From a virus (lineage: Duplodnaviria; Caudoviricetes): a stretch of 64,000 nucleotides of DNA. Below are positions 1 to 64,000 of the stretch, piece after piece. The stretch is taken from IMG/VR virus record IMGVR_UViG_3300044796_000401. The stretch is one strand, 5' to 3'. The translations under genes were made by a program, and so were the position numbers. Position 1 is the first letter of the stretch. The number at the start of each line of letters is the position of its first letter. The notes under the pieces were generated by a model. The model made no database searches. It worked only from the letters and a program-made list of their open reading frames with translations, and had not been told where the DNA came from.

Positions 1-78
1 GCGAGGGAGCCACAGTTTACGGACAACACGGGCCACCTCAGGGAGTCGGGCCTGATTGTGCCTAGTTGGCGAACAAAA

Positions 79-261
79 TTATTTCCGAGCGGCGGCTGAC
101 ACCGTGAGCTCGCTTTCGATGCATTGGATGTCAGATCGCAGTTGCCCCAGCGACGGCGCTGTTTTGTCGCCGTTCAGCTTAGCTAGCTGCTCGGCGTAAA
201 AATCCTTCAGCTTGCGGAGCCCCCGCGAGTTTTTCAACTCGGTTGGAATCGCGTTTTGCAT
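79..261 (-). CDS. hypothetical 60-aa protein (MQNAIPTELK...)
   Basis: Part of ORF 79..324. ATG at 261 is preferred because GGAAGGA (285-291) lies upstream, separated from the ATG by a hairpin. Confidence 0.55.
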   Translation of the reverse strand: MQNAIPTELKNSRGLRKLKDFYAEQLAKLNGDKTAPSLGQLRSDIQCIESELTVSAAARK

Positions 262-430
262 AGTCTGACCCGGCGAGCCGGGTCTCCTTCCAACTATGAT
301 GGTACACCCCGGATACGGGGCCAATGCAAGTGATTTTTTGGGTTGAACTTTCTAAGCCGCGATTGGAACCGCGGTCTCCACGGACGTTAATACTGGCGGA
401 ATCGGGCCCTGTTGGCTAGAGGCGGACGAT

Positions 431-874
431 TTAGCTTGTGGGCAGTCGCGGGGTACGGTCCACGAGAATCTTGATGTCCACCGCCATCCCGGTCAAGGTG
501 TCCACCATCTTGTCGGTCTTCTGGTTCAAGGACTCGATTCCCTTCTCGATCCCCGTCAGGTGGTTTTTGTCCAAAGTATCTATCTTGGAGGAGGTTGCTG
601 AGATTTGCTCCTGTAACTCAACGACGGATTTTTCCCCGTGTGCCCTTGCTTCTGCGACTTCTTTCAGGGCGTCCGCCTTGGCGATTTCGATGCCCGCAAG
701 CGTTTTCATCACCAAGTCCCGGTCTGTCTTCTGGTTCGCCACGAAACTGTCAAACGCCCCGCGTGCTTTCCAGACCCACTTCGTGATTAGGATGGTGCAT
801 GCACTCAGCGTCCCCCAGCCGACGATGGGCATGTGATTCGAAATGAAATCTAAAACTGTGGGTTCGTTGAGCAT
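431..874 (-). CDS. membrane-anchored coiled-coil protein (holin/XhlA-like topology possible)
   Basis: Start re-called at M62 of the ORF (MLNEPTVL). One N-terminal hydrophobic helix (MPIVGWGTLSACTILITKWVW) followed by a heptad-rich tail. Confidence 0.55.
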   Translation of the reverse strand: MLNEPTVLDFISNHMPIVGWGTLSACTILITKWVWKARGAFDSFVANQKTDRDLVMKTLAGIEIAKADALKEVAEARAHGEKSVVELQEQISATSSKIDTLDKNHLTGIEKGIESLNQKTDKMVDTLTGMAVDIKILVDRTPRLPTS

Positions 875-932
875 TGTTGGCCTTATCGATCTCTCTGTAA
901 TAGGCTTCCATAGGCATAAAATTCCCACAGAG

Positions 933-3900
933 TTATCTGTGGCGGCCGCCCCTGCGGCTCCACGGGCTCCTCGGGGCCGTGCCGCTCGAATATCCCAGAT
1001 TTGTTGTGAGTTTCTTGGTCCTTTCCATGACCTTGAGGGTCGAAAGCGGGACGCCATCGATGTTCGAGAGCGGTGCCGGGGGCCTGGATTGCTGCTGTTG
1101 CATCAGGAGACCGATGCCCTTGGGGTCCATGTGCACGTTGCCTTCCTTGACGAGCCAGTTCTGGGCGAGCAGGGCGCAAAGCATCGCGGCGTCCGCCATG
1201 TCGTCGTGGGCTCCCTTCTCCATCGGCGCTTGGACGCGAATCCTGTACTTGGACGCCACCTCCAGTTCCACCAATTTCAGTTCCTTGATGAACTTCGGCT
1301 CGTACGGGAACGAGCAGAGCTTGTTCTCGATGTAGCCCCTGAGGGCGTACGCCATCTGCGAGTTGATCGCCGGGGTGATGTTCAGCATCTCGAAGTTGAA
1401 GATGCCGTTCAGTTCGAGAAGCTGGGCAAGCTGCTGACCTCCGTGCTGGTCGGTCGCCCCGCGGAAGCAGGGCAGAATCCTGTTGATGGCCTTCATCCAG
1501 ACGAGGATGTCTTCGAGCGGCAGCACCTTGTAATTTTCGTACCTCTTCTCCCCCGGCGCTTGCGGGATGAACGGCCCCGTGAAATGCTCCCCCACCATCA
1601 TGCGGTCGATGTAGTCATAGATCAGCCTGATGCCGCCCCCGCCGCCGTATTCGAGGTGCGCGATCGCGAGCGCGCTGGCGTCGCAGATCATGCCGAGGTC
1701 GAATCCCCAGAAGTAGTTGCGCCCGAGGTGAAGCTGCGGGATGAAGCTCACGACGTTCAGCCGGGTGCTGCCCTCCGTGGGCAGCCCCGTCTCGTCCCAA
1801 TGGCAGTCCACGCAGGACTTGACCGCGGCTTCCGTGACGTACGACTCGGACGATTCGAGGAACTGCCCGCCGAACTCGGCCCTGAACGTCAGGGGATTCT
1901 TTTCATGGTCGGCCCGCAGGGTCTTGGAAAGGACCTTGTTGTTCATCTCGGCGGTCGAGCAGTTCAAGGTGAAAATCGAGGAGGCGGCACCCTTGGACAA
2001 AGCCAGCTTGTGCAATTCGTACATCTTGCCGACCCGCTTCAGGGGCGAGGAGATGCTGAAGATCATCGAGTCCTGGACGCCGAATTGCCCAGGGAGGCGG
2101 GGAGCCAGAATGTTCTTTTCGTAGACCTGCGCCGAGATGTCCTCCTCAAGAACCTCCTCTTCGTTGTCGGGATCGGCTTCCGGAGGGATGGCTTCCGTCG
2201 TGCCATCGGCATAAATGCGTTCCGTGTGGTGGAAGTCCACGGTCGATGGAGTGGCTGCGGCGTACATGTCCTCCGATGTGCTGCCTTTTTCGGCGCGGAA
2301 ATGGGCGAATTCGTCGAGGGCGAGGAACACGGACGAAGGTCCGCGGACGGCGTTCGTGGAGCAGGGCAGCGACCACACCGTGAGGGTCGGCGTTATGTCC
2401 CGCTTGTGGCGGTCGGCTTCGCAGACAAAGGTCAGTTTCTTGCTGTTGTTGTCCCGGACGAAGGGCTCGAAGAAACTGCAATGGTTCACGCGCTCGCTGA
2501 GCTTCTTGAACAGGCGGTCAGCGCCGGTGTCATCTTGAGCCAAGTAGGTGATGTCTATGGGGGAGCCGGGGACCAAGCCGAAGAATTCCTGCGGCGAGCG
2601 GATGTTCAGAAGGAGGTACAGCTTGAAACAGGTGATGGCGGCGACAAGTTCCGAATTGTGCGTGATATTGAAGTTTTTGCCAAACAAAAACAAACCGTCC
2701 GGGTCTTCGACCGTCAAACAACGCACCATTCGCCTTCCAGCGGGTTCTATAGACACAACGTACCTGTATTTTTGAGTTTTACGCACAGTCACAGAGAGCA
2801 GATTAAGCTTCCTCTGTAGACGAAAAACAGAAGATTCTCCTGTCCATGTTACCCAATATTGCACTTTGTGCTTGGGGTTACGAGGGGGCACCTCTTTCCA
2901 ATAAGGCTTAAGCCCCAAACTTGCTGCTAAATGATACACTCCCTCCGAAAGATTACGTCTCGTGTTGGTGAATGTCACTAATCCTTTTGAGCATCCCCCA
3001 TCTGTATCTAACAAACCCTGCAATAGCGCCTTTCTTTGAGAAGATGAAGCCCAAAGATAATCATTCGGAATATGTTTGTTTCCAAGAACCCCCATTTTTC
3101 GCAACACAACTTTTAACCCGCGGATAGACCAACGATGTTTTCTTTTAGACTTTTTCCAGCTAAACCCGGCACTTACAAAATATTTAAGAATTTCCAAGGC
3201 GTCAGACTCTTCCGCAGCATAATTTCCTCCAGCGCTTTCTCCATCGCCTAACCAACACCCAAAGCAATACGGGTCAAGGGGAAGGTCTTTATCCGGTAGT
3301 TCAACCGCTCTAGGCAGCGGAATCGCATGATTAGAATAATTGCCGACTTTAAGTGTCTGAAAAATTTCTTGGGTTGTTTTTACAGACCCCATCGGTTGAA
3401 GTTTAGTACATAAACCAACTATTTCAGGGCGTGGCGCATACTCATAACCAGCAGCAACCGCCCTTACCCTGCGTTGTTCTCTGCGTGCTTTACGGTGTTC
3501 TGGTGTGCGATAACACGAGGCCATACGGTCAGCCCTAGTAAACGTCAGCCAGCGATGCTCTGGATGGGCCAACACGGATGTGCCGTCGTCGAATGTGACA
3601 CAATATACTTCTGAAACAAACGGCTCGTGGGCGTAAACAACCTTGGTAGGCTTACCGCTGGGAGATAAAACCATGTCCCCGTCCTTGATGTCACCGTTCC
3701 GAACAAACCCATTGGGGGTGGGGATAGGCTCATCCAAAGCGAGGGCCTTCCCCCCACGGCGGCCAGCAAAGACGACCGCTTCGTTGTACCCGCCGTAAGT
3801 CTTGCCGAGGTTCGGGATGTCCCGCCAATCGTCGATGTTGCAGCGGTTTTCGTTGAACGCTATGTGGAGGTACTCTTCCTCCGACACCGTGCGGATGAGC

Positions 3901-4175
3901 TTCTCGCGGAACACGTCCCACATCTGCACCTGGCCCCAGAGCGGGATGCGGTCGGCCCACTCCGGACGCCAATCCAGCGGCACGCCGAAGATGCACTTGG
4001 CGATGACGCGCTGCACGGGGCGCAGGACTATGCCGGTGCCCTGCGGGCCTTCGATGAACTCGACCGCGTTCATCAACTTGCGGTTGATGTCCGTTAGCCC
4101 GGCGCTGATCGCCTTGCCGAAGGCGGAATTCCTCTGCGCTTCCTTGTTGAATATCGAGACCCTGCGTGGCGGCAT
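933..4175 (-). CDS. terL: terminase large subunit, intein-containing
   Basis: Walker A region FAGRRGGK|S, Walker B FLALDEFAHF, coupling motif ISSP, and RNase H-like nuclease motifs WGFDLG and GAHDDMADA. Confidence 0.92.
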   Translation of the reverse strand: MPPRRVSIFNKEAQRNSAFGKAISAGLTDINRKLMNAVEFIEGPQGTGIVLRPVQRVIAKCIFGVPLDWRPEWADRIPLWGQVQMWDVFREKLIRTVSEEEYLHIAFNENRCNIDDWRDIPNLGKTYGGYNEAVVFAGRRGGKALALDEPIPTPNGFVRNGDIKDGDMVLSPSGKPTKVVYAHEPFVSEVYCVTFDDGTSVLAHPEHRWLTFTRADRMASCYRTPEHRKARREQRRVRAVAAGYEYAPRPEIVGLCTKLQPMGSVKTTQEIFQTLKVGNYSNHAIPLPRAVELPDKDLPLDPYCFGCWLGDGESAGGNYAAEESDALEILKYFVSAGFSWKKSKRKHRWSIRGLKVVLRKMGVLGNKHIPNDYLWASSSQRKALLQGLLDTDGGCSKGLVTFTNTRRNLSEGVYHLAASLGLKPYWKEVPPRNPKHKVQYWVTWTGESSVFRLQRKLNLLSVTVRKTQKYRYVVSIEPAGRRMVRCLTVEDPDGLFLFGKNFNITHNSELVAAITCFKLYLLLNIRSPQEFFGLVPGSPIDITYLAQDDTGADRLFKKLSERVNHCSFFEPFVRDNNSKKLTFVCEADRHKRDITPTLTVWSLPCSTNAVRGPSSVFLALDEFAHFRAEKGSTSEDMYAAATPSTVDFHHTERIYADGTTEAIPPEADPDNEEEVLEEDISAQVYEKNILAPRLPGQFGVQDSMIFSISSPLKRVGKMYELHKLALSKGAASSIFTLNCSTAEMNNKVLSKTLRADHEKNPLTFRAEFGGQFLESSESYVTEAAVKSCVDCHWDETGLPTEGSTRLNVVSFIPQLHLGRNYFWGFDLGMICDASALAIAHLEYGGGGGIRLIYDYIDRMMVGEHFTGPFIPQAPGEKRYENYKVLPLEDILVWMKAINRILPCFRGATDQHGGQQLAQLLELNGIFNFEMLNITPAINSQMAYALRGYIENKLCSFPYEPKFIKELKLVELEVASKYRIRVQAPMEKGAHDDMADAAMLCALLAQNWLVKEGNVHMDPKGIGLLMQQQQSRPPAPLSNIDGVPLSTLKVMERTKKLTTNLGYSSGTAPRSPWSRRGGRHR
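2655..3746 (-). mobile_element. intein (364 aa) with LAGLIDADG endonuclease, class 3 signature
   Basis: Begins ALALDEPIPTPNG right after GRRGGK and ends NITHN|S. LAGLIDADG-like motifs GCWLGDG and LQGLLDTDG. AT-richer than the flanking exteins. Confidence 0.93.
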
Positions 4176-4180
4176 GCTTA

Positions 4181-4203
4181 ACCCCTACTTAAAGGGGCGA
4201 AAA
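4181..4203 (-). promoter_or_regulatory. putative phage promoter motif TTTTCGCCCCTTTAAGTAGGGG upstream of terL
   Basis: The 16-mer TTTCGCCCCTTTAAGT (4187-4202) recurs exactly at 19530-19545; both copies lie 9-11 nt before an ATG. Confidence 0.5.
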
Positions 4204-4249
4204 GCGGGGTTATGCGGATTCCATGGAGGCTAGGTACCGCACGTCAGAA

Positions 4250-4512
4250 AGAGTGGAGCCGGGGCGTAGATTCCCGGCTCCTGTTATCGACTCCCCCGGC
4301 TTTGACCCGGCTGAGAACGGGAGTCCATATCTCGGGAAGTGGCTGGTCGGATTTCACATCCCTGTGATCGGCTCGCATCTCTCAGGGGATTTCGCGGGCG
4401 AGCCCATATACTTTTTGTGCTGCCGGGCATTCACCCCGGTTGCATCCCGTGCTGACCCACATGGCGGCGTTACCCGGTGCGATAGGGAATTTCTGGATGC
4501 AGCACAAACTCA
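4250..4512 (-). ncRNA. candidate structured non-coding RNA between the tRNA-like gene and terL
   Basis: No credible ORF. Nested inverted repeats at 4414-4423/4499-4508, 4423-4427/4435-4439, 4370-4376/4398-4404, 4289-4294/4320-4325 and 4255-4263/4273-4281. Confidence 0.5.
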
Positions 4513-4516
4513 AACT

Positions 4517-4626
4517 TGGAACGCGGGGTGAGAATTGAACTCACGACCTCCGTCTTAAATGGACGGTGCTCTGTGGGGCAAAACATTTAGGAGGTGACTT
4601 GCCCCTCTCGACTGAGCTACCCGCAT
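4517..4626 (-). tRNA. atypical tRNA(UUU, Lys-type anticodon) with ~33-nt D-loop insertion and encoded CCA
   Basis: Acceptor ATGCGGG/CCCGCGT plus T-CCA; TA-GCTC...GAGC D stem; anticodon arm CCGTC-CATTTAA-GACGG; variable loop AGGTC; T arm GTGAG-TTCAATT-CTCAC. A33 replaces U33 and the discriminator is U. Confidence 0.8.
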
Positions 4627-4641
4627 ATCGTCTTTTAATGC

Positions 4642-4983
4642 TTAGCTTTTTCCCATCTGCTGCAAAACGTCGGCCGCATGCTTTTGCGCGTCGGCGAATT
4701 CCTGGTCCCAATTGGAAGCCGACGCGATCTTTGCCATCGGATCGTGCCGCTGGAGGCCTGTGCCGCCCGTCTTGACCCTGCGGATGGCCGAAAGCTGGAC
4801 TTCCCCCTCGGGGGAAGCTCCGAGCCCCCGCATGAACGATTCGGGGTATTCGAGCCAGAGGTCCACGACAGCCTCTTCCGTCTCTTCGTTGCAGGCGGCT
4901 TCGAGCGTCCGGTCGAAGTCGTCCACCGTCTCCCGCCATCTATACTGCACAGCTCCTGCCGTCTTCCTGAGCCAGGCTTTCAT
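4642..4983 (-). CDS. hypothetical protein (MKAWLRKTAG...)
   Basis: Start re-called at 4983 (GAGG SD upstream), which removes the overlap with the upstream endonuclease gene. Confidence 0.65.
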   Translation of the reverse strand: MKAWLRKTAGAVQYRWRETVDDFDRTLEAACNEETEEAVVDLWLEYPESFMRGLGASPEGEVQLSAIRRVKTGGTGLQRHDPMAKIASASNWDQEFADAQKHAADVLQQMGKS

Positions 4984-4990
4984 TGTGACC

Positions 4991-6781
4991 TCATAAAGGC
5001 ATTGAATAGCGCCTTTTCCCAGAATCCCATATGCGATACCAACCCCCAACCCTTGCTGCTTGCTTTTCATTAACTCCGGCTTTGACCCGGAATGCATACT
5101 TAGAAACTCGTTTAACCCCATTTGTATATCCGTAATCCGGTCTAAGCTCCTTCTCAAATGTAAATCCAAGCTTTTCATACAGACTTCCTGTATGAAAGCG
5201 GTTGTCGGAAAAAGTCACCATGCGAGTGAACTCCATGGCCTTGAGCGACGGCTTCGCCATGGTTAAAGCCTTTTCATGGGGATTCCAAGCCTTAAACCGG
5301 CAATCCCAGCAAGCTCGGTGCCACAGCACGGTATGAGCTTCGCGTTTCATGAACACCCAGCAACCTACAATCTCTTCTTTGTATTTCGCCACAACAGTAA
5401 GACATCCACTGGCGGCCCCAAGATAATGATTGGCATCCAAAAACCCTCTAGCATCCTTGGGAGTTCCGCGTTCAACCGTGAAAATTGGATTGATGCGTTT
5501 TTTGCTTGTCGGTTTGATCGCATCACAAAGCATACGTTCCATGATATTGCGTTTGTTTTTCCATTCATCAGCGTAAATCTGGATCAGACGGTCTCCACGG
5601 TTCACGGCGATCAAACTCTTATCGTAGTCGGCTTTTGTCCCACTGTATTTTTCCGAGTGCCATATCAGTCCGTGATGCTCAACAGCTAGTTTCTTAGACG
5701 GGATGTAGATGTCATAACTTTTGCGGGTACCCAATATTCGGTAAGTTCCGTTGTACGTACTGGGCTCTAATGATGCCACAAACTTTCTGATTTCCGATTC
5801 GGGGGAAGCGGGACCTTGCCCCTTGCTACAGCCGCAGGAAATTGTTCGCCCCGAAATTATATTGAATAGGTTGGAAACGATTTTACCCCCGCAGTCGCAA
5901 AGCAAGCGTACTTTCTTTGTAACCCCCCATTCCTCGGGGAGAGGTTGGTTGGGGTCTATTTTAAGGCTGCCCCACGATTGGTCTAACCACTCAAATTTAG
6001 GCTTCCAATTGCAGCGACCGCAGGAACTAACGCGTTGATTTACAACATTGTAAATGCTGGTTGATACACTTCGGCCACAATCACAAATGAAACGTAGCGG
6101 TGCTGATCGCCCATCCCCCCACTCGTCCGGCAGGACTTGGTTCCCATCCAACGCTAGTTTTTCCCATCTCTGCTTTAACCAATATGCCTTGGGCTTCCAG
6201 CTACACTTACCGCAGGAGGTGGAGTTGCCTGACACAACCCACGATCCGCGTAGCGTAGAATTCCGGCCACATTGGCATTGAAATTCAAACTTCTTTGCTG
6301 ACATTAGATTGAATACGTCAGGTAAAGGTTGGGTTTTACGCAGAGAGTATTTGCCCCACTTCTGACTCAGCCAGTAGTTTTTTGGACGGTCATTGCAATG
6401 ACCGCAGGAAGCGATTCGTCCCGATTGAACATCAGGCAAATACTTGCGTGTAATACTGCCACAGATGCAGTTGAAGATTAAAAATTTGGCGTGGCTGGGC
6501 GGGAACTCCTTAGGAAGAGGTTGATCCGCTGATAGTTTCAAACTTCCCCAAGCCTGTTCGAGCCAATAAGAGGCTGGCTTACAGGTACATTTGCCACAAG
6601 ATTTGACCTGCCCGCGAGTTAGATTTTTGAACACAGGAGAGAACGATCTACCACAAGAACAGATCGCTGAAAGCTTTTGATGACTGCCCGGCCCCCACTC
6701 ATCTAGTAGATTTTGAGTGGGGTCTAGTCTAACCCCACCCCACAATTGGCCCAGCCAATAATCTTTCAGCATATACACCAA
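4991..6781 (-). CDS. Hef-like PD-(D/E)XK homing endonuclease with five Cys-rich repeats and a C-terminal GNAT-like domain
   Basis: Five ~64-aa repeats W..Q.WG...CxCG...SCGxC, then ESEI...YDIYIPSKKLAVEHHGLIWH (nuclease), then VTFSDNRFHTGSLYEKLGF (GNAT-like). AT-rich. Confidence 0.7.
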   Translation of the reverse strand: MVYMLKDYWLGQLWGGVRLDPTQNLLDEWGPGSHQKLSAICSCGRSFSPVFKNLTRGQVKSCGKCTCKPASYWLEQAWGSLKLSADQPLPKEFPPSHAKFLIFNCICGSITRKYLPDVQSGRIASCGHCNDRPKNYWLSQKWGKYSLRKTQPLPDVFNLMSAKKFEFQCQCGRNSTLRGSWVVSGNSTSCGKCSWKPKAYWLKQRWEKLALDGNQVLPDEWGDGRSAPLRFICDCGRSVSTSIYNVVNQRVSSCGRCNWKPKFEWLDQSWGSLKIDPNQPLPEEWGVTKKVRLLCDCGGKIVSNLFNIISGRTISCGCSKGQGPASPESEIRKFVASLEPSTYNGTYRILGTRKSYDIYIPSKKLAVEHHGLIWHSEKYSGTKADYDKSLIAVNRGDRLIQIYADEWKNKRNIMERMLCDAIKPTSKKRINPIFTVERGTPKDARGFLDANHYLGAASGCLTVVAKYKEEIVGCWVFMKREAHTVLWHRACWDCRFKAWNPHEKALTMAKPSLKAMEFTRMVTFSDNRFHTGSLYEKLGFTFEKELRPDYGYTNGVKRVSKYAFRVKAGVNEKQAARVGGWYRIWDSGKRRYSMPL

Positions 6782-6833
6782 TACTGAAAAGTTCGTATTT
6801 GTATCCGCTTACATTGATCCTGTAAGTTATTGA

Positions 6834-9800
6834 TTATTCACGAGTTCCACAAACAAACTTATAGCGCATAATCATAGAGTCAGTGTCGATAGACTCGGCC
6901 CTCACGAATACCTCGTACACATAGCCCCCCTTCGGGCTATCGTTCCAAACGGCCGCTTGGCTCCAACTATCATTGATACAGTCCTGCACTTGACTGTCGC
7001 TCAGTTTGTCTAGCAAATACTTCACGCGGCTGCCCGTGTTAACAATGTTGTAGCTGCTCATGCCCTGCGGCTGCTCGATCTGGGCAAGCTGTACTTCGCC
7101 GACGCCCGGAACTTTGTCCAGCAGCGGGCGGCTGGTGACCTTAAATGCGCTGGTCATTGTTGCGGCTATCTCTCCGCACACCTTCTTCAGGAACATCCCG
7201 AACTGTTCAACCTCGGTCCCTGCGGCTGCTTTCTTCTGCAAGATAGACTCAGCCGAAGGTCCACCTTCATACTGCCCGTAGAACTGCTCGCGCCACAGGT
7301 CGCCCGCGCCGCGGATGTCGTCGTTGCCGCTGTTGGACCCTGCGGCGCTCTTCGATGCCACTTGCAGCGACGAGCCCGGAACGCTGTCGTAATTTCCGTA
7401 GAACTCATCAGTAAACATTAACCCCCTGATATCATTCTCCTTGCGGAGCGGTGCTCCTTCGAGCACCTCGGGCTTGCCGTCGCGTCCGATCCCCATCGCC
7501 CCGGCGGGGCTGGTTGAGGAATAGTCCGCCGAGGTGTGGACCTCTTCGACCTCGCCCACGTCGCCCGGAAGCTGGATCGCCTCCACGATGCCGATGTTGT
7601 CCATGGCGTTGTCGATCATGGTGTCGAGGTTCTGCTGGTCCGGCTCGCCGACCATCTCCGGTGCCTGCACGCCTTGCGGCGTGTTGGTGGCGTTCGGGTA
7701 GTCCACGATCTCGTGCTGGATTTCCGGGTAGAATTCCTTCAGGACTTGACCGGGGAAGAAGAAATTGAAGCCCGCTTCCTTTTCAAGTTCCGTTTGGCTC
7801 TTTACCACGCCCTTCGGTTTTGTGTCGTCTGCCATTGTTTTGTCCTTTGCCACTATGTACCAGCGCATCTGCTTCTGTTTCACCATGCCGCGGTCCTGAA
7901 GCTCCTTGAGAAACGGGTACGCAAGATTCGAGTGCTCCTCGCCGCCGAGCAACCGGTTAACCTCGCCCGTGGTTTTCGGACCCTGCTCCAAGATGCTCAA
8001 AATCTTGCCGCCCTGCTGCATCCCGTGCATCACATCGCCCATGGCTTCCTTGTACTCAGCCGCTTTCTTCACGCCCTTGCCGCCCGCCATGTAGTCGGCA
8101 TCGTCCCAGCGAAGGCCGTGCCTCGCCAAGACCTGCAACGCCTGCTCCTTGTTCATCCCGCCCATGACGCCCACCATTGCATCGGGTGCCTTGAGAGTAT
8201 CGATCGCGATGCGAAGCTGGTGCCTGTCGGGCACGCTGAGAGCGCCTTTGATCCCCATTTCCTGCATGAGCTTCTGGTCCTCTTCCGTGAGGTCCAGCTT
8301 GTCCTTAGACTTCGGCTCCGGAATCGGTTTTCCCGCTGCCTTCAGTTCTTCCTTCTCGCTTTCGACGGCGCTCTCCGCTATCTCTTCCCAGTTGACCTCG
8401 CCCATGGGCTGCTCCCAACTGTTCTGGACATCCCCGATGCCGTAGAAGAGGTTGTCAACCCTGTGCTTGAAACCCTCCTCCTTGGTCTGGGGCTGGTAGC
8501 CCTCAAGCTCCTTGCGCTCGAATTCCCCGCGGTCATCGCGAGCATTCTGGGCGTTATCCTCGTGAAATTGCGCGGTCTCCTCCGCTTGCTTGCGGAACAG
8601 GCGGCTGAACTGCCCGGCAAGCTGCTTTATCCCGATGCCCTTCTTCAGGGCGTTGGCGGCCAAATTGCGCTTGGTGTTGTAGACGGACTCCGTGTTGTCG
8701 ATCAGCAGGGCGACGTGCCATGTGCTCCAGTTCGTCCAGCCCTCGTAGCCTCCATCCTCGTCCGCCTTCTTGGATGACGCCGCCTTGCGCTGCTGCTCCT
8801 GCCAAGGGCATTTCGTGCACTTGTAGGTTCCGTCGTGGGTCTCTTTCCTCGCCTCAGCGCCGCACCACGGGCAGCGCATCGTGTCGGCGGCGGTCTTGGA
8901 GCTCATGACCTGAGTCCGCTCGGGGACGGTCCGGGACGGTGCTTGCGGCGTTGTCTTCGGCTTGTAGGGCTGGAGCTTCCACAAATACTTCTCAACCAAG
9001 GCATTGACCTTGTTTTCCGGCCTGGAAATCCCCGCGTACTCGCGGCGGAAGTCTTCCGCATCCTGGCCGCGCAACACGTACTCCCGCCCGTCCATGAGGA
9101 TGACCATCTGGAAACCGCTGGCGTCCCGGCCCTGCAACACGGAGATCGCGGCAGTACGTATACGGCCCAGGAATTCCCGTCCCGCTTTCTTCAAATCCCT
9201 TATGGAAATTGCTGCGGTCTTGCTGAGCGCCGCCGCCTTCTTCGCCGGGTAATCCCAGGACTCAAGGGCCGGACCTTCCAGATCGGTTCCGCCGAACATG
9301 CCGCCTCCATGACCTGATGTAATCTTGCCTTGATCCTCGCCGCCAATTGCCTCGTCATTCTTGGAAGCGATGTTGATGATGATCTGCTTGCCGGGCTTGG
9401 CGTCGATCTCCACCGATTTGCCAGCCTCCTCGGCTTTGACTTCTTCCTGCTTCTCAGAAATCGGCACACCGACTTCCATCTCGGACTGCGTCTCGATGGC
9501 CTCGCGGATGGCGTTCACGTTCGCACGCTCCGGAGAATGCAGGTCGCCATCGAGCACGGGGGAAGCCCCGTTCTCCGAGTGCGAGTTCTCATGAAGCTCG
9601 TCGTTCGCCGGACCTGCCTCGGGGCCGGGAACCGCGGGCTCCATTTTCTGCCCCAGTTCGTTGTCGCTATGGATCATTTCCGCTGCTTTCTTGCCGCCTA
9701 CCGGAATGCCCCGACGCTCAAAGTCGTAACACGTCTGCGAACATAAGAGCTTGCCGTTGGCTCGATAAGGCTCTTTCGTGATAGGGTCGCCGCACCGCCC

Positions 9801-10043
9801 GCATTTCTGTTCCCCTGCTGCCTTCTTGGAGGCGGTAACCTGACCGTCGTCGGATATTCCTTGATTCGGGATGACAGCTACGGAACCGTCCGCGAAGCGG
9901 ACCTTGGTTTCCTTATTGGGGTACTTTCCTGCCGGACCCAGATTCTCGACGATCTCCAAGTCCGTTCCCGAACGGCGGAAATCCCCGCCGTAGGAATACT
10001 TCGTCACGTCCCAATAACCCCAGCCCGCCAGCAATTTCGCCAT
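6834..10043 (-). CDS. large modular head-associated protein (1069 aa) with KxAA-delimited modules
   Basis: Long ORF with phage-like codon use, adjacent to the upstream gene by TAA-ATG. Contains Zn-ribbons, a YEGWTNWSTWHVALLIDN module and a wHTH-like module. Confidence 0.75.
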   Translation of the reverse strand: MAKLLAGWGYWDVTKYSYGGDFRRSGTDLEIVENLGPAGKYPNKETKVRFADGSVAVIPNQGISDDGQVTASKKAAGEQKCGRCGDPITKEPYRANGKLLCSQTCYDFERRGIPVGGKKAAEMIHSDNELGQKMEPAVPGPEAGPANDELHENSHSENGASPVLDGDLHSPERANVNAIREAIETQSEMEVGVPISEKQEEVKAEEAGKSVEIDAKPGKQIIINIASKNDEAIGGEDQGKITSGHGGGMFGGTDLEGPALESWDYPAKKAAALSKTAAISIRDLKKAGREFLGRIRTAAISVLQGRDASGFQMVILMDGREYVLRGQDAEDFRREYAGISRPENKVNALVEKYLWKLQPYKPKTTPQAPSRTVPERTQVMSSKTAADTMRCPWCGAEARKETHDGTYKCTKCPWQEQQRKAASSKKADEDGGYEGWTNWSTWHVALLIDNTESVYNTKRNLAANALKKGIGIKQLAGQFSRLFRKQAEETAQFHEDNAQNARDDRGEFERKELEGYQPQTKEEGFKHRVDNLFYGIGDVQNSWEQPMGEVNWEEIAESAVESEKEELKAAGKPIPEPKSKDKLDLTEEDQKLMQEMGIKGALSVPDRHQLRIAIDTLKAPDAMVGVMGGMNKEQALQVLARHGLRWDDADYMAGGKGVKKAAEYKEAMGDVMHGMQQGGKILSILEQGPKTTGEVNRLLGGEEHSNLAYPFLKELQDRGMVKQKQMRWYIVAKDKTMADDTKPKGVVKSQTELEKEAGFNFFFPGQVLKEFYPEIQHEIVDYPNATNTPQGVQAPEMVGEPDQQNLDTMIDNAMDNIGIVEAIQLPGDVGEVEEVHTSADYSSTSPAGAMGIGRDGKPEVLEGAPLRKENDIRGLMFTDEFYGNYDSVPGSSLQVASKSAAGSNSGNDDIRGAGDLWREQFYGQYEGGPSAESILQKKAAAGTEVEQFGMFLKKVCGEIAATMTSAFKVTSRPLLDKVPGVGEVQLAQIEQPQGMSSYNIVNTGSRVKYLLDKLSDSQVQDCINDSWSQAAVWNDSPKGGYVYEVFVRAESIDTDSMIMRYKFVCGTRE

Positions 10044-13000
10044 TTATTTATCCTCGCCCGCCTCGGGTTCTTCCGCCATGACTACATCAGCCAAGTCCCC
10101 GGCCCCGAGGTCGATGGGGATTTCCTCCGGCAGATTGTCGCCCGCCGCCGCTTCCTTGCCTGCCGCCATCTGCCCGAAGGTCCAGACGATCTGGTTGCAT
10201 TCATGGCAGAACATCTTCTTGCCTTCCGCGACTGTGAAGGTCTCCGTGTCGGGGGAGAAGCAGCGGGGGCATTCGCCCCTCGACGCCCTTTCCCCGCCGA
10301 TTCTGGGGTTCTGCTCTTGGCTCTCGAACAGCCCCGAGGCTTCCTTGTCGCTCGCCAGGATCGCCGGAACATCCAAAGCTTCCGGCGCTCCGCCGCCCAG
10401 GTTGGACACAGGCTGTTTGCCGCTTTCCGTTTCGCCCTGTGCCACAGGGATTTCGGACGCCGAAACCTTGGCGGCTTCCGGGACCGACTTGGTCTCCCGC
10501 TTGATGCTCGGGTCAACCGTATCGGGGCTCACAGTCTCGGACTTGGCTTCCGCCACGTCTCCGGAGACAGGAGCAGCGACCTTGGCCGCCTCCGGTACCG
10601 ACTCGGTTTCCTGATGGATATCTGTGTCCACGGTGTCGGGGCTCACGGTCTCGGACTTAGCCTCGGCCACGTCGCGACTAACATCGCTGGAAGTCAGAGG
10701 CAAGCTCATCTGGTTCGGGTCGGGCTCGGATGCGGGTTCCTCTTCATCGTACAGATTTCCGCCGTACTGCATCCATACGTTCTTTCCGCTCACTAGTTCC
10801 TCAACCATATCTTCGATCTGGTAGCGTTCGTGCCAGTAGACGTTCCCGCCCGGATCGGAAATGATCTCGCCAGAGGTCAATGCACCGATATCCTCGGGGT
10901 TGACCCATTCCCAGCCGTTGCCAGTGAAGTCTTCGAGCAAATCGTGAAGCTGCGGGTTCCATTCAACAAACCCCTTGCCCACATCAGCCTTGTTCTCAGC
11001 AACTTCGTTGAGAAGCTCCGGAGTCGGCTTCAGTGTGATGCCGCCCTTTGAATAAACAGCGGTCACATAGAGACCATCGAATTTGCCTGTCGGCTCGGCC
11101 GCTGTCTTGCTGCGCAGTTCCTCGGCCGAAGTGGTTTCCGGCTTCGTGTTGCTGTTCGTGGCGTAGGGGCTCACGGATTCCGCCTTGGCTTTCGCCAAGT
11201 CCTGCTGGATGCCGTCCGCCAACTTCTGGCCCGTGGGACCGTCGCTCGGCCCTATGTTGTCGATGGGCTTCTTCGGTTTTGGCGTCGTTATGGTTCCCAA
11301 GGCGGAGGCGCTCCTCGCGTTCGGCCCGCTGGTGTCCGCCTTGACGGCGTTCTTCTTGTCTTCCGGCGCTCCGTCGCCGTCCTTCCAGTTGTACGGGTTG
11401 TCGGCGGTATCGGCTTTCTTTTGGGATACGCCCGTGCGTGATGTGAGTGTGGATTTAAAATCCGGATGATGCCGCAGATTTTCTGCTTCATAGCCTCGCG
11501 GTTTTTCATCCGATTGTGCGGCACGATAGGCTGCCTGACAGCCACGACAAGTTGCATCCCAAGCAGGATGCTTTTCGCAATGCACCTGCTTTTCAAAACC
11601 GCCAGCGCCCTTGGACTGCTGCTTGTCATATTCCTTGTGGTGCTGCACGGTCGAAGATTCCCCGGTTTCCTTGGTTGGTGCTTCGCCCTTATCGGCGTCC
11701 ACGGCGTTGTCCGCAATGTCCGCCCTCTTCGGCTTGTCGGCCTTGACCTTCTTGGCAGACGTGTGGATGTCCCCTTCAAGAGGCTCGCCACTTTTGTCCA
11801 GATCGGGCTTCTCGTAAAGCTCTTCTTCCTCGGAAGGCTCTTGGCAGTTGCAAGACTCGCCCTCTTCCACATCGCTGCCGCATATCGGGCACTCGTTGTA
11901 GCGGACCCAGCCCTTTTCCGGCACCCACGTCTTCTTCCCGTTGGGGCAGCCAAGTTCGTGGCACGGTATCCCGTTGATGCTGAGCATCTCGCACTGGTCG
12001 CACCCGAACTTCGGCGCATCGGATTCCAGTTCGTCGGCTGCTTCCTTCACGAAGTCTTCCATGCTGGACGAAACCTGCCACGGCTTGTCGGACTCCGGCT
12101 CGTCATGTTCCTGCTTCGCCTCCGGCATGGAATCTTCTTGCGCCTCGGCTTCGGGCTCGGACAATGCCTTGTCGTCTTCCGGCTCGTCGCTCTTGAACGC
12201 CTCGGGCAACTCGCCTACATCTTTCTTGTTCGGGCGGCCATCAGTGCTGCCCTCCGGCTGCGTCGCGGTCTCACCAGGAACATCAATATCGACCAATGGT
12301 GCCGGTCCCATATCCTCGGTAATTTCTTCCCAGATCGAGTCGATGTCGAGCGCGACATCCGCCTGCTTGGGGCGGAGCTTGTTCAGCTTTGCTTCGCGCT
12401 CGTCATATGCCTTTTTGGTCTTCAAGGACGCCACTTCATAGCCCTCGTCGAAATCGGCGGCGATATGCTCGGCGATGAAATCCGCCTTGATTTGCTGGGC
12501 GGCTGTCTTAAGAGTCGGGTTTGGTCCCCATTTCCCTGCATCGATCTCTGCTGCATGGTCGAGCATGGCATGGTGCGGCTGCGCATCGGGCGTCGTGGTC
12601 TTGATGAGGTAGGCGCGGACATCCTTGGGCGGGAAGCTGTGCTTGTCGTGGAATCCACCCGTGCCATATGCCGCGGAGTATCCGCTGCCAAGGGAATTTG
12701 ACGAGCTTGCTGGCATGAGTCGCCCAGCGTCCGGATGTGTGCCGGGGTAACGCTTTCCCGTGCGGCTACGATTCTTGGTAATAGCGGCTTCCTTGTCAGA
12801 AGCGAGCACTTCCGGAAGAACCTTGACAGCGGTGCTGATCGCGCTGCCGACACCTTCCGCGGCGTTTTGCAGCGGATTTTCCTCATTTTGCGAATCTCCG
12901 TTAGTGGCTTTCTTCTCCGAAACCGTTCTCGGAAGCTCCTCCCCACTGGCGAAACCGCTGGGAAGCTGACGGAATGCCTCGGGGCTGTGGTCCTTCAGCC

Positions 13001-15032
13001 ATCCAGCTAGCCAGTGGCGCATGAACGCATACAGGTAATCGCGCCCGGCGTTGCCACGGGAGCGGATTCTCTTGCGGAAGGCTGTGTTGGCGGCGTACAC
13101 CCTCTCCGCGTAGTTTGTGAGGTAGTCCACTACAGGCTCGGTGTTCTCACCAATGGAGTCTTGCAGCCCCTTGCCAACGAAGAACATTTGGACTTCGCGG
13201 ATGACGCTGTCAGCAATGACCGTGGGCAGGATCGGCGTGTCGTCCTCGATGGCGGAAGTCTTCTTGCTGCCGACCTTGGCTTCCTCTTCCTCGCGGCGGG
13301 GAACCCCGGTCTCGTCGATGGCCACGCCGATGGGCGGCTCGCCTTCCTGCTTTTCGACACGCTCCTTGACGGCCTTGACCGTGCCTTCTTGGGCTGCGGC
13401 TGCCTCGGTGCCCGGCCCGACGTTCGTAATCGGGGTCTCGTGAGCGGCGGGCTCGATGCAAGCGCATTTCTTGCCAGATGTTTTTCCTTCTTCCAGCAAG
13501 CCAGCACCATCAAAGCGGACGGTTTCACCATTGGCAAGCATTTCAATTGGGTCTTCAATCTGATAACGTTCATGCCAGTAGACGTTCCCGCTCGGGCTGA
13601 GAAGAATTGGAGCAGAAGTCAAAGCACCGACATCTTCCGGATTCTTCCATTCCCAGCCGTTGGAAAGTAGGTCTTCAAAGATGTCCATCAGAGCGTTGTC
13701 AGTCGGCTTGTCCTTGTAAGCGGGGATTTCCTTCAAGCCGAGTTCGGTCGCGGCGACATTCAAATTGCCTTGCGGATCAATCTTGAAGGAAACGTAAGCA
13801 CCCCGGTCATCGTCTTCGTGGGCGTCCTTGTGCCTCTTGGCAGCCTCGTCCAAGCACTTGTTGCAACGGTCGCCACGGGCTTCGTCACCCATGAGAGTTG
13901 CATGGCAGGTCTTGCATTTCTTATCGGCGGCTGACTTCGCTTCCCCCTCTTGCTTGTCTGTCTTCTTTTCAGAGCCGAACGGCGGGGCTTGTCTTCCACC
14001 AAATGCCTCGGCGGCTCCGGTTTTTGGAGCGTCTTCCTTGTCTTTCTTGCCGGAGGTGCTCTTGTTCTTGCAGAAATTGCAACCACAGTCGGGCTTGCGA
14101 CCCCCGACAGAGTTTTCGGATTCATGGGACTTGGCAAGCCCCTTCATCGATTCGTACGACATGGCTTCTTTGGACGCCACGCGGGGAACGTCGAATCCGC
14201 CGTCGTCGTGATGCTCTTCCCCGGCTTCCTCCGCCGTCTCGGTGCTGGGTACCAAAGCTTCGCTGAGCGCCTGATTGAGGGACTCGAACACGTCGAGTTC
14301 CTGCGGGTCCAGTACTTCCTGGGTCACGGCGTCGGCCGTGCGGTGGTTCAGGAAAATCTTCTTCTTGTTCCCGGCTTGCTTCTGGAGGTCCGGATACTGC
14401 GTGAGCAAGTTCTCGGCGAGGAACGGGAAATTCAGCTTCGGGGTGATGTCCGTAACGTCGATCTTGGTCGTGTTGGCGTTCGTCATGATGGCGTTGAATG
14501 CGCTCGACAGACGGGGATCGTAGTACGCCGCGAACACCTGATGCCGCAAGTTGTTCTTGAGTTGCGTCTCGTCCTTCGTGAACTTGAAGACAATATACTC
14601 GCGCTTGCTGAGCCAGTTGGGGGCGAACAGGACGAGGGACTCGAACTTGCCGTCTCCGACGCCGAACAAGCGCTCTTTGATTGTGTCGAAGTCAGCTTGG
14701 CTGTATTCGTCCCAATCGCTAATACCGATCCTCTTCTCGATCATGTCGCCGACTTCCTCGCCGCCGAATTCCCTTACGATGCAGCCGTAGAGCAACGCAG
14801 TCGGGAAGTCCTTGCGGTCGGAGCAGATAGACGCCGGAATGACATAGATGCGCCCGATGCAGATGTTGGCACGAAAGCCGCGATAGAACACCTCGAAGCT
14901 CTGGATGTTCCCGGACGAGCGGGCCTGTTTCTCCCCCGCTTGTACGGCCTCTGTGACTTTCGCCAGCAGGTCTTCGCTGATGATAAACGAACTGTAGCTT
15001 TTTCCAACGTTAGAATTTCCGCTTACGCCCAT
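10044..15032 (-). CDS. very large modular acidic protein (~1662 aa), probable virion-internal polyprotein
   Basis: Start re-called at MGVSGNS (15032; GGGAG SD, just after the HNH stop). Internal duplicated modules and many KxA motifs. Confidence 0.75.
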   Translation of the reverse strand: MGVSGNSNVGKSYSSFIISEDLLAKVTEAVQAGEKQARSSGNIQSFEVFYRGFRANICIGRIYVIPASICSDRKDFPTALLYGCIVREFGGEEVGDMIEKRIGISDWDEYSQADFDTIKERLFGVGDGKFESLVLFAPNWLSKREYIVFKFTKDETQLKNNLRHQVFAAYYDPRLSSAFNAIMTNANTTKIDVTDITPKLNFPFLAENLLTQYPDLQKQAGNKKKIFLNHRTADAVTQEVLDPQELDVFESLNQALSEALVPSTETAEEAGEEHHDDGGFDVPRVASKEAMSYESMKGLAKSHESENSVGGRKPDCGCNFCKNKSTSGKKDKEDAPKTGAAEAFGGRQAPPFGSEKKTDKQEGEAKSAADKKCKTCHATLMGDEARGDRCNKCLDEAAKRHKDAHEDDDRGAYVSFKIDPQGNLNVAATELGLKEIPAYKDKPTDNALMDIFEDLLSNGWEWKNPEDVGALTSAPILLSPSGNVYWHERYQIEDPIEMLANGETVRFDGAGLLEEGKTSGKKCACIEPAAHETPITNVGPGTEAAAAQEGTVKAVKERVEKQEGEPPIGVAIDETGVPRREEEEAKVGSKKTSAIEDDTPILPTVIADSVIREVQMFFVGKGLQDSIGENTEPVVDYLTNYAERVYAANTAFRKRIRSRGNAGRDYLYAFMRHWLAGWLKDHSPEAFRQLPSGFASGEELPRTVSEKKATNGDSQNEENPLQNAAEGVGSAISTAVKVLPEVLASDKEAAITKNRSRTGKRYPGTHPDAGRLMPASSSNSLGSGYSAAYGTGGFHDKHSFPPKDVRAYLIKTTTPDAQPHHAMLDHAAEIDAGKWGPNPTLKTAAQQIKADFIAEHIAADFDEGYEVASLKTKKAYDEREAKLNKLRPKQADVALDIDSIWEEITEDMGPAPLVDIDVPGETATQPEGSTDGRPNKKDVGELPEAFKSDEPEDDKALSEPEAEAQEDSMPEAKQEHDEPESDKPWQVSSSMEDFVKEAADELESDAPKFGCDQCEMLSINGIPCHELGCPNGKKTWVPEKGWVRYNECPICGSDVEEGESCNCQEPSEEEELYEKPDLDKSGEPLEGDIHTSAKKVKADKPKRADIADNAVDADKGEAPTKETGESSTVQHHKEYDKQQSKGAGGFEKQVHCEKHPAWDATCRGCQAAYRAAQSDEKPRGYEAENLRHHPDFKSTLTSRTGVSQKKADTADNPYNWKDGDGAPEDKKNAVKADTSGPNARSASALGTITTPKPKKPIDNIGPSDGPTGQKLADGIQQDLAKAKAESVSPYATNSNTKPETTSAEELRSKTAAEPTGKFDGLYVTAVYSKGGITLKPTPELLNEVAENKADVGKGFVEWNPQLHDLLEDFTGNGWEWVNPEDIGALTSGEIISDPGGNVYWHERYQIEDMVEELVSGKNVWMQYGGNLYDEEEPASEPDPNQMSLPLTSSDVSRDVAEAKSETVSPDTVDTDIHQETESVPEAAKVAAPVSGDVAEAKSETVSPDTVDPSIKRETKSVPEAAKVSASEIPVAQGETESGKQPVSNLGGGAPEALDVPAILASDKEASGLFESQEQNPRIGGERASRGECPRCFSPDTETFTVAEGKKMFCHECNQIVWTFGQMAAGKEAAAGDNLPEEIPIDLGAGDLADVVMAEEPEAGEDK
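10464..10677 (-). repeat. two tandem ~114-bp copies encoding DVAEAKSETVSPDTVD...ETxSVPEAAKV
   Basis: Direct repeat visible in both DNA and protein; end coordinates approximate. Confidence 0.85.
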
Positions 15033-15033
15033 G

Positions 15034-15606
15034 TTATTCTCCCGCTCCGATTGCCACTCCAATCGAATGCCTGTAAATCTTTGAAATGTGCCGCTTGAAA
15101 TTCTCAACCGACATAGCGGCCTTCATCCTATTGCAGTCCCAGCAGCAAGGCACAACATTGCCCTCGACATACCCGTCCGTGCTTTTTAGCCTGTCTATGC
15201 CGTTGCAAATTAACTCTTGCACACAGTGTTGGTGCCGAACAATTCTCGTTGGTACATCTCCGCAGTAAAAACAGTCTGCCGCAATCAACTCAGTGAAGCA
15301 TTCAACAGACAATCCCCAAGATAATTTCCGCCTACCAGCGTTGCGCCTGTAGTACTCCAGTACCTTGTTTCTATTAGCTTCATTATTCGGAAGCCCGTTG
15401 GCTTTTCCGACTCCGGACATGAAATCCTTAAGTAAGCAACCACAACTTCTTGTATGCCCGTACCTCAAGTCGCATCCGTTAACGACTGGAGTTGCCCCAC
15501 AATCGCACTGGCACAACCACGTTGGCTGCCCATGTTTATTGGTACCTACTTTTTTGATAACCAATAAACGCTCAAACCGTTTTCCGGTCAGGTCAATTAA
15601 TCGCAT
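15034..15606 (-). CDS. HNH homing endonuclease
   Basis: DLTGKRFERL...WLCQCDCG...SCGC N-terminus, then CFYCG...GIDR...GYVEGNVVPCCWDCNRMK. Confidence 0.85.
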   Translation of the reverse strand: MRLIDLTGKRFERLLVIKKVGTNKHGQPTWLCQCDCGATPVVNGCDLRYGHTRSCGCLLKDFMSGVGKANGLPNNEANRNKVLEYYRRNAGRRKLSWGLSVECFTELIAADCFYCGDVPTRIVRHQHCVQELICNGIDRLKSTDGYVEGNVVPCCWDCNRMKAAMSVENFKRHISKIYRHSIGVAIGAGE

Positions 15607-16115
15607 TTGGTTTCCGTAGTAAAATCCAACTTATCAACAGCTTTTCTTATTCCCGGTTCCCGTTGGGCCATTTCATCCCTCCACTGACGGAGAAATTGTT
15701 GAACGGTACTCTCGTCGATACCGATTTTCTTAAGGGTATCAACCGCTCCCTGGCGATACTCTCCTAGCACAAAAGCCAAACGAGGACCATCAAAGTTCAA
15801 AAAATCCTTCTTGCTGAGCACGTCGGACTCCATCAGTTCCTTGCCGAGTTCGCGGAACGCCTTGACTTGCGATTCCAGCACCTTGACCTTCAGCCCGTCC
15901 AGCATGTTGGTGCTCACATCCTCGCTGCAAATCATCATCTCTGCCGTGACAGAGGCGATCTCGGCGGCTATTTTCCGCTTGATGGGTGCCAGCGGGGCAT
16001 CCGGGTCGTCGATCATTTCGCGGATTTCCTTGATCTTGGAAAACCGCTCCCGCTCGCTCATGACGGGCGTGTGGGAGACTTCCCCGTTTTTTTCTACCTT
16101 GAGTTCCTCGTTCAT
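15597..16115 (-). CDS. hypothetical helical protein (small terminase subunit possible, unproven)
   Basis: 172-aa ORF translationally coupled (TAATG) to the upstream gene. Confidence 0.6.
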   Translation of the reverse strand: MNEELKVEKNGEVSHTPVMSERERFSKIKEIREMIDDPDAPLAPIKRKIAAEIASVTAEMMICSEDVSTNMLDGLKVKVLESQVKAFRELGKELMESDVLSKKDFLNFDGPRLAFVLGEYRQGAVDTLKKIGIDESTVQQFLRQWRDEMAQREPGIRKAVDKLDFTTETKCD

Positions 16116-18202
16116 TAATCGACATCCACCTTGAATGAAGCGTTCGACTCCACGTCGAGCCGATCCGGTTCGTCAGCACTAATATCCTGCTGCGCTGCCG
16201 GGCCGGACAGATCGTACTCGTTCAAGATAGAGTGCCCGTCTTCCGCCTTCTTCGACGCCGTCTTCTTGCTCGGGTCGTTCATGCCCGGATAGGCAAGAAT
16301 CGGGGCATCCCCGCTGCTGGCGACCACCCGGTCCGCCGGAGGACGCACCTGTTCGAGCGTGCGAAGCGCCTCGGGCTTGAACCCGACCCTTGCGAGGAAG
16401 GACTGGTCGGATGCGTTGACCTGAATCCGCCCCGGCACCCTCTTCAGTTTGGCGAGGTACTGGGCTACGACCCTCTTCGCTTCCGGCGTGCCCATCTTCT
16501 TGGCGGCGACGGCAAAAATGCGCTCGATGCTGTGCCCCTTCTGGTGCATCAGCCTGACATCAGCCGCGGTGATCGCCGCCTCGGCCGATTCCTTCTGTTG
16601 CGCCGCCACGACGGAAGCCGTGCGCTGGGCGAAGTTGCCGCTCACGCGCATCGCGCCGCGGTCTTCCTCGACCGGGCGTGCCGGGCGTCCAAAGTGGCTC
16701 GGGCAGGAAGCGCACTTCGCGCTGCCTTCGAACTTCTCGTTGCGGATGCCGATGGAGTTCAGGAATTGGAGGTCGGACGCGGCTATCACGATCCTGCCCC
16801 TGTCGTTCTTGCGGAGCGACTGGACGAAGCCCCTGAATGCCACGCTGGTCTCGATCGAGCCGAACTTCTTGTCGGCCCACTTGTAGGCGTCCTTGAGGGA
16901 TACGCCCTTGTCATGGAGCTTCGCGAGGTGCCCGGAAGTGAATGTCCGCCGCACGGGCTGCGTGCGGGCCGCCTGATTATAGACACTGGCGTCGGCGGTC
17001 TTGACGATCTGCGTCTGCGCCGTCTTTCCGGCGTCGAACGGCTGGACATGCTCGTCCGTGCGGTTGGCGATTTGCACCAAGGCGGCGCGTTTCTGCTTCA
17101 GCGGCACGCCGGGCGTAAGGTTGTTCACGATCTGGCTGAGTTCCCCAGCGTTCGCCACGACCGGGAGGTGGTACAGATTGCACCGCTTGCCAGATGCGTC
17201 CTTCTTGAAGAACGTACAGCCGGGGCACGCCCCGATCTGCTTGACGCTCTTCGCCTGCGGCTTGATGCCAGCCCTCTTCATCCCCTCGAAGGAGGCGACG
17301 CACTCGTTGGAGCCGCTGCTGCCCGTCACTTCGTAGGGCTTGGTGCTGAAGATGATGCGGTCGCAATGCGGGCAAAGGCTGTTGCCTTGGAGAACCTTGG
17401 GGACGACATCCTTTTTGCACTCGGTGCAATACAGCTTCCCGCCGAAGCTCATGCTTTTCGCTTCCTCGACGCCCTTGTTCCAGGCAAGCTCGTCCTGCTC
17501 GCAAGTGCACCTGTCGCCGGGCTTGTGGCACAATGCGCAGGTATCGTGCTTCAATGCCCCGGCGTTGTGGCGATAGTTCGGATTCTGCTTATCCATAAAC
17601 GTGTTGGGCTCAAGGTAGGCCATGCCCAGCATTCCGGCATTGCGCTGGAGATAATCGGTCGCCGTCGTGTGGTTGAAAAGCTCAAGCTCGGCCAGCTTTT
17701 CGAGCTTCTGGGCGACCTTCGCCGGGGACGTGCCTTGGTTGAGCAGCCCGCGGATGTACTTCTGGACCGCGGCATCGGTGACTTCCTTCTTGTCGGCGGT
17801 GTTCTCCTTCAGGTTTCCCCCGGACGCGGCCTGTTCCAAGCTCATCGTGACTTCGTTGAACAGCGAATCGCTGTCGCCGTAAGCGTTGCGGTACTCATCT
17901 TCTCGGGAGTAGGCGTCCTTGTGCCAATTCTCCTGCACGGCGGAGACCCGAGGAGACGCTTTCTCCTTCTCGCGAAGGCGATCCGTGAGGGTGGCGCTCT
18001 TCGACGGCGGGATGGGGGTGTGCTTCGAGGCCGATTCCGAGATTTCGTCCATGAAGTCCCGATCGATGAGGGAATGCGTGCGGTCGAGCGTTTCCTCGCC
18101 GGACTTTTTTGCCTCGTCAAGATCGAGGTCTTTCCACGAGGGTTCCCTGGAGTCAAGAATTTCATCCAAAATACTTGTATAAGGCAGTTTTTCTTTCGCC
18201 AT
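16115..18202 (-). CDS. modular Zn-binding hypothetical protein (~695 aa)
   Basis: Start re-called at MAKEKLPY. Several CxxC clusters and KTA/KKA motifs. Confidence 0.7.
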   Translation of the reverse strand: MAKEKLPYTSILDEILDSREPSWKDLDLDEAKKSGEETLDRTHSLIDRDFMDEISESASKHTPIPPSKSATLTDRLREKEKASPRVSAVQENWHKDAYSREDEYRNAYGDSDSLFNEVTMSLEQAASGGNLKENTADKKEVTDAAVQKYIRGLLNQGTSPAKVAQKLEKLAELELFNHTTATDYLQRNAGMLGMAYLEPNTFMDKQNPNYRHNAGALKHDTCALCHKPGDRCTCEQDELAWNKGVEEAKSMSFGGKLYCTECKKDVVPKVLQGNSLCPHCDRIIFSTKPYEVTGSSGSNECVASFEGMKRAGIKPQAKSVKQIGACPGCTFFKKDASGKRCNLYHLPVVANAGELSQIVNNLTPGVPLKQKRAALVQIANRTDEHVQPFDAGKTAQTQIVKTADASVYNQAARTQPVRRTFTSGHLAKLHDKGVSLKDAYKWADKKFGSIETSVAFRGFVQSLRKNDRGRIVIAASDLQFLNSIGIRNEKFEGSAKCASCPSHFGRPARPVEEDRGAMRVSGNFAQRTASVVAAQQKESAEAAITAADVRLMHQKGHSIERIFAVAAKKMGTPEAKRVVAQYLAKLKRVPGRIQVNASDQSFLARVGFKPEALRTLEQVRPPADRVVASSGDAPILAYPGMNDPSKKTASKKAEDGHSILNEYDLSGPAAQQDISADEPDRLDVESNASFKVDVD

Positions 18203-18204
18203 AG

Positions 18205-19200
18205 TTATGCGGCAGCCGAGGCTGCTTTCTCCTTCTTTAAACATGTAACTTGTGCTCTGTTGGCGCAAGCGGAACTACAATATTTTCTTACTCCCGCGAG
18301 ACACAAATCCCTCCTGCGCAAGACAATCGAAGAACCGCACGTTAAACACACATTCGGATGGGTAAGGTATTCATTCCATTCACGATTATGACGTTCTCGA
18401 ACCGATTCGCTGCGCAAAGTACGCACAAAACGATATACGCCTTGAACGCCTTTGGTATACCCGAGTGCTTGTAACCGCCCCCAAATTGTAACCCCGTCTA
18501 GCTGTGGCATTTGTTGGAGCCATGAAGTGACAATCTCCCGAAAGGGCTCGCACTCCCTATGAATACGAGGACTCAAAAGTTGTACTTGACGCATTCTATC
18601 TGCCTGAGCTTTACGCCGTGTGGCGGTCCAATGCTCTTGCTGTTCTTTTCTAAAAATCGGATCATTCCAAGCAGCTTTAGAGATTAAACTCATACGTGTT
18701 TTTATGTCTGCCGGATATTCCCGTTGCTTGTTGTACGCAGTAAAACGCTCTCCGTGGCGCTTTTTACGTTCGTGGTTGGATTGCCATGCTGCCTTGCGCG
18801 ACGCGCTCTGTCTGTCACGGAATTCCTTTGATAACCACAACCGCTTGGAAATCCCGCTTTGTTGTTTTCGCCTTGCGGGTGAGAGTTTGATTCCAGAATT
18901 CCTGCCCGCTAGCGGCATGACGTTGTACCCATTTTTAACCGCGTCGAACGAGTTTATCGCCATCTGTTCGTGCCACAACAGGTCTTCCTTTGGGCAAAAC
19001 GCCAACATCTCAAATTCAAAGGCGGCGGGTCCGTATTTATTCCAAGCGCGTTGAAAATGGATGCTGTGGTGCCCGTTGGCCTTAAGAAGCCTTAGATGGG
19101 CAGCTTTTCGTTCTCGTACTTTGGCAGAACTCCCAATATAGGATTTCTGGGTGATTGTGTTCAGCCAGCGATAGACCCCGCAATTGAAAAAGTCTGTCAT
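18205..19200 (-). CDS. GIY-YIG homing endonuclease
   Basis: GVYRWLNTITQKSYIGSS...FQRAWNKYG...E...GYN motif set. AT-rich. Confidence 0.88.
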   Translation of the reverse strand: MTDFFNCGVYRWLNTITQKSYIGSSAKVRERKAAHLRLLKANGHHSIHFQRAWNKYGPAAFEFEMLAFCPKEDLLWHEQMAINSFDAVKNGYNVMPLAGRNSGIKLSPARRKQQSGISKRLWLSKEFRDRQSASRKAAWQSNHERKKRHGERFTAYNKQREYPADIKTRMSLISKAAWNDPIFRKEQQEHWTATRRKAQADRMRQVQLLSPRIHRECEPFREIVTSWLQQMPQLDGVTIWGRLQALGYTKGVQGVYRFVRTLRSESVRERHNREWNEYLTHPNVCLTCGSSIVLRRRDLCLAGVRKYCSSACANRAQVTCLKKEKAASAAA

Positions 19201-19520
19201 TAATCGAAGCTCAAATCATCAAGAATGTTAGCCAAAAACGTGGCTGGCTTATCCTCGGGGGCACCGGGGATTGAGTCCCCATCGTCAACCTCAGAGCCGA
19301 CTAATTTCCGTATTTTTCCGTCCTTGACCTGCCAGAAATCGTGGGATGCGGGGCATTCGTAGATCGACCCAGCTACCCGAGTCAGCCCCCAACTGGCGAT
19401 CTGCTGGCGGACCTCCTCGGAATAGGCCGCCAAGCTGGCGAAGTGGTTCTTGGAAAATACTGTTTCCGTGGCCTTTTCGCTGCCGAGGCCGTACACCTTT
19501 TGGGGATAAGTTTTGCGCAT
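19200..19520 (-). CDS. conserved-looking hypothetical protein (MRKTYPQK..., 106 aa)
   Basis: 3' part of ORF 19200..20351. ATG at 19520 follows the repeated promoter motif and GAGG; TAATG overlap with the GIY-YIG gene. Confidence 0.7.
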   Translation of the reverse strand: MRKTYPQKVYGLGSEKATETVFSKNHFASLAAYSEEVRQQIASWGLTRVAGSIYECPASHDFWQVKDGKIRKLVGSEVDDGDSIPGAPEDKPATFLANILDDLSFD

Positions 19521-19591
19521 AGTGCCCTCACTTAAAGGGGCGAAAGTAGGTTTCCACACAAAATACCGCTTTTTCGACCCTCTATTAGGGG
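19521..19591. promoter_or_regulatory. divergent pair of putative phage promoter motifs
   Basis: Minus strand TTTCGCCCCTTTAAGTGAGGG (19525-19545); plus strand TTTTTCGACCCTCTATTAGGGG (19570-19591). Confidence 0.45.
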
Positions 19592-19631
19592 CCTTGAAAG
19601 TCCGACTTCCGCCCGCTTTATTGAGGAAACC

Positions 19632-20456
19632 ATGCAGATCAAAAACATCGGTATTTTCGACTCGACAGCCATAATCACTTCGCCTCCGGCCGCCACCGCA
19701 ACCGGGGCATGGATCGACATCAGCAACCTCGTCTCTTTGTCCGTGCATATCACGGGAGTCGAATCCAAGACGTGGATCGAGGTCAGCAACGACCCCTACG
19801 TCAACATCGACGGCAGCGGGGCCTCGGGCACCGACCTCGTGGCGGCACCCGTCTCTGGACCGACCCTGAGCCAAGGCCCGGCGGCGTTCGGCGGCCTCAG
19901 CAACCAAGGCACCTACTTCGTCAAGGTCACGTACATCACCCCTTGGGGCGAGACCACGGCAAGCCCGGAGTCCAGCCTCGCCGTCAGTGACAACTATGTC
20001 CTGTTCATCGCCCCGCCCCCCGCGGACGTGACGGGGTTGGCCGCGGGCTGGAACGCCTACGTGGGCAAGTCCAGCGGCAAGGAAGTGCTTCAGACCGGAC
20101 CGGCCTACATCCCGGCGCATACCGTGGACGCGACCCCCGGCATCCATTTCGCCATCAACGGCGTCCTTCCCTTGGGCATCGGCCTGAGCCTGGTGAACGG
20201 CTACGCCAGCACGGGCGTGGCGGTCCCGGCTTCCAACACGGCTGGCGGCATCGGCGTGGGAACAAACGTGTTGGGCACGAGCGGCGACCTCAGTTCCGCC
20301 TCGCAGACGGACGCCGCGATCTCCATTTTCAAGGACACCAACAACAACCAAGTGGTCTGGTCTCCGGCGGGCATGACGTGGAAATGGCTCCGCGTGCGCA
20401 AGACCCCGCTGGGCTCGCTTGACACCGTGGCTTGGCTGACAGGGCAGAACGGATAA
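19632..20456 (+). CDS. putative virion structural protein, G/A/T/S-rich beta-sandwich type
   Basis: GAGG SD and composition typical of surface or decoration proteins. Confidence 0.65.
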   Translation: MQIKNIGIFDSTAIITSPPAATATGAWIDISNLVSLSVHITGVESKTWIEVSNDPYVNIDGSGASGTDLVAAPVSGPTLSQGPAAFGGLSNQGTYFVKVTYITPWGETTASPESSLAVSDNYVLFIAPPPADVTGLAAGWNAYVGKSSGKEVLQTGPAYIPAHTVDATPGIHFAINGVLPLGIGLSLVNGYASTGVAVPASNTAGGIGVGTNVLGTSGDLSSASQTDAAISIFKDTNNNQVVWSPAGMTWKWLRVRKTPLGSLDTVAWLTGQNG

Positions 20457-20577
20457 GAGCTTCCCCCGTCCAATCTATGCCCGACTCGTGTCGGGCTAAG
20501 CATCAAGGTGCCGGGGCTGGGGGATGAAACAAAAGTCCCGGCACTGTTATTAGCATAAAAATTGAGTATTTATAGGC

Positions 20578-21456
20578 ATGCGATCAGGACGCACGTACGA
20601 AGTTTTTGTGGGCGGTAGGCCCGTGGGGCTCGTGGGGAGCACCATACGGACACTTGCTAAGCGAAGAGTAAATGGTTACACAAGACGCTTTGGTCAAGGC
20701 GTTGAACTTCGTCTCATCCGCGAAATCCCTCGTCCTGAGGACTATTCCGACTCGGACTACAATTTCTATCTCAAGGCTTGCGAGGCGATGGACATCGCCC
20801 GCAAGAAGACCTACATAGAGCACGGCGGACTGAACAAGATTTCCCCGTTGATTCAGGCATATGGGAAATCTATCCTTGAAGAGGAGATGGGGAAAATTGG
20901 AGGTCGTATCGGCATCCGTAAAATGCCCCGAGAAGCGATGCTCCGCGGTGCGAGTAATGCGGGTAAGATTGGCATTAAAAAGATGTCACGTGAAGCAAAA
21001 GTTCGCGGTGCACTAAACCAGCCTCGGGAAGCAAAAGTACGGGGCGGCCTTACGCAAGGTCTGAAACATAGAGAAAACGGTACGGGTATATTTAGCTTAA
21101 CGCCGGAAGAACGTAAACAGGCTAGTAGTAAGGGCGGGCGTAAAGCTGTTGAGAGCGGGCATCTGGCCAAAGTACGCACCGTAGAACATCAGCGAGAAGC
21201 GGGGCGTAAGGGCGGACGCAAGAGTGTTGAATCGGGGCATCTAGCACGTATTCGTGCGCCGCTTGATCATACTTCAGAACATCAAAGGAGAGCGGGTTGT
21301 ATTGGTGGTCGGATCGGTGGACCCGTTTCTATTCGTAAAATGCCCCGCGAAGCAAAAGTCCGTGGAGGTCAAATTAGTGGCTGTAGACGTTGGAACGTCA
21401 ATCGTGGAAAGCCCTGCACTTGCGGGCAGCATCGAAACTACTCCATCATGGTATAG
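20578..21456 (+). CDS. putative homing-endonuclease-like protein with REAKVRGG and GRKxVESGHL repeats
   Basis: Possible degenerate GIY-YIG-like N-terminus and basic Gly-rich repeats shared with 36025..36849. Confidence 0.55.
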   Translation: MRSGRTYEVFVGGRPVGLVGSTIRTLAKRRVNGYTRRFGQGVELRLIREIPRPEDYSDSDYNFYLKACEAMDIARKKTYIEHGGLNKISPLIQAYGKSILEEEMGKIGGRIGIRKMPREAMLRGASNAGKIGIKKMSREAKVRGALNQPREAKVRGGLTQGLKHRENGTGIFSLTPEERKQASSKGGRKAVESGHLAKVRTVEHQREAGRKGGRKSVESGHLARIRAPLDHTSEHQRRAGCIGGRIGGPVSIRKMPREAKVRGGQISGCRRWNVNRGKPCTCGQHRNYSIMV

Positions 21457-22061
21457 AGTTCCAACATAGTTTTTGATTGTCCGACCGGGTGTGCATTATC
21501 CCCAGTACAATCGCATATAGCTACAGCCCGCTTAAAATCGGGCACGGACCATCCGGGGATAATAAGGCAGTGCCGCCTATCGTATAACGGTTGAATCCCA
21601 GCATCGTGAAGCACGCTTCCAACCCAACGATCCTCTGCCCACTCTCCTGTAGGAATCTCAGCGTTAGCTACTATCTTCATCGCACGTTCGTCCAACCAGT
21701 ACGCAAACCCGCTACACCATGGTTTTGGGGGGGTTTGATTAACAAATCCTGTATAGGAATTGGTTGGCAAAGCAGCGAGCATGCGTTGGGGGTGTACGCA
21801 TGTATCATCGTCGAGCTTGCAGACTTTCTGGTATCCGTTCGCCAGCGCCCATTGGAGCATCAGCCGTACCTTGAGGGGAAGGCTGTGATAGTCGTCGGGA
21901 CAACCGTCAAGAAAAACCTCATCAGGAAGCGGTTCCCTTTCTTGTTTGGCGAGGAAAAAGCGGACATCCGCGCCCTTGACAAGCGGCACCCACGTCGCCC
22001 GCTGGGCGTCGGCTCGTGCCTTGAATTTTTCGCAGGTTACGATGGCTAGGAGGAGTTTCAC
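21438..22061 (-). CDS. GT31/Fringe-like glycosyltransferase
   Basis: R.TW, DDYHSLPLK, KLDDDT (DxD) and CSGFAYWL motifs. Confidence 0.75.
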   Translation of the reverse strand: MKLLLAIVTCEKFKARADAQRATWVPLVKGADVRFFLAKQEREPLPDEVFLDGCPDDYHSLPLKVRLMLQWALANGYQKVCKLDDDTCVHPQRMLAALPTNSYTGFVNQTPPKPWCSGFAYWLDERAMKIVANAEIPTGEWAEDRWVGSVLHDAGIQPLYDRRHCLIIPGWSVPDFKRAVAICDCTGDNAHPVGQSKTMLELYTMME

Positions 22062-22711
22062 GATTGTATGCCTTTTGCTTTTTCATGCATGGCGTACAAG
22101 TTTGTTTTATCCCGTAAATTTATCTGAGGAAAGCGCGCGGCATTATGACATGTGATGGTATCGTTGTTCGGTTGTGGCCCGATAAGGGTTGTGATGATGC
22201 GGTAACGAGGGTCATTGAACGGGATGATGCCCACTGGAACAAGTATCTGGCATACCCACCAGTCTTCGGTGTAACCCGCGGCAACTTTGCTTTCCTTTCC
22301 CCTCACTACCGCTTCCATGGCTCGACGACTGAGCCAATACCCCGTTCCCCCATACACGGCGTCTATACGTCCTTGGTCTAGTCCCTGTACGCAGCCTGAA
22401 TAGTCGTGTTTCTCGAACCCCGAGGCGAGAAGTCGTGGTATGCAAATATAGGTGTCTGTGTCGCCCTTAAAAGAGTGGTCGTAACCGTGTTCAAGTGTCC
22501 AAACAATCATCCCCAATGTTTTCAAAGAGAGAGAGTGCAAATCATCGGGAACATCGAGAAAAATTTCATCCGCCGCGGCTTCTCCCTTGGGGTTGCCTAA
22601 GAAGAACTTAATATCAATAGCACCGTTATTCAGACCCATCCAAGTGTCCCGAATCTGTTCATGGCATCCCCGGTCGCGGTGGCAGCTTTGAATGGCTAGG
22701 AGAATGCGCAT
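22058..22711 (-). CDS. GT31/Fringe-like glycosyltransferase
   Basis: Start re-called at MRILLAIQSC. IRDTW, DDLHSLSLK, KGDTDT, GGTGYWLS and EDWWV motifs. Confidence 0.75.
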   Translation of the reverse strand: MRILLAIQSCHRDRGCHEQIRDTWMGLNNGAIDIKFFLGNPKGEAAADEIFLDVPDDLHSLSLKTLGMIVWTLEHGYDHSFKGDTDTYICIPRLLASGFEKHDYSGCVQGLDQGRIDAVYGGTGYWLSRRAMEAVVRGKESKVAAGYTEDWWVCQILVPVGIIPFNDPRYRIITTLIGPQPNNDTITCHNAARFPQINLRDKTNLYAMHEKAKGIQS

Positions 22712-23733
22712 GCTTCCCCTGTGTCCCGGACGACATGCACCGCCTTGTCGTCCCATAGTTGCGCCATATTGTGGTCCTTTTCGCAAGTTACAGCAAACCG
22801 CTTTCCCAAATGCTTCTCGCACCAATCGCCCATCCGGCTCTTGAGTTCGTCCATCTCGGACTCGGATTGCAGCGTGCCGTCTTTGTTTCTGGGACATACG
22901 CGTGCGGTAAAGATGCGGACTTCCGTGCCTTGGGCAAGCCACGTCTTCACCCGTTCGACCATCGGTGGTATTGGCGGCCCGAGGGGACCGTTCCATTGCT
23001 TGGAAATGCTGACTGCCAGTGTTCCGTCGAAATCTACGCCAATCCAGCCAAGCCCCGGCCACCTATCTTGGGCAAGGCTGTAGTTTTGCACAGTGCCGAT
23101 GTCCATGATGAATTCAGAAATGGGATAAGCCGACATGCGGTTTATAAGCCGAGGTAAGACATCGAATCCCAAGTCTGCCGGAGTGCGTTGCGGAATGTCC
23201 CTTAGCAACTCGGGGGTGGCAACCATGATTCCCGAGAAAGCCCAGTCGCTCCTTGGCTCAGTGGGTTTTTCCACGAATTCCCGCACGACGAAATTATCGT
23301 CAAAAACTGCGATTCCGCATCGGCTGGGTTCTCCCACTTGGTAGACCCCGATTGTTGCGGTTGAATGCGTTTGGCGGTGGAAGGCGAGCATCCGGCCCAA
23401 ATTTGCCGTGGTGAGCACGTCCGCATAGAATACCCAAAAATCGTCTCCCGCTATCCATTCTCGGTTTGCGCCGATGGTTCCGGCGGAGCCCAGCAAAGTC
23501 GGTTCCTCTACAACTCGGATTTTCATGCCGTGATATTGGCTAAGCACGGGGCGGACGGCTTCCGCATGGGCGTGCAAATTAAGCAGAATCTCATTGATGC
23601 CCGCTCGGCGGCAAATGTCCAGCCAAATGTCAAGCATCGGCGTTCCCCGAATCGGAACTAGGCATTTGGGGATGTTGTCGGTAAGGGGTCTGAGCCGGGT
23701 TCCGTTACCTGCCGCTAGGAGAAACGCTTTCAT
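22696..23733 (-). CDS. hddC: heptose-1-phosphate guanylyltransferase fused to a C-terminal HAD phosphatase
   Basis: LLAAGNGTRLRPLT..PKCL nucleotidyltransferase motif, adjacent to gmhA and hddA. C-terminal WIGVDFDGTL...FTAR...WDDKA HAD motifs. Confidence 0.8.
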   Translation of the reverse strand: MKAFLLAAGNGTRLRPLTDNIPKCLVPIRGTPMLDIWLDICRRAGINEILLNLHAHAEAVRPVLSQYHGMKIRVVEEPTLLGSAGTIGANREWIAGDDFWVFYADVLTTANLGRMLAFHRQTHSTATIGVYQVGEPSRCGIAVFDDNFVVREFVEKPTEPRSDWAFSGIMVATPELLRDIPQRTPADLGFDVLPRLINRMSAYPISEFIMDIGTVQNYSLAQDRWPGLGWIGVDFDGTLAVSISKQWNGPLGPPIPPMVERVKTWLAQGTEVRIFTARVCPRNKDGTLQSESEMDELKSRMGDWCEKHLGKRFAVTCEKDHNMAQLWDDKAVHVVRDTGEACAFS

Positions 23734-24283
23734 TTATGGCGTCCTTGAGATATTGCGACAGGATGTGGTTTAGAGAAAGGTGGAAATCCTCTACGACTCC
23801 GTAGTTGCGGGAAGATATTATAAGAGCGATATCCACCATCTCTTTCAGTTTTCCGCCGCCGAACCCGATAAAGCCTATCGTATAGATGCTCCGTCCGCGT
23901 GCGTATTCCGCAGCATGCAGGATGTTCGGCGAATTCCCGGATGCGCTGATGGCGATGAGGATGTCAGCGGGCTGCCCTTGCCGTCCAAGCTGTCGTTTTA
24001 ATTGTTCGCTGAAAACCGATTCGTAATCGACATCATTTCCCCATGCGGTTATGTTCGGCACATTGGTCAGGCTTACCACCCGCATCCCGGCGACTTTCTC
24101 GAAATCAACAGCCATATGGGAGGCCGTGGCTGCGCTTCCGCCATTGCCGATGATGAAAAGTGTGCCGTCGCACTTGCGGATAGCAAGTAATCGTTCTGCC
24201 GCCCGCTGCACCTTTTCCACATCAACCTCGTTGAAGCACTCCTGAATGTTTTTGCTGTACTCGGACAGCTTAGCCGCCAACAT
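23705..24283 (-). CDS. gmhA: sedoheptulose-7-phosphate isomerase
   Basis: IGNGGSAATASH, AWGNDVDYESVFSEQL, ISASGNSPNI and EDFH (SIS domain). Start re-called at MLAAKL. Confidence 0.9.
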   Translation of the reverse strand: MLAAKLSEYSKNIQECFNEVDVEKVQRAAERLLAIRKCDGTLFIIGNGGSAATASHMAVDFEKVAGMRVVSLTNVPNITAWGNDVDYESVFSEQLKRQLGRQGQPADILIAISASGNSPNILHAAEYARGRSIYTIGFIGFGGGKLKEMVDIALIISSRNYGVVEDFHLSLNHILSQYLKDAINESVSPSGR

Positions 24284-25235
24284 ATATGATCTTGCTCCCT
24301 TCTGGCGCATGCGCAAACTCAATCTGGCGAAGGCCGTTTAAGCTGTTCCGCACAGCGTCTTGCTTGTCGGGTTCGCAGAAAAACAAGAGGAATCCTGTCC
24401 CGCCAGCACCCAAAAGCTTGCCGCCCAAGGCTCCCGCTCGCTTAGCCGCCTCATAGTAATTGTCAATAGTCGGGTTTGAGATACCGCCTGACATTTTCTT
24501 TTTGCACTGCCAGCCGCAGTCTAATACCTCTCCCAACTCGCGGATGTCCTTATCTCCCGTCAGGCCGAGCCAGAAAACATCAACAAGCTCGCGTAGCCTA
24601 TGTAGGTGGTTGTCCTCCGAGGGCTTGATTTCCCCAAGTACCAGTGACGCATCCCGCGTCCCCCCCACGTAGAACAGCATAAGATGGTTGAAAAAGCTGC
24701 GTTGTCTTCCGGGTGAGCACAGCACGGGATCAACGAATACCGACCCATCGGAGTTGAATAGGTAGCGATGCAATCCCCCAAACGCAGCGGCATACTGGTC
24801 CTGCTTTCCTATCGGTGCCTTGAGCGTGTCGATTTCAAGCTTGCAGGCCTGCTCGGCTAGCTGGTGGGCTGTCTGCACACGACCGCAGAATCCGTGAAGA
24901 GCATTGAAAAGCCCAACTGTAAAGCTGCTCGACGAACCCATTCCCGTTCCTGCCGGGATGTCGGCGATGGATGTTATTTCGATTCCCGAGTCTACGCCTA
25001 CTTCCCGCATCACTTCACGGCATCGGTCATGGTGGACATCGGAAATGTGCTCCACGATCTCTGTCTGGGAATAGCTGATGCGAATCGTGTGGTCAAACCT
25101 GTGGTTCACCGTGATATAGACGTACTTGTTGATCGCCGTGCTGATCACCGCACCCTGACTCTTTTCATAGAACAGGGGCAAATCAGTGCCCCCACCGACA
25201 AAGCTCATGCGAAGTGGTGTTCTGGAGATGATCAT
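24270..25235 (-). CDS. hddA: D-glycero-D-manno-heptose-7-phosphate kinase (GHMP family)
   Basis: MIISRTPLRMSFVGGGTD, PAGTGMGSSS, GKQDQYAAAFGG and GGKLLGAGGTGF motifs. Confidence 0.92.
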   Translation of the reverse strand: MIISRTPLRMSFVGGGTDLPLFYEKSQGAVISTAINKYVYITVNHRFDHTIRISYSQTEIVEHISDVHHDRCREVMREVGVDSGIEITSIADIPAGTGMGSSSSFTVGLFNALHGFCGRVQTAHQLAEQACKLEIDTLKAPIGKQDQYAAAFGGLHRYLFNSDGSVFVDPVLCSPGRQRSFFNHLMLFYVGGTRDASLVLGEIKPSEDNHLHRLRELVDVFWLGLTGDKDIRELGEVLDCGWQCKKKMSGGISNPTIDNYYEAAKRAGALGGKLLGAGGTGFLLFFCEPDKQDAVRNSLNGLRQIEFAHAPEGSKIIYVGG

Positions 25236-25975
25236 ACCAATCCAGCGTCCCGCGCACGGGTGATGTCCAAGGAGACGTTCTCTATTTCTCCCAGTCGTGC
25301 GGGTTCGTAAACTATTGGAACGTTTCTCGTTGCAGAAAACTCTTCGGCTATGCTGGCCACGCTCGTCTCCACGCCGCTTCCGATATTGAATGTTCCCGCC
25401 ATGTCCAGAACGGTCGCCTTGATGAGCGCCTTGCAAATGACATCAATGTGAACAAAGTCCCGTGTCTGAGTTCCGCCATAGACCACTATGGGGTTATCCA
25501 TCCGGAAGTGCGCGTGCGCTGCCGCTTCTTTCCTGTCGCGGTCGTTGCCGCCGAAGACGTTTCCGAACCTGAGGATGACATGGTTCGGATGCAGTCGGCG
25601 GATGATCTGCTCCGCTAGGTACTTGGATTGGCCGTAGGGGGATACGCACCCGTTCCAACTAGCTTCTTCTTCCTTTGCAAAATGCCGGTTGCCGTAGATA
25701 GCGCCTCCGGTGGAGGAAAACACCAGCCTGCCGATCCTGTTACACGTCAGGAAGGGGATCAGCTTGAAAGCATTGTTGTCCAAGCATTCGTCTGGGTCTT
25801 CCAAAGACTGCGTCACGGACGCGTGGGCGGCTAGGTGGATCACAGTGTCGAACATGCGGCCGCGTATGTTCCCGAAGTCCTGACCGTCCTTCATGTCGCA
25901 GCTTTCTCCGCTCATTAGCTGCACCAGATGCGACCCGATGTAGCCCTTGTCGCCAGTGATAAGAAGTTCGTTCAT
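25232..25975 (-). CDS. NAD-dependent epimerase/dehydratase (extended SDR)
   Basis: ITGDKGYIGSH, HLAA, SSTGGAIYG, YGQSK, LRFGNVFG and RDFVH motifs. Start re-called at MNELL. Confidence 0.88.
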   Translation of the reverse strand: MNELLITGDKGYIGSHLVQLMSGESCDMKDGQDFGNIRGRMFDTVIHLAAHASVTQSLEDPDECLDNNAFKLIPFLTCNRIGRLVFSSTGGAIYGNRHFAKEEEASWNGCVSPYGQSKYLAEQIIRRLHPNHVILRFGNVFGGNDRDRKEAAAHAHFRMDNPIVVYGGTQTRDFVHIDVICKALIKATVLDMAGTFNIGSGVETSVASIAEEFSATRNVPIVYEPARLGEIENVSLDITRARDAGLV

Positions 25976-26907
25976 ACAGTCCCCTGCATTTGTTCGGTAT
26001 ACCATGCAACGGTTTTGCCAAGCCCCTCCGAAAGCGTCGTGTGCGCCTTAAAGCCGAACGTCTCTAGGGCTCGCGAGGTGTCCAGACGGCGGCGAGGCTG
26101 ACCATCGGGTTTCGTAGCATCCCACACAATTCCCCCGTTGAAACCCGTGACCTCTTTGATGACCCCCACAAGGTCCTTCATGGAAATCTCCGATCCCGTG
26201 CCGATGTTCACTGGCTCCAGGCCATTGTACTTCTCCACGGCCAAAACGATTGCTTCGGCACAATCCTCGACATACAGGAACTCTCGGTACGCGCTACCCG
26301 TGCCCCACACAGTTATGCTCTCGGCTCCGGTTTTCTTGGCTTCAAGGCATTTCCGGATCAGCGCGGGGATGACGTGCGAGCTTTCAAGGTTGAAGTTGTC
26401 TCCGGGACCGTAGAGGTTTACCGGAATGAGGTAAATTGCGTTCATCCCGTACTGCTGGCGGTACGCTTGGCACTGTACCAGCAGGGCCTTCTTGGCGATT
26501 CCGTATGGCGCGTTGGTTTCTTCGGGATAGCCGTTCCATAGATTGTCCTCCGTGAACGGCGACGGCGTGAACTTGGGGTAAGCGCAGACAGTTCCGACTT
26601 GGACAAATTTCTCTACGCCCCGCTCCTTGGCGACATCGATCATCTCCACGCCCATGATCAGGTTGTCATAGAAGAACTTTCCCGGACTCTTCTGGTTTGC
26701 TCCTATTCCACCGCAAACAGCGGCCAAATGAACTACGATGTCGGGCCGCAACTCGTCAAACATCGCCTCCACACGGTCTCTGCGGCGCAGATCGTATTGA
26801 CTGCTGCTGAGGGAAACCACGTCGTAGCCTTCGTTCTGCGCAAGCCTCTTCGTTAGGTGCTTGCCAACGAATCCCGAACCCCCCGTTACTGCGATTCGTT
26901 TCTTCAT
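25972..26907 (-). CDS. fcl: GDP-L-fucose synthase family epimerase/reductase
   Basis: HLAAVCGGIGAN, GTVCAYPK, PEETNAPYGIAK, SSHVIPALIRK, WGTGSAYREFL and KPDGQPRR motifs. Confidence 0.92.
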   Translation of the reverse strand: MKKRIAVTGGSGFVGKHLTKRLAQNEGYDVVSLSSSQYDLRRRDRVEAMFDELRPDIVVHLAAVCGGIGANQKSPGKFFYDNLIMGVEMIDVAKERGVEKFVQVGTVCAYPKFTPSPFTEDNLWNGYPEETNAPYGIAKKALLVQCQAYRQQYGMNAIYLIPVNLYGPGDNFNLESSHVIPALIRKCLEAKKTGAESITVWGTGSAYREFLYVEDCAEAIVLAVEKYNGLEPVNIGTGSEISMKDLVGVIKEVTGFNGGIVWDATKPDGQPRRRLDTSRALETFGFKAHTTLSEGLGKTVAWYTEQMQGTV

Positions 26908-28010
26908 TCTTTGGTCTCCCCGCTGATGATGTCAGTGATGGGTGCCTCTTTCATCGTGCCCTCCAATACTTCGAATGCCCCGTGCCAGAGACGCATACCT
27001 TCAACGATTCTCTGCTGAGTTTCAGATCGCGCCCAAGCATTCAATCCGGATATTATTTCCCCGAATCCTTGGTGGTAGCCGTCTGCGGCAATATCAATCT
27101 TTCGCAGGGCATCGCAGAAGCCGTCCGTCAATTGCATGCCTTCGCGTTCTACATCCAAATCCTTCCATAGATTGTGTGAATGGCGGTCATGTAAAACCCA
27201 AGGGTCTCCGAACGCGATGGCGTGATTGAAGTGTTCTGCAAGCCGATTGATAACATAGCTAGCGAAGATGTCGGAGTGCCGACCAATATACGGGCTCAAA
27301 AAGTAAGCCGGGATGATCTCGCGGGTCAACGCGGTGTTCTGACAATCAAACGGCGTCCAAGTCCCGCGGGCCAAGGCGATAGTACCCGGCCAACCTGATT
27401 TATATCCGGTAACCCGGACTTTTCTTTCCAGTCTAGTTGTGGCGTCCACGTCCGGATCGTCCAACCAAAAACCTGCGTTGACAACAACTTTACGGCGTTC
27501 GGGTTGCATGGTCACGAAAGAATCTGCCCACCGATTCTTGGGGGAGTACCCGCGGTGATAAAACTCGACATCGCTCTCTTCTTTCAGGAACGAACAAACA
27601 TTGAACCATCCGGAGCTAGAGCCGTACGTTGGAAGCGTCACTGTTGTCCCCACTATTCTGTGGTGACCGATAGCGTCTTGGTCGGTTGCTAAATTGTCAT
27701 CGTCAAGCGTAATAATTACATCTGCGCCAGTCGTGTACGCCAACATCATACCCACGTTTCGACGTTCCACGGAGTTGATCGGCAAATGCTCTCGCAGCGT
27801 CGGGAATCGTGTCAGATAATCCCGCTGACTTGGCAGATCGAGATATAGACAGTTTGGAATCGTGGCGCAGTACTCCGCTGTTCTCGCCGCGCTCTTGTAA
27901 TCTCCAACAACAATAAAGTTCACATCCTGCCCGAATTGGTTGGCGTTTTTCTGGTACCCCCCCAAAAAGGACGGGATATTGACGGTGGTGGTAACGATTG
28001 TGGCTTTCAT
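26904..28010 (-). CDS. RGP/UDP-arabinopyranose-mutase- or STELLO-like GT-A fold protein
   Basis: RRNVG, ITLDDDN, WLDDPDVDA, CQNTAL and GRHSDI motifs. Confidence 0.65.
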   Translation of the reverse strand: MKATIVTTTVNIPSFLGGYQKNANQFGQDVNFIVVGDYKSAARTAEYCATIPNCLYLDLPSQRDYLTRFPTLREHLPINSVERRNVGMMLAYTTGADVIITLDDDNLATDQDAIGHHRIVGTTVTLPTYGSSSGWFNVCSFLKEESDVEFYHRGYSPKNRWADSFVTMQPERRKVVVNAGFWLDDPDVDATTRLERKVRVTGYKSGWPGTIALARGTWTPFDCQNTALTREIIPAYFLSPYIGRHSDIFASYVINRLAEHFNHAIAFGDPWVLHDRHSHNLWKDLDVEREGMQLTDGFCDALRKIDIAADGYHQGFGEIISGLNAWARSETQQRIVEGMRLWHGAFEVLEGTMKEAPITDIISGETKE

Positions 28011-28678
28011 TGTGGTAACACTTCTCGCGGAAATCCAGCCGCTTTGCGTTTAGAGTAAAGGTCTCCACTACGGTCTCCGGGTCCCCCGTGCTTCATATAA
28101 TCCTCGTCGTCGCGAAATGCGCCGCCTATGCCCCCACGAAGGTGTTGGAACATCAAAACGTTACGAGCATCAATGATCTCTATTTTATCTAGTTCGGTGA
28201 CTTCATAGAATTCCACGTCGGCATAACAAGACGTATATTCAGGGCAAAACAAGTAGCCATACCGCTTGTAATACGGTCGAGTGATAATCGGAAACGAAAT
28301 GAAGTACGGATCAAAAGAAGGCATGTTTGTGTTTGCCCAAACAGCAACTTCCTGATCGAGCTTACCGTTTAGCAAATTGAGAAGGTTGGTGTCCCAGTGG
28401 GGTGCGGAATAGAAATCATCCGCAACAAGAACAAGGACTTCCCCATGAGAAATTTGAGCAGCAAAATTGTATCCTCCTACGGGGGTTGGATTGTTTCCGT
28501 TGTACTCAACAACTTGGTGCTCGAACGGAACCCCCAGATTGCTCAAACTTGGAAATTGCTTTTTCTCAGGCACAAGCACGTACTCTACGTTCCCTGAATG
28601 GTCGCAGTTTTGAAACCAATTGTCGGCCGCGGTCTTCCAAGCGTTCGGTCTAACAGTTGTATGTAAAAGCGAAATCAT
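28007..28678 (-). CDS. GT2-like glycosyltransferase
   Basis: Start re-called at MISLLHTTVRP. VLVADDF, FPIITR and YADVEF motifs. Confidence 0.65.
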   Translation of the reverse strand: MISLLHTTVRPNAWKTAADNWFQNCDHSGNVEYVLVPEKKQFPSLSNLGVPFEHQVVEYNGNNPTPVGGYNFAAQISHGEVLVLVADDFYSAPHWDTNLLNLLNGKLDQEVAVWANTNMPSFDPYFISFPIITRPYYKRYGYLFCPEYTSCYADVEFYEVTELDKIEIIDARNVLMFQHLRGGIGGAFRDDEDYMKHGGPGDRSGDLYSKRKAAGFPREVLPQ

Positions 28679-28691
28679 AGTAAACCCCCCA

Positions 28692-29402
28692 CTAAGTCCG
28701 GTGCTCTGTGTACATCCTTTGCATCCACCCCGTGGATGGGCTGTAAGGAGTATTCTGGTTCTCCGGATAGTTCTTGTAGTGCCAAACCATTTCGCCGTTA
28801 TAGTTGGGAATGCGCCAAGCGGTAATTTCACCCTTTTTAATGAGCGGCCCTAGTATTTGTCCGATCATAATGTCGTCGGCGGCGTACCAGTACTCCGCCT
28901 CTTTCGTCCTTTCGGCAACCACGGCGGTTGCTTTTCTGGACAGTATTCGCGCAGGCCCGGCACCAGCCCAATTATAAAGGTGTCGATGTACCCCGTAACC
29001 TTCCTGTGTATTGAAAGTGCAGTTTACAGTATCCCCCATAACCTCGCCGAAAGGAACAGTCTCATTAAACGCGAAGTCGCCCGAGTAGTCATATTTCTCG
29101 AAGCCGCACGCCAAGACTTTCTGGGGGATCAGAAACGAGTCGGTACTAAGCAAAATGGTGAAGTCGTATCCTTCCCGAACGGACCAACGAAGGACTTCTT
29201 GAACTTCGCGACAAATGCAATCGTAGTCTCTTGACACGTCAACGAAGACTTCATCCGGCAGCGACCGCTGATCCGACACTCGGGGCATGAAGAAACGCAG
29301 GTCGGCGGGGGTGACATCCCCGCCCCAAGTATCGCGAATCACTTGGTGGAAACCGTGTTTGGCGGCCACATCCCAAGAATTAACGGCGAATAGAATTTTC
29401 AT
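28692..29402 (-). CDS. GT31-like glycosyltransferase (DxD degenerate: LSTDS)
   Basis: Paralog of the other four GT31-like genes ([20 protein letters not shown]). Confidence 0.65.
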
Positions 29403-30366
29403 GGTTCCTCTCCCCGCGGGCATCGACCAAATCCGAGTCCACCATCAAGCGCACTAGGCTGCGGAATTTGGTTTGGGGCACCCAACCCAATACTGTCTTT
29501 GCCTTCATTGCGTCGCCCAGCAGGAGGTCTACCTCCGTGGGGCGGTAGTACTTGGGGTCGATCCCCACATATTTTGTCCAGTCCATTTCGAGGTATCCGA
29601 ACGCCTCATCCAAGAACTCCCGTATGGTGTGCGTCTCGCCCGTGGCGATGACAAAGTCCTCCGGGGTGCCCTGTTGGAGCATGAGCCACATGGCCTCCAC
29701 GTACTCCTTGGCGTATCCCCAGTCGCGCTTGGCGTCCAGATTGCCGAGCAGGAGTTCGTCTTGCAGCCCCAGCCGTATCCTAGTGGCGGCCTTGGTGATC
29801 TTGCGCGACACGAAAGTCTCGCCCCTGCGGGGAGACTCATGGTTGAACAGGATGCCGTTGCAGGCGAACATGCCCATCTCGCGGTAATTCACCACCGTCC
29901 AGTACGAAAAGAGCTTGGCTATGCCATAGGGGCTCCGGGGGTAGAACGGCGTCTTTTCGGTCTGGGGGATTTCCAGCACCTTTCCGTACATCTCGCTGGA
30001 CGACGCTTGGTAAAACTTGGACTCCGGGCACTGCGCCTTGACCGCCTCAAGGAGCCTGAGCGTCCCGAGGGCGTCCGCGTCGGCGGTGTACTCGGGAATG
30101 TCGAAGCTGACGCGCACGTGGCTCTGCGCCCCCAAGTTGTAAACCTCGTCTGGTTTGACCTCCCCCATGAGGCGGCTTAGGGCGCTGCCATCGGTCAAGT
30201 CGTTGTGGTGCAGGTGCAGGCGGTCGAAGATGTGGTTTATCCGGCCTGTGTTGAAGCTGCTGGAGCGGCGGATGATGCCGTGGACCTCGTAGCCCTTCTC
30301 CAGCAGGAGTTCCGCCAGATACGATCCGTCCTGCCCGGTGATACCTGTGATGAGTGCTTTTTTCAT
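29380..30366 (-). CDS. gmd: GDP-mannose 4,6-dehydratase
   Basis: [45 protein letters not shown] and [10 protein letters not shown] motifs. Confidence 0.95.
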
Positions 30367-30385
30367 TTTTTCCACTCTTGAGTGG

Positions 30386-30964
30386 CTATAATTTGAGCCA
30401 GAAATCATCTTGTGACCACCCAGAAGGGGGATATGTGCCTTCCGCAAACAACCTGTAAGAATTCGCTTTCAGAAGCTCCTGCATGGCTGCTTTACCCTCG
30501 CCGCCGTCTAGATATCCGTTATGCTCGCAAGTTATGGCGTGGAACGAGAATCCCGAAGCCAGAAGATTCTCCAGCACGGATAAAACCATAGCGGCCCAGC
30601 GGGGGGCATGGACAGCCCAATCTGTACCCGGAATGGCTAAGTCGTCGATGTCCAGCGACAGGTAGTCAATGGATTTTCCGAGGCAGTACTCTTCGCAGAC
30701 CGCAGACCAATCCATTGTCATTGCGTCGCCCAAGATAGCGGGGCTCGTCCGGTTGATTTTGCACTTCTTGATCGCCTCGGGATCAATATCAACGAGAAGT
30801 CCCCGCCACCCCAACCTCTCCAACGCTAGAGTGTTGTTGATCGCAACGCCGTCGCTACACCCGATGTCAAGAAAAGTTCCCAACAGGTTGTTGAAGGGCT
30901 TCACCAACTGGTCATAAACGAATGTGTCTTGCCCTATTTGACTATATGAAATGAAATCCATCAC
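30386..30964 (-). CDS. FkbM-like SAM methyltransferase
   Basis: YSQIGQD, FLDIGC, NNTLALE..GWRG and IDYLSLDID motifs. Confidence 0.75.
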
Positions 30965-31554
30965 TTGCCCTCTTGTCGCGGATGAAGGCGCATCATGTCA
31001 CGCTCAATTTCGAATACCCAATCGGGCTTCTTTTCCGCAACGAGACGCTCCAATTCTCCAAGTGCTGGCGAGCAAGCACATCCGACATTCCCGCCGTTGA
31101 ATAGCCGAGCGTCGTCTATAATGATGACGCTGTCAGGGCACAGAGTGAAGATTGTGTTTAGCTCCCCCTTGACCGGGCTGTGATCACAATCCAAATTGGC
31201 TGGGGTGGTCAAGTCCCATCGGAAATGTGCGTCAAGGTAAAACAACGGCTTCTTGGTGAGGGTCGGCAGGAGTCGTCTCAGGACATCTATGCTGTGACCC
31301 AACAAGATGTGAACATTGGTGTCGTTTTCAAATCTCTTCTCTGCGTTCTTGAAGTAAGTCGGGCCGACCTCGATAGAGTACACCTCAGAGAAGTGCCTCT
31401 TCGTTGCCTCGACCCCGTCGCCTAAGTGCGTCCCGGTTTCAATGAGTAAATCCAACTGAAACCGTTTGCCATACTCTATAAGCGTCGCATGCTTGTAAGC
31501 CTCTGGTGGCGCTTCGCCCTTCAAGATTTCACTAATTTGAGCATCAGTTAACAT
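30961..31554 (-). CDS. putative SAM-dependent methyltransferase
   Basis: LIETGT, YSIE, FYLDAH and IIIDDAR motifs. Confidence 0.65.
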   Translation of the reverse strand: MLTDAQISEILKGEAPPEAYKHATLIEYGKRFQLDLLIETGTHLGDGVEATKRHFSEVYSIEVGPTYFKNAEKRFENDTNVHILLGHSIDVLRRLLPTLTKKPLFYLDAHFRWDLTTPANLDCDHSPVKGELNTIFTLCPDSVIIIDDARLFNGGNVGCACSPALGELERLVAEKKPDWVFEIERDMMRLHPRQEGK

Positions 31555-32279
31555 TTGTCCCCCCTAAACTTTTTGACGTTTTCTTCCGCCCGGAGCACTA
31601 TCCACATAGTGTCGGCTGGTTTGCTTAAATCTGCAAATTCTGGTTTGGCTCGGAATTCCTTCATCTCAAACTTGTAACCGGATTCTGTGAGACTGTTTCG
31701 GATAGAGGCGGGATCGCATCCCCCATCCTGACGGATGTCTTCGCAGATATAAATGCCTTTTGGACCGAGCAACGGAAACAACATTTTAATTGTCAGGACT
31801 TGATGAACAGGGTTATGAGAGCCATCATCTACGATTAGATCAATCTTTGCCAACCTCTCCTGTTGAATAAACCCCACAATATCCTGAGTTTTTGTAAGAG
31901 TTTCACCTGAAAGATGAAGGCTTGAACTCCCCCCGTCAACGTCTATAAAAGCCTCACCGTCTCTGTCAGAAAGAGCAAAATTCAATACCTTAATTTGCGG
32001 CGTGTTCTCAAATCTTTTGCTCGCCGTCTGATGAAACTCAAAAACCGGCTCAAACAAGTACACGGCAGCGGGGATGACGCCGCATCGTTTCAATAGGTCT
32101 GCTGTCCACCCCCCTTGGTACGCGCCAACGTCAAATACAACGCTGTCAGCGTCGAGGAGATAGTCTATCCTGAGTGTGTCTTCTCGACCGTCGTCATACC
32201 ACCTTTGCCTCATCACACAGTAGTCGGTCCAGTCTTTTTCCGAGACGAGTTTCAGTATCTTTTCTGTGGACTTATCCAT
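31548..32279 (-). CDS. chimeric SAM methyltransferase (FkbM-like N half, DDGSH-type C half)
   Basis: VFDVGAYQG...FEP...NFALSD followed by IDLIVDDGSH...GIYICED. Confidence 0.65.
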   Translation of the reverse strand: MDKSTEKILKLVSEKDWTDYCVMRQRWYDDGREDTLRIDYLLDADSVVFDVGAYQGGWTADLLKRCGVIPAAVYLFEPVFEFHQTASKRFENTPQIKVLNFALSDRDGEAFIDVDGGSSSLHLSGETLTKTQDIVGFIQQERLAKIDLIVDDGSHNPVHQVLTIKMLFPLLGPKGIYICEDIRQDGGCDPASIRNSLTESGYKFEMKEFRAKPEFADLSKPADTMWIVLRAEENVKKFRGDKC

Positions 32280-33144
32280 TGAATTTTTTCCGTATAGCTT
32301 CTTGCCACTCTTTTACTCCGTCGTACTGATGGAGAATTGTAACCGGACTTGATGCTTCATGAAGTTGAAAGCAGTAGTTAGACGAACCCTCCATCCTGTA
32401 CGACAAGCCCGATATGTTGTTGAGATGGTGAGCCCCGAAAACAAAGCCATCCCAGACAGTGGCAATTTTTGTTTTAGACGCCCAAGGCTCCTTTCGGATG
32501 ATGATGTTCATAGCCGCTTGGTCAGACGGCATGTCATCATAGCTGACCTTGAAGCGTTTGAGCCGCATATCTGTGTTGGACATTTTGTAAACCCCAAGAA
32601 GTAGTTCGCTTACGTCTTCAGGAGTACCTGCGATGACTCCAGCATTACAGATTTCAGTTTCTTCCATGGAGTAGTAAACGTCATGACCGAAAGCCTCAAG
32701 AGTAATAGCCCTCCACGGCCAACAGCGTTTGAGTTGTATGGCTTCGGACACGACTACCAATTTGCTGCTGCCGAGGTTCCGTGCTAGCCAATCGAACGGA
32801 TTAGACTGGAATACGATGTCTCTCGTGTCGGCGGTTAGAACGTAGCGCAGGTCTTTTGCGCCCTTGATATACTCCGATATAACTTTGAAGCGAAACACAT
32901 TCGGATGTTCATCGAATGATCCGATGTCTAGCGTCTCAATACCATATTCGGCTAGTTTTTCCAGCAACAGGGAGGGGTCTTCGTTGGCTGCTTTGTGTTT
33001 TGGGTTATTTTCAGCTACGGTTGCGGTGCCAAAAACTAGAACGCAGCGCCCAGTATAGCCCGTTCTTCGCAGGGACACTACAAACGGGTACAGCATATCC
33101 CAGTTGTACCCGGATGCCATTCCGATGATGAGATCAGTTGTCAA
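32272..33144 (-). CDS. putative GT-A fold glycosyltransferase (DTRDIVFQSNPF type)
   Basis: DxxD motif, CNAG, SDQAAMN and HQYD. TTG start assumed; an alternative ATG lies at 33174. Confidence 0.55.
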   Translation of the reverse strand: MTTDLIIGMASGYNWDMLYPFVVSLRRTGYTGRCVLVFGTATVAENNPKHKAANEDPSLLLEKLAEYGIETLDIGSFDEHPNVFRFKVISEYIKGAKDLRYVLTADTRDIVFQSNPFDWLARNLGSSKLVVVSEAIQLKRCWPWRAITLEAFGHDVYYSMEETEICNAGVIAGTPEDVSELLLGVYKMSNTDMRLKRFKVSYDDMPSDQAAMNIIIRKEPWASKTKIATVWDGFVFGAHHLNNISGLSYRMEGSSNYCFQLHEASSPVTILHQYDGVKEWQEAIRKKFNG

Positions 33145-33916
33145 GTTTGGTCCACCTTTCAGGAACGATGTCACTGCTGCCTACATGGGTGGCTATAAAC
33201 CATTGCTTGGGGGCAAATATAAGTTTGTCCGGTTGCGTGCCAAACCAAGCGCCCCACCACGAGAATGAGCTATTCGCTATAGTGCCGTGATGGCACAGGC
33301 TCATGAGCCAGATGTCCTCGTGTTCCCGTCCGGGGATGTCCCGGCTGATGATCTTATTGTGGCCCACGACCGTGAAATCGCTCGGAAAATTGGCAAGGCA
33401 CCAATCGGGATCGTCAGAAAAGACCCAGAAACGCGCATCTTTGTGGCGTGCGCGGATGCGTTCGACGGCCTCGTTGTAATAACGCATCGTTGGCATGCCG
33501 TGAAACCTTTGATTGTAGTCAAAGACATAGTCTCCCCTGCGGACATGAAGGAACGCGCTCGTCGCACCAGCAGCCACGATGGTGTCCGCCGTTTTTTGGG
33601 ATTCCTCAGACGGCTTGTTCTTAAACGACAATTCCCGGCGAACCATGTTCTCGTCAAAATACTTCTCGGTCTGCCAGTATCCGACGAACGACGTGCCGTT
33701 CGGAGCGCTGTAGACTTTTTCATCATAGCAACTGATGTCCCCGAAAAGAGGACCCGATTCCGGAGCAAACTTGATGGGCTTTATGTTGAAAACGTCAAGC
33801 CTTTCCGGGCCGATGCGATTATAGAAAACCTCTTCCTTCCGGACAGCGCCGACCGACTCACCAAAAGCGTATTGAAACATCTGGTTTGCCAAGCCACCAT
33901 GGAGCCGCACAACCAT
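33134..33916 (-). CDS. alpha-1,2-fucosyltransferase family (GT11)
   Basis: GGLANQMFQYA, GYWQ, HVRRGDY, FSDD and ANSSFSWWGAW motifs. TAATG coupling to the upstream gene. Confidence 0.9.
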   Translation of the reverse strand: MVVRLHGGLANQMFQYAFGESVGAVRKEEVFYNRIGPERLDVFNIKPIKFAPESGPLFGDISCYDEKVYSAPNGTSFVGYWQTEKYFDENMVRRELSFKNKPSEESQKTADTIVAAGATSAFLHVRRGDYVFDYNQRFHGMPTMRYYNEAVERIRARHKDARFWVFSDDPDWCLANFPSDFTVVGHNKIISRDIPGREHEDIWLMSLCHHGTIANSSFSWWGAWFGTQPDKLIFAPKQWFIATHVGSSDIVPERWTKLDN

Positions 33917-34599
33917 TAGACCCCCTGTCCTTTCCTGTAGCTTTCGTACATCCAAGCCGGATTGAATCCCACGCTGTTCGGCCATGTATAGCGTGTCTTG
34001 CCCCAAGTGCAGTGGTGCCAAACCACATAATTGTCGAATTGCTGGGAGGCGAATCCCGTCAGTTGGCCCGCCGCGATAAGCGGTCCGAGAGCGTGGCCCA
34101 CGCTAACATCTTCCGCATAGTGCGCTGGCACCATCTTGGAAATCACTTCGGCCGCACGGCGGGACAGGAAATAGCCCGCCCCTCCCGAAGCGTAAGCCCA
34201 AACCGCTATGTCGCCGAGCCTGTGGTCGCCAAATGTCGGGATTTGAACACCCGGAGGGAACCCATTCCCGAAATATCCGAAATAGTCGTAACCCTCAAAA
34301 CCGCACGAGAGGAGTCGCTCGGGCTTGACAAATGTGTCCACATCGCAAAAGAATGCGGGGTCATATCCGTTTTCAACCGTCCATCCCGCCATTTCACGGG
34401 CTTTCGAGGGAAGGGCCGTTAGGTCATCTCCAACGGCAAGCCGGACCTCGTCGCTTTTTAATGACGCGCTCCCGTTGCCGACAAAAAATCGCACGTCAAC
34501 ATTGGGGGGAAAATCCTTTCCCCATGTCTCGCGGATAGCCGTGTGGCAGCCGTTCAGCATGTCGCGTTCGCAGCTTTTGATTGCGATCAGGAGCCTCAT
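33916..34599 (-). CDS. GT31/Fringe-like glycosyltransferase
   Basis: AIRETW, CDVDT, YASGGAGYFLS and AEDVSVG motifs. Confidence 0.75.
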   Translation of the reverse strand: MRLLIAIKSCERDMLNGCHTAIRETWGKDFPPNVDVRFFVGNGSASLKSDEVRLAVGDDLTALPSKAREMAGWTVENGYDPAFFCDVDTFVKPERLLSCGFEGYDYFGYFGNGFPPGVQIPTFGDHRLGDIAVWAYASGGAGYFLSRRAAEVISKMVPAHYAEDVSVGHALGPLIAAGQLTGFASQQFDNYVVWHHCTWGKTRYTWPNSVGFNPAWMYESYRKGQGV

Positions 34600-35300
34600 A
34601 GCGTGTCGCCGCAGTCTCGCAGTGAAATTGCATGGGCCGCATCCATCCAGCTTGGCTCGTAGGAGCCGGTCCGTTTGGAGAGATGCACCGTTATGCCGTC
34701 ATAGCCGTACAGTTGCAGCCGATCCCCCTTGAAGTGGTATCTCGGATTGTGGTAGCCGAGGATGCCGAGCGGAAAGAGCACGTTGGGAACCCAGAGGTCC
34801 TCGGCCGGGATGCCCTTGTTGTCGAGCCGCTTTTCATCGAGCGGCGCGGCGAGCATGGCCTCCATCGCCCGCTTGCTCTGCCAGTACCCGCAGCCCCCGG
34901 AGGCGTACGTGTAGAAGCCCCGGCAATCCCCCACCACGGGTATGAAGCCCTCCTGCGGGTGCATCGGGAAGTGCCCGACGTAGTCGAATTTCTCGAAGCC
35001 GCTGGCGATCAATCGCCTCGGCGAGAGGTATGTATCGCGGTCAGCCTTGAACATGAACTCGTACCCGTGTTCAAGCGCCCATTTTCGCATCTCCTGCACC
35101 TTTTCAGGCAGCCATGGCTGGCCGTCCGGAACGTCCACCCGCTCCTCATCCGGGGCAAGAGCACGGTCGCCCTGCCCGACGAAAATCTTGTAGTCAAGTT
35201 CCCCCGGTACCATGCGGGTCACCCACGTGCGCCGGATGGCATCGTGGCAGCCGTTGGCCGAGTCTCGTTCGCAGGACATGACTCCGATAAGCGCTTTCAT
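34596..35300 (-). CDS. GT31/Fringe-like glycosyltransferase
   Basis: AIRRTW, KADRDT, YASGGCGYW and AEDLWV motifs. Confidence 0.75.
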   Translation of the reverse strand: MKALIGVMSCERDSANGCHDAIRRTWVTRMVPGELDYKIFVGQGDRALAPDEERVDVPDGQPWLPEKVQEMRKWALEHGYEFMFKADRDTYLSPRRLIASGFEKFDYVGHFPMHPQEGFIPVVGDCRGFYTYASGGCGYWQSKRAMEAMLAAPLDEKRLDNKGIPAEDLWVPNVLFPLGILGYHNPRYHFKGDRLQLYGYDGITVHLSKRTGSYEPSWMDAAHAISLRDCGDTL

Positions 35301-36038
35301 TTAGGCTCCTATCCAATCCTTGATTCCTTCTTTTCTCAGCATAATCGTGTGCCCCATGGTGAAAGCACGCCTGCGGAAGCCGTTGTATCTTGGGTCTTGC
35401 ACCTCAGGTCCGTAACCAAGAGAGAGCGTATTGATGTTCCAGCCCGGAAGCCAAACCGTGACCTTGTCAGCTTTCTTGCGATGCCAGAAGAATTGCCCAT
35501 GTTCTCCCCCGATTTTCACAACGTCGGTATCCCAGGGCACCTCCAACAGCACGGATACCCGTGCTATGAAATGATTCACTACGAGGTCACATCGTTGATA
35601 TGGCGATCCGTCAGGCACCAAGCGAATTTCGCGGATCACATTTTTTTCTGCGTCGTGCACAAGATTGGCTTCATAGGGATTGTTGTCTACGCGACCACCC
35701 ACCAAATCAATCTCTGAGTGCGTGTCCAGCAAATCCACAGCTTCGGTCAATTTGTCCCTGTATCCCTTGGTGTTCGCAGCAAAGTCATCGCAGAATAGAA
35801 GCATGTAGGGTGTCGTTGTCGCCTCGACTATGCGGCAGCGTTTGACTGTGAGCCCCGAATCCGGCGCAAGGCGTATACAGCTTGGACCAGCTATGGTGGC
35901 GCATCGATCATCGAAGGAATCATCCGCCACGATGACTGGACATTCTGGTAGGTGTTCCTTGATCTGCTTGAGGCATTCAACGAGATAGCCCCAGCGACAG
36001 AAGCTCGAAATTGCGACTGTAATATCAGACAGCGGCAT
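35301..36038 (-). CDS. GT2-like glycosyltransferase
   Basis: Start re-called at MPLSDITV. VIVADD, MLLFCDD and GGEH motifs. Confidence 0.7.
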   Translation of the reverse strand: MPLSDITVAISSFCRWGYLVECLKQIKEHLPECPVIVADDSFDDRCATIAGPSCIRLAPDSGLTVKRCRIVEATTTPYMLLFCDDFAANTKGYRDKLTEAVDLLDTHSEIDLVGGRVDNNPYEANLVHDAEKNVIREIRLVPDGSPYQRCDLVVNHFIARVSVLLEVPWDTDVVKIGGEHGQFFWHRKKADKVTVWLPGWNINTLSLGYGPEVQDPRYNGFRRRAFTMGHTIMLRKEGIKDWIGA

Positions 36039-36849
36039 TGGGTTCTCCGTTATGACAATAAGAACAATCTGGATCAATGATGTTCCTGCTAGCATGCCAG
36101 CGAGTATGCCGACCCCTTACCTGCGCTTCTTTGACCTCTGGTCGTGAAGCGTTGAGCTTACCCTGAATTCTTCCTAATGCTTGTATTCGTCCGTTTTCAG
36201 CATTTTTGCGTCCGTTGATACGCCCATTGATGGGACCGTAAGTTTTGCCCAGCTTTTGTATTTGGCCGCTCTCGACGTTTTTGCGCCCTTGTATATGTCC
36301 CAATGCTTGTATTCGTCCGCTTTCAACGGCTTTCTTTCCAGCAGCGATTCCTGCGATTTTCTGATGTTCTGGGGTTCGAATGCGGGCCAGCAAGCCGCTT
36401 TCTACGTTCTTTTTTCCTTGGATAAGTCCCTGAGTATGACCACCCCTAGCGCAGACTTCACGAGTCAAATTCTTAACGCCGTGTCCTGTCAACGCTTCGA
36501 TGCGCCCTTGCGTTTTGCCGCCCTTCTTGCCACCAATGCGGCCTGCTCTGCGCTTTGCCTCCCGGACTTCCTCAGTTAGTATCAGCGTTCCAGACGATCC
36601 GTCTCCGCCATCTGTCATGTTGTGAAGAATGCCAGTTCCTTTATCTTTGCGACCAAAAAGTTCAATCATAACTATTTCAGACTCAAAAGCTTCAGCCTCG
36701 TTTAACATGGGAAAAACAACAATGCGAGAGCGGTCTTTTGGACGATGAACTGCATGGGCAGAACTAATGAAAGCTCTACGTTTTTGACCCTTTCCTACAT
36801 AGTAAGGTGTCCCGTCTTCTCGTAGCCACATGTAGGTATAAAAACCCAT
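36025..36849 (-). CDS. GIY-YIG (Seg-like) homing endonuclease with GRKNVESG repeats
   Basis: FYTYMWLREDGTPYYVGKG...R...E...LHNMTDGGDG. Start re-called at MGFYTY. Confidence 0.85.
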   Translation of the reverse strand: MGFYTYMWLREDGTPYYVGKGQKRRAFISSAHAVHRPKDRSRIVVFPMLNEAEAFESEIVMIELFGRKDKGTGILHNMTDGGDGSSGTLILTEEVREAKRRAGRIGGKKGGKTQGRIEALTGHGVKNLTREVCARGGHTQGLIQGKKNVESGLLARIRTPEHQKIAGIAAGKKAVESGRIQALGHIQGRKNVESGQIQKLGKTYGPINGRINGRKNAENGRIQALGRIQGKLNASRPEVKEAQVRGRHTRWHASRNIIDPDCSYCHNGEPNAAV

Positions 36850-36866
36850 ATGTTCTTCAATACCAC

Positions 36867-37526
36867 TCACAACTCCCCCTTGGCGATCGCCTGCACGGCC
36901 GCCCACGGCACCTCCACGAAGGACGACGAAGGCATGGATTTCCGGGCGGCGTTCGTGGAATGTGACGCCGCCACCAGCAAGCTTGTGTCCGCCAAGTCGC
37001 ACCACCGGTCGCGGGGCACTTGGGTCAGGAAGTCGTAGTCCGCTCCGTGGGGCTTGTCGTTGAACCGATGCGCCTCCCAAGCGGACTTGCGGAACGCGAT
37101 CGCACCGATCCAAGCCAGGTTGGTCTTGTTTACATAATGAAACGCCCTCTGCGTCCCTTGCAAGGCGTAGTACAGTTGACTTGTACCCGTTATCGTAATT
37201 TGCGGGCTATTGAGCATCGGCTGGATTTGCCGGGAGACCCTGCTGGACGTATAAAAATCGTCATCATCTTCAACTATACAAAAAGTTCCTGCTGCACGTT
37301 CACAACAAATGTTCATTAGTTGCCCGTGGTTTAGTTTCGTTCCCAACAGGGGAAAATGCTTGATCCTTGGGTCTTCGGGCAGCAAGTCACGAATTTGGTC
37401 TGTTCCATTGTCAGCGATTATCCACTCAATATTGGGGTAGTCCTGCGAAAGGAAACACCTTATCGCCCGCGGAAAAAACTCACGGCGGTTGTAAGTGGGG
37501 GTTACAGCGCTAACTAGTGGATGCAT
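36867..37526 (-). CDS. GT2 family glycosyltransferase
   Basis: VSAVTPTYNR, SQDYPNIEWIIADNG, EDDDDFY and GADYDF motifs. Confidence 0.88.
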   Translation of the reverse strand: MHPLVSAVTPTYNRREFFPRAIRCFLSQDYPNIEWIIADNGTDQIRDLLPEDPRIKHFPLLGTKLNHGQLMNICCERAAGTFCIVEDDDDFYTSSRVSRQIQPMLNSPQITITGTSQLYYALQGTQRAFHYVNKTNLAWIGAIAFRKSAWEAHRFNDKPHGADYDFLTQVPRDRWCDLADTSLLVAASHSTNAARKSMPSSSFVEVPWAAVQAIAKGEL

Positions 37527-38046
37527 TCTTCCTTCCCAACTGTGAAGCTTCAGTTCCTTTTTGGGTTATTTGACGGCGCTGCTCGGCTGTTTTAGTCGCC
37601 CACCAGCGGCACTTTGCTTCGCTAATGTTTTTCTTGTGTTCCTCAGAGAAGGGAGCGTGCGGTTTATTTCTGAGGTTCTGCCGATTCCATTCAGCTAAAT
37701 CAGGACGTTTTTTTCCAAACATCCCATTGGCTTTTCCATGACGCCCCTTGCCAAAGCTCTGACGGCGATTGTTGGCGGAAACTTTCGGGGTGACCCAGCG
37801 GACATTTCCGGGTTCGTAGTGGCCATCATTGTTTTTGCGGTCAAGCATTGTGCCCACGGGACGGCAGCCGATTTCAGCAAGGAATTGCTTAAAACAGACA
37901 AATTGGAACTTAATGCCTCGTCCACCATAATGACCCCACTCAGGGTCTTTAGGATTGGTACATCGTTGTCTAGCTCCAGCATAAGCGGAGTATTCTGGAC
38001 CTGCGTAGTCATCGTCTACCCAACGCCAAGCGTGTGTCTTATTCAT
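37510..38046 (-). CDS. HNH homing endonuclease with NUMOD3-like tail
   Basis: RQRCTNP...YGGRGI...LDRKNNDGHYEPGNVRW...ANNR, followed by SEEHKKNISEA. Confidence 0.82.
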   Translation of the reverse strand: MNKTHAWRWVDDDYAGPEYSAYAGARQRCTNPKDPEWGHYGGRGIKFQFVCFKQFLAEIGCRPVGTMLDRKNNDGHYEPGNVRWVTPKVSANNRRQSFGKGRHGKANGMFGKKRPDLAEWNRQNLRNKPHAPFSEEHKKNISEAKCRWWATKTAEQRRQITQKGTEASQLGRKNASTS

Positions 38047-38467
38047 TCGGCGTCCATTCTAAATACCGGATCGCCCTGCCGAGCACTTCGGGCGAAAACT
38101 TCATCCTCTTCAGCCCCTCCGTGCAGTCGGCGCAAAGCAGGCCCTTCGCCTGCCCGTCGCGGTAATCCACAACAGTCTTCCTGTTGTACAGCACCAAGGC
38201 CGTGTCGCAAATCGGGCATTTCTTGTCCTGCTTCCGCCAGAGTTCGAGGTAGTCCCCCGGCTTCATGTGGCATTCGCGCTCAAGGAAGGCGTCGAAAGCA
38301 TGCACTTTCGTCCAGAAAGTTTTGCAATATGTGTTATGACATGTTTTGCAATAGTGGGAGCGCCCGCTGACAGTGCGCTTGTTCTTCCCGAAGGCATCCA
38401 AAATCAGCCAGCGTTCACACTTTGCGCACCACTTTTCTTTGTCGTTGAAGAGTCTCTTGCGCCCCAT
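38039..38467 (-). CDS. endonuclease VII-like protein, apparently lacking the catalytic His
   Basis: CxxC clusters, QDKKCPIC...VVDYRDG..KGLLCADC...AIRYLE; the usual DH motif reads DY. Confidence 0.6.
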   Translation of the reverse strand: MGRKRLFNDKEKWCAKCERWLILDAFGKNKRTVSGRSHYCKTCHNTYCKTFWTKVHAFDAFLERECHMKPGDYLELWRKQDKKCPICDTALVLYNRKTVVDYRDGQAKGLLCADCTEGLKRMKFSPEVLGRAIRYLEWTPNE

Positions 38468-38962
38468 TTAAGCATTCTCCCAAAGTGTGCTTCCGCACCG
38501 AACTTTTCTGCGGATGGCTTTCTTGATGGCGAGGCAAACAAGCGTCTCATCCGCACCGAACTCTGCCTTTGCGGCCTCTCGTATGGTCTGAAAAACCTCT
38601 CCGGTATCCAACCGTCTGACTGGGCGGTCTCCGTGGAAGCTCGGTTCGGACCAGCGTTTTTCCAGTTTGCCCCTTAAAACTTCATCCGGAACCAACAACA
38701 CCTCATTAATAGCTGCCTTGATCCGGGCCTCATCCCAACAAAACCATTCATTCTGCACACGCAGATCGTTTAATAATCGATGCACCCGAGCTTCCCGAAG
38801 CCGAACATAGGTACAGGGGTAGGAATCCACCAGTTCAAGCTCAAGGGGGCAGAAGGTTTTTATAGTCTGTAACCGAGAACGCACATTTCTCGCCATGCCG
38901 ATTTTGGCAAACTGCCGTGTTTTGTCTGCGATGATGTACAAGTACCCCCTTAATAGCGCCAT
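38468..38962 (-). CDS. T5orf172/GIY-YIG domain protein with NUMOD1-like tail
   Basis: YLYII...KIGMA...RL..I.T..P...EWF, then DTGEVFQTIREAA. Confidence 0.75.
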   Translation of the reverse strand: MALLRGYLYIIADKTRQFAKIGMARNVRSRLQTIKTFCPLELELVDSYPCTYVRLREARVHRLLNDLRVQNEWFCWDEARIKAAINEVLLVPDEVLRGKLEKRWSEPSFHGDRPVRRLDTGEVFQTIREAAKAEFGADETLVCLAIKKAIRRKVRCGSTLWENA

Positions 38963-39112
38963 AAAGCCCCCCAACAATAGAACTTTCGTAGTTCATTGAT
39001 TTTTTAATCAACGATAAACTTCCAATACTCCTATAGAAAATGGGTAATGAATGAAATTTCTCGCTACCAAACGCATGGTTGTAAGAGGATATTTCCTCCA
39101 AGGACACAAATT

Positions 39113-40567
39113 ATGGGCAACAACATCTTCCTGCGTGGCGCGGACACACCCGCCACGGGGCCGAGCACGGGCTTTCCGGCCCAATACGCTTCAAAGATCG
39201 AAAACCTGATGTGCAACCAGCAGGGCGACAACGTCGTCGTGACGCCCGTCGCTACGACAGACTATGTGAACAGCCCCCCGGCTTACGCTGGCGACCTGCT
39301 CGTCGCCGTCGCCATCGGCCTGAAGAGCTACCAGCCCTTCGACCTGCTCCACGGCAATACCACCGAGTTCGGCTTCTTCCAGGGGCTGAACGACTTCAAC
39401 GCCAACCCGACCATCACCGACACCAGCGCAGGCCCCTCGGCGACGATCACGGGAGTGACTATCGCGGCCACCGCGTACGCCGTGACCTCGGCCATGGCTT
39501 CCAATGGCACCACCACGGTGTACAACGGCACCTTCGCCACCGGCCTCGCGGGCTACTACTTCACCGTCGCGGGCTTCAGCAGCGAAGCCTCGCCGCCTGT
39601 CGCCGGGGATGACAACAACGGCACCTACCTGTGCACGGCGTCTTCCGCTACCCAGCTTACGCTGGCCAACCCGAACGGCGTGCATCTCTCCGTCGTCGGG
39701 GCGACCGCGACCGACTACGTCTTGACCGTCACCGCCAGCAACAGCTTCGCCGCGGGCGAAGTCGTGACCCTATCGGGAACGGCAGAGACATATTTGAACG
39801 GGACGGCCGTGACCGTCGTCTCCGCAACCGGGGCATTGTTCACAGCGAACTACCCGGCATGGACCGTAAACGTCACCAACGCGTCCGACACCGGATCAGC
39901 CTCCACCGGGGGCAACATCTGGACGCTCGTGACGAACCTCAACATCGTGGACTCGGACTACACCGTGGTTGCCACGCCCCCGACAGCGCCGAACCCATGG
40001 CCGTCCAGCGCATGGAACCTCGACGGCTACTACCCGAGCATCTATGTTTGGGTCGCCCAGAACGTCAGGGCGGGCACCTACAGCGTCAACCTGAACTCCA
40101 TGTACCAGGACGGCATCGATCCGCCGCAAGACCTCGCGGCTGGCAAGCCGATCTTCGACGGAGGCGTGAACTTCCAAGTCTTCTGCTTCGCTGGCGCTGC
40201 CTTGTCTGGAGCGGTGGAGACTTCCTCCCTCAAAAACATTGGAACATCCACGACCGATCCGGCAACCGCCCCGGCGACGCTCACCACGACCGCCGCCAAC
40301 GGCGACTTGCTCCTTTCAGTCGGCCTCCAGAAGAGCGGGAACGTCTTCAGCGCCGGAACTGTCGGGGAAGCCGGAATCGGCTCGCCGCCGGTAGCCGGAG
40401 CCGCAATGACCAGCATCTCGAACGGCAAGCTGGTCGGCTCCGCAGCACACTACATGGTCGAGTATGCCCTCACAGGGCCGAACACGGCTGGCACCTACGA
40501 CCCCAACTTCTCGAACCCCCTCGGGTACGAGATGGTCGTCGCCTCCATCGCAATCGCATCCTCGTAA
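39113..40567 (+). CDS. putative virion surface/fibre protein, Thr/Ala/Gly/Ser-rich (~484 aa)
   Basis: Start re-called at MGNNIF (AAGGA SD). Beta-strand-rich composition; followed by a terminator. Confidence 0.7.
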   Translation: MGNNIFLRGADTPATGPSTGFPAQYASKIENLMCNQQGDNVVVTPVATTDYVNSPPAYAGDLLVAVAIGLKSYQPFDLLHGNTTEFGFFQGLNDFNANPTITDTSAGPSATITGVTIAATAYAVTSAMASNGTTTVYNGTFATGLAGYYFTVAGFSSEASPPVAGDDNNGTYLCTASSATQLTLANPNGVHLSVVGATATDYVLTVTASNSFAAGEVVTLSGTAETYLNGTAVTVVSATGALFTANYPAWTVNVTNASDTGSASTGGNIWTLVTNLNIVDSDYTVVATPPTAPNPWPSSAWNLDGYYPSIYVWVAQNVRAGTYSVNLNSMYQDGIDPPQDLAAGKPIFDGGVNFQVFCFAGAALSGAVETSSLKNIGTSTTDPATAPATLTTTAANGDLLLSVGLQKSGNVFSAGTVGEAGIGSPPVAGAAMTSISNGKLVGSAAHYMVEYALTGPNTAGTYDPNFSNPLGYEMVVASIAIASS

Positions 40568-40598
40568 TCAGCCTCGGGAGATGGCTCCCGAATCCAAG

Positions 40599-40629
40599 AG
40601 GGCGGCTTATAGCCGCCCTTTTCGTTTTT
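40599..40629 (+). terminator. Rho-independent terminator
   Basis: AGGGCGGCT-TAT-AGCCGCCCT followed by TTTCGTTTTT. Confidence 0.8.
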
Positions 40630-40775
40630 GCAGTATTAAGAGGTAAGGTTCTGCCGGGTTCCGCCCTTTGGGCACACCACCCCTTGATACCTGAATACTC
40701 AAAAATTTCAGTTTTGATGAGAAAATTTCACGCAGGGTGTGCATCGGCGGGCCGATCGGGCCCAGGGGACTAATC

Positions 40776-41519
40776 GTGGAAACAACGCCTTACATGGACA
40801 GCGTCACGGCCGCCAGGTCGATATTGCTTTCCGAGCAGGACCAGCTTGAGGGCACGACGACGATCTCGCTCGAAACCTGCGAGGACCTCCAGCAAGAGGC
40901 GGATGTGCTCACGTACATCCAGGAGAACTTCGGCGAGTTCCTGAAGACGCTGCGCTACCTGAAGAAGGAGGACCAGGAGCTCCTCCTCAGCTACTACCTC
41001 CTGTCCAAGACCCAGAACACGCTGGCGCTCATCCACAAATCCACGCAGACGGTGTGCAGCTTCCGCATCCGCATGGCGGTCAAGACGCTGTGCGCGTTCA
41101 TCATGATGGGCCTCCCTACGGAGGAAAACATGCGGGCAATTTTGGAAGAAGAGGGACTGGAACATAGCTTGGGCGACACGCTGCCGCTATCTAGGGCAAT
41201 TGCTCTGTATTCCAAGGTACGCTCGTTCCAGCGTATAGCCGAAATATACCACATCCATAGGCCTGATATCCGCAGGGCGATGTCCCGTGCGTCCAAGCAG
41301 CTTATGGAATCTAAAAACGCCCACGCACACGCCCTCGGAGCATATACCCACTCGCTCATAGACAAAGCTTCGCCAAGCGGAACCGGGTATTCAAAGCGCA
41401 AACAGCAAAAACAAGGACATATCTACCGTTCAGATTCCCCGATTTTGGGAGAGTTCAGAGTGAAAGTAACCGATCCAGACTTTGAAAAACATTGGTTCGT
41501 TTCGCGCGCAAACAGGTGA
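40776..41519 (+). CDS. sigma-70 region-4-like double helix-turn-helix protein
   Basis: LRYLKKEDQELLLSYY..SKTQNTLA...QTVCSFRIRMAVKTL, and a second HTH SFQRIAEIYHIHRPDIRRAMSRA. GTG start assumed. Confidence 0.55.
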   Translation: METTPYMDSVTAARSILLSEQDQLEGTTTISLETCEDLQQEADVLTYIQENFGEFLKTLRYLKKEDQELLLSYYLLSKTQNTLALIHKSTQTVCSFRIRMAVKTLCAFIMMGLPTEENMRAILEEEGLEHSLGDTLPLSRAIALYSKVRSFQRIAEIYHIHRPDIRRAMSRASKQLMESKNAHAHALGAYTHSLIDKASPSGTGYSKRKQQKQGHIYRSDSPILGEFRVKVTDPDFEKHWFVSRANR

Positions 41520-41709
41520 ACCGCTAATGGACAACCGCCACACCTGCCAGATGCAACTTGGGCACCCCGGCGAGATATGCGGGAACCCGTCCGCGCACAA
41601 GGTCGATTTCTACATGCGTGACGAGTCGGGCGAACTGATGCATTCGCCATGGGTCTGCGGCGGCTGCATCGAGGAAGCGCAGATTTGGTGGAATGGTTAT
41701 GGGGGCAAC

Positions 41710-42030
41710 CTACGAGTTTTGAAGCCCCGCCATGCGGGACTCCCGCGTGCCCGGCCGGTACACGGGCGCTGGCTCCCCCTCGGTAGTGCATCCGATCTTC
41801 ACGGCCATGTTGATTTCCGCAAGGTTGCGCTCGTAGCCCTCGGTGCGGGACAGGCGGTACGCGTAGCCCAAGGACGAGCTGTCGACGGGACCGATCTCGC
41901 GAAGCTCGTGCGGCGGGAACAGCCACGACAGCGTCCGCTCCCAGACGGACCCCGCGGGCTTCGGCTCGCACGCCGGGTACGGCTTCGGGCTTACCGCATC
42001 GCAAACTTGCGCCAATACGTCAGGATTCAT
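41710..42030 (-). CDS. hypothetical protein
   Basis: Last of a run of small coupled minus-strand ORFs. Confidence 0.5.
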   Translation of the reverse strand: MNPDVLAQVCDAVSPKPYPACEPKPAGSVWERTLSWLFPPHELREIGPVDSSSLGYAYRLSRTEGYERNLAEINMAVKIGCTTEGEPAPVYRPGTRESRMAGLQNS

Positions 42031-42262
42031 TGGGTGTCCAGGCCCGCGAGTTTTGGGCTGCCTCAACGTCTAGGGTACCGCGGGTCCAGTTGCGGCGCTC
42101 CGGTTCCTTGTAGGCCTTGGCATAGCTGAAATCCCGCTCCGGCATCGAGGTGGCGCAGAAAAGATCGGGGTCGTCCACGGGCTCCACATCCGCCTGCGGC
42201 TTGATTCTGGACAATTCGGCTGCGACCTCGTCGCCTTCCGGCGTGCCGTAATAGGCGCTCAT
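42020..42262 (-). CDS. hypothetical protein
   Basis: 80-aa ORF overlapping both neighbours. Confidence 0.55.
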   Translation of the reverse strand: MSAYYGTPEGDEVAAELSRIKPQADVEPVDDPDLFCATSMPERDFSYAKAYKEPERRNWTRGTLDVEAAQNSRAWTPNES

Positions 42263-42417
42263 GCTTTCGCTCCACAGTTCGAGTGTTTATTGCTGAATCT
42301 GATCACGGCGGTCGCCCACTTCAAGCCGCCCCATCCCGGTTTGCGGGTCAATGCCTTGCCGCATTTGTCGCATTCCATCGTCCTGCGACGGTCCTTGTTG
42401 TAGGCGATGAGGGTCAT
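42259..42417 (-). CDS. small Cys-containing hypothetical protein
   Basis: MTLIAYNKD...CDKC; ATGA overlaps on both sides. Confidence 0.5.
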   Translation of the reverse strand: MTLIAYNKDRRRTMECDKCGKALTRKPGWGGLKWATAVIRFSNKHSNCGAKA

Positions 42418-42722
42418 GCCCCGGCTCCCTTCGCCGCGGCCTTGAGTTGCGCCACGGGCTTCGGCTGCACCTGCACGAACGTGCTGCGGATGTCTTCCCG
42501 TCCCGCCCAGCCCATCGCACGGGCGGCGCGGATCGTCTTGGGGTATGACAGGACATCGGGGAAGAGGCTCACCGCACGGGTGTCCCTTATAGCCACCTTG
42601 TTGTCCCGTGCGTTGAATCCGATCCAGCCTTCGAGAATCCAGTAGCAGAGGTAGTGGCAAATTCTCGGGGACTTGGCGTCCGCCGTCCTCTTGCACCCGC
42701 AGATGGCGCAGCAGTATTCCAT
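42414..42722 (-). CDS. hypothetical protein with CxxC/CxxxC motifs
   Basis: TAATG coupling to the upstream gene. Confidence 0.55.
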   Translation of the reverse strand: MEYCCAICGCKRTADAKSPRICHYLCYWILEGWIGFNARDNKVAIRDTRAVSLFPDVLSYPKTIRAARAMGWAGREDIRSTFVQVQPKPVAQLKAAAKGAGA

Positions 42723-43054
42723 TATGCCGTTTGCTCCCGCTTTTTCGCGGCTTCGTTGGCGATCAGTTTCTCCAACTTTTTCTCCCGGTCGGGATGCCCC
42801 TGCACCACTTCGATAAGCTGCTTCGCAACCGCGGCGAGCAGCGCTTCGAGGGGACGCCCCTCGACCGTGACGACCTCGGACTCGCTCCCGAATCCCTTCT
42901 TGAGATTTTCAGCCTGCTTCGCCGCCTCGGCGAGGGTCATGGCGAGGGAGAGCAGCTTTGTCTTCTGCACCACCGTAGTCGGCGTTGTCGTTGCCATCCC
43001 GATTTGCATAGATGCCTCCTCGATCACTTCTCCCTGAAAATCAATGACAGCCAA
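42722..43054 (-). CDS. hypothetical helical protein
   Basis: 110-aa ORF within a coupled run. Confidence 0.55.
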   Translation of the reverse strand: MAVIDFQGEVIEEASMQIGMATTTPTTVVQKTKLLSLAMTLAEAAKQAENLKKGFGSESEVVTVEGRPLEALLAAVAKQLIEVVQGHPDREKKLEKLIANEAAKKREQTA

Positions 43055-44165
43055 GAATACAGTTCCACGGCGCGGGCAATCCCGCCATCACGCCGTAGTA
43101 GGAAACGAACCCAACTAATGCCGACGCAACCGCGACCGGTGCCAGCTTGAAGGGCATCTTCTTGCTTTCGCCCAACTGCCAGCACGCCACCGCTATCGCG
43201 GGAGCGAGGAACACGAACGCATCCAGATAGTAGTAGTAATACGTGGCGGGGCGGGGAGTCACCACCCAGAATCCAAGGTTGACGAGATACGGCATGGCGA
43301 CGATCATCTTGTCTCGGCGGTACAGGATGAAGGCGAGGGCAAGGATGCCGAACACCGTAATCGCCGGATTGCCCACCAAGTAAGGCAAACTATCCTGCGG
43401 ATGCGTGCGGAAAATCCAGTTATACCACGCCTCCGAGAATCCCGGAACGCTGACAGCGTGCTTGTGGAATCCCAGCATGAACACCTGCATCCCGACGAAG
43501 GAACTCGGGGCGTCGTGCTCACGTACCATCAGGGGGATGAAACTCAGCGCATAGGCGCTGGCGGCGGCGGCGTACAGCACCATCGGCTTGCGCACGCTCT
43601 TGTCCGTGACGAGGCACAGGATGCCGATGACGAAGAGCATTGCCCCCGCATTCCACCTGCATCCGACAGCGAGTCCGAATGCCAGACCGGAGTAGCCGAT
43701 CCACAATCCCCTCGTGCGTGACAAAGTGTAGAGATACAGCCCGATGGCAGAGAAGGTCAAGCCGAAGATGGACAGCATCGCCACTCGGGACATCACGAAC
43801 CAGAAATTGTTGAGGACGAGCAAGGCGGCGGCGATGAGGGCGGTGCTTCTGCTGCCCGTCAGTTCCAGCACCCAAAGCAGTATCACGACCACGAGGACGG
43901 CACCGAATAGGGTGCCCATGATGCGCCAGCCCCACGGATTGTCGCCGAGCACCCGCATGCCAGCGGCGATGAAATACTTCGCCACCGGAGGATGTTCGGG
44001 GTTGGTCGTCGGCGTTCCGGCGAGGAAATCCTTGGCAGCCGACACGTAGTACTTTTCATCGAACATCATCGATTGGCTGCCCAGATTGAACAGCAACAGG
44101 CCCCAAGAAACGATGAAAGTGACCAGCACCAGACTGATTATGCTTGTCTTGGATGGGGTGTTCAT
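43041..44165 (-). CDS. protein O-mannosyltransferase (PMT/GT39, GT-C fold) family membrane protein
   Basis: About 10 hydrophobic segments; FDEKYYV, NPEHPPVAKY, WGWR and SRVAML motifs. Start re-called at MNTPSK. Confidence 0.82.
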   Translation of the reverse strand: MNTPSKTSIISLVLVTFIVSWGLLLFNLGSQSMMFDEKYYVSAAKDFLAGTPTTNPEHPPVAKYFIAAGMRVLGDNPWGWRIMGTLFGAVLVVVILLWVLELTGSRSTALIAAALLVLNNFWFVMSRVAMLSIFGLTFSAIGLYLYTLSRTRGLWIGYSGLAFGLAVGCRWNAGAMLFVIGILCLVTDKSVRKPMVLYAAAASAYALSFIPLMVREHDAPSSFVGMQVFMLGFHKHAVSVPGFSEAWYNWIFRTHPQDSLPYLVGNPAITVFGILALAFILYRRDKMIVAMPYLVNLGFWVVTPRPATYYYYYLDAFVFLAPAIAVACWQLGESKKMPFKLAPVAVASALVGFVSYYGVMAGLPAPWNCILGCH

Positions 44166-44211
44166 ATCCCTAGTATACAGCGTCGGGGGAATTTTGGCTA
44201 TCTGCAAGGTG

Positions 44212-44251
44212 TTGAAAACAAAAGAATAGCGGCTGTTGCCAGTCGCTATTC
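44212..44251 (-). terminator. Rho-independent terminator
   Basis: GAATAGCGACTG-GCAA-CAGCCGCTATTC followed by TTTTGTTTT on the minus strand. Confidence 0.75.
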
Positions 44252-44279
44252 AGACAATTTTCGGTTTTAGGGGGCTGTA

Positions 44280-44507
44280 TTAGGCGAACAGTGTGTCCGG
44301 CGCATTCGGGGCTGTGCCCTTGTACTTGGAGCCGCCGCTCGGGCCGCCACGCCCCATCGCGTAATCGACGAAGCGCTTTTCCTTGAAGTTTTCGTTGGTG
44401 CTGTGGAGGTACTTTGCAAAATGCTTGACGAGGTCTTCCCACTGCTGATTAGGCATGCGGAAAGTCCTCAGGGCATCGGCGATCAGGACGAAATGCTGCG
44501 TGCTCAT
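44280..44507 (-). CDS. small phage protein (MSTQHFVLIADAL...NENFKEKRFVDY)
   Basis: Resembles small phage proteins of the MxRKxFxxIA...NxRFDxxRF pattern. Preceded in frame by DKTAVS. Confidence 0.65.
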   Translation of the reverse strand: MSTQHFVLIADALRTFRMPNQQWEDLVKHFAKYLHSTNENFKEKRFVDYAMGRGGPSGGSKYKGTAPNAPDTLFA

Positions 44508-44580
44508 GCTCACGGCTGTTTTGTCAAAGACTCCCGATGGCGGACTTGCCAGCGGGGGTGACCTTTTTTGCAGCCTTGCC

Positions 44581-45354
44581 TTACGACTGCGGAATCTCCG
44601 TTTCTTTCGGGGCTTCCGGCTGGCCGGACTTGTCCCGGTCGGTGACCCAAGCGTCGGACCCGCCGCCTGCCGCCACGCGGGGAACATCTACTTGTTCTGG
44701 GACTTTGGGACTTCCGGTCTCGTCCCGGTCGGTGACCCAAGCATCGGAAGCACCGCCCGCAGCTTCTTTCTCTTCGACTTCTTCCTTCTCTTCGAACGGT
44801 TCATCGCCTTCCGCCTTTTCGAAAATCTCGACTTCGGGGGCCTCGCCTTCGGCGTCGACTTCCTCGACGATGTCATCGGCGACGTTCTCTTCCTTGACTT
44901 CATCCTTAAGATCGGTATAATCCTCAACAATGCCTTCGGCCTCAGCGGGCGCGGTTTCGAGGCTGACGCCCATCTGCTCGGCCGCGAACTCGATGTCTTG
45001 GGCGATGTCGTTCAACCCTTGATACGCTTCAACCAAGGCCTCTTCCAGCTTCTCCGGGCTCTCCTCGGCGATCTGGCGGAACTTCTTGCCGTATTCCTTG
45101 GCGGCGGCGACCCGTATCTTCAGCGGGGCTTCCCTGGCTGCACGAACCAAGCCGAGGTTCTCGCGGAGGTTCTCGATGCCTTCCGCATGGCTGGCGTACT
45201 TGTCGGCGAGCCGGATCAGGTGCTTCTCCAGCTTCTCGGGGGCCTTTGCGGCGACCGTGCGCATCTTGGCATATTTCCTGATTTTTTCGGTCTTGCGTTC
45301 GGCTTTGCGGGCCGCGATCTTTGCCCGAAGCTGCTTAGGTGATTGCTTTGCCAT
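44581..45354 (-). CDS. coiled-coil/acidic scaffold-like protein
   Basis: Start re-called at MAKQSPKQ (GAGG SD). Basic N-terminus, acidic middle and two GGxSDAWVTDRD repeats. Confidence 0.75.
   Translation of the reverse strand: MAKQSPKQLRAKIAARKAERKTEKIRKYAKMRTVAAKAPEKLEKHLIRLADKYASHAEGIENLRENLGLVRAAREAPLKIRVAAAKEYGKKFRQIAEESPEKLEEALVEAYQGLNDIAQDIEFAAEQMGVSLETAPAEAEGIVEDYTDLKDEVKEENVADDIVEEVDAEGEAPEVEIFEKAEGDEPFEEKEEVEEKEAAGGASDAWVTDRDETGSPKVPEQVDVPRVAAGGGSDAWVTDRDKSGQPEAPKETEIPQS
44632..44748. repeat. 27-bp near-identical direct repeat, 90-bp period
   Basis: gtcccggtcggtgacccaagc(g/a)tcgga at 44632-44658 and 44722-44748. Confidence 0.9.
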
Positions 45355-45445
45355 GATTATACCCTCTGTTTTAAGACTGCTATAGTTAAGAAACGACTTC
45401 GCACTCAAGTATTTTGAATACAGTCCCCATCTGTAGGGATTCAAA

Positions 45446-45931
45446 ATGAACAAACACAAACCGTGTCCTGATTGTGGAGACGACATCCCAGAAAACTTTC
45501 ATCAAGGTGCACACTACTGTAAGCCCTGTATCAGTAAACGCAGCAAAAATTGGCGGGCGAAAAACATAGGTCGTATTCGCGAAACCCATAGATTGCAGGC
45601 CCAGCGCTGGCGAAAGGATAATACTCATAGATACCGAAAATCCGATTCGGATAGAAGACAAAGAATGCGGCAAACATGCATCGTCAAACTTGGTGGAAAA
45701 TGCGTATGGCCCGAAGGCTGTTATTGGACTGACCCGAGAGCTTTGCAGATCGATCACGTACACGGGGGCGGTACCTCAGAGCGCAAACAACTAAATAGTG
45801 CCGTCGCTTTCTACAAAAAAGTTCTCGCGGATACTGACGGCAACTATCAGCTATTGTGCGCTTGCCACAATGCCATCAAGAAAATCATAAACCACGAATA
45901 CCATGCCAAAAATACCCAAGGGCACCTTTAA
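45446..45931 (+). CDS. HNH endonuclease (free-standing, antisense to the operon)
   Basis: CxxC motifs, LQIDHVHGGG and YQLLCACHNAIK. AT-rich. Confidence 0.8.
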   Translation: MNKHKPCPDCGDDIPENFHQGAHYCKPCISKRSKNWRAKNIGRIRETHRLQAQRWRKDNTHRYRKSDSDRRQRMRQTCIVKLGGKCVWPEGCYWTDPRALQIDHVHGGGTSERKQLNSAVAFYKKVLADTDGNYQLLCACHNAIKKIINHEYHAKNTQGHL

Positions 45932-48900
45932 CGATACTTTGTTCGTACAGACTCAAAAAACCCCTTCTTATCCGCAAAAATACCGTCCTCGTCGCTGCTC
46001 TTAAGCCGGGCGGAAGTTTTCATGGTCGTGTTCTCGGGCAGCCCGACTTGGCACGAGCCGTCGCCAACTTCCTTCATCATCAAGTCGCCGTTCGTAAAGC
46101 TCCAAACCGCCCCGCACTGACCGCACATCGCAAACCACAGATCGTCGGACGGTGCATCGCCGGGGTCCAATTCGCCGGATGACATGGGGACAACAGCCCG
46201 ATGTCCGCGGAGCTTGGTGTTGACTAGCTGTGTCAACTCCGCCGGGGGCTCCTCGTAATCAACGGGTTCATCGCTGCTCATGTGGAAATTCGGATTGGCA
46301 AGCTCGGGCAGGATCGTCTTCCTCATCGGCGCGTCTTCGCCCCGGCCGGATTGCGGGGTGATCGCGACCGCGGGCTGGCTCGGCTGGGCGGGGACAGCAG
46401 GCTGGGGCTGTTGCGCCTCGGGCTGCACGCCCTGCGACCGCTGGACGTTTTTCACCAGCATTTGCTGCGGGGTGACGGGACCAGCGCCGACTCGGTTTCG
46501 ATTGGCCCATTCGCCGGGCTTCCAGTCCCTCTTCGCCGGGTCGGGCTCGGCCTTGCGGATTTCTTCGAGAACCCCGTCGATCTTTTGCAGGTGCACGTGG
46601 ATTTCCTGCACGCTGCGCGCAAGGTACTTGTCGTCGGTGACGAAGCCCTCCAGCATCCGCTTGCCTTTTTCCAGCCACCTGTGAAACGCCGCCACGAAAT
46701 CCTCCGGCCGTGCGGCGGTCTTCGGCAGCCTGCTCGCGACTTCCGGTCCGTGCATCGAGCGGCCCTTGGCATTGAGCAGGTCCTCGATCTCCATCGCCAA
46801 GGGGTTGTTCATGCCTTCCCCGGTATCCGGCGTGCCTTCTTGCAGGCTGTGGGCGGCCTGCTCAAGCAGGTCGAGCAGCGTGCTTTCGAAATCGCCGTCC
46901 GCGCCCGTTTTGCGCGCTTTGGCTGGATCGTCTCCTTTCCTGACAATCTCGTTGTCGCCATAGGTAATATACGTTGCTGGCTCGCCGAGCCCGAAAACGA
47001 AATCCTGCAACTTCTGTTTCGCCTCTTCCACGGAACCGCACGGCCCGACTTGCGTGCCGAGGTTCAGTTCGTTGGAAGCGCCGTAGTCCGTCCATTCCCA
47101 CGTGCCTTCCCAGCCGTCGAGCTCCAGATGGCGGCTGTCGTACATCCCGCTCCATTCGATGCGGACTTGGGCTTCGAGGTCCGGCGTCGAAGCGCCTTCC
47201 TTGCGGGCGTGCGGCAGGCGTCCGGTGTCGCCCGGCGTGATCTGCGGGCGGATGCCGTCGTAGAAATCGTGCCCGATCCCGGCTTCCTTCTCGCCGTACT
47301 GCTTTTCCCAGTCCTCGTCGGACAGTTCGTCGGGCTTGCGCCACTCGATATGATTGCCGGTGATATCCTCGTACGCCTTCGCCGTTTCTTCCCATTGCTC
47401 GGACGTGACCATGGGTGGCTGCACGCGATGCGTGTCCAGCAAGTTGGCCAACGCTATCGATATGGAAGGAATGGGCTCGTCGCCGCTGGCGTAGTCGAAC
47501 GCATCCTGCAAAATCTTCCAGTCCTGCGCCGTGAGCATGCCATCCCCGCGGGCTTCGAGGAGATTAGCCGTGGCTTCGAGCAATTCCTTGTTCCCAAGTC
47601 CAAGTCCCGCTTTCTTTGCCTTGATACCCATGCTTTTCAACATATCCTTGTCCTCTTCGGAATAGCCCTCGGTCTTCGGTTCCTCCGGCTCCGCATAGAT
47701 CGTGCGCAGCTTTTTGAGGTCGTATTTGGAGAGGTATTTCTTCATCTCGTCCAAGGTCGTGCCCTCGGCGACAGTGGGCTCCCTGTTGGCAGCCATGTCC
47801 TTTTGGGACGCCTTCCACCCGTCGCTGTAAAGCCGCATGGCGAAGAGCGGGTACCTCTCGGGATACCACGGGTTCCTTCCCTTCCAGCCCAGCGAATCCA
47901 TGTAGTCGCGCATCCTGTCGAATTCTTCCCTTTGCGCTTCCCGCTCCTCTTCCTCGCGGCCGGGATGCAGGCTCTCATAGTCGGCGTCTTCCGAGCCTTC
48001 CTTCCGGGTATCCAATCCCAGGGGTCCAAGGACGCACTTGGCCGGGCGGCAGGCAAGCATCCAGTGTTCCTCGGTTGCGCCGGGCAATGTCTCGTTCCAA
48101 ATGGCGACGACTTCGCGCCCGGCAGCAGTCAAACTTTTAGCATACCCTTCGGCTTCTTCGGCGTCGCGCAAGAACGTCACGTCAAGCTGCTGTTTCTTGG
48201 CTTCGTTGAGCGTCATGGCTTTCTCTGCTTGGGCGGCACCGAGTTTTCCTGCCCTTGCCATCCCTTTGTTCATGCGCCATGCTTCGCTGCGTTCGACGCC
48301 CTCCATGTGGGGACCGCCGTTCTTGCATGGGCGGAGGTTGCATTGGGTGCATTCGAGGCACCGGGGGCAAACAAGGTGTTCCACGTCCGCCAAGCAATAT
48401 TGGCAATACTCTTTCCCCGGAACGGCTTCCTCGTATCCGCACGCGCTGCACATCGCCGCTTCATTGGGCGGGAGGACGTTCTCGCCGAACTCCGCGGTTT
48501 TCGTGTAGCGCTCGCGACATCCGTTGCAAACCTTGGTGTCCCCGATCTTCCCGCACGTTTCGCATTTCAGCTTGCCTTCCGGAGGTTCTTCGGGAGCGTC
48601 GTCGTCTTCGCTGCCTGTCAATGAACGGGCACCCGGCGCGAGCACCGGATTCGCCAGGATGCCGGGCTCGAAGTGCCCCGGAAGCAAGCGCCCGGCGTTC
48701 GTGAAATAGAAAGCCTTGTCCCCGAGCCAATCGGCGTCGGTCTGGAGCGGGATCGTCGGGTGGTCGTGCCCCTCGGACGATTCCGTGTTGACGTACGGCC
48801 TGTTGATGTCGCACTTGTCGCAATGGTAGATCGAAGTACGGCGCGGGTTGTCCGATGTCCAGCGGTGGACGAAGGCGTCCTTCACCTGCCGGAGCATCTC

Positions 48901-50091
48901 GGGGGTCAAGTTGGTCCCGTGGATAAGCTGCTTGGCGATTTTTGCGGAAGCCGTGCGTCCCGACGCCGGTTCGGGTTGCTCTTCGGCCGCGAGATTCAGC
49001 GATGCCAGCGACGCCTTGACCTTCGGCCGACGGCGGCGGAGCTTCTCCCTCTCGTGGTGGATGTTGTCGATCAGCTTCACGAAGATGTCGTCTTCGCCCA
49101 GGGTGCGGCGGTTCTCCTGGATGTACTGCTCAAGCAGCTTCGCGAGGCGGCCGATGTATTCGTAGAGCGAGGCGTTGCTCAATCGCGTTCTTTCCTTCCA
49201 CAGCGGTTCGAGGTGGCGGCGCGCTGGCATGTAGCCGGGGCGTCCCGTCCCCTCGTTCGGCGACTCCGTGGACTCGGACACCCACTCCCAGTAGATGTCG
49301 AACAGGGTGATGAACCACTTGGCGGACGTTTCGCTCTGGTGCTTCTTCAGCCACCCGTAGAAGCCGTCGCGGAATTCGCGGATGTCGTGCTCCGACTGGC
49401 GGATATCTCTCGGGATACCGTCGTAGAGTTTCGGCTGGGTAGCATGCTCTTTGGTGTCGAGGATGTTTAACTCCTCGCCCTCATCCCCCAGCTGCCACAT
49501 GCTGATCTCCTTCGGCTGCCGCTCGTTGATCCAGCCACGGATCATTTTTTTGCCCCAACTGAAAGTATCAATAAGGAACTGCGTAAGTTGCTGCGCCAGT
49601 TCCTTTTCCTTGTGTGGAAAACTCTCCTTGTTGCGCACGCCCTCGAATTGCTCCAGCACGCGGCGTTGTCCCAAATACGTGAATAGCATCTCATGAATGA
49701 GTTCGTCCTTCTCCGACGGATCAATGTTCCCTGGGAGTTTTTGCGCTACTTGCTTCTCTAAGAAACCCGCCCAATCATAGGGCTTGCCATCGGTTCCAAC
49801 CGGATAGGGGAGTTGTTGCTTGGAATGTTGCTGGTTAAATTGGTCTATGTATCCGAGGATATAGAGGTTGAAGTCCTTGTTGTAGGCGAGGTGGAATCTG
49901 ATCAGGCTTGCGAACTGGGCAAAGGCGGGGCTTACCGGAACTACCTCGGAGACCGGTCGGCCTTGCATGTCGGCGAAGCGAACGACAGTGCCATCGGAAT
50001 CGGCGACTTTGGATGCGACTCTGTAATGAACGCCGCTGATGTCGGTGACGACTTGCCCCGGCTCGTAGGAACTAAGCTTGTTGTTGGGCAT
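45928..50091 (-). CDS. very large modular protein (~1387 aa) with KxA-delimited modules
   Basis: Start re-called at MPNNKLSSY. N-terminal ~380-aa globular region, then short modules and Zn-ribbons. Confidence 0.75.
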   Translation of the reverse strand: MPNNKLSSYEPGQVVTDISGVHYRVASKVADSDGTVVRFADMQGRPVSEVVPVSPAFAQFASLIRFHLAYNKDFNLYILGYIDQFNQQHSKQQLPYPVGTDGKPYDWAGFLEKQVAQKLPGNIDPSEKDELIHEMLFTYLGQRRVLEQFEGVRNKESFPHKEKELAQQLTQFLIDTFSWGKKMIRGWINERQPKEISMWQLGDEGEELNILDTKEHATQPKLYDGIPRDIRQSEHDIREFRDGFYGWLKKHQSETSAKWFITLFDIYWEWVSESTESPNEGTGRPGYMPARRHLEPLWKERTRLSNASLYEYIGRLAKLLEQYIQENRRTLGEDDIFVKLIDNIHHEREKLRRRRPKVKASLASLNLAAEEQPEPASGRTASAKIAKQLIHGTNLTPEMLRQVKDAFVHRWTSDNPRRTSIYHCDKCDINRPYVNTESSEGHDHPTIPLQTDADWLGDKAFYFTNAGRLLPGHFEPGILANPVLAPGARSLTGSEDDDAPEEPPEGKLKCETCGKIGDTKVCNGCRERYTKTAEFGENVLPPNEAAMCSACGYEEAVPGKEYCQYCLADVEHLVCPRCLECTQCNLRPCKNGGPHMEGVERSEAWRMNKGMARAGKLGAAQAEKAMTLNEAKKQQLDVTFLRDAEEAEGYAKSLTAAGREVVAIWNETLPGATEEHWMLACRPAKCVLGPLGLDTRKEGSEDADYESLHPGREEEEREAQREEFDRMRDYMDSLGWKGRNPWYPERYPLFAMRLYSDGWKASQKDMAANREPTVAEGTTLDEMKKYLSKYDLKKLRTIYAEPEEPKTEGYSEEDKDMLKSMGIKAKKAGLGLGNKELLEATANLLEARGDGMLTAQDWKILQDAFDYASGDEPIPSISIALANLLDTHRVQPPMVTSEQWEETAKAYEDITGNHIEWRKPDELSDEDWEKQYGEKEAGIGHDFYDGIRPQITPGDTGRLPHARKEGASTPDLEAQVRIEWSGMYDSRHLELDGWEGTWEWTDYGASNELNLGTQVGPCGSVEEAKQKLQDFVFGLGEPATYITYGDNEIVRKGDDPAKARKTGADGDFESTLLDLLEQAAHSLQEGTPDTGEGMNNPLAMEIEDLLNAKGRSMHGPEVASRLPKTAARPEDFVAAFHRWLEKGKRMLEGFVTDDKYLARSVQEIHVHLQKIDGVLEEIRKAEPDPAKRDWKPGEWANRNRVGAGPVTPQQMLVKNVQRSQGVQPEAQQPQPAVPAQPSQPAVAITPQSGRGEDAPMRKTILPELANPNFHMSSDEPVDYEEPPAELTQLVNTKLRGHRAVVPMSSGELDPGDAPSDDLWFAMCGQCGAVWSFTNGDLMMKEVGDGSCQVGLPENTTMKTSARLKSSDEDGIFADKKGFFESVRTKYR

Positions 50092-51058
50092 ATTTGAACC
50101 GCTTTCCTTGCTCGTTGCTGAGCCAGTATTTGATTCGCTCTTCCGCGATCTTACAATATTCGGCATCCTTTTCGACACCCACAACCTCATCCCATCCCGC
50201 CAAAAGCGCCCCTATCATCTCTGATGCCACTCCCGAAAAGGGCACAAGCAAGCGGCGAGGCTTTACGCTGTTGGGCGGCAAAAGCAAAGAAGCAAGCCAG
50301 CGATTGAGTTCTATGGGCTTGATCGTGGGGTGGTCGTTATTCCCGCTAAGTCCCGCATTTTTTTCACGGATGCTTGCTTTGGCCACGTAGAAAAATCGGG
50401 ATTTTTCGCCGAGCATTTCCCCGGTCTCTTCATCCAGCATCGCATTTGCGGGATAGCGACCTTCGGGTTTGATCACTTGCGGCGTGTCGCCATTGGATTT
50501 TGTCATTCCCCACTTCTGTCCCGAGCTATCCTCCGTTCTTCGGTTCCGATTTATTGTCCGTAGTTGGGACGCATCCATTTCCAAGTCGATGGCGATTCGT
50601 CCCGCATCCACGTTCAAGGCTCCGCTGCCGAATCGCAGGGCGCAGGCATCATAGGTCAATCCCTGCCGGGGGGCGCGGAACATCAGGACAGGTTCCCAAG
50701 CTGGTTTGAGGGAGGGCGTCTTCCAGCCGTCGAATCCCTCCGCCTTGATGCTCTTGGCTTTCGGGAATCCCTGTCCGTGGAGCCACATCAGGGTGTCGAT
50801 CATCTCGAAGCCCGCGTCTTCCATCCCCGCCGCCAACCGGTGCCATGTGCGGGTTCCGCCGAACATCAAGCAAAGTGCGCCGGGATACAGGTGCGGAAGC
50901 AACGCTTGTCCCCAGACTTTGTAGTCGGCGGACTTGTCCCAGTCCTTGCCCATAAAGTTCAAGTCATACGGGGGGTCGCTGAGCATGGCGTGGAACTTTC
51001 CGCCCATGTACGACGGTGACCACGCAACAAATTTGGAGTTGACTACTTGATAGGCCAC
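50072..51058 (-). CDS. DNA N6-adenine/N4-cytosine methyltransferase (beta-type motif order)
   Basis: SDPPY catalytic motif near the N-terminus, GFPK, KPAWEP and HPTIKP, then a C-terminal LVPFSG SAM motif. Confidence 0.88.
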   Translation of the reverse strand: MAYQVVNSKFVAWSPSYMGGKFHAMLSDPPYDLNFMGKDWDKSADYKVWGQALLPHLYPGALCLMFGGTRTWHRLAAGMEDAGFEMIDTLMWLHGQGFPKAKSIKAEGFDGWKTPSLKPAWEPVLMFRAPRQGLTYDACALRFGSGALNVDAGRIAIDLEMDASQLRTINRNRRTEDSSGQKWGMTKSNGDTPQVIKPEGRYPANAMLDEETGEMLGEKSRFFYVAKASIREKNAGLSGNNDHPTIKPIELNRWLASLLLPPNSVKPRRLLVPFSGVASEMIGALLAGWDEVVGVEKDAEYCKIAEERIKYWLSNEQGKRFKYAQQQA

Positions 51059-51063
51059 GCTAT

Positions 51064-51978
51064 TTACCCCGCATACTCGAATTGCCTTCCGAAAAACTTG
51101 TATCCTTTCCCGATTGAACGCGAAAGGTTTGATCCGTACCCACCGAATTTTTCAACCGCATGAAGCAGGGACGGAAACACTTCTCCAGTATCAATGCAGC
51201 GGACGGACTTGCCGGGTTTCGGGGAGATCGTCAATGCTCGTTGTACTCCGTCGCTTATGTTTTTTCGTTGCTGTTCAGAATGCTTCTTACCTAAATGATG
51301 CTTTGTATTCCGCATCTGCAATGCCCATATTTTCCGGCGTTCGGGAGTCCACCATTCCTTGTGGCTTTGGGTTTGTTTCGCACGATACACCGGGTCAGCC
51401 CAAAACTTTTTGGAATGTCCGGATTTCCACTGTTTCCAAGCTTCGGACGCTTTACGGCCTTTTCTACCCCGAAGAGCGAGGGAAATTTTGGATTTCCATG
51501 ACAAAGAAAGAGGAGGTCTTTTATTTCCTAGTTTGGAAAGACGAATATTTTCTTTCCTCTCGGCACTAAAGATTGCCTTCTTTCCCAACTCGGATAACAA
51601 AGCTCTTGTTTCCGGAGAAGCTTTCTTACCAAGATGCGCGTTTCGATTTTTTAGTTTAGAAGCTTCAGAATGTTTGAATCCGTACATGCCGTCGCCGCCC
51701 TCGGTCATGTTGTATCCCTTCTTGGGATCGTTGGATTGATGCAAGGCAATGTGGAGTTTTTCCTTTTCGGAAAGCTCCTCAACAGTTTTAGCTCGGTCAA
51801 TTATTTCAATTCGGAAAGCATCTGGCCCGTATTTGCGGATGGCTCTGTGAAAATAACACGGACTTCCCATCTTGGCGGAATACTTATGATTCCGCCAACG
51901 CTGATCAACAGTTGGATGACTCCACTTGCCGATATAGACCTTGCTGTTGACCGTATTTGTCACACGGTAAATCAGCAT
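51064..51978 (-). CDS. GIY-YIG homing endonuclease with NUMOD3/NUMOD1 repeats
   Basis: LIYRVTNTVNSKVYIGK...AIRKYG...GYNMTEGGDG, HSEASK repeats and CIDTGEVF. Confidence 0.9.
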   Translation of the reverse strand: MLIYRVTNTVNSKVYIGKWSHPTVDQRWRNHKYSAKMGSPCYFHRAIRKYGPDAFRIEIIDRAKTVEELSEKEKLHIALHQSNDPKKGYNMTEGGDGMYGFKHSEASKLKNRNAHLGKKASPETRALLSELGKKAIFSAERKENIRLSKLGNKRPPLSLSWKSKISLALRGRKGRKASEAWKQWKSGHSKKFWADPVYRAKQTQSHKEWWTPERRKIWALQMRNTKHHLGKKHSEQQRKNISDGVQRALTISPKPGKSVRCIDTGEVFPSLLHAVEKFGGYGSNLSRSIGKGYKFFGRQFEYAG

Positions 51979-52024
51979 AACTTCCTCCAGAGATTCAAGG
52001 GCTAAAGTGTTGAAACTAAGGCAC

Positions 52025-52258
52025 TTAATCTTTCAAAGGGTCGTTAGGGTCATGATCAGTTGATCCGTCTTCGGCCAGCACGGACTTGAGTACCGAAAGA
52101 TACTCGCTGTGATCCGCGAAGGCTTGGGGGTCAAGCGTGCGCCCGGCCTCGCTCTCTTGCACCTTGTCGGCGATCTTGCGGCCAGCGAGGCGGGCGAACT
52201 CGACGCCGTAAAGCGAGTTCATTGCATCGTTGTCGATTTTTGCGATCTTCTTACTCAT
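52025..52258 (-). CDS. small hypothetical protein
   Basis: Start re-called at MSKKIAK; contains two KIA motifs. Confidence 0.6.
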   Translation of the reverse strand: MSKKIAKIDNDAMNSLYGVEFARLAGRKIADKVQESEAGRTLDPQAFADHSEYLSVLKSVLAEDGSTDHDPNDPLKD

Positions 52259-52344
52259 TTTCTTGGTTCTCCTAGCTAGGGATAGGCTCAAAAGCGAGCC
52301 CTACAAGGGAAAACGGTAGCTGATTTTTCTTGGGTTTGCAGGAC

Positions 52345-53922
52345 TTAGGCCCCGTAAATGGAGTATTTTCCGATCAGGGCCGCTGGCGGCACCGTCGAAG
52401 TCATGGCATCCTTGAAGGGCGGGTCCGGGATGTGGTAGGTGGCTTGTATGACCCCCTGCAAGTCGAACGCGCTGTAGCTGAACATCAGGTACCTGTTGTT
52501 GACGGGATCGAACGAGAACGAGACGATGTCGAGCAGGTCGCCGTCCACGTAGATTTGCATGTCGCGCCGGGGATCGAACGCCCCGAGGGCGGAAGACGTA
52601 TACGGCCCAGCGAGGGGCGAACAGTACAGCGCCAGCCTGCCGGGAAACGGGGCGTTGGTCCACAAGCCGGAAAGCGGCGTCACCACTTGCACCACGCTAC
52701 CGCTGCTTGACGCAAAAAGCCCTTGGGGGACGTAAATTGCCACGATGGCACGGGTTCCGGTATTCAGGCTGCTCGTGGTGTACTGGACGCTTCCCGCCGT
52801 GAGCGGCAAGCCCATGATGATGGGGACTGGGGGACTGATCCCGTCCAAGATAGCAATCGTTCCCGTAGCGGGTATGGGAGGCGAAGTCCCCGCCACACTA
52901 ATCGTAAAAGTGACCGGATCGGTAAACACGGATGGGTTCGTACTGCTTGTGACCGTGGTCATGGTCGGCTGCATGTAAGTGTACCCGTTCACCAATGTGC
53001 CGAACTGCGAATCGGGATTCGCGACGACGATATTCACCGCGCCAATGGCGTGCGCCGGGGTCACGCAGGTCAACTGCGTGGGGTTCACGAACACCACGCT
53101 CGTCGCGGACACGCCGCCGAAAGTAACCGTGCAGCCGCTTGCGAAGTCCGTGCCGAACAGGTTCGTGATCGCGGTTCCCCCGGCAATCGGGCCGCTGTTT
53201 GGCGTGCAGCCCGCGACGATCGGGGCGGGCGCAATAACGTAGTTAACTATATGCGAGAACTCCCCGGCTATGATCCATGCATTGTCAGGATTGCCGACGC
53301 CCTGAATCGTGACGACAAGGGCTGCGTTGCCCGTCGCCCCGATGCAAGCCCACAAGCTGGTTTGCCCTCCAGCGTCGTAAGTTGGGTCCCTCTCGACGAC
53401 ATCGGCAAGGTTGACGTAGATATTATTAGCATTGTCCGTGACCGTAATGCCGGAAAAAGGCGGATAAGTGTGGACGCCGTCCCAGCCGTTGTTGGAAGTT
53501 ATGTTGACGACAATCGTGTTTCCTGTTGTGGTCGGAGCCGGGAAAGTAACCGTGGCATCCAGCGGGATGGCCGGAAAGTTTGGATATGCAGGCTGTGCGA
53601 GGGGGGTTGCTTGGATGAGCCCCGGAGCATTGCCGTCCGTCTTGAAAAGGGCCAGGGCAAGCGCCAGAGGAAGAGACCCCGCCGAGTCCATGTTGGCTGT
53701 ATAGGTGGCCGCGCCCGAAGGCACGGATTGGAATACGAAGATTCCGGCTCCCGATTGCGCTCCTATGGCTGTCCAACCGGCCACCGGAGTGTAGAATGAT
53801 GCGGAGGTGCCGCCCGAAACGATGGCGAACTCCGGGTAGCCCGAAGGCGTGGCGGAAATCGCGGGATTCAGCGGGGGAACCATGACCGCCAACGTTGCGA
53901 CTTTGTCCGCCGTGCTGCCCAT
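52345..53922 (-). CDS. virion surface protein with IPT/TIG and Ig-like domains
   Basis: PNSGPIAGGT.IT..GTDF..G.TVTFGG...CVTPAHAIGAVNIVV.NPD (IPT/TIG); TTVTSSTNPSVF...VTFT (Big_3-like). Confidence 0.8.
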   Translation of the reverse strand: MGSTADKVATLAVMVPPLNPAISATPSGYPEFAIVSGGTSASFYTPVAGWTAIGAQSGAGIFVFQSVPSGAATYTANMDSAGSLPLALALALFKTDGNAPGLIQATPLAQPAYPNFPAIPLDATVTFPAPTTTGNTIVVNITSNNGWDGVHTYPPFSGITVTDNANNIYVNLADVVERDPTYDAGGQTSLWACIGATGNAALVVTIQGVGNPDNAWIIAGEFSHIVNYVIAPAPIVAGCTPNSGPIAGGTAITNLFGTDFASGCTVTFGGVSATSVVFVNPTQLTCVTPAHAIGAVNIVVANPDSQFGTLVNGYTYMQPTMTTVTSSTNPSVFTDPVTFTISVAGTSPPIPATGTIAILDGISPPVPIIMGLPLTAGSVQYTTSSLNTGTRAIVAIYVPQGLFASSSGSVVQVVTPLSGLWTNAPFPGRLALYCSPLAGPYTSSALGAFDPRRDMQIYVDGDLLDIVSFSFDPVNNRYLMFSYSAFDLQGVIQATYHIPDPPFKDAMTSTVPPAALIGKYSIYGA

Positions 53923-55496
53923 TACCTAGCTCCCCCGAACAAGGATTTCTGCCCCAGCCGCAGCCTGTGGACAGGGACTTCATGGATGCCCAGCTTGCCC
54001 CAGTCCACCTTCACAAAGGTCGTCTGCGGCGCTTTCTTGTCGGGCAGGATTTCCAGCACCTTGCCCCGAGCATCGGGATTCGCGTCGAACCACACGCTGT
54101 CCCCGACCCCGATGTCTTCGAGCTTGGCGGCGAACTGAAGGCGGCGCTGGGGCGAAATGCCGAGCAGGATGTTGGCGGTGACGGTGCTTTCGTGCCCCCC
54201 GTCCCAATGCACGGTGGCATAGTTCTTCCCGACCTTCTCCACGGTGCCTTTCAACTCCATGTCCGCGAGCCAGCGGACCCTCATGCCTTTCTTGGCGTCG
54301 CGATGCTCTATGGCGGTGCGGGCCTTGGCGAGCTTTCCCCTTTCCCGCCGCACCAAGTCCCGTATCGCCGACAGGTCCTCGTCTTCTTCCGGAGACAGGA
54401 TTTCCCCGGGCTCAAGGGAGGACTTTTTCCTCGTGACCCAGTTCTTGATCTTGTTCCAGACGTTGCGCAGCTTCTCCATGTACGCGGGCGACTTCTTGCC
54501 GGGCTCTTTTATCTGCTTCCAAAGCCTGCCCAGCATGTCGGACGCGGACTCTTCCTCCTCCGGCTCCTTTTCGGTCTCGTATGGAAGCCCGGTGTGGATG
54601 TGCGGCTCGCCCTCCTCGTGCCGCCTTTTCTCCTCCTGCTTCGTCAGGTCCTCGATGTCGATCTCTTTCTCCTCGGGCTCCGTGGCTGGCTCCTTTTCCG
54701 GGGCTTCCTCCGGGACCTCGAATTCCTCCGGCTCCGGCTCCAGCGCCGGTCCTTCCCGTTCGACCACATCTTCATCGACCTTGCCCGGTGCCTTGCTTTG
54801 GTCCGTTAGCTCCTGCTCGTGCAAGAGGCGGGCCTGCTCCCCGCCCTCCAGTTCCTTGAGCAGCTTGTCCCTGACCTTCTTGTCCTTGATCTTCCGGATT
54901 TTCTCCAGTTCGTACTTCCGGCGCATCTCGTCCTGCTTCTTCCTGAGGCGCTCCGGGGTCTTGCGTTCCTCGTCCTTGTGGCGCTGGATTTCCCGCTCGC
55001 GCAATATTTTCACGATGTTGTGCTGCACGGACGGCAGGATGCGCTCGAAGACCGAGTGGACGTGCTTGCAGATCACGTAGTTCGCCCGGAGGTCGAGGCG
55101 CTCGGTCGGGGCGACGAGCTTCGGGCGCGGCGTGCCGAGCAGCCCGTCCTGCTGGTGGAGGTTCCACTGCGCCCCCCAGTACAAAAATGCCGGGCACGAA
55201 CAACTGACCTGAACGTCGAGGTCCGCCGCCTTCTGGGACTCCTGCACCTTCGTCACGTCGAACTGGATGCGCACGTCGTGGCCGGCGGGGTCGCTGTCTT
55301 TCTTGTTGCATTTCACATTGTAGTGGAGGAACAGCGCCTTGGGATTTGAGTCCAGCAGCTTTGGCGTACAGCCGGGGCGATACTTGAGACTAAACGCATT
55401 TGTACTCCGGATAATTTCGGGTAGCGTAATGGCCGTTTTTACATGTGGGTGTTTGTCCGCCAAAACCACAGGAATTGTGATGAAAAAGCCGTCCAT
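53922..55496 (-). CDS. SWIM-type Zn-finger protein with acidic linker and two C-terminal SH3/KOW-like modules
   Basis: VSCSCPAFLYWG...ICKH; GMRVRW...GTVEKV and VGDSVWF...GKVLEI. Confidence 0.65.
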   Translation of the reverse strand: MDGFFITIPVVLADKHPHVKTAITLPEIIRSTNAFSLKYRPGCTPKLLDSNPKALFLHYNVKCNKKDSDPAGHDVRIQFDVTKVQESQKAADLDVQVSCSCPAFLYWGAQWNLHQQDGLLGTPRPKLVAPTERLDLRANYVICKHVHSVFERILPSVQHNIVKILREREIQRHKDEERKTPERLRKKQDEMRRKYELEKIRKIKDKKVRDKLLKELEGGEQARLLHEQELTDQSKAPGKVDEDVVEREGPALEPEPEEFEVPEEAPEKEPATEPEEKEIDIEDLTKQEEKRRHEEGEPHIHTGLPYETEKEPEEEESASDMLGRLWKQIKEPGKKSPAYMEKLRNVWNKIKNWVTRKKSSLEPGEILSPEEDEDLSAIRDLVRRERGKLAKARTAIEHRDAKKGMRVRWLADMELKGTVEKVGKNYATVHWDGGHESTVTANILLGISPQRRLQFAAKLEDIGVGDSVWFDANPDARGKVLEILPDKKAPQTTFVKVDWGKLGIHEVPVHRLRLGQKSLFGGAR

Positions 55497-56233
55497 TAAG
55501 ACACCCGTCCCAGTTGCCAGCCCTGCTCTATATAGGCATTCAAAAGACTGGTGGGCACCATCATTGTCTCAGTTTCGCGATGAATCCACCTTTTTCCGTA
55601 GCTGGGGTTGCTTTCTCCTGATAAAGCCTTGCTCAAGTTTTGACAGTGAATCTCAGAGAACTCCAGCCCTTTATGCGCCTCGCTCAACTTGTGTCGATGC
55701 TCTTCTGAAAGTACCTTGCCTTGATGTGCATATCTGATTTTTTCGCGATGTTCTGCGGAAAGTTTCTTGCCTCGTTGGGCTTCCCCTATCTTACGTCGAG
55801 TCTCTTCACTACGTGGCTTGCCCCAATGGGGACTATTTGATCCTCGTTTCGAATCTCCGATGTGCCTGCAATGTTCCTCAGAAAGCTTTTTTCCAAGGCG
55901 AACTTCGCTCATTCTACGACGCGTTTCTTCAGTCACAAGAGACGCACCCTCACCGCCAAGCGTCATATTGTAGCCTTTTTCTGGTTCATGGGATTGGTGC
56001 GAAAGGATGAAATGAGTCTCCATTTTCGCCAATTCATCAACGTCCTTAGCGTGATAGATCACCTCTCGTGTGAACGCTTTGGGACCGTACTTACGAATGG
56101 CGCGGGCGAAATGGAATTGACCGCCTTGGTTAGCAGCGTTGCGATGCCATTTCCATCGTTTGGATAGCGAGGTCGTTGTCTTCCCGATATAGACTTTGCC
56201 GTTTATTTTGTTGGTGATCTTATAAATCAGCAC
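55496..56233 (-). CDS. GIY-YIG homing endonuclease with NUMOD3 repeats
   Basis: LIYKITNKINGKVYIGKT, GYNMTLGGEG and several SEE(T/H)R repeats. Confidence 0.9.
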   Translation of the reverse strand: MLIYKITNKINGKVYIGKTTTSLSKRWKWHRNAANQGGQFHFARAIRKYGPKAFTREVIYHAKDVDELAKMETHFILSHQSHEPEKGYNMTLGGEGASLVTEETRRRMSEVRLGKKLSEEHCRHIGDSKRGSNSPHWGKPRSEETRRKIGEAQRGKKLSAEHREKIRYAHQGKVLSEEHRHKLSEAHKGLEFSEIHCQNLSKALSGESNPSYGKRWIHRETETMMVPTSLLNAYIEQGWQLGRVS

Positions 56234-56272
56234 ACCGAAGCCCCTACAATAAGGTTCGGTAGATAAATACTT

Positions 56273-56605
56273 TCAGAAGCTCCAAGGATTGGCGTTGCCT
56301 TCCCCGTAAAACACGATCTTGATTCGACTTAGGTCCCCGGCGTAGAGGCCCATCACGATGGCCCTGCGGATGACAGTCACCTTGCAGAATTTCCGGTACC
56401 CGGAAACCGTTCGGCTGCCCTTCACATTGTTGCAGCGGTTGCAGGCGGGAAGCAGATTATTATCGCGATTCTTCCCGCCGCGGGAGCGGGGAAGGGCATG
56501 GTCCACCGTGAGGTCGTCGGGATCGGGAAAATGCCCGCAGTACCAACAACGGCCGTCGCATTTGCTTGCGGTGTGAGCCCATTGGGTTTTCCGGGGAGTT
56601 CGCAT
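56273..56605 (-). CDS. HNH endonuclease
   Basis: CWYCG...LTVDHALPRSRGG...NLLPACNRCNNVK. Confidence 0.88.
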   Translation of the reverse strand: MRTPRKTQWAHTASKCDGRCWYCGHFPDPDDLTVDHALPRSRGGKNRDNNLLPACNRCNNVKGSRTVSGYRKFCKVTVIRRAIVMGLYAGDLSRIKIVFYGEGNANPWSF

Positions 56606-56607
56606 GG

Positions 56608-56850
56608 CTATTGGCGTAGGTGGTAAACTTCGGGTTCGCCTTCAATCCGCACGATGTCCCCCGCACACAGAGCCTCTGCGCCGGGAACCTGTTCGCCGCC
56701 GGGATAAAGCAGGCGGTACGCTAGGCAACAGCACGAAATCGTGCCACGCCCGTGCTTGCCGAGGTTCATAACGGCATTGTGGGTGTCCAGCCAGCGATGG
56801 CACGTGTTGCAATGATCAACAACCCAAGGGATGCTTTTACAGGTCCGCAC
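56608..56850 (-). CDS. hypothetical protein
   Basis: Fills the gap in the operon; start uncertain. Confidence 0.4.
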   Translation of the reverse strand: MRTCKSIPWVVDHCNTCHRWLDTHNAVMNLGKHGRGTISCCCLAYRLLYPGGEQVPGAEALCAGDIVRIEGEPEVYHLRQ

Positions 56851-57256
56851 CCTTCTCCGGTTCCTTCTCGGCTTCCGGCCGGGGCTCCGGCTCCTTGGGT
56901 GCCGCCTTGGGCGGCTTCTTGGCTTCCTTGCGGGCTTCCTTTTCGGGCACGGCGTCCTTCTGCTTGAACTCCGGCACGGGGGCTGGAGTAGCCTTCCTTG
57001 GGGCTTCGGGGGCTCTGGGAGACGCCGGAACGGCGGCGGGGCGCTGGGAGACCAGCAATTCGGAGACGAAGCCCTGCTTGAGCAGCGCGGCCATGCCGAG
57101 GGCCGTCTGGGTAATTGCTTTGACGATCTCCCCGTTCCGATACACGGTCAGCTTGTTCCCGTTCGCCGTGTCGTGGACCAGTATGTCGCCGACGCGCACG
57201 AAGAACCCGAAATTTGCGAAATTGATGGAAGATTTGACTACAAAGGATTTTTGCAC
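56837..57256 (-). CDS. hypothetical protein with Pro/Lys/Glu-rich tail
   Basis: GTG start behind TAAGTAGGGGAAGG; phage-like codon use. Confidence 0.65.
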   Translation of the reverse strand: MQKSFVVKSSINFANFGFFVRVGDILVHDTANGNKLTVYRNGEIVKAITQTALGMAALLKQGFVSELLVSQRPAAVPASPRAPEAPRKATPAPVPEFKQKDAVPEKEARKEAKKPPKAAPKEPEPRPEAEKEPEKGADL

Positions 57257-57274
57257 GCTCGGACCTTCCCCTAC

Positions 57275-58477
57275 TTAGATACTGAAATTGACCGTTTTGT
57301 CGGCTTTCTTCTTGGCGTGAAACGCTTTCAAGCTCTCGGAACGCTTGAGCTTGGTCGCTTCCGACTGTGTTTTGCCTTCAAGGGACCGGGATATTTTGTC
57401 ACGGGTTGCGGCGTCCCGTTCCTTGCCGTATGTCCAATGCTGTTCCCTACGCGGGCGGGCGGCATCAAGCGCAGCCACGGCGTTGGGATTAGCGGTGTAG
57501 AATTCCTTGTGCGACTCGGACATTTTTTCCTTCGTTTCCTCGGAATGAAATTTGCCGCCCATCGGTCCCAATGTTCCATACCATGGGTTGTTTTCACCAA
57601 GGCGGGCACCAGAATCCTTTAGTTTTTGCTTGGCTTCCTCGGACCAATTCCAATGCTTGCCTTTGGCGAGACCTTGATGTACCGGATGTTCGGGGGGTTT
57701 AGGAATACCAGTCAATTTCTTGCGGATTTTGCCTTTGGTCTTCTCGTCCCGTTCCTTGCCGTGCAGCCAGTGTTCTTCGCCGCGCGGCATATAAGAATAA
57801 GCATTGTCACCTTTGGCTTTTTCTTCTTCGTGACGCTGCGTTGTTTTCTTCCTGATAGCTCTGCGTGACTCTTTGGTATGGAATTGCGCCCTACCTATCT
57901 GGTATCCCTGTTCAAGATAGGCGGGAACTTCCTTGGTTGGCACACGGTAAGACTCAGAACCCCTGAAGACCCATTGCCGGGGAGGGGCGGTCTGCGTCCA
58001 ACCCGAATCCAAATAGCGTTGAAGCTGGTTTGCGGGAATGATGGTGCGGGAACTCTTTCCTTTGTAGACGTGCAGCCATCCGTCGATGGAATCCAGCTTC
58101 GCGCACATTCTTGCAAACGCACTAGATATTTCCCGCAGCAAAGCTTCGTCATATCCGCTTTGAGCAAGCAGATTGAAACGACTGTGACTGCACATCTTGA
58201 GGAAAGACAAATAAGCGACGGGATGTTTGGGCAGCGCCCGATACAGATAGTAGTGGGCGACAAGGTGGTCGGCGGGAGACAAAGGCTTGCAATTCCATGG
58301 ATGCTTCTTTAAGGAGACGAATTCGGGAAACATGGCACGGGGCAAAATGTGATGGTGGTGGCAGCGGCCCATTGAGGGGTGTTCTCGCGGCGACAGAGCT
58401 TGTTCGATGAACGTCAAATAAACGTCCGTCCAAATCGGATCAGGGAATAGGGATAACAGTTGTTCTCGTATGTCCAT
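57275..58477 (-). CDS. HNH-type (HHILP) homing endonuclease with NUMOD3 repeats
   Basis: HHHILPRAMFPEF...N...HLVAHYYL; GENNPWYG, HSEETKEKMSESH and QSEATK. Paralog of 60612..61523. Confidence 0.75.
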   Translation of the reverse strand: MDIREQLLSLFPDPIWTDVYLTFIEQALSPREHPSMGRCHHHHILPRAMFPEFVSLKKHPWNCKPLSPADHLVAHYYLYRALPKHPVAYLSFLKMCSHSRFNLLAQSGYDEALLREISSAFARMCAKLDSIDGWLHVYKGKSSRTIIPANQLQRYLDSGWTQTAPPRQWVFRGSESYRVPTKEVPAYLEQGYQIGRAQFHTKESRRAIRKKTTQRHEEEKAKGDNAYSYMPRGEEHWLHGKERDEKTKGKIRKKLTGIPKPPEHPVHQGLAKGKHWNWSEEAKQKLKDSGARLGENNPWYGTLGPMGGKFHSEETKEKMSESHKEFYTANPNAVAALDAARPRREQHWTYGKERDAATRDKISRSLEGKTQSEATKLKRSESLKAFHAKKKADKTVNFSI

Positions 58478-58566
58478 GGTCTATAATACCCGGCCTTTCA
58501 TGAAATAAGTATAGACTAGAACAAAGTTTGTGTCAAGGAGAAAGTAGCGAGGATTTATTCACGGGC

Positions 58567-58603
58567 AAAAGAAAACGGCTGACTTTTTAAGGTCAGCCGT
58601 TTT
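58567..58603 (-). terminator. Rho-independent terminator after the capsid gene
   Basis: AAAACGGCTGAC/GTCAGCCGTTTT inverted repeat with a T-tract on the minus strand. Confidence 0.8.
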
Positions 58604-58631
58604 GAAGTTAAATCGTTGAAAACTAAGGAAC

Positions 58632-59591
58632 TTAGTTTTCCCCGACGTTGGCAGTCGAAGCGTAGCGTCCGTTGACGTGAAGCGCCTGAATGCCACTTGG
58701 GTTGAAGACGAGGAAGCCGAGGTTTTCAAATATGCTAAATCCTATTTGACGAAGGTCCGGACGATCCGCCGACATGACTGTCAGAGGAATACGTTCGGGG
58801 ATCACACCGAGGAACTCGGCGTCCGCCAGGATGTAGATCGAGCCGTAGCCGACCTTACGGGACTGGAGGAGCGTTGCGCCCCAGAGATAGCCCATGACAC
58901 CTGTCTTGAGCAGCTTGCGCTGAGTTTCCCTGTCGATGTTCTGTTGGGTCCACTTCAACAGGTCCGTGTAGTCGCGGGGGTTGAAGAAGACGAATGCCAC
59001 CGAGAGGTCGTGGCGCTGCACCTGCCCAAAACCGTCTGCCATCGAGTTGATGTCGATGGGGGCGTTGATGGCGATGCTCACGTTGTAAACCGGGTCGTTG
59101 GCCGACTTTGCGTTGGCGGCGGTAGCCACGGCGTCAAAGAGCCCGAAGACGTATCCGTCTTCCTGCGCGCCAACTTCGGCCTTAGCCAAGTTGAGCGAGC
59201 GGGCGACGAGATCGAACCTGCGTTCCTTGATCTGGGTGATCGGAATCATCGGGTTGGAGACGATTTCGAAGGTGGGAACAGTGACACGCTTCGGCTTGGT
59301 GACGCGGACGATGTCCCCGCCCTCTTCGCCGACGACGAATGCTTCCACGAAGGACGAGCCCGGCGTTGAGCCGACCGTCATCGCGGAAGTGTCAAATTCC
59401 TTGTCGTAGATGGGCAATGCGCCATCCGGCAGCGTTTCGACCATGAGCGCCTTGCGGGCGATACTCATGTAGTCGCGACGGCGACGGAGGGAAGGACCGA
59501 GAGAAGCAGCGAGCTTCTGGCGGCCGCCAGCGGTCTTGAGAAGCTGACCGAGCATTGCGGTTTGCTGTTGTGTGCGAGATAGATTAGCCAT
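58632..59591 (-). CDS. major capsid protein (HK97-like fold inferred)
   Basis: 319 aa, downstream of scaffold-like and decoration-like genes, with its own terminator. Pattern RKALMVETLPDGALPIYD...PTFEIVSNPMIP...RRFD...EVGAQED...ENLG is typical of large-phage capsids. Confidence 0.8.
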   Translation of the reverse strand: MANLSRTQQQTAMLGQLLKTAGGRQKLAASLGPSLRRRRDYMSIARKALMVETLPDGALPIYDKEFDTSAMTVGSTPGSSFVEAFVVGEEGGDIVRVTKPKRVTVPTFEIVSNPMIPITQIKERRFDLVARSLNLAKAEVGAQEDGYVFGLFDAVATAANAKSANDPVYNVSIAINAPIDINSMADGFGQVQRHDLSVAFVFFNPRDYTDLLKWTQQNIDRETQRKLLKTGVMGYLWGATLLQSRKVGYGSIYILADAEFLGVIPERIPLTVMSADRPDLRQIGFSIFENLGFLVFNPSGIQALHVNGRYASTANVGEN

Positions 59592-59611
59592 AGTAGTTTC
59601 CTAGTCTCCCT

Positions 59612-60431
59612 TTAGAGCAAGCTCGCAACGCCGAGCCAAGGCTCGCCGCTGGTTGGAACGTGGGTGCAAATGCCGACGGGAACTGCGACACCTGTGCCGC
59701 CGTCATTGCTACCCTCGGAGTCGGTGATGGAAACGTACAATCCAGCGCGCTTGGCAGTGCTGCCACCGCAATAGACGTACGATCCAACTGCGAAGTTGGT
59801 GGTGGTTCCGCCATAGGCTTGAGAGTCCACGTTGCCTTGCCACAGGGCGCGGACAACAGGGGCTTTCTTGGAACCGGATGGGCCGATGGCTCCAGCAAAT
59901 TCGCCGGGACCATTGAGTAGGGTTGCGAACGGGACATGGCCAACGGTGCTTGCAGCAGCACGGTCACAGGGGACGATGTTGCCGATAGTACCGAATGCAG
60001 GCTCATTAGCGGTCTGGATCACATAGGTGGCACCGTTGCCTGAGTACCCAGTTACGGTAGAGGTCAAGGCAACGATTGTGCCGCCAAGATAGCCAGCGGT
60101 TGTGAGGCTCTGTTGGTCGGTTCCCGGATCGCCAGAGAGCGCGATGGCAGGCGTAACGTTCACGCTGTCATTTTGCCCGTAATCATTTTGAGGGGCATTT
60201 GTTACCAGCGTTGCTGGGACAGGTCATTTCTGCCTATCTCTCACGGTTTTTATTCCCGTAATGTTCGGACTATCGCATCACCCGGTCTGGGTGCCCTCTC
60301 ACTTAGTCTCTCAGGCTGCCTTTCGGCTTGCCCCTTGTTGGCGTTTCAGCGTTCAAGTCAATCAGAGAAGGTTGTTTTCCCTTGGATTCCGCCAAGGAGA
60401 CCCATTACGTTTAGGTCAGTTTTAGTGACAT
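59612..60431 (-). CDS. capsid-associated (decoration-like) protein, 196 aa after splicing: join(60413..60431, 59612..60183)
   Basis: Exon 1 ATG TCA CTA AAA CTG ACC T joined to exon 2 AT TAC GGG CAA gives MSLKLTYYGQNDSVNVTP in frame. GGAG SD upstream of 60431. Confidence 0.8.
60184..60412 (-). mobile_element. group I intron, 229 nt, no internal ORF
   Basis: P1 GACCU/GGGUC with U.G at the 5' splice site; P10 CGUAAU/AUUACG; P7 GACUA (60304-60308)/UAGUC (60268-60272); S-like GCGAUAGUCCGAAC; terminal G at 60184. Confidence 0.9.
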
Positions 60432-60541
60432 ATTGGTTGGTTTCTCCAGTTAAAGTTGAAACTTGAACGTTTAATTTGCCCCTCCAATCCGGCCTCTTTT
60501 GGGAGAGGGTAGGACTATAGAAGAACACGTTCAATGAAGGA

Positions 60542-60564
60542 TTGAGAAAAATCATTTTTCTCAA
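60542..60564. promoter_or_regulatory. perfect palindrome TTGAGAAAAAT-C-ATTTTTCTCAA (operator or hairpin)
   Basis: 11-bp arms, lying between divergent genes. Confidence 0.45.
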
Positions 60565-60611
60565 AACTAACGATTTTGTCGTTTTGGCACTTTTTGGGGT
60601 ATTATATAGAT

Positions 60612-61523
60612 ATGCAAATAGATAGCCACCTCAAAGGGGTCTTGCAGGCCAAAGTCCCAGACACGGATTTCACAAGATATTTTGGTTTTCTCGAATCTTG
60701 CTCGTGCGATGAGCATGGCGAACGTCATCACATATTGCCGAAGACGGAATTTCCGGAGTATAAAACCCATCCGAGCAACATTGTCCGGATTTCTGTTGCC
60801 AGCCATCTCTATGCCCACTATTGGCTGGCCGTCTGCGCCCCCGATTGCAGAGCATTCCAAAGGGCCTTTTTTCTGATGGCGAGAGTGGATCACACGGATA
60901 TTAATGCAAGTTCCTTGCCCGAATATGCTGCGGTTCTGAAGCGGGGGAGGCTGGCCCAGAAACAGCCATGGACGCGGCAGCGCCGAAGACGGCAATCCGG
61001 CATCGCAACGAAAGTAAATGCGGTCGAGAACTCAAAACTCCGGGATCGAAAATGCCTGTACTGCGGACAAGAATTCAAGCGGGTTACCAAGGGGGAATTC
61101 GGCGGCCATCGCCGCTTCTGCCTGCATTACAAAGACAAGGAAGTTTCTGTCCGTCCGTTTGTTGTCTTGACGAGTATGAAGGTCAAGCGATGCGGCAAGT
61201 GCGGCAAGGAAAAGTTGTTGGACGCTTTCAATGTAGAACGCAAAGCACGGCTTGGCCGGGCGAATTATTGCCGAGACTGCGCCCACGAGCACCGCAAGAC
61301 CCCCAGTGCATCACAACTGCATGATTTCGTGTGCCCGGATTGCGGTCGAGACTTCAAGCAGGTAAAGCCGGGCGTTTATGGCGGACATCGGCGAAGCTGT
61401 TTGAATTACGGCGCTAGGCGGCAAGAATTTGAGTCTTGGAGTGGTTCTGCCCAAGAATTCGCAAACACGCATAGCCTGCCGTTGCAGACTGTACGGCGCT
61501 GGGAAAACAGCCCCCTCAACTAG
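60612..61523 (+). CDS. HNH-type (HHILP) homing endonuclease with Zn-finger/HTH tail
   Basis: ERHHILPKTEFPEY...N...HLYAHYWL, several CxxC motifs and a C-terminal HTH. Start re-called at M13. Confidence 0.75.
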   Translation: MQIDSHLKGVLQAKVPDTDFTRYFGFLESCSCDEHGERHHILPKTEFPEYKTHPSNIVRISVASHLYAHYWLAVCAPDCRAFQRAFFLMARVDHTDINASSLPEYAAVLKRGRLAQKQPWTRQRRRRQSGIATKVNAVENSKLRDRKCLYCGQEFKRVTKGEFGGHRRFCLHYKDKEVSVRPFVVLTSMKVKRCGKCGKEKLLDAFNVERKARLGRANYCRDCAHEHRKTPSASQLHDFVCPDCGRDFKQVKPGVYGGHRRSCLNYGARRQEFESWSGSAQEFANTHSLPLQTVRRWENSPLN

Positions 61524-62041
61524 CAGCCCGACTTTGGCGTGCCCGGATTGTTCTCGGACGGCCGGAACCCCTTGTAGTCGGGGCCGTCCCGGATGACGTT
61601 CAACCAGTCCTTGAACAGGGGGAAATGCAGGAAGTAGTTGCCGAGGAACTCGATCCAATATCCTTGCACCGGCTCGTACCCGGCGTTCAACAGCGTGATC
61701 TTGCCCTTGGCGACCGGGGGCGGCGGGATGGGGTTGACCCCCATCATCAGCATGCGGGCCGCGGAAAATGCCGTTGGCGGCGGCGGTATCTGGGACAACT
61801 GCGCCCACTCCTCCGAACGGTTAGCATAGGTCATCAGGAAATTCTTGAAGCAGGTCGGCTCGTCGAGGTTGCTGGTCCAGCCGACCACGAAAAGGTCGTT
61901 GCCGAACAGCACGGTTGTCTGCACCTTGGCGAGGATTCCGGTCACGGCCAGGATCGCCCGGTGCCCGTCCAGTATGTTCAGATACGGGCCGGTAACGATT
62001 CTCGTCGGACCCATTTTCAGGGAAAGAATGATGCCTGGCAT
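61520..62041 (-). CDS. hypothetical protein
   Basis: GAGG SD and a promoter-like CCCTAAGTGAGG upstream. Confidence 0.7.
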   Translation of the reverse strand: MPGIILSLKMGPTRIVTGPYLNILDGHRAILAVTGILAKVQTTVLFGNDLFVVGWTSNLDEPTCFKNFLMTYANRSEEWAQLSQIPPPPTAFSAARMLMMGVNPIPPPPVAKGKITLLNAGYEPVQGYWIEFLGNYFLHFPLFKDWLNVIRDGPDYKGFRPSENNPGTPKSGC

Positions 62042-62069
62042 GGTTCCTCACTTAGGGAACGAATAGGCA

Positions 62070-62102
62070 AATAAAAAGCCCCGATCTTTCAACCGGGGCT
62101 TC
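62070..62102 (-). terminator. Rho-independent terminator
   Basis: AAGCCCCG...CGGGGCTT followed by TTTATT on the minus strand. Confidence 0.75.
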
Positions 62103-62129
62103 TCAGTAGTGTTAGGTTTAGGTTTAGAG

Positions 62130-64000
62130 TTAAAACTCGTCGTTGCCGAGCAATGCGGATGCGATGTCGATCGGCTTCTTCTCGGAGGCAACCACGGGCT
62201 TCAGCTTCTTGATCACCGGAGTTTCCTTCTTGGCGGCTGCCTTGGGCTCTTGCAGTTCGTTGGTCTCGTCCTGCTTCACGCGCTTGAACCCGCCCTCTTC
62301 GGCTTGCTGGTTCTCGATCGCTTCGGCGAACAGATCGCCTTCGTGATCCTGCTCGTTGTCGCGGCTCTCGCCGGTAGCGGTGTCGGATTCGAACTTCTTG
62401 GCCGCCTCGCCTGTGAACGACGGGATGACTTCCATCCCCGCGACTTCGGCTGCGGTGCGGATTTCGCCAGCGATCAGGCGGGCAAGGGGATCGGAGTCCG
62501 AGCCCTTGAGGGAGAAGAAGTCTTCCATCGACGCGATCTGGGTGTCGTCAAGGGAGGCTTCAAGGCTCTCGGCCGCGGACGGCGCGAAGAACTCCTCGCC
62601 GTTCCCGGCGGTGTGCTCGTCGCCCTCATTCGCCAGCGAGGAGACCTTGTCTTCCATCTCGTCTTCGTTGAAAATCTGCGAATAGTCAAGCTCTTCGCCC
62701 TCGACGTTCTCTTCGAGAATTTCCTTCTCAAGGGCGCTGATGGCTTCCTGGGCTTCTTCGATCTTTTCCTCGACGACCATCTTCTTCTCGTCGCTGAGGA
62801 CTTCCGCGGCATTGTCTTCCACCGGGGCTTCCTCCGCTGGAGGTAGCTCGGCCGGAGGCTCGATTGCGCCTTCGTCTGTCGGGGGAACGTCCCCGATCGG
62901 GGCTTCCGCGCCTTCCGCCGGAGGAGCGTCCGTGATGCCTACCGCGGGATCGTCCGCGGTCTTGGCTGCGCCGCACTTGGCGCACTTCTCGCCGTCCGCC
63001 AGCTTTGCGCATTCCGCGCACTTCTCGGCGTCCGCCTTCTTTTCCTTTTTCTTCTCGTCCTTCTTCTCGTCCTTCTTCACGCCAGCGTCCTTGGCGGCTG
63101 GAGCGGCGGCGGCCTTCGAAGCTTCCTTGCCCTTGCCTTCGCCCTCGGATTTGTTGATCGTGTTCGCCGGGCGGTTCGCCGCTTCCGTCTGCGACTTGCC
63201 GGAGCCAGCGTCCATTTCCTTCGGCTCGGAGTGGGTGCCGCCGCCGCATCCGCGCCCGTCATTGTAAGTTTCGACTTGGGGACCGGCATCCTTGCGGTCG
63301 TCCGCGACCTTGGCGGCAGCCTTCGCTTCGCCGTTGAGTTCGGATTTGATCGATGCCTTTTCCGACTTCAGAATGGAGGGGTCTTCGAGGAGATCGTTCA
63401 TTTCGACCTTGTGGACTTGCTTGAAGGTCTCGGCGACCTTCGAATAGTGCGCATTCTTCGCCGTCTGGCGGAGCATGGCATTCAGAACCGGGGTCGGGTT
63501 CTGGAGCAGATTCGCGGCGGCACTCTTCTGTACCTCCGCTGGCGCTGAAGGCAGCATCGTCTTGGCGATGGTCCAAGCGGCAGCGACGCGCTGTTGCGCT
63601 TCTTTCTTGATCGCTTCGCGCTTCGACTTTACTTCCGCAAGCTTTTCCTTCAAAGACGGCTTGCTGGGGGTCTGGGTTGCCATGGTAGAACCTTCCTTTT
63701 TGAGGCTTGAAGGGCCGGAATTGCCCTTCCTATTAGGGGATTGAAAACTGTTTTTCTCGCTTACTGGGGATTTTGCGCTTGCCATCGGGGTTGCAACGGG
63801 GGCTGCGGGCTCTTCGACAGGTGCCGGGACAGGTTCTCCGATGGGGGCCGCATCAAGCACGGGCTCCTCAATGGGGGCTGCCTCAGGAGCCACGGGGGCT
63901 TCTGGAATCGGTGCGGCTTCGGGGGCGAGGGGCGCTGCGGGTTCCGGAGCCATGCCCAGAGCTTCCGGGCCTCCCAAAAGGTCACCAACCGGGGCTTGCT
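62130..64000 (-). CDS. prohead scaffold-like protein, 5'-truncated by the window edge
   Basis: Frame stays open to position 64000. Pro/Glu/Ala linker, coiled coil and acidic tail with KxA motifs; located upstream of the capsid genes. Confidence 0.7.
   Translation of the reverse strand, partial: QAPVGDLLGGPEALGMAPEPAAPLAPEAAPIPEAPVAPEAAPIEEPVLDAAPIGEPVPAPVEEPAAPVATPMASAKSPVSEKNSFQSPNRKGNSGPSSLKKEGSTMATQTPSKPSLKEKLAEVKSKREAIKKEAQQRVAAAWTIAKTMLPSAPAEVQKSAAANLLQNPTPVLNAMLRQTAKNAHYSKVAETFKQVHKVEMNDLLEDPSILKSEKASIKSELNGEAKAAAKVADDRKDAGPQVETYNDGRGCGGGTHSEPKEMDAGSGKSQTEAANRPANTINKSEGEGKGKEASKAAAAPAAKDAGVKKDEKKDEKKKEKKADAEKCAECAKLADGEKCAKCGAAKTADDPAVGITDAPPAEGAEAPIGDVPPTDEGAIEPPAELPPAEEAPVEDNAAEVLSDEKKMVVEEKIEEAQEAISALEKEILEENVEGEELDYSQIFNEDEMEDKVSSLANEGDEHTAGNGEEFFAPSAAESLEASLDDTQIASMEDFFSLKGSDSDPLARLIAGEIRTAAEVAGMEVIPSFTGEAAKKFESDTATGESRDNEQDHEGDLFAEAIENQQAEEGGFKRVKQDETNELQEPKAAAKKETPVIKKLKPVVASEKKPIDIASALLGNDEF

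What the first reader, a model, noticed from the sequence alone, without database searches (positions are those of the whole stretch)
4517..4626. tRNA-like gene displaying an anti-Shine-Dalgarno sequence in an inserted D-loop hairpin
Seen: an otherwise complete cloverleaf with encoded CCA carries a 7-bp stem (GGGGCAA/TTGCCCC, 4575-4581/4599-4605) in the D-loop. On the tRNA strand its 17-nt loop reads GUCACCUCCUAAAUGUU. Established: UCACCUCCU is the 16S rRNA 3' anti-SD core (GAUCACCUCCUUA); a chance 9-mer match in a 17-nt loop is roughly 9/4^9 (about 3e-5, post hoc). The tRNA is also non-canonical (A33, U73, no clear G18G19). Inference: a tRNA-scaffolded RNA that pairs with SD sequences, to block or tether host or phage mRNAs. 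Alternatives are a non-canonical intron removed during maturation, or a decayed tRNA with a coincidental insert.
Basis: partly seen in the sequence, partly recalled or inferred. Interest (0 to 1): 0.88.

Follow-up and report, generated by a model that had tools for sequence, protein, structure and literature searches.

The report
Phage tRNA with retained D-loop hairpin
A huge phage from peat and pond water carries a real, expressed lysine-type tRNA gene with a 35-base hairpin inserted in its D-loop that stays in the RNA, but the hairpin's copy of the ribosome's mRNA-docking sequence is missing from related phages, so it is probably not the point of the structure.

Summary
Window 4517-4626 (minus strand) is a full tRNA cloverleaf: Rfam tRNA 44.4 bits, missed by ARAGORN. 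It has an encoded CCA, U73, A33 and a 35-nt D-loop insert. The insert folds into the 7-8 bp hairpin, and its loop contains UCACCUCCU.

It belongs to a lineage of terL-adjacent phage tRNAs. Across 12 members 98.8% of cells pair, and 14 of 21 pairs show compensatory changes. Five members have a canonical UUUUUAR loop (anticodon UUU, U33).

The insert is lineage-specific. One orthologue (L087) has a homologous 40-nt insert with the same flanks, and another (L022) has a different 31-nt insert. At least six lack any, including one whose TerL N-terminus is 80% identical.

The anti-SD 9-mer occurs only in the window copy (shuffle p 0.00015, against 0.83 and 0.92 in the two other insert-bearing copies). 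GGAGG is not enriched before this phage's start codons.

One peat metatranscriptome contig keeps the insert. It joins CCA head-to-tail to nucleotide 1 (a circle, concatemer or artefact) and lacks two U of the anticodon loop.

Verdict: a processed, insert-retaining, non-canonical phage tRNA. SD pairing is unsupported but not excluded. The scan has noted anti-SD-like hairpins near other phages' tRNAs (unchecked).

The parts
4517..4626 (-). Whole tRNA gene, 110 nt (tRNA nt n = window 4627-n), including U73 (4520) and the encoded CCA (4519-4517)
   Evidence: Rfam RF00005 44.4 bits. Family model R1 80.3 bits. Cloverleaf covariation across 12 relatives. An RNA contig covers all of it.
4576..4610 (-). 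35-nt D-loop insert relative to insert-free orthologues (tRNA nt 17-51)
   Evidence: Insert columns in the model alignment. Absent from L023-L025, L090, L093, L094 and L095. A homologous 40-nt insert with the same flanks is present in L087.
4575..4605 (-). Hairpin: stem nt 22-28 with 46-52 (4605-4599 / 4581-4575); 17-nt loop at 4598-4582
   Evidence: Unique inverted repeat in the window. MFE fold.
4589..4597 (-). UCACCUCCU, the 9-nt identity with the 16S rRNA 3' tail (tRNA nt 30-38)
   Evidence: Sequence. Shuffle p 0.00015 in the window copy, not significant in L087 or L022.
4555..4561 (-). Anticodon loop CAUUUAA: A33 at 4560, UUU at 4559-4557
   Evidence: The RNA contig lacks 2 of the 3 U. 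Orthologues L087, L093, L095, L082 and L083 have UUUUUAR with U33.
4546..4551 (-). GGAGGU inside the tRNA itself (last 2 nt of the anticodon stem plus variable loop), perfectly complementary to loop ACCUCC (4595-4590)
   Evidence: One search lists the site. Duplex energy -10.7 kcal/mol; shuffle p 0.02 against the variable region and 0.09 against the whole 3' part; no counterpart in L022.
4642..5178 (-). Upstream conserved gene of unknown function (P0002); its stop lies 15 nt before the tRNA
   Evidence: Strain variants fall mostly at third codon positions.
4413..4511 (-). ~99-nt segment just 3' of the tRNA, bounded by a 10-bp inverted repeat and present only in this phage
   Evidence: Gap in L087 and L095 in alignment A3.
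4176..4412 (-). Conserved leader of terL. It holds two AUAUGGRYUC motifs and a hairpin with loop CUACGC (4255-4281). An RNA contig ends at 4399.
   Evidence: Alignment A3. Blast hit to L003/L038. Adapter-capped contig end at 4399.

Best explanation
This is a working tRNA gene of a lysine-type (anticodon UUU, U73) lineage that sits just upstream of the large terminase gene in a clade of huge peat, pond and soil phages.

Its stop-to-start distance from the upstream gene is 15 nt, so it may be co-transcribed with that gene. It is cut to a discrete RNA whose 5' end is nucleotide 1 and whose 3' end is the encoded CCA. The 35-nt hairpin stays in the mature RNA.

The hairpin is a lineage-specific expansion of the D-loop. 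It is shared in homologous form with one sister phage and absent from other close relatives. The acceptor, anticodon and T helices and the U8, A14, G15:C48 and UUC T-loop core are all kept, so the tRNA fold appears to tolerate it.

The exact anti-Shine-Dalgarno 9-mer is a peculiarity of this one copy, not the selected feature.

Inference, not shown: together with A33, the hairpin most likely changes how proteins that read the D-loop, elbow and anticodon loop see this tRNA. Candidates are host tRNA-targeting nucleases or modification and charging enzymes. On this view it is a non-canonical phage tRNA of the counter-defence or special-decoding kind, not an mRNA-binding RNA.
For: Real tRNA fold:
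- RF00005 scores 44.4 bits.
- In 12 family members 98.8% of cells pair. 14 of 21 pairs have compensatory changes, 0 of 500 shuffles reach the observed values, and the slid controls collapse.
- All five anticodon-stem pairs and most T-stem pairs differ between the window, L087 and L095 yet remain paired.
- The Levitt pair covaries: G15:C48 here, A15:U48 in L022 and L023.

Lysine-type lineage:
- L087, L093, L095, L082 and L083 have the loop UUUUUAR, and all have U73-CCA.
- ARAGORN calls Lys(UUU) after in-silico deletion of the insert.

Synteny: the tRNA lies between the P0002 homologue and terL in L087, L090 and L095, and upstream of terL in L022-L028.

Insert is an add-on:
- It is present in the window, L087 (same flanks) and L022 only.
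- In the 455-kb genome of L022 it is the only one of 64 tRNAs longer than 95 nt.

Expression and processing: a 138-nt RNA contig in a peat metatranscriptome covers 4516-4625 with the insert and joins CCA to nt 1. No DNA run laid shows that joint.

Anti-SD not conserved.

No GGAGG signal at starts.

Literature:
- Phage tRNAs escape host tRNA nucleases through sequence changes (PMC10264068).
- PARIS AriB targets tRNA-Lys(UUU), Thr(UGU) and Asn(GUU), and appears to contact the anticodon stem and D-loop (PMC12409363).
Against: - The RNA evidence is one low-depth contig (mean depth 2.4) from one run. Its head-to-tail joint and 2-nt loop deletion are not what a plain linear tRNA should give.
- A33 replaces the near-universal U33, and U73 is not the usual lysine discriminator. 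No unambiguous G18G19 is available. Efficient charging and decoding are therefore uncertain.
- No host, nuclease or synthetase is known, so the counter-defence role is inference only.
- A 9-nt identity with the 16S tail at shuffle p 0.00015 remains a striking coincidence if it is meaningless.
- Only three insert-bearing sequences exist, too few to measure selection on the hairpin.
Confidence: 0.55

Rival explanations
1. First reader's model. The tRNA body is a stable, RNase P-processed scaffold. Its exposed loop mimics the 16S anti-SD tail and pairs with SD-like sequences of host or phage mRNAs to block, tether or re-route translation initiation.
For: - 9-nt identity with the 16S tail in an apical loop, shuffle p 0.00015.
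- The insert is retained in the RNA.
- A GTAGGGG motif precedes terL and at least three other genes (4182-4188, 31561, 56241, 57268). The loop's CUCCUA can pair with UAGGGG.
- The scan's unchecked notes report anti-SD-like hairpin loops next to tRNA genes in other phages.
Against: - The sister insert in L087 has only a 4-nt match and L022 a 3-nt match. At least six orthologues lack the hairpin. The 16S tail is invariant, so a mimic of it should be conserved.
- GGAGG is not enriched before starts in this phage, 27 against 27.3 expected.
- The hexamer shared by the three loops (YCCUMA) is not significant once composition is kept, p 0.14.
- The terL start regions of L087 and L022 do not covary with their loops (by eye).
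Confidence: 0.12
2. A non-decoding tRNA-like RNA with another role, possibly a covalently closed circle. The hairpin loop would pair in cis, or between molecules, with the RNA's own GGAGGU (variable-loop region). The RNA would act in regulation or packaging near terL.
For: - The RNA contig is a cyclic unitig: 138 = 108 + 30 for k = 31, with the joint CCA|A1.
- The loop's ACCUCC is perfectly complementary to nt 76-81, at -10.7 kcal/mol and p 0.02.
- A33 here. Orthologues have 6-nt anticodon loops (L022, L090, L094) and anticodons that switch between UUU, CUA and UUA/GUU readings. That looks loose for a decoder.
- The position next to terL is constant across the clade.
Against: - The joint could come from template switching, from ligation during library preparation, or from a tandem copy in that sample's strain.
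- The intramolecular complementarity is not significant in L022.
- Five family members (three of them terL-adjacent orthologues) have entirely canonical Lys anticodon loops.
- No precedent was found in the literature searched.
Confidence: 0.15
3. An intron-like insert that is removed to give a normal ~75-nt tRNA.
For: Deleting 31-41 nt restores an ARAGORN-callable tRNA-Lys. L022's insert is flanked by a CAGAGC direct repeat.
Against: - The RNA contig keeps the insert, and no joint skipping it was reported.
- 35 nt is far too short for a group I or II intron, and no Rfam ribozyme hit was found.
- No bulge-helix-bulge motif is present. The stem is continuous, and the context is a bacteriophage.
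Confidence: 0.05
4. A tRNA gene on its way to decay. It was hit by a small palindromic insertion, and the anti-SD match is chance.
For: - A33, no clear G18G19, and a 2-nt shorter loop in the RNA.
- A second window-specific palindromic insertion lies directly beside it, at 4413-4511.
- The plus strand of the insert reads as a strong RBS, which would fit a piece of foreign intergenic DNA.
Against: - All four helices are intact and were maintained by compensatory change after the insert arose, as the window-L087 comparison shows.
- The sequence is identical in pond, peat, freshwater and virome data sets from 14 studies.
- It is expressed and end-processed.
Confidence: 0.1

Closest known systems
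Phage-encoded tRNAs with altered anticodon loop or stem that escape host tRNA nucleases (T5 tRNA-Lys(UUU) against PARIS AriB; PMC10264068, PMC12409363)
   Same: A phage tRNA of the Lys(UUU) type. It deviates from the canonical sequence at the anticodon loop and D-loop, sites that nucleases read. It occurs in a tRNA-rich large phage.
   Different: Known cases are point substitutions in a 76-nt tRNA. Here a 35-nt hairpin is added and U33 is lost. No nuclease or host is known.
Class II tRNAs (Leu, Ser, Tyr) with a long variable arm
   Same: An extra helix projects from the tRNA core and is kept in the mature molecule.
   Different: The extra arm here emerges from the D-loop (or the 25/26 junction), not from positions 44-48. 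It is not a synthetase identity element that anyone has described.
Engineered 'tRNA scaffold' RNAs (recalled from memory: Ponchon and Dardel, 2007)
   Same: A foreign hairpin is displayed on a tRNA body that provides processing and stability.
   Different: The engineered scaffold replaces the anticodon arm. This natural RNA keeps a full anticodon arm and carries the hairpin in the D-loop.
C/U-rich-loop regulatory RNAs that pair with SD sequences (S. aureus RNAIII and RsaE, B. subtilis RoxS; recalled from memory), and anti-SD-like hairpins noted by this scan near other phages' tRNAs (unchecked)
   Same: A pyrimidine loop with CCUCC on a stable hairpin.
   Different: Those loops are conserved across homologues and have mapped targets. 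Here the motif is confined to one phage, and no target is shown.
Phage suppressor tRNAs of stop-codon-recoding phages (bioRxiv 10.1101/2021.08.26.457843)
   Same: Orthologues at the same locus (L023-L028, L090) carry a CUA anticodon. Related genomes hold several tRNA(CUA) genes.
   Different: The window copy reads UUU in the standard register, and the window's genes are open in the standard code.

Membership tests
tRNA (Rfam RF00005) | Score at or above the family's gathering threshold | tested here: met
   44.4 bits against 29. It was missed when the whole window was scanned with default filters and by ARAGORN.
tRNA (Rfam RF00005) | Four-helix cloverleaf kept by compensatory change | tested here: met
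   12 relatives: 98.8% of cells paired, 14 of 21 pairs changed on both sides, 0 of 500 shuffles as good. The D-stem is invariant, so it is uninformative.
tRNA (Rfam RF00005) | Core tertiary nucleotides: U8, A14, the R15:Y48 pair, a T-loop starting UUC, G53:C61 | tested here: met
   Read from the sequence. The 15:48 pair covaries with L022 and L023.
tRNA (Rfam RF00005) | U33 and G18G19 | tested here: not met
   Position 33 is A (4560). GG occurs only at the base of the inserted stem. Another tRNA of L022's genome (L084) also has A33 before UUU.
tRNA (Rfam RF00005) | Mature ends at +1 and CCA in RNA | tested here: met
   The RNA contig's joint is CCA(4517)|A(4626) with one ambiguous letter. One run, depth 2.4.
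tRNA (Rfam RF00005) | Aminoacylation and use on the ribosome | not testable with these tools
   Needs acid-gel or periodate assays and polysome tRNA-seq.
Anti-SD mimic / SD-pairing regulatory RNA | Exposed CCUCC-containing loop | tested here: met
   Apical loop CCUCCUAAA in the MFE fold.
Anti-SD mimic / SD-pairing regulatory RNA | Motif conserved in homologues | tested here: not met
   L087 shares 4 nt and L022 3 nt with the 16S tail, p 0.83 and 0.92. At least six orthologues have no hairpin.
Anti-SD mimic / SD-pairing regulatory RNA | Complementary SD targets in the genome | tested here: inconclusive
   GGAGG is not enriched before starts. GTAGGGG precedes terL and at least three other genes and can pair with the loop using one G.U. 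The host is unknown.
tRNA intron (group I, or archaeal bulge-helix-bulge) | Ribozyme core or BHB motif, and absence from the mature RNA | tested here: not met
   No Rfam hit other than tRNA. The stem is continuous and has no bulges. The insert is present in the RNA contig.
Suppressor tRNA | Anticodon complementary to a stop codon in the standard register | tested here: not met
   The loop CAUUUAA gives UUU. UUA appears only if the register is shifted by one. Orthologues L023-L028 and L090 do have CUA.

The most novel reading that the evidence does not exclude
A natural 'tRNA scaffold'. On this reading the phage keeps a tRNA body for processing and stability, possibly closing it into a circle. 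It uses a D-loop hairpin as a free-evolving display arm. In this phage the arm has become a mimic of the 16S anti-SD tail. It would compete for the SD-like GUAGGGG start regions of terL and other late genes, or for a ribosomal or defence protein that binds the 16S tail.
Probability: 0.1. Interest if true: 0.85.

Novelty: new variant of a known kind. Interest (0 to 1): 0.55.

Why it matters
Natural tRNAs that keep a whole extra hairpin in the D-loop region have, as far as the literature searched here shows, not been described. ARAGORN missed this one entirely, and the whole-window Rfam scan missed it too.

If the RNA evidence holds, the tRNA fold tolerates a large expansion at a site thought to be tightly constrained by elbow contacts. 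This bears on three questions:
- how phage tRNAs diversify under pressure from tRNA-targeting defences;
- how many odd phage tRNAs are overlooked;
- which positions of a tRNA can carry cargo.

The head-to-tail RNA joint, if real in vivo, would be a rare bacterial or phage case of a circular tRNA-sized RNA.

Tried and rejected
Searches that found little or nothing:
- Blastn of the tRNA and leader against 50,697 phage records: no match.
- Exact insert in IMG/VR: none.
- Shared insert flank in IMG/VR: none.
- Pattern scans for insert-bearing relatives. IMG/VR gave L022's contig plus one chance hit, L040. JGI metagenomes gave L022's contig only.
- Scan for any tRNA with CACCTCC in a D-loop insert in IMG/VR: no second case. 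It returned L085, a tRNA-like match whose ~39-nt extra stretch lies in the anticodon-arm region in the model alignment and was not examined further, and L086, with no significant tRNA match.
- The closest terL relatives, L001-L008, have no orthologue in the loci fetched, with filters off.
- The predicted plus-strand ORF behind the AGGAGGTGA (TTG at 4599, 58 aa) overlaps the tRNA and the conserved minus-strand gene. Its RBS is absent from L087, so it was rejected.

Hypotheses tested and dropped or left weak:
- Intramolecular pairing of the loop with the variable region: p 0.02 here but not in L022. Kept only as a weak idea.
- Shared loop hexamer YCCUMA: p 0.14. Rejected as evidence.
- Stop-codon recoding of the window: no sign of it.
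- Pairing of each loop with its own terL start region: no covariation, by eye.

Limits on the RNA evidence:
- Only one RNA run holds the tRNA.
- The parts of the leader without cover in the RNA run prove nothing.

Full report
**What is there**

Read on the minus strand, 4626->4517 is a 110-nt tRNA.
- Acceptor stem: 7 bp.
- D-stem: GCUC/GAGC.
- Anticodon arm: CCGUC-CAUUUAA-GACGG.
- Variable loop: AGGUC.
- T-arm: loop UUCAAUU.
- 3' end: U73 and an encoded CCA.

Rfam's tRNA model scores 44.4 bits against a threshold of 29, with a 39-nt insertion state in the D-loop. ARAGORN finds no tRNA in the window. The whole-window Rfam scan at gathering threshold also missed it. Deleting 31-41 nt of the D-region in silico makes ARAGORN call tRNA-Lys(UUU).

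The inverted repeat GGGGCAA/TTGCCCC at 4575-4605 is unique in the window. In the MFE fold it extends to 8+2 bp around an apical loop CCUCCUAAA. The loop shares 9 consecutive bases (UCACCUCCU, 4597-4589) with the 16S 3' tail. Composition-preserving shuffles reach that in 0.015% of trials.

**Context**

The window is part of a huge-phage-like genome. The tRNA lies 15 nt after a conserved small gene (4642-5178) and 341 nt before an intein-bearing large terminase gene (933-4175).

The same sequence, at least 99.9% identical over 1.2 kb, occurs in pond, peat, freshwater and virome data from 14 studies. No variant falls inside the tRNA except A->C at nucleotide 1 in one contig.

**The family**

I built a covariance model (R1) from the window and first relatives. 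I then searched loci fetched through terL, through the upstream gene and through the TerL N-terminus. Orthologues at the same position are as follows.

| Locus | Length | D-loop insert | Anticodon loop |
|---|---|---|---|
| L087 | 115 nt | 40 nt | UUUUUAA |
| L095 | 76 nt | none | UUUUUAG |
| L093 | 74 nt | none | UUUUUAA |
| L094 | 75 nt | none | CAUUAA (6 nt) |
| L090 | 75 nt | none | UUCUAG (CUA) |
| L023-L028 | 75 nt | none | CUA |
| L022 | 106 nt | 31 nt | 6- or 8-nt loop; ARAGORN reads a 4-base GUUA |

Paralogues elsewhere in related genomes include L082 and L083 (UUU), L081 (CUA) and L084 (UAUUUAA, again A33). All terL-adjacent orthologues and three of the four paralogues (not L084, which has G73) have U73 and an encoded CCA.

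Across 12 of these sequences 98.8% of cells form standard pairs. 14 of 21 pairs show changes on both sides, and no shuffle or slid control comes close. Between the window, L087 and L095 every anticodon-stem pair has been replaced compensatorily. The 15:48 tertiary pair also covaries: G:C here, A:U in L022 and L023. This is a tRNA fold under selection, not a relic.

**The insert**

L087's insert has the same flanks as the window's (AGU-CGAGAGGGG ... CCCC-ACA-GAGC) and the same hairpin base, so the two are homologous. The inner stem and loop differ in sequence and length.

L095, whose TerL N-terminus is 80% identical to the window's, has AGU-AG-ACA at that place and no insert. L022's insert is unrelated in sequence. 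It is flanked by a CAGAGC direct repeat and follows a complete D-arm with G18G19, so it can equally be read as a hairpin between positions 25 and 26.

In L022's complete 455-kb genome this is the only one of 64 tRNAs longer than 95 nt. The hairpin is therefore a dispensable, lineage-specific expansion of this particular terL-adjacent tRNA.

**Is the anti-SD sequence the point?**

- Longest identity with the 16S tail: window 9 nt (p 0.00015), L087 4 nt (p 0.83), L022 3 nt (p 0.92).
- The three loops share a hexamer pattern (UCCUAA, CCCUCA, CCCUAA). Composition-preserving shuffles do as well in 14% of trials.
- GGAGG is not enriched in front of start codons in the window: 27 occurrences against 27.3 expected. 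K-mer enrichment finds only TAGGG, GTAGG and AGGGG, weakly.
- GTAGGGG does precede terL and at least three other genes. The window's loop can pair with it using one G.U. This is the only hint of targets.
- The loop's ACCUCC is also perfectly complementary to the tRNA's own GGAGGU at 4551-4546. The duplex energy is -10.7 kcal/mol, with p 0.02 against that region and 0.09 against the whole 3' part. L022 shows nothing comparable.

**RNA evidence**

One metatranscriptome (peat, run X20, Logan contigs) holds a 138-nt contig at depth 2.4. It covers 4516-4625 continuously, insert included. It runs from the CCA end straight into nucleotide 1 ('goes back 110', one ambiguous letter). Its length equals 108 + 30, as expected for a cyclic k = 31 unitig.

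None of the three other runs laid (two recorded as probable DNA, one of unrecorded kind) shows this joint. So the RNA exists, keeps the hairpin, and has ends exactly where a mature tRNA should. The joint itself may reflect one of four things:
- a covalent circle;
- template switching between molecules;
- ligation during library preparation;
- a tandem copy in that strain.

I cannot tell which.

The same contig lacks two of the three U of the anticodon loop. This may be a reverse-transcription skip at a modified base or a strain allele, and it remains unexplained. Another contig of that run ends at 4399 with an Illumina adapter, directly after a conserved UAUAUGGGCUC motif. That suggests a discrete RNA end for the terL leader. 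No other RNA run holding the tRNA was found.

**Interpretation**

The best reading is a processed, insert-retaining, non-canonical phage tRNA of a Lys(UUU)/U73 lineage. Its relatives have repeatedly changed anticodon (UUU, CUA, UUA/GUU readings) and loop size.

What the hairpin does is not shown. Phage tRNAs are known to diverge at nuclease contact sites (PMC10264068). PARIS AriB, which targets Lys(UUU), Thr(UGU) and Asn(GUU) tRNAs, appears to contact the anticodon stem and D-loop (PMC12409363). The most economical inference is therefore altered protein recognition.

The anti-SD model keeps about 0.12 probability. A non-decoding or circular RNA role keeps about 0.15, decay about 0.10 and splicing about 0.05.

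**Comparison and novelty**

I found no description of natural tRNAs with a retained D-loop hairpin in the literature searched. Reported irregular phage and metagenome tRNAs concern acceptor and T-stem geometry (PMC5389517).

The scan's own earlier notes mention anti-SD-like hairpin loops beside tRNA genes in other phages. I did not test those notes, and they do not bear on conservation at this locus.

I rate this a new variant of a known kind.

Noticed in passing
window 10040-10050 (minus strand): The two giant ORFs 15107-10044 and 10043-6834 are in the same frame, separated by a single TAA that is followed at once by ATG (..GAU AAA UAA AUG GCG..). Reading TAA through gives one 2797-codon frame. 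Orthologues of the odd tRNA in related phages have stop-codon-like anticodons.
   Followed up: partly
window 4413-4511: A ~99-nt segment directly 3' of the tRNA, bounded by the 10-bp inverted repeat TTTGTGCTGC/GCAGCACAAA, is absent from L087 and L095. It is a second window-specific palindromic insertion at this locus. It contains CCGCCAUGUGGGU, which resembles a CCACCAUGUGUGGG hairpin found after the tRNA in L022 and L023.
   Followed up: partly
window 4255-4281; L087 3112-3138; L095 ~383-409; L022 ~5490-5521; L023 ~5336-5368: A conserved GC-rich hairpin upstream of terL. Its stem covaries, but its loop always contains CUACGC, and it is followed by a U-rich tract. It is terminator-like with an unusually conserved loop.
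   Followed up: partly
window 4399-4411 and ~4316-4326; also L087, L090, L095: The motif AUAUGGRYUC occurs twice in every terL leader. An RNA contig ends, adapter-capped, right after the first copy at 4399. It may be a phage promoter or a processing site.
   Followed up: no
L076 (G005:138200-138900), L077 (G003:192200-192520): The window's closest terL relatives carry 49-69 tRNA genes where the record is rated complete. These include several different tRNA(CUA) amber suppressors side by side, two of them with ~30-nt variable arms (101-102 nt). One tRNA has a 15-nt D-loop and a 9-nt anticodon loop.
   Followed up: partly
L079 (G003:191389-191548) and L080 (G004:302704-302837): Two further tRNA-like genes with very large internal insertions (about 89 nt and about 60 nt) but intact acceptor and T arms. 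L079's acceptor stem resembles the window tRNA's.
   Followed up: no
L022 5387-5392, L090 ~2907-2912, L094 ~965-970: Orthologues of the tRNA have 6-nt anticodon loops (UGUUAA, UUCUAG, CAUUAA) closed by perfect 5-bp stems. This is a recurrent non-canonical loop size in the lineage.
   Followed up: no
window 4182-4188, 31561-31566, 56241-56246, 57268-57273 (minus strand): GTAGGGG or TAGGGG lies 6-11 nt before the start codons of terL and at least three other genes, while GGAGG shows no such placement. It may be a private SD-like start signal.
   Followed up: partly
window 4626: One environmental contig (L074) has C instead of A at tRNA nucleotide 1, which would turn the 1:72 pair into a C.U mismatch.
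   Followed up: no

Follow-up and report, generated by a model that had tools for sequence, protein, structure and literature searches.

The window, by which we mean the whole stretch of 64,000 nucleotides analysed here, belongs to a jumbo phage that is kin to the Tunturiibacter phage Tunturi 5, a 309-kb myovirus, and more distantly to phage G. Nearly all of its genes are on the minus strand. The terminase large subunit (933-4175) carries a LAGLIDADG intein, homing endonucleases of the HNH and GIY-YIG types are numerous, and a large glycan gene cluster with a PMT-like transferase is also present. The major head protein (58632..59591, minus strand) matches phrog_2522 with an E value of 1.1e-42; its identity is 70.7% with Tunturi 5 gp334, 34% with phage G gp27, and 20-25% with its counterparts in Gordonia, Rhodococcus and Mycobacterium myophages. 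Logan contigs L002 and L006, which are 99.94-99.99% identical to the window, run beyond the window end.

Two giant proteins are encoded side by side at one end of this stretch. Protein B, with 1662 aa counted from the ATG at 15032 (10044..15032, minus strand), and protein A, with 1069 aa (6834..10043, minus strand), are a translationally coupled gene pair, in which the TAA stop of B directly adjoins the ATG of A, in frame. Read-through of this in-frame TAA was considered and is ruled out by two related sequences, L007 and L008, in which the A- and B-like genes overlap by 17 nt (out of frame) and 11 nt, respectively; the overlap means that the split between B and A is real and conserved. The gene order in the window, L007 and L008 matches that of Tunturi 5 gp348-gp350, running from a protein of ~650-700 aa and a protein of ~170 aa to the B-like protein, the A-like protein and terminase. 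By this order, and by a common Cys-rich stretch, the 717-aa protein of the window (16115..18268, minus strand) is the counterpart of Tunturi 5 gp348.

Protein A is composed of shuffled N-terminal modules followed by a constant C-terminal domain. Its 92 homologues, which range from 600 to 1800 aa and are found on contigs of up to 894 kb, have only the last ~315 residues in common. This constant region (residues 755-1069; 6837..7781, minus strand) opens with K-E-A-G, then F-N-F-F-F-P-G-Q, and the K-E-A-G opening is kept in 72-76 of 77 sequences. Among 1.84 billion representatives, a profile search returned 127 clusters (50% identity) with the constant domain, whose ~290 positions reach the last residue in nearly every full-length cluster, after 50 to 1300 variable residues. 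The domain that defines the family, beginning K-E-A-G-F-N-F-F-F-P-G-Q, stands at the extreme C-terminus of protein A itself. The N-terminal modules recur in differing orders among the homologues. Modularity, shuffling and stand-alone counterparts of the modules are seen in the A/B family, which makes A and B candidate viral polyproteins, whose modules would be released as separate proteins.

Protein B is conserved at both ends. Its N-terminal domain (14223..15005, minus strand) also opens five members of the A family that end in the C-terminal domain of A; these are single proteins of distant relatives, and the joining of the two domains means that B and A are one fused protein there. At the other end, a conserved peptide of the form G-D-N-L-P-E-E-I-P ... 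G-D-L-A-x-V-V (10047..10145, minus strand) is kept in L007 and L008. Between them lies a duplicated module, of which copy 2 (10752..10949, minus strand) is 59% identical to copy 1 (13428..13787, minus strand) over 66 aa.

The recognisable modules of A and B are zinc ribbons, DUF7249/phrog_871 and a winged-helix-like unit. In protein A, a CxxC...CxxC zinc ribbon (residues 391-413; 8805..8873, minus strand) is followed by the DUF7249 module (residues 432-496; 8556..8750, minus strand). A helical unit farther on (residues 681-735; 7839..8003, minus strand) may be winged-helix-like, judging from its sequence; AF2 models it as helices only, with a pLDDT of about 60-72, and no fold match was obtained for it. 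Pfam and PHROG scans of A and B gave nothing beyond DUF7249 and phrog_871, and domain scans of both proteins found no enzyme or effector domain, no MuF domain, no methyltransferase and no helicase. AF2 is confident for residues 300-360, the ribbon at 388-415, 432-570, 600-660 and the last ~125 residues of A; the latter, of alpha+beta type, are the only part of the constant C-terminal region that folds confidently. The stretches 103-266 and 737-936 are strongly conserved yet unstructured in the model. Fold searches with the models of the C-terminal domain and of A residues 1-770 gave no convincing match, and an atlas look-up with the N-terminal domain of B returned nothing.

A short motif, [KR]-x-A-[ADSG], punctuates both proteins. 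All 20 hexapeptides that had been listed for 6834-10043 and 10044-15032 are present, and the count of sites is above the expectation from composition, as the proposed comparison with shuffled sequences reveals: protein A holds 21 sites against 3.6 expected (z 9.4) and protein B 17 against 6.5 (z 4.2) under residue shuffles, and z stays at ~8 for A and ~4 for B when shuffling is confined to windows of 10, 20 or 40 residues. In an unbiased ranking of all gapped 3-mers in A and B, K.AA comes out on top, with 17 copies (10 in A and 7 in B) against 2.0 expected (z 10.2), and the permutations AA.K, A.KA, AK.A, KA.A and A.AK occur only 0-3 times each. The alanine codons at the sites are a mixture of GCA, GCC, GCG and GCT; selection therefore acts on the protein, not on the DNA, and a DNA-level motif such as a recombination joint is ruled out by the same variation. 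The first lysine is AAG in 22 of 22 cases, AAG being in any case ~80% of lysine codons.

The motif is equally evident beyond the two proteins of the window. It is enriched in almost all of the 92 A homologues, and about 3-fold across roughly 140 homologues. In 51 further representatives (at most 50% identical), the N-terminal parts hold 267 sites against 81.5 expected, a 3.3-fold excess, and direction is again kept, with K.AS found 88 times versus 29 for SA.K, and K.AG 37 times versus 8 for GA.K. Across the family, the favoured context is A-S-S-K-(T/K)-A-(A/S/D/G): serine is enriched immediately before the motif lysine and threonine immediately after it, and the fixed residues are Lys and Ala. 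The motif is a sound, well-replicated and directional sequence pattern.

Elsewhere in the window, the motif is concentrated in particular genes. The 717-aa protein has 9 sites versus 3.4 expected, and a Lys/Ala-rich scaffold-like protein (62130..64000, minus strand; 724 aa in full, with its start at window-equivalent 64304) has 13 versus 4.2. Pooled, A, B, the 717-aa protein and the scaffold-like ORF hold 48 K.A[ADSG] sites against 12.6 expected, or 11.8 per 1000 aa; the remaining 54 ORFs of the window hold 36 against 20.6, or 2.2 per 1000 aa. The glycan enzymes carry about as many sites as expected, in agreement with the original prediction. That prediction also named further carriers of the motif, among which the 717-aa and scaffold-like proteins hold up; 45928-50190 (7 versus 3.9 expected) is not significant, 53922-55496 has one match, and the N-terminus of the capsid protein is weak. 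At the latter, residues 19-22 of the head protein read K-T-A-G. This is at best a doubtful instance of the motif, because the N-arm of the phage G capsid protein aligns through the same stretch with no site, and we set it aside as evidence.

Sites of the motif tend to fall where one module gives way to the next. Within protein A, homology breakpoints cluster at residues 111-130, 221-260, 381-390, 411-437, 601-610, 661-690 and 721-760, and 11 of 12 site clusters in residues 1-760 have at least five breakpoints only a few residues away, as against 51% of random positions (p 0.004). Between residues 300 and 770, every low-confidence linker between confident AF2 modules is edged by a site; sites 285, 296 and 568 fall in predicted helices, not in linkers. 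The zinc ribbon of A is flanked on both sides, by K-T-A-A at 383 and by R-K-A-A and K-K-A-D at 419-428, the R-K-A-A-S-S-K-K-A-D sites standing before the DUF7249 module. In B, a K-E-A-A-A site stands before the conserved C-terminal peptide. In the alignment, [KR]-x-A-x immediately precedes the M/I-H-S-D module, the CPWC zinc ribbon, the Y-E-G-W start of DUF7249 and the constant domain, and relatives in which such a module comes first begin exactly there, with M-H-S-D-D-D-L or M-S-Y-E-G-W. A site is also found in the first 40 residues of 48 of 93 sequences (the A family plus B), often at residues 4-7. If these are cleavage sites, the stand-alone module starts point to a scissile bond at the fourth motif position or immediately behind it; the cut after K/R-x-A that was originally proposed was a guess.

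The distribution across phages follows the head module. In four phages, the motif is enriched in head-module proteins and not in tail, terminase or enzyme genes. In Tunturi 5, the sites seen versus expected are 16/4.1 for gp328, 10/3.3 for gp332, 12/3.7 for gp348 and 12/4.2 for gp350; the sheath has 3 versus 2.2 expected, the long fibre proteins of 1381 and 1186 aa have 0 and 3, and the remaining virion proteins are at or below expectation. The three homologues in L007 and L008 reach z 3.6-6.9, and the terminase and methylases there have 0 sites. The scaffold-position protein gp21 and the capsid protein of phage G have no site. One short motif is thus common to several head proteins and, as described below, to a protease, with tail proteins lacking it, which is the pattern by which prohead processing is recognised.

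The original prediction called for a head protease upstream of 64000, and such a gene was found ~0.9 kb past the window end. It encodes a 302-aa protein (L002:6233-7141, window-equivalent 64901-65809) on the contig L002, which is 99.94% identical to the window. The order there is a 1058-aa protein, an HNH gene, the 302-aa protease, a second HNH gene, the 724-aa scaffold-like protein and, farther on, the head protein. The 302-aa protein matches phrog_18299, 'head maturation protease', with an E value of 1.7e-13, and shares 59% identity with gp331, annotated as the protease of Tunturi 5. It falls in a 'Gp19 family' cluster, and language-model and structure comparisons place S78, S77 and S80 peptidases among the look-alikes. 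H114 and S172 are invariant in sets of 45 and 117 homologues, as is a Cys/His cluster, and this invariance suggests a catalytic role for the two residues. A Pfam search with the 45 homologues at E values up to 1 gave no protease family, only weak zinc-ribbon matches; hhalign against T4 gp21 gave a probability of 0.4%, which is not significant, and no significant match to the S77, S80 and S78 profiles (T4 gp21, phiKZ gp175 and HK97 gp4) was obtained. The protease nature of the protein thus rests on the PHROG annotation, the gene order, the invariant His and Ser, and the language-model and structure look-alikes. The clade is highly conserved, and the contigs that carry it are equal in size to those of the A family, suggesting that they are the same contigs.

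The motif brackets this protease. Of ~79 homologues, 78 have a site no farther than 25 residues ahead of the core; a site in the C-terminal tail is present in 61 of 79, and the cores themselves hold only 11 sites in 15,392 residues. The core is bracketed likewise in Tunturi 5 gp331 and in phage G gp19, which is AT-rich and 27% identical. The protease of mycobacteriophage Alice forms the N-terminal domain of gp90 (1511 aa); K-T-A-G, near residue 225, follows directly after it, and then further sites. These bracketing sites look as autoprocessing sites would.

The whole reading that we favour is that A and B are coupled modular proteins whose K-x-A sites are cut by the head protease of the phage, and we give it a probability of roughly 60%. 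Against it count the lack of a Pfam or T4 gp21 match for the protease, the absence of sites from gp21 and the capsid protein of phage G, and the sites of A that fall in predicted helices. Three other explanations of the motif need to be weighed against it. The motif may be an uncleaved short linear motif, whose copies in the linkers load the proteins or hold them in place by attaching to the inside of the capsid, the scaffold or DNA, as the cargo peptides of encapsulins do, with no proteolysis involved. The position of the sites in flexible, accessible stretches, their restriction to head-module proteins and the constant terminal elements, which suggest loading, would all suit such a role. Binding would not, however, account for sites that tightly bracket the protease core and are nearly absent inside it, for a site at the junction of protease and polyprotein in Alice gp90, or for stand-alone modules that begin exactly after a site. 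These three patterns are those expected of processing sites, and we consider the uncleaved motif unlikely. It is also quite improbable that the motif has no dedicated reader and reflects a preference of structure or of linkers, for instance a helix cap or a junction sequence that is favoured and passed on with the shuffled modules. Some sites do lie in predicted helices, and the family-wide enrichment is partly inherited via homologous modules; yet the motif is directional, its permutations are rare, and it occurs beside unrelated modules, in unrelated proteins (the scaffold-like protein, the protease and the phage G portal) and in lineages of very different composition, whereas the tail and enzyme proteins of the same genomes go without it.

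Another enzyme might read the motif, for example a host protease, an enzyme that modifies lysine or one that glycosylates. The serine before and the threonine after the lysine fit this idea, as do the glycan cluster and the PMT-like transferase of the window, but it is Lys and Ala that are fixed, not Ser or Thr, and a glycosylation sequon is ruled out on this ground. Moreover, the motif tracks the protease clade, brackets the protease itself and is common to phage G and Alice, so that a reader other than the phage protease appears very unlikely.

We therefore return to cleavage by the head protease, for which we propose the following scheme. A and B, which taken together match a single giant protein of distant relatives, would be the coupled pair that closes the block of virion genes in a jumbo phage like Tunturi 5; that they are present in the virion is inferred from gene position only. 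Each would be a string of small independent modules on flexible linkers. The constant C-terminal domain of A and the terminal peptide of B may serve incorporation into the prohead, and K-x-A-(A/S/D/G), in the linkers and in short N-terminal leaders, would be what the head maturation protease encoded by the phage recognises. The enzyme responsible would be the 302-residue protein of the phage G gp19 family with its invariant His and Ser. After prohead assembly, this protease would trim or dice A, B, the scaffold-like protein, the 717-aa protein and itself. From the sequence comparisons we infer the cleavage; its scissile bond, the packaging of A and B in the head and any function after ejection are likewise proposals. 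The original prediction of a protease-processed polyprotein is supported in part: the motif is real and directional, selection on the protein maintains it, its sites fall at module borders and, in the four phages, in head-module proteins only, and it brackets the protease core. The release of dozens of peptides is unsupported, and so is the claim of ejected effectors, the modules having no recognisable enzyme or effector domain.

A broader proposal can be put forward only tentatively. The gp19-type proteases of peat and soil jumbo phages, Tunturi 5, phage G and Bxz1-like mycobacteriophages might form a separate specificity class that cuts Lys-x-Ala-small and matures true polyproteins: giants of shuffled modules, which would be loaded by way of a constant handle at one end and then cut into about a dozen small DNA-binding proteins, with the N-termini that stand-alone genes have in their kin. 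Literature searches on phage G, Tunturi 5 and Bxz1-like phages turned up no cleavage data; the particle proteomics of phage G used fully tryptic searches (PMC12484599). If the motif is a cleavage code, sequence alone would suffice to predict head-assembly substrates and their mature products throughout a clade of huge phages that includes the cultivated phage G and Tunturi 5 and hundreds of cluster C mycobacteriophages. Such a code would also add a second chemistry beside the Glu-specific prohead protease sites of T4 and the phiKZ-like jumbo phages, and would mean that tailed phages can package shuffled-module polyproteins as cargo. Laboratory systems that already exist would allow a direct test.

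The closest scheme is that of T4, in which gp21 cuts gp23, gp22, gp24, IPI-III, Alt, gp67 and gp68 at (L/I)-x-E. As there, the system proposed here would have one head protease, a short consensus common to scaffold, internal and capsid proteins, short N-terminal leaders on packaged proteins and a protease that is itself trimmed; the motif likewise serves to predict substrates. Unlike that of T4, which is hydrophobic-x-Glu, the motif here is Lys-x-Ala-small, and the protease has no detectable sequence kinship with gp21. The candidate substrates are giant, multi-module and shuffled, with 10-20 sites each. In phiKZ and SPN3US, gp175 and gp245 process inner-body and ejection proteins at (S/A/G)-x-E or A-x-E, as established by semi-tryptic mass spectrometry (PMC5694885, PMC10052503, PMC7411985). 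Ours is also a jumbo phage in which one candidate protease motif recurs in many presumed head-internal proteins. The protease clade, however, is the phage G gp19 family, the motif has another chemistry, and the sites separate many modules, whereas processing in phiKZ and SPN3US is mostly the removal of propeptides.

DarB of P1 resembles A and B in its very large size and its presumed packaging in the head, and a structure-based annotator was the source of the 'DarB-like antirestriction' label that Tunturi 5 gp350 carries (PMC11924767). In contrast to DarB, A and B have neither a methyltransferase nor a helicase domain, and their domain content does not support a DarB-like identity. With MuF-type polymorphic head proteins and encapsulin cargo, the A family has in common a constant terminal element joined to a freely varying rest, which suggests a loading handle attached to variable cargo. 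The constant part here differs from those in being C-terminal, with no known fold match and no MuF domain, and the variable part is made of many small modules rather than one toxin domain. Taken together, the A and B proteins are best read as candidate substrates of a head protease with a new kind of site, which would act, within the scheme known from T4 and phiKZ, on unusually modular giant head proteins.

The genes for the two giant modular proteins, B (1662 aa) and A (1069 aa), meet at window 10041-10046, where the ATG of A abuts the TAA stop of B in the same frame. In relatives, the B-like and A-like genes overlap by 17 or 11 nt, and in distant relatives the counterparts of B and A form a single fused gene. 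Two stretches of A, residues 755-936 (window 7230-7781) and 103-266 (window 9246-9737), are strongly conserved, with many invariant residues despite their predicted lack of structure; they may fold only upon binding a partner.

At least six homing endonuclease genes (HNH, GIY-YIG or NUMOD3) are dispersed among the virion genes (window 4991-6781, 15034-15606, 18205-19200, 51064-51978, 55496-56233 and 57275-58477). The one at 15034-15606 sits between B and a gene of about 170 aa, and relatives have no gene at that spot. A LAGLIDADG intein splits the terminase large subunit (window 933-4175), and the virion gene region also holds a PMT_2-type membrane protein, dolichyl-phosphate-mannose protein mannosyltransferase-like (window 43041-44207).

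The proposed cleavage motif, [KR]-x-A-[ADSG], also occurs in other proteins. Beyond the window end, on the near-identical Logan contig L002, a 1058-aa protein encoded upstream of the protease (L002:2218-5394) has 10 sites against 3.8 expected, together with Cys clusters; it has no similarity to Tunturi 5 gp328. In phage G (L005), the 930-aa gp7 (L005:6287-9079) has 8 sites against 1.9 expected, and the portal, gp14 (L005:12336-14282), carries sites toward both ends, at residues 18 and 55 and close to the C-terminus.

The head protease itself (L002:6233-7141, equivalent to window 64901-65809) contains an invariant Cys/His cluster, C182, C185, C196, H198, C221 and H223, which gives weak zinc-ribbon matches and is an unusual feature in a prohead protease. 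Bxz1-like mycobacteriophages encode their homologue of this protease as the N-terminal domain of a protein of 1511 aa (Alice gp90, annotated hypothetical; L010:6923-11458), in which the protease core is immediately followed by K-T-A-G, with K-N-A-S, R-T-A-A and R-T-A-A clustered farther along.

Follow-up and report, generated by a model that had tools for sequence, protein, structure and literature searches.

The window analysed here is a 64,000-nucleotide stretch from an uncultured jumbo myovirus-type phage (source: peat and ponds). Its gene order matches that of gp332-gp350 plus gp1 in Tunturiibacter phage Tunturi 5, a distant relative (identity: TerL, 42%; MCP, 70%). On the minus strand at 21438-37526, surrounded by head and packaging genes that bear out the phage setting, it carries an island absent from Tunturi 5: 20 sugar enzymes in a single tightly coupled operon. 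Twenty-one co-directional ORFs fill this interval, with junctions of -29 to +19 nt (largest gap: 19 nt), in agreement with the original prediction of about 20 tightly coupled sugar genes; the one ORF that is not a sugar enzyme, at 36025-36849, was missing from that gene list. With three upstream endonuclease genes added, the operon runs from 38962 to 21438 (17.5 kb). Promoter-like and terminator-like sites in the operon showed no excess over shuffled sequence, and membrane (TM) segments were found in 0 of the 20 island enzymes. GC3 was 0.62 in the island and 0.76 in the backbone. DarB-like anti-restriction genes are neighbours of the island. Island sequence was found in virome DNA and in contigs from a peat RNA library, and no island-carrying isolate was found. 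The features, from right to left in the window, are as follows.

39113..40567 (+): T484, conserved backbone protein with multiple beta domains, marking the slot's right border (20.9% Ser+Thr; 8 NxS/T sequons)
38468..38962 (-): T5orf172/MUG113-type endonuclease, first gene of the operon (PF10544 and PF13455; PHROG matches)
38039..38467 (-): Endonuclease VII gene, EndoVII (phrog_2633, 8e-22; PF02945)
37510..38046 (-): HNH endonuclease gene (phrog_3377, 2.6e-23)
36867..37526 (-): soluble GT2-family glycosyltransferase, 219 aa (PF00535, 1.2e-13; no TM segment)
36025..36849 (-): putative GIY-YIG-type mobile ORF (N-terminal GFYTY...YYVGKG motif)
35301..36038 (-): GT12-like GT-A glycosyltransferase (7-sequence profile match to human B4GALNT1, 5.5e-21, 222 residues)
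34596..35300 (-): GT31/Fringe-like glycosyltransferase, paralogue 1 (alignment, PDB profile matches)
33916..34599 (-): GT31-like glycosyltransferase, paralogue 2 (alignment, PDB profile matches)
33134..33916 (-): GT11 fucosyltransferase-family enzyme (PF01531, 6e-23; HVRRGD motif)
32272..33120 (-): probable orphan GT-A nucleotide-sugar transferase (language-model neighbours only)
31548..32279 (-): FkbM-family SAM methyltransferase (TIGR01444, 40.8 bits; cut-off 37.7 bits)
30961..31554 (-): putative class I methyltransferase, at motif level only (ETGTHLGDG)
30386..30961 (-): putative class I SAM methyltransferase (weak Methyltransf_25/11/31 matches, E about 0.02)
29380..30366 (-): GDP-mannose 4,6-dehydratase, Gmd (TIGR01472, 509 bits; equivalog cut-off 415)
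28692..29402 (-): GT31-like glycosyltransferase, paralogue 3, STD in place of DxD (alignment)
28007..28678 (-): weakly GT2-like protein (PF00535, E 0.014; phrog_14945 glycosyltransferase, 3.3e-4)
26904..28010 (-): GT75 GDP-sugar pyranose/furanose mutase, MtdL/Hyg20-like (PDB 7XPU/7XPR, 2.9e-49)
25972..26907 (-): GDP-L-fucose synthase (Fcl)-like SDR (best family NF047922, 3e-98; 329 bits, below the 500-bit cut-off)
25232..25975 (-): short GalE/HldD-like SDR (TIGR01179, 4e-28; heptose 6-epimerase, 1.7e-15)
24270..25235 (-): HddA-like GHMP heptose-7-phosphate kinase (best family NF049969, 1.2e-38, full length, below cut-off; PF00288, PF08544)
23705..24283 (-): GmhA-like sedoheptulose-7-phosphate isomerase (best family TIGR00441, 2e-28, below cut-off; SIS_2)
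22696..23733 (-): fusion protein, sugar-1-phosphate guanylyltransferase with a HAD-like phosphatase module at its C-terminus (PF00483, 3e-34; ManC-type, 1.8e-32; HddC, 2.9e-14)
22058..22711 (-): GT31-like glycosyltransferase, paralogue 4 (alignment)
21438..22061 (-): GT31-like paralogue 5, starting with GTG and closing the operon (PF01762, 28.2 bits; cut-off 23 bits)
20578..21456 (+): repeat-rich ORF bordering the island (GG(R/K)K-VESG repeats, shared with 36025-36849)
19632..20456 (+): ST274, conserved beta-sandwich protein of the backbone, marking the slot's left border (20.0% Ser+Thr; GC3 0.85)

The four activities of the GDP-D-glycero-alpha-D-manno-heptose pathway (GmhA, HddA, GmhB, HddC), which serves the Aneurinibacillus S-layer glycan, the Campylobacter capsule and the Yersinia O-antigen, are present as an adjacent array comprising the GmhA-like isomerase, the HddA-like kinase and the guanylyltransferase-HAD phosphatase fusion. 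In contrast to the bacterial pathway, this route is phage-borne, its scores all fall below the equivalog cut-offs, and the place of GmhB is taken by a divergent HAD module in fusion with the nucleotidyltransferase. The fusion would combine the HddC and GmhB roles. Mannose-1-P guanylyltransferase was the best named match of its nucleotidyltransferase, ahead of HddC, and its HAD module, for which Pfam and PDB searches were empty, was recognised only through motifs (DFDGT, FTAR, WDD) and through the N-terminus of Tunturi 5 gp273, to which it is 44% identical. The short SDR at 25232..25975 travels with the heptose genes (next to HddA/GmhA in two other loci, L014 and L034) and probably modifies the heptose as a dedicated enzyme; its presence suggests a later modification step, as in Campylobacter. 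Synthesis of GDP-L-fucose by Gmd and Fcl is likewise strongly supported. Both pathways had been predicted and are supported by Pfam, TIGRFAM and equivalog family matches, with Gmd alone among Gmd, Fcl, HddA and GmhA scoring above its cut-off.

The gene originally called RGP/mutase-like is a mutase, refined here to GT75. It aligns with the GDP-L-fucopyranose/GDP-L-galactopyranose mutases MtdL and Hyg20 over about 260 residues (E 3e-49 to MtdL) and retains the DDD motif together with residues equivalent to R159, D195, Q229, R257, D260, H287, R289, H292 and S86, including metal, phosphate and catalytic Arg/Asp residues (residue roles: PMC9937993). It departs from MtdL in having Cys for Ser228 (the Ala mutant is catalytically deficient; PMC9937993) and Val for Asp87. 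Conversion of a GDP-pyranose, most likely GDP-L-fucose, to the furanose is a strongly supported prediction, and since the enzyme is a GT75 mutase, GDP-L-fucofuranose is its likely product; GDP-heptose could be the substrate instead. Together the operon's enzymes should yield three rare GDP-sugars.

For glycan assembly the island offers about 10 transferases of GT-A type or family GT11 and at most three O-methyltransferases. The predicted five GT31-like enzymes and the GT11 were confirmed: the GT31-like paralogues (28-39% identity to paralogue 1) have the motifs RxTW, DxD and ED in common, their profile matches C1GalT1 and B3GALT5/6 (1.5e-5 to 9e-4), and multi-domain transferase fusions occur within the family. 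Among three genes described as GT2-like, 36867-37526 retained that assignment, 35301-36038 was reassigned as GT12-like, and 28007-28678 is weakly GT2-like (54% identical homologue in L014). HMM searches with 32272..33120 gave no match; its sole lead, language-model neighbours at 0.95-0.97 that include viral clusters with GT_PLOD, Nucleotid_trans and GT8, points toward GT8/GT77/PLOD-type GT-A folds. As for the three SAM methyltransferases proposed, the FkbM enzyme exceeded its cut-off, 30386..30961 matched weakly, and 30961..31554 was seen by motif, without a match in HMM searches; homologues of the latter occur in further phage glycan clusters.

ST274 and T484, both Ser/Thr-rich and of very high GC3, enclose the island. 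The original prediction of Ser/Thr-rich flanks applies to these immediate neighbours but not to the large neighbouring proteins, which have only 10-13% S+T. ST274 has 94 homologues on huge-phage contigs and a jelly-roll-like AF2 model (pLDDT: 88) whose structure matches stayed at background level. T484 is fibre/adhesin-like, with 86 homologues, many ending in C-terminal Ice_binding (PF11999) domains, an AF2 model without a clear fold match (pLDDT: 74) and a strong terminator of its own (40596-40622). In eight related loci the slot between them holds an EndoVII gene alone (51-74% identical to 38039..38467), in one more it is empty, and in other relatives it holds at least four other glycan cassettes, making at least five different cassettes with the present one. 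The island is best explained as a horizontally acquired, optional accessory glycan-synthesis cassette in a hot spot. The ORF at 20578..21456, for which family searches gave no match, is probably a mobile-element ORF and has a 41% identical counterpart at the equivalent place in G002-type loci. The putative GIY-YIG ORF matched PHROGs of unknown function only, and its 61% identical counterparts adjoin capsid genes in L016 and L039.

Our best guess, with a probability of roughly 0.45, is that a methylated complex glycan is built in the infected cell and attached to a phage protein of the virion surface. A branched, partly O-methylated fucose/heptose hetero-oligosaccharide would be assembled in the cytoplasm and attached stepwise to a protein destined for the virion surface; candidate acceptors are the border proteins ST274 and T484, a capsid decoration-like protein (59612-60163) and the major capsid protein through its Ser/Thr loop. 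Because related phages carry different cassettes in the same slot, such a coat would be strain-specific and O-antigen-like. Soluble enzymes only, the missing lipid-carrier machinery and ThyA, the Ser/Thr-rich borders and the varied cassettes favour a virion glycan, as does a 456-kb relative in which the single GT31-like gene found lies 25 bases downstream of the capsid gene (open frame to open frame). Against it, close relatives with an empty slot still form virions, GT31-like genes adjoin the capsid gene in just 3 of 80 related loci, the cluster of G003 (an unrelated complete 112-kb phage) lies among replication-type genes, a membrane glycosyltransferase is encoded nearby, three enzymes (HddA, GmhA and Fcl) fall short of their equivalog cut-offs, and the HAD domain was assigned by motifs. 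Of the original prediction, the inventory, both pathways, the soluble set and the head/packaging setting held up; the capsid is a candidate acceptor.

Host-envelope remodelling is a possible but doubtful alternative, in which the transferases build onto a primer that the host has linked to undecaprenyl-(pyro)phosphate on the inner membrane face and host Wzx/WaaL or an ABC transporter exports the glycan, altering LPS or capsule. What the phage would gain is superinfection exclusion, fewer progeny lost on debris, or protection from grazing. Bacterial soluble GT-A and GT11 enzymes, like GT2 and GT31-type enzymes, usually act on lipid-linked O-antigen units, so TM-free enzymes are compatible with a host lipid carrier. 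The cassettes also vary as O-antigen loci do, and the G003 cluster lies outside the virion genes. To our knowledge, the experimentally verified phage serotype-conversion systems are all small and all include membrane proteins. The predicted lack of a flippase, polymerase and lipid-carrier initiating enzyme in the cluster was confirmed and extended, ligase included, to five cluster-bearing related virus records (three estimated complete), where Bac_transf, Glycos_transf_4, Wzx-type Polysacc_synt and Wzy_C gave nothing above cut-off. The original prediction had overlooked a Pmt-like GT-C membrane glycosyltransferase 5.5 kb from the island (43041-44165; about 10 TM segments, DE motif), which favours the envelope and would take its sugar from a lipid carrier on the membrane's outer face; it is missing from all five of these relatives and is therefore not coupled to the cluster. 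The cyanomyoviruses S-SCSM2R, S-SCSM1 and P-SSM2 have as many as 13 transferases and 22 cell-wall genes, which their authors interpret as modifying the host surface (PMC12801897).

It is improbable that the operon serves some other cytoplasmic or released product, whether a free or small-molecule-linked glycan or glycosylated host proteins. Such a product could, for example, work as a decoy that occupies phage receptors or defence lectins, act as a compatible solute, or be an aminoglycoside-like metabolite. The last was considered because the only two bacterial GT75 enzymes characterised so far, MtdL and Hyg20, belong to antibiotic pathways, those of A201A and hygromycin A (PMC9937993), unlike the glycan cluster here; the island is dispensable and mobile, and a protein-initiating transferase is not recognisable in it. 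The operon lacks aglycone, aminocyclitol, nucleoside-core and export genes, and consists mostly of transferases typical of glycan chains. DNA, the other acceptor originally proposed, is very unlikely to carry an oligosaccharide on a hydroxylated or hydroxymethylated base that blocks host nucleases: phage GT-A/GT-B enzymes do place mono- to trisaccharides, heptose included, on 5hmC from clusters that can adjoin structural genes (bioRxiv 10.1101/2023.12.21.572611), RB69 and DLP3 have polyarabinosylated 5-hydroxycytosine (PMC13326640), the GT31 R...DxD...ED pattern resembles the R...DDD...EDY/F reported for DNA GT-A enzymes, and the DarB-like neighbours would fit, but the five cluster-bearing relatives have no ThyA-family base hydroxymethylase/hydroxylase, the window's DNA methylase is N6/N4-type rather than C5, no known DNA glycan comes near to needing about 10 transferases and three methyltransferases, and structurally C1GalT1 and B3GALT are closer than TarP or JGT.

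Glycosylation of a virion protein would parallel chloroviruses, mimiviruses and some mycobacteriophages. In chlorovirus PBCV-1, soluble transferases, sugar-nucleotide enzymes and methyltransferases of viral origin glycosylate virion proteins in the cytoplasm (PMC7826918). Like the island, PBCV-1 (A064R, A111/114R, A075L, viral GMD and GMER) has virus-encoded GDP-L-fucose synthesis and several soluble, cytoplasmic GT-A transferases with O-methyltransferase activity (PMC7826918), and its multi-domain transferase fusions recur in the GT31-like family. Unlike the island, it has a eukaryotic host, scattered genes, and neither a heptose pathway nor a GT75 mutase; its acceptor, Vp54, is proven, whereas those of the island are candidates. 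The comparison is one of enzyme roles.

Virion glycosylation in mycobacteriophages was reportedly described by Freeman and colleagues in 2023. According to the summary in PMC12363180, Che8, Corndog and Myrna glycosylate virion proteins with their own transferases, which lie in or near the structural module and decorate capsid and tail-tube subunits, a trait optional among relatives (also PMC12619734). As these accounts present them, those clusters have just 2-4 genes, no sugar-nucleotide pathways and Actinobacteria hosts, unlike the island; tblastn with four window transferases gave no mycobacteriophage homologue. The cyanomyoviruses P-SSM2, S-SCSM1 and S-SCSM2R are large lytic phages that encode NDP-sugar epimerases and at least 13 transferases, GT11 and GT2 among them (PMC12801897), but they differ in family mix (GT10, GT25, KDO genes), in not having one operon, and in lacking a GDP-heptose route and a GT31 radiation. 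GT75-like homologues are present, unannotated, in cyanophages S-T4, Sf-CH5 and Sf-CH8.

The island that directs glycan synthesis in the window (21438-37526, minus strand) is the downstream part of an operon of 24 consecutive co-directional minus-strand genes running from 38962 down to 21438, with gene junctions of -29 to +19 nt and with promoter-like and terminator-like sites not enriched over shuffled sequence. Operon genes 1-3 encode endonucleases (T5orf172, EndoVII and HNH), and the other 21 genes, which fill the island, comprise 20 sugar enzymes and one putative mobile ORF. The original prediction of a glycan cluster at this location was confirmed and sharpened by these results, except that its gene list lacked 36025-36849, a putative GIY-YIG-type mobile ORF recognised by motif only. 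Most island proteins had no family in PHROGs. Some contigs seemed to have lost the final GT31 gene, but this is a difference in gene calling between contigs that are 99.99% identical. Homing-type endonuclease genes are very dense in the window (at least 11 in 64 kb; HNH, GIY-YIG/NUMOD3, EndoVII and T5orf172 types), and several are found at the edges of variable regions and next to the capsid gene. The features of the window discussed here are as follows.

933-4175, minus strand: large terminase subunit (TerL)
4991-6781: homing-type endonuclease gene
15034-15606: homing-type endonuclease gene
18205-19200: homing-type endonuclease gene
19632-20456, plus strand: ST274, left border of the slot that holds the island
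20578-21456, plus strand: probable mobile-element ORF, counted among the homing-type endonuclease genes
36025-36849, minus strand: putative GIY-YIG-type mobile ORF, counted among the homing-type endonuclease genes
37510-38962, minus strand: homing-type endonuclease genes
39113-40567, plus strand: T484, right border of the slot
43041-44165, minus strand: Pmt-like GT-C gene, followed by five small ORFs
51064-51978: homing-type endonuclease gene
55496-56233: homing-type endonuclease gene
57275-58477: homing-type endonuclease gene
58632-59591, minus strand: major capsid protein (MCP)

With isomerase, kinase, phosphatase and guanylyltransferase activities adjacent to one another, a GDP-D-glycero-alpha-D-manno-heptose route is the most economical reading of the first set of sugar genes, and we infer from their sequences that the island encodes it. 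The best family of the GmhA-like SIS protein was TIGR00441 (2e-28, 99 bits; cut-off 209 bits), and that of the HddA-like GHMP kinase was NF049969 (1.2e-38, full length, 133 bits; cut-off 600), with a fucokinase domain as the second-best match of the kinase. The nucleotidyltransferase matched NTP_transferase (3e-34) and scored better as a ManC-type enzyme (mannose-1-phosphate guanylyltransferase; 1.8e-32) than as HddC (2.9e-14); under either assignment its predicted product is a GDP-sugar. Of the gmhA/hddA/hddC-HAD route proposed at the outset, GmhA and HddA are the best families at scores below the cut-offs, and HddC is outscored by the ManC-type model. The C-terminal 120 residues of the nucleotidyltransferase carry the HAD motifs DFDGT, FTAR and WDD and are the candidate for the GmhB role, removal of the 7-phosphate; this module is 44% identical to the N-terminal module of gp273 of the Tunturiibacter phage Tunturi 5, had no match in Pfam or, by single-sequence search, in the PDB, and was recognised by no library model. 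A short SDR (25232-25975) travels with HddA/GmhA in two other phage clusters (L014 and L034) and probably modifies the heptose nucleotide.

For GDP-L-fucose, the gmd assignment held at equivalog level (TIGR01472, 509 bits vs the 415-bit cut-off) and fcl had the expected best family at a score below the cut-off (NF047922, 3e-98, 329 bits; cut-off 500 bits). Directly upstream of fcl, the gene at 26904-28010, previously called RGP/mutase-like, could be placed in the GT75 NDP-pyranose mutase family by its match to MtdL (E 2.9e-49, ~260 residues), which interconverts GDP-L-fucopyranose and GDP-L-fucofuranose as well as GDP-L-galactopyranose and GDP-L-galactofuranose (PMC9937993). Aligned to 7XPU, it keeps the DDD motif and equivalents of Arg159, Asp195, Gln229, Arg257, Asp260, His287, Arg289 and His292, together with the guanine-selecting Ser86, and differs at Ser228->Cys and Asp87->Val. 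The residues to which GT75 roles have been assigned (DXD and His for Mn2+, nucleophile Arg159 and base Asp260; PMC9937993) are thus all present, as is the Arg257/Gln229 pair. Because the gene adjoins fcl, GDP-L-fucofuranose is a likely third donor, and GDP-heptose may be an alternative substrate of the mutase. Unannotated GT75 homologues occur in three cyanophages and one 735-kb uncultured phage.

Among the transferases, GT11 was clearly assigned (Glyco_transf_11, 81.9 bits vs a 23.9-bit cut-off, 6e-23) and contains an HVRRGD (HxRRxD-type) motif. The five GT31-like paralogues are 28-39% identical to the first one and have RxTW, DxD and ED motifs in common, save that paralogue 3 has STD where the others have DxD, the other motifs being invariant. 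Pfam Galactosyl_T (PF01762) matched one of them above its cut-off (28.2 bits vs 23) and one below, and their profile matched the GT31 enzymes C1GalT1 and B3GALT6/5 at 1.5e-5 to 9e-4. Three genes had been called GT2-like, of which 36867-37526 is GT2, 35301-36038 is instead GT12-like (its profile matches B4GALNT1 at 5.5e-21), and 28007-28678 is weakly GT2-like and without a match in a single-sequence PDB search. The protein of 32272-33120 gave a language-model lead only, to GT8/GT77/PLOD-type folds. Of the three putative SAM methyltransferases, the FkbM-family one scored above its cut-off, 30386-30961 is weakly a class I methyltransferase, and the call for 30961-31554 rests on one motif. The product of this cassette would be a methylated glycan that contains heptose and L-fucose, and possibly L-fucofuranose as well.

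The GT31-like profile matched 2,886 cluster representatives at E <= 1e-3 and 1,703 at <= 1e-10 (~2,900 family clusters, defined at 50% identity), had 0 matches in 50,697 deposited phage records and corresponds to no PHROGs family. Within IMG/VR it was found at 31 loci, often together with GT11, Gmd, Fcl, GT2 and a GT12-like gene, and some of these loci lie in complete but unrelated phages, one of 112 kb that has direct terminal repeats and one of 117 kb. Many relatives combine two to four transferase domains in one protein of up to 963 aa (e.g. 5877-9240 of loci L105/L107), recalling the multi-domain transferases of chloroviruses.

The window, with genes for virion-type proteins, many homing endonucleases and a large terminase subunit, comes from a tailed phage. 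The closest relative among deposited phages is Tunturi 5, a 308.7-kb jumbo myovirus from Arctic soil (PMC11924767), with an MCP that is 70% identical and a TerL that is 42% identical in two pieces; the minus strand of the window is in synteny with Tunturi 5 gp332-gp350 and then gp1. TerL is 1080 aa long vs 637 aa in Tunturi 5, its aligned pieces being residues 8-147 and 511-1078, and the ~360-residue insert that interrupts it is probably an intein or endonuclease. A long tail-fibre block of Tunturi 5 (~14 kb, gp337-gp342, between the gp336 and gp343 homologues) is missing at window junction 53922-52345. The island itself had no megablast match among 50,697 phage records and is carried by no isolate, and a TerL pattern scan of IMG/VR gave no related match. 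At 99.99% identity, the window DNA recurs on contigs as long as 269,646 bases, from peat and pond metagenomes, viral-fraction metagenomes and one peat RNA library; contigs from the RNA library span 29 of 30 island bins, from which level, strand and timing are not readable and for which DNA carry-over is possible.

Variable occupancy of the slot, differing cassettes and a contrast in GC3 indicate that the island is an optional mosaic, rich in genes for homing-type endonucleases, which is exchanged horizontally at a conserved hot spot. The backbone order of the clade is gp348-like, gp347-like, ST274, slot, T484 and exonuclease. Tunturi 5 has nothing between the gp346 and gp347 homologues and no GT31-like sequence anywhere. 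In eight IMG/VR loci the sole occupant of the slot is an EndoVII gene on the opposite strand, and in one locus the slot is empty; glycan cassettes of differing gene content fill it in the window (17.6 kb), in contigs of the type of virus genome G002 and in loci L150, L210 and L215. Wherever EndoVII was seen, the cassette lies downstream of it and is co-directional with it. Mean GC3 is 0.62 (range 0.47-0.81) for island genes vs 0.76 for backbone genes. The G002 cassette (L028, 3367-6785) occupies the same slot; it has no heptose genes, and in their stead are another SDR, an RmlC-like cupin and a DegT-type aminotransferase-like ORF. Judged by eye from N-terminal sequences only, these genes point to a glycan of another kind, built with an amino or deoxy sugar.

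The proteins bordering the slot are 20.0% (ST274) and 20.9% (T484) Ser/Thr, and their genes have the highest GC3 of the window (0.85 and 0.84, respectively). Ser/Thr-rich virion genes had been proposed as flanks of the cluster, which holds for these immediate neighbours; the larger neighbours (DarB-like and others) are not Ser/Thr-rich. ST274 was predicted as a beta-sandwich (pLDDT 88), for which the best fold-search matches were at background level (YomS, Z 8.6; phage 7-7-1 capsid accessory chain, Z 7.7), and T484 as a beta protein of several domains (pLDDT 74), for which nothing matched clearly above background; atlas searches gave weak leads only for both. Many T484 relatives end with ice-binding-like domains, as in fibres or adhesins, and we infer that both proteins are on the virion. 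Both genes belong to the conserved backbone of a large huge-phage clade (contigs up to 894 kb) and adjoin each other in relatives that lack the island, and we therefore rejected the reading that they are island genes or that their products serve the island as dedicated acceptors.

As far as the GDP-sugars the mechanism is well supported. For the acceptor we favour virion proteins, with a probability of roughly 0.45. A cytoplasmic macromolecular acceptor is favoured by the solubility of all the enzymes (membrane segments predicted in 0 of 20), in agreement with the absence of a flippase, polymerase or initiating enzyme noted in the original prediction, and by five virus records that carry clusters (three of them estimated to be complete), in which Bac_transf, Glycos_transf_4, Wzx-type and Wzy_C models gave no match above cut-off. 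In each verified precedent of self-encoded viral glycan machinery, PBCV-1 (PMC7826918) and mycobacteriophages (as summarised in PMC12363180), it is the virion that carries the glycan. The slot is flanked by two putative surface-protein genes and lies within the head/packaging region in the clade, and in a 456-kb relative the sole GT31-like gene found begins 25 bases after the capsid gene (between open frames). Against virion proteins as acceptor, a GT31-like gene lies near MCP in 3 of 80 capsid loci, for which reason adjacency to MCP was rejected as a general rule; the cluster of G003, an unrelated complete 112-kb phage, sits among replication-type genes; relatives with empty slots make virions; and no similarity to mycobacteriophage transferases was found by tblastn of four window transferases.

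The host envelope is a less probable but credible acceptor. Bacterial GT11 and GT2 enzymes normally use lipid-linked units, comparable cyanophage clusters were read by their authors as modifying the host surface (PMC12801897), and the window encodes a Pmt-like GT-C (374-388 aa, ~10 TM segments, DE motif FDEKYY, NF058602 4e-16). However, PMT_2 had no match in the five cluster-bearing relatives, so the Pmt-like protein is probably independent of the cluster, and neither the island nor, above cut-off, the five related records showed the membrane components of serotype conversion of the Gtr, Oac or Wzy type, such as a polyprenyl-P transferase, a flippase, or a GT-C or polymerase coupled to the cluster. 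Another cytoplasmic or released product is improbable. DNA is a very improbable acceptor despite precedents for DNA glycans, heptose included (bioRxiv 10.1101/2023.12.21.572611; PMC13326640), given that the five relatives contain no ThyA-family base hydroxymethylase (PF00303), that the window DNA methylase is of the N6/N4 rather than the C5 type, and that the transferases far outnumber those of any known DNA glycan.

Returning to virion proteins, we tentatively suggest that the huge soil and freshwater phages of the clade keep a slot, seeded by an EndoVII homing gene, between two Ser/Thr-rich surface-protein genes and swap O-antigen-like cassettes in it, so that the product would coat the virion as a strain glyco-serotype. 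Some members of the uncharacterised GT31-like family would then be glycosyltransferases that act on proteins, in phages that infect Gram-negative bacteria. If virions are coated, elaborate self-encoded virion glycosylation would reach beyond mycobacteriophages and the giant viruses of eukaryotes to jumbo phages whose hosts are Gram-negative soil bacteria, with coats varying through cassette exchange at a fixed hot spot; a remodelled host envelope would make this by far the largest phage-borne surface-conversion system. The system is a variant of known virus-encoded glycan machinery, distinguished by its size, by a GDP-heptose route carried on a phage, by an enzyme that is likely a fucofuranose mutase and by exchange of cassettes at one site. 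Whichever the acceptor, the island is a source of new enzymes: those of a phage-encoded GDP-heptose route in which the phosphatase is fused, a mutase that likely forms GDP-L-fucofuranose, and a GT31-like family that is large and unstudied. It also flags a widespread trait of phage glycobiology in carbon-rich peat ecosystems.

At residues ~66-80, MCP has an 8-residue Ser/Thr-rich insertion (AMTVGSTP within TSAMTVGSTPGSS), which may form an exposed loop and, possibly, a site for O-glycosylation. The loop is absent in Tunturi 5 and kept in 80 of 80 related capsid genes whatever their context, and it therefore gives no contrast. The 456-kb relative G001 (IMGVR_UViG_3300032770_000001) encodes a second capsid-protein paralogue (273765-274643), 53% identical to the first and far from it.
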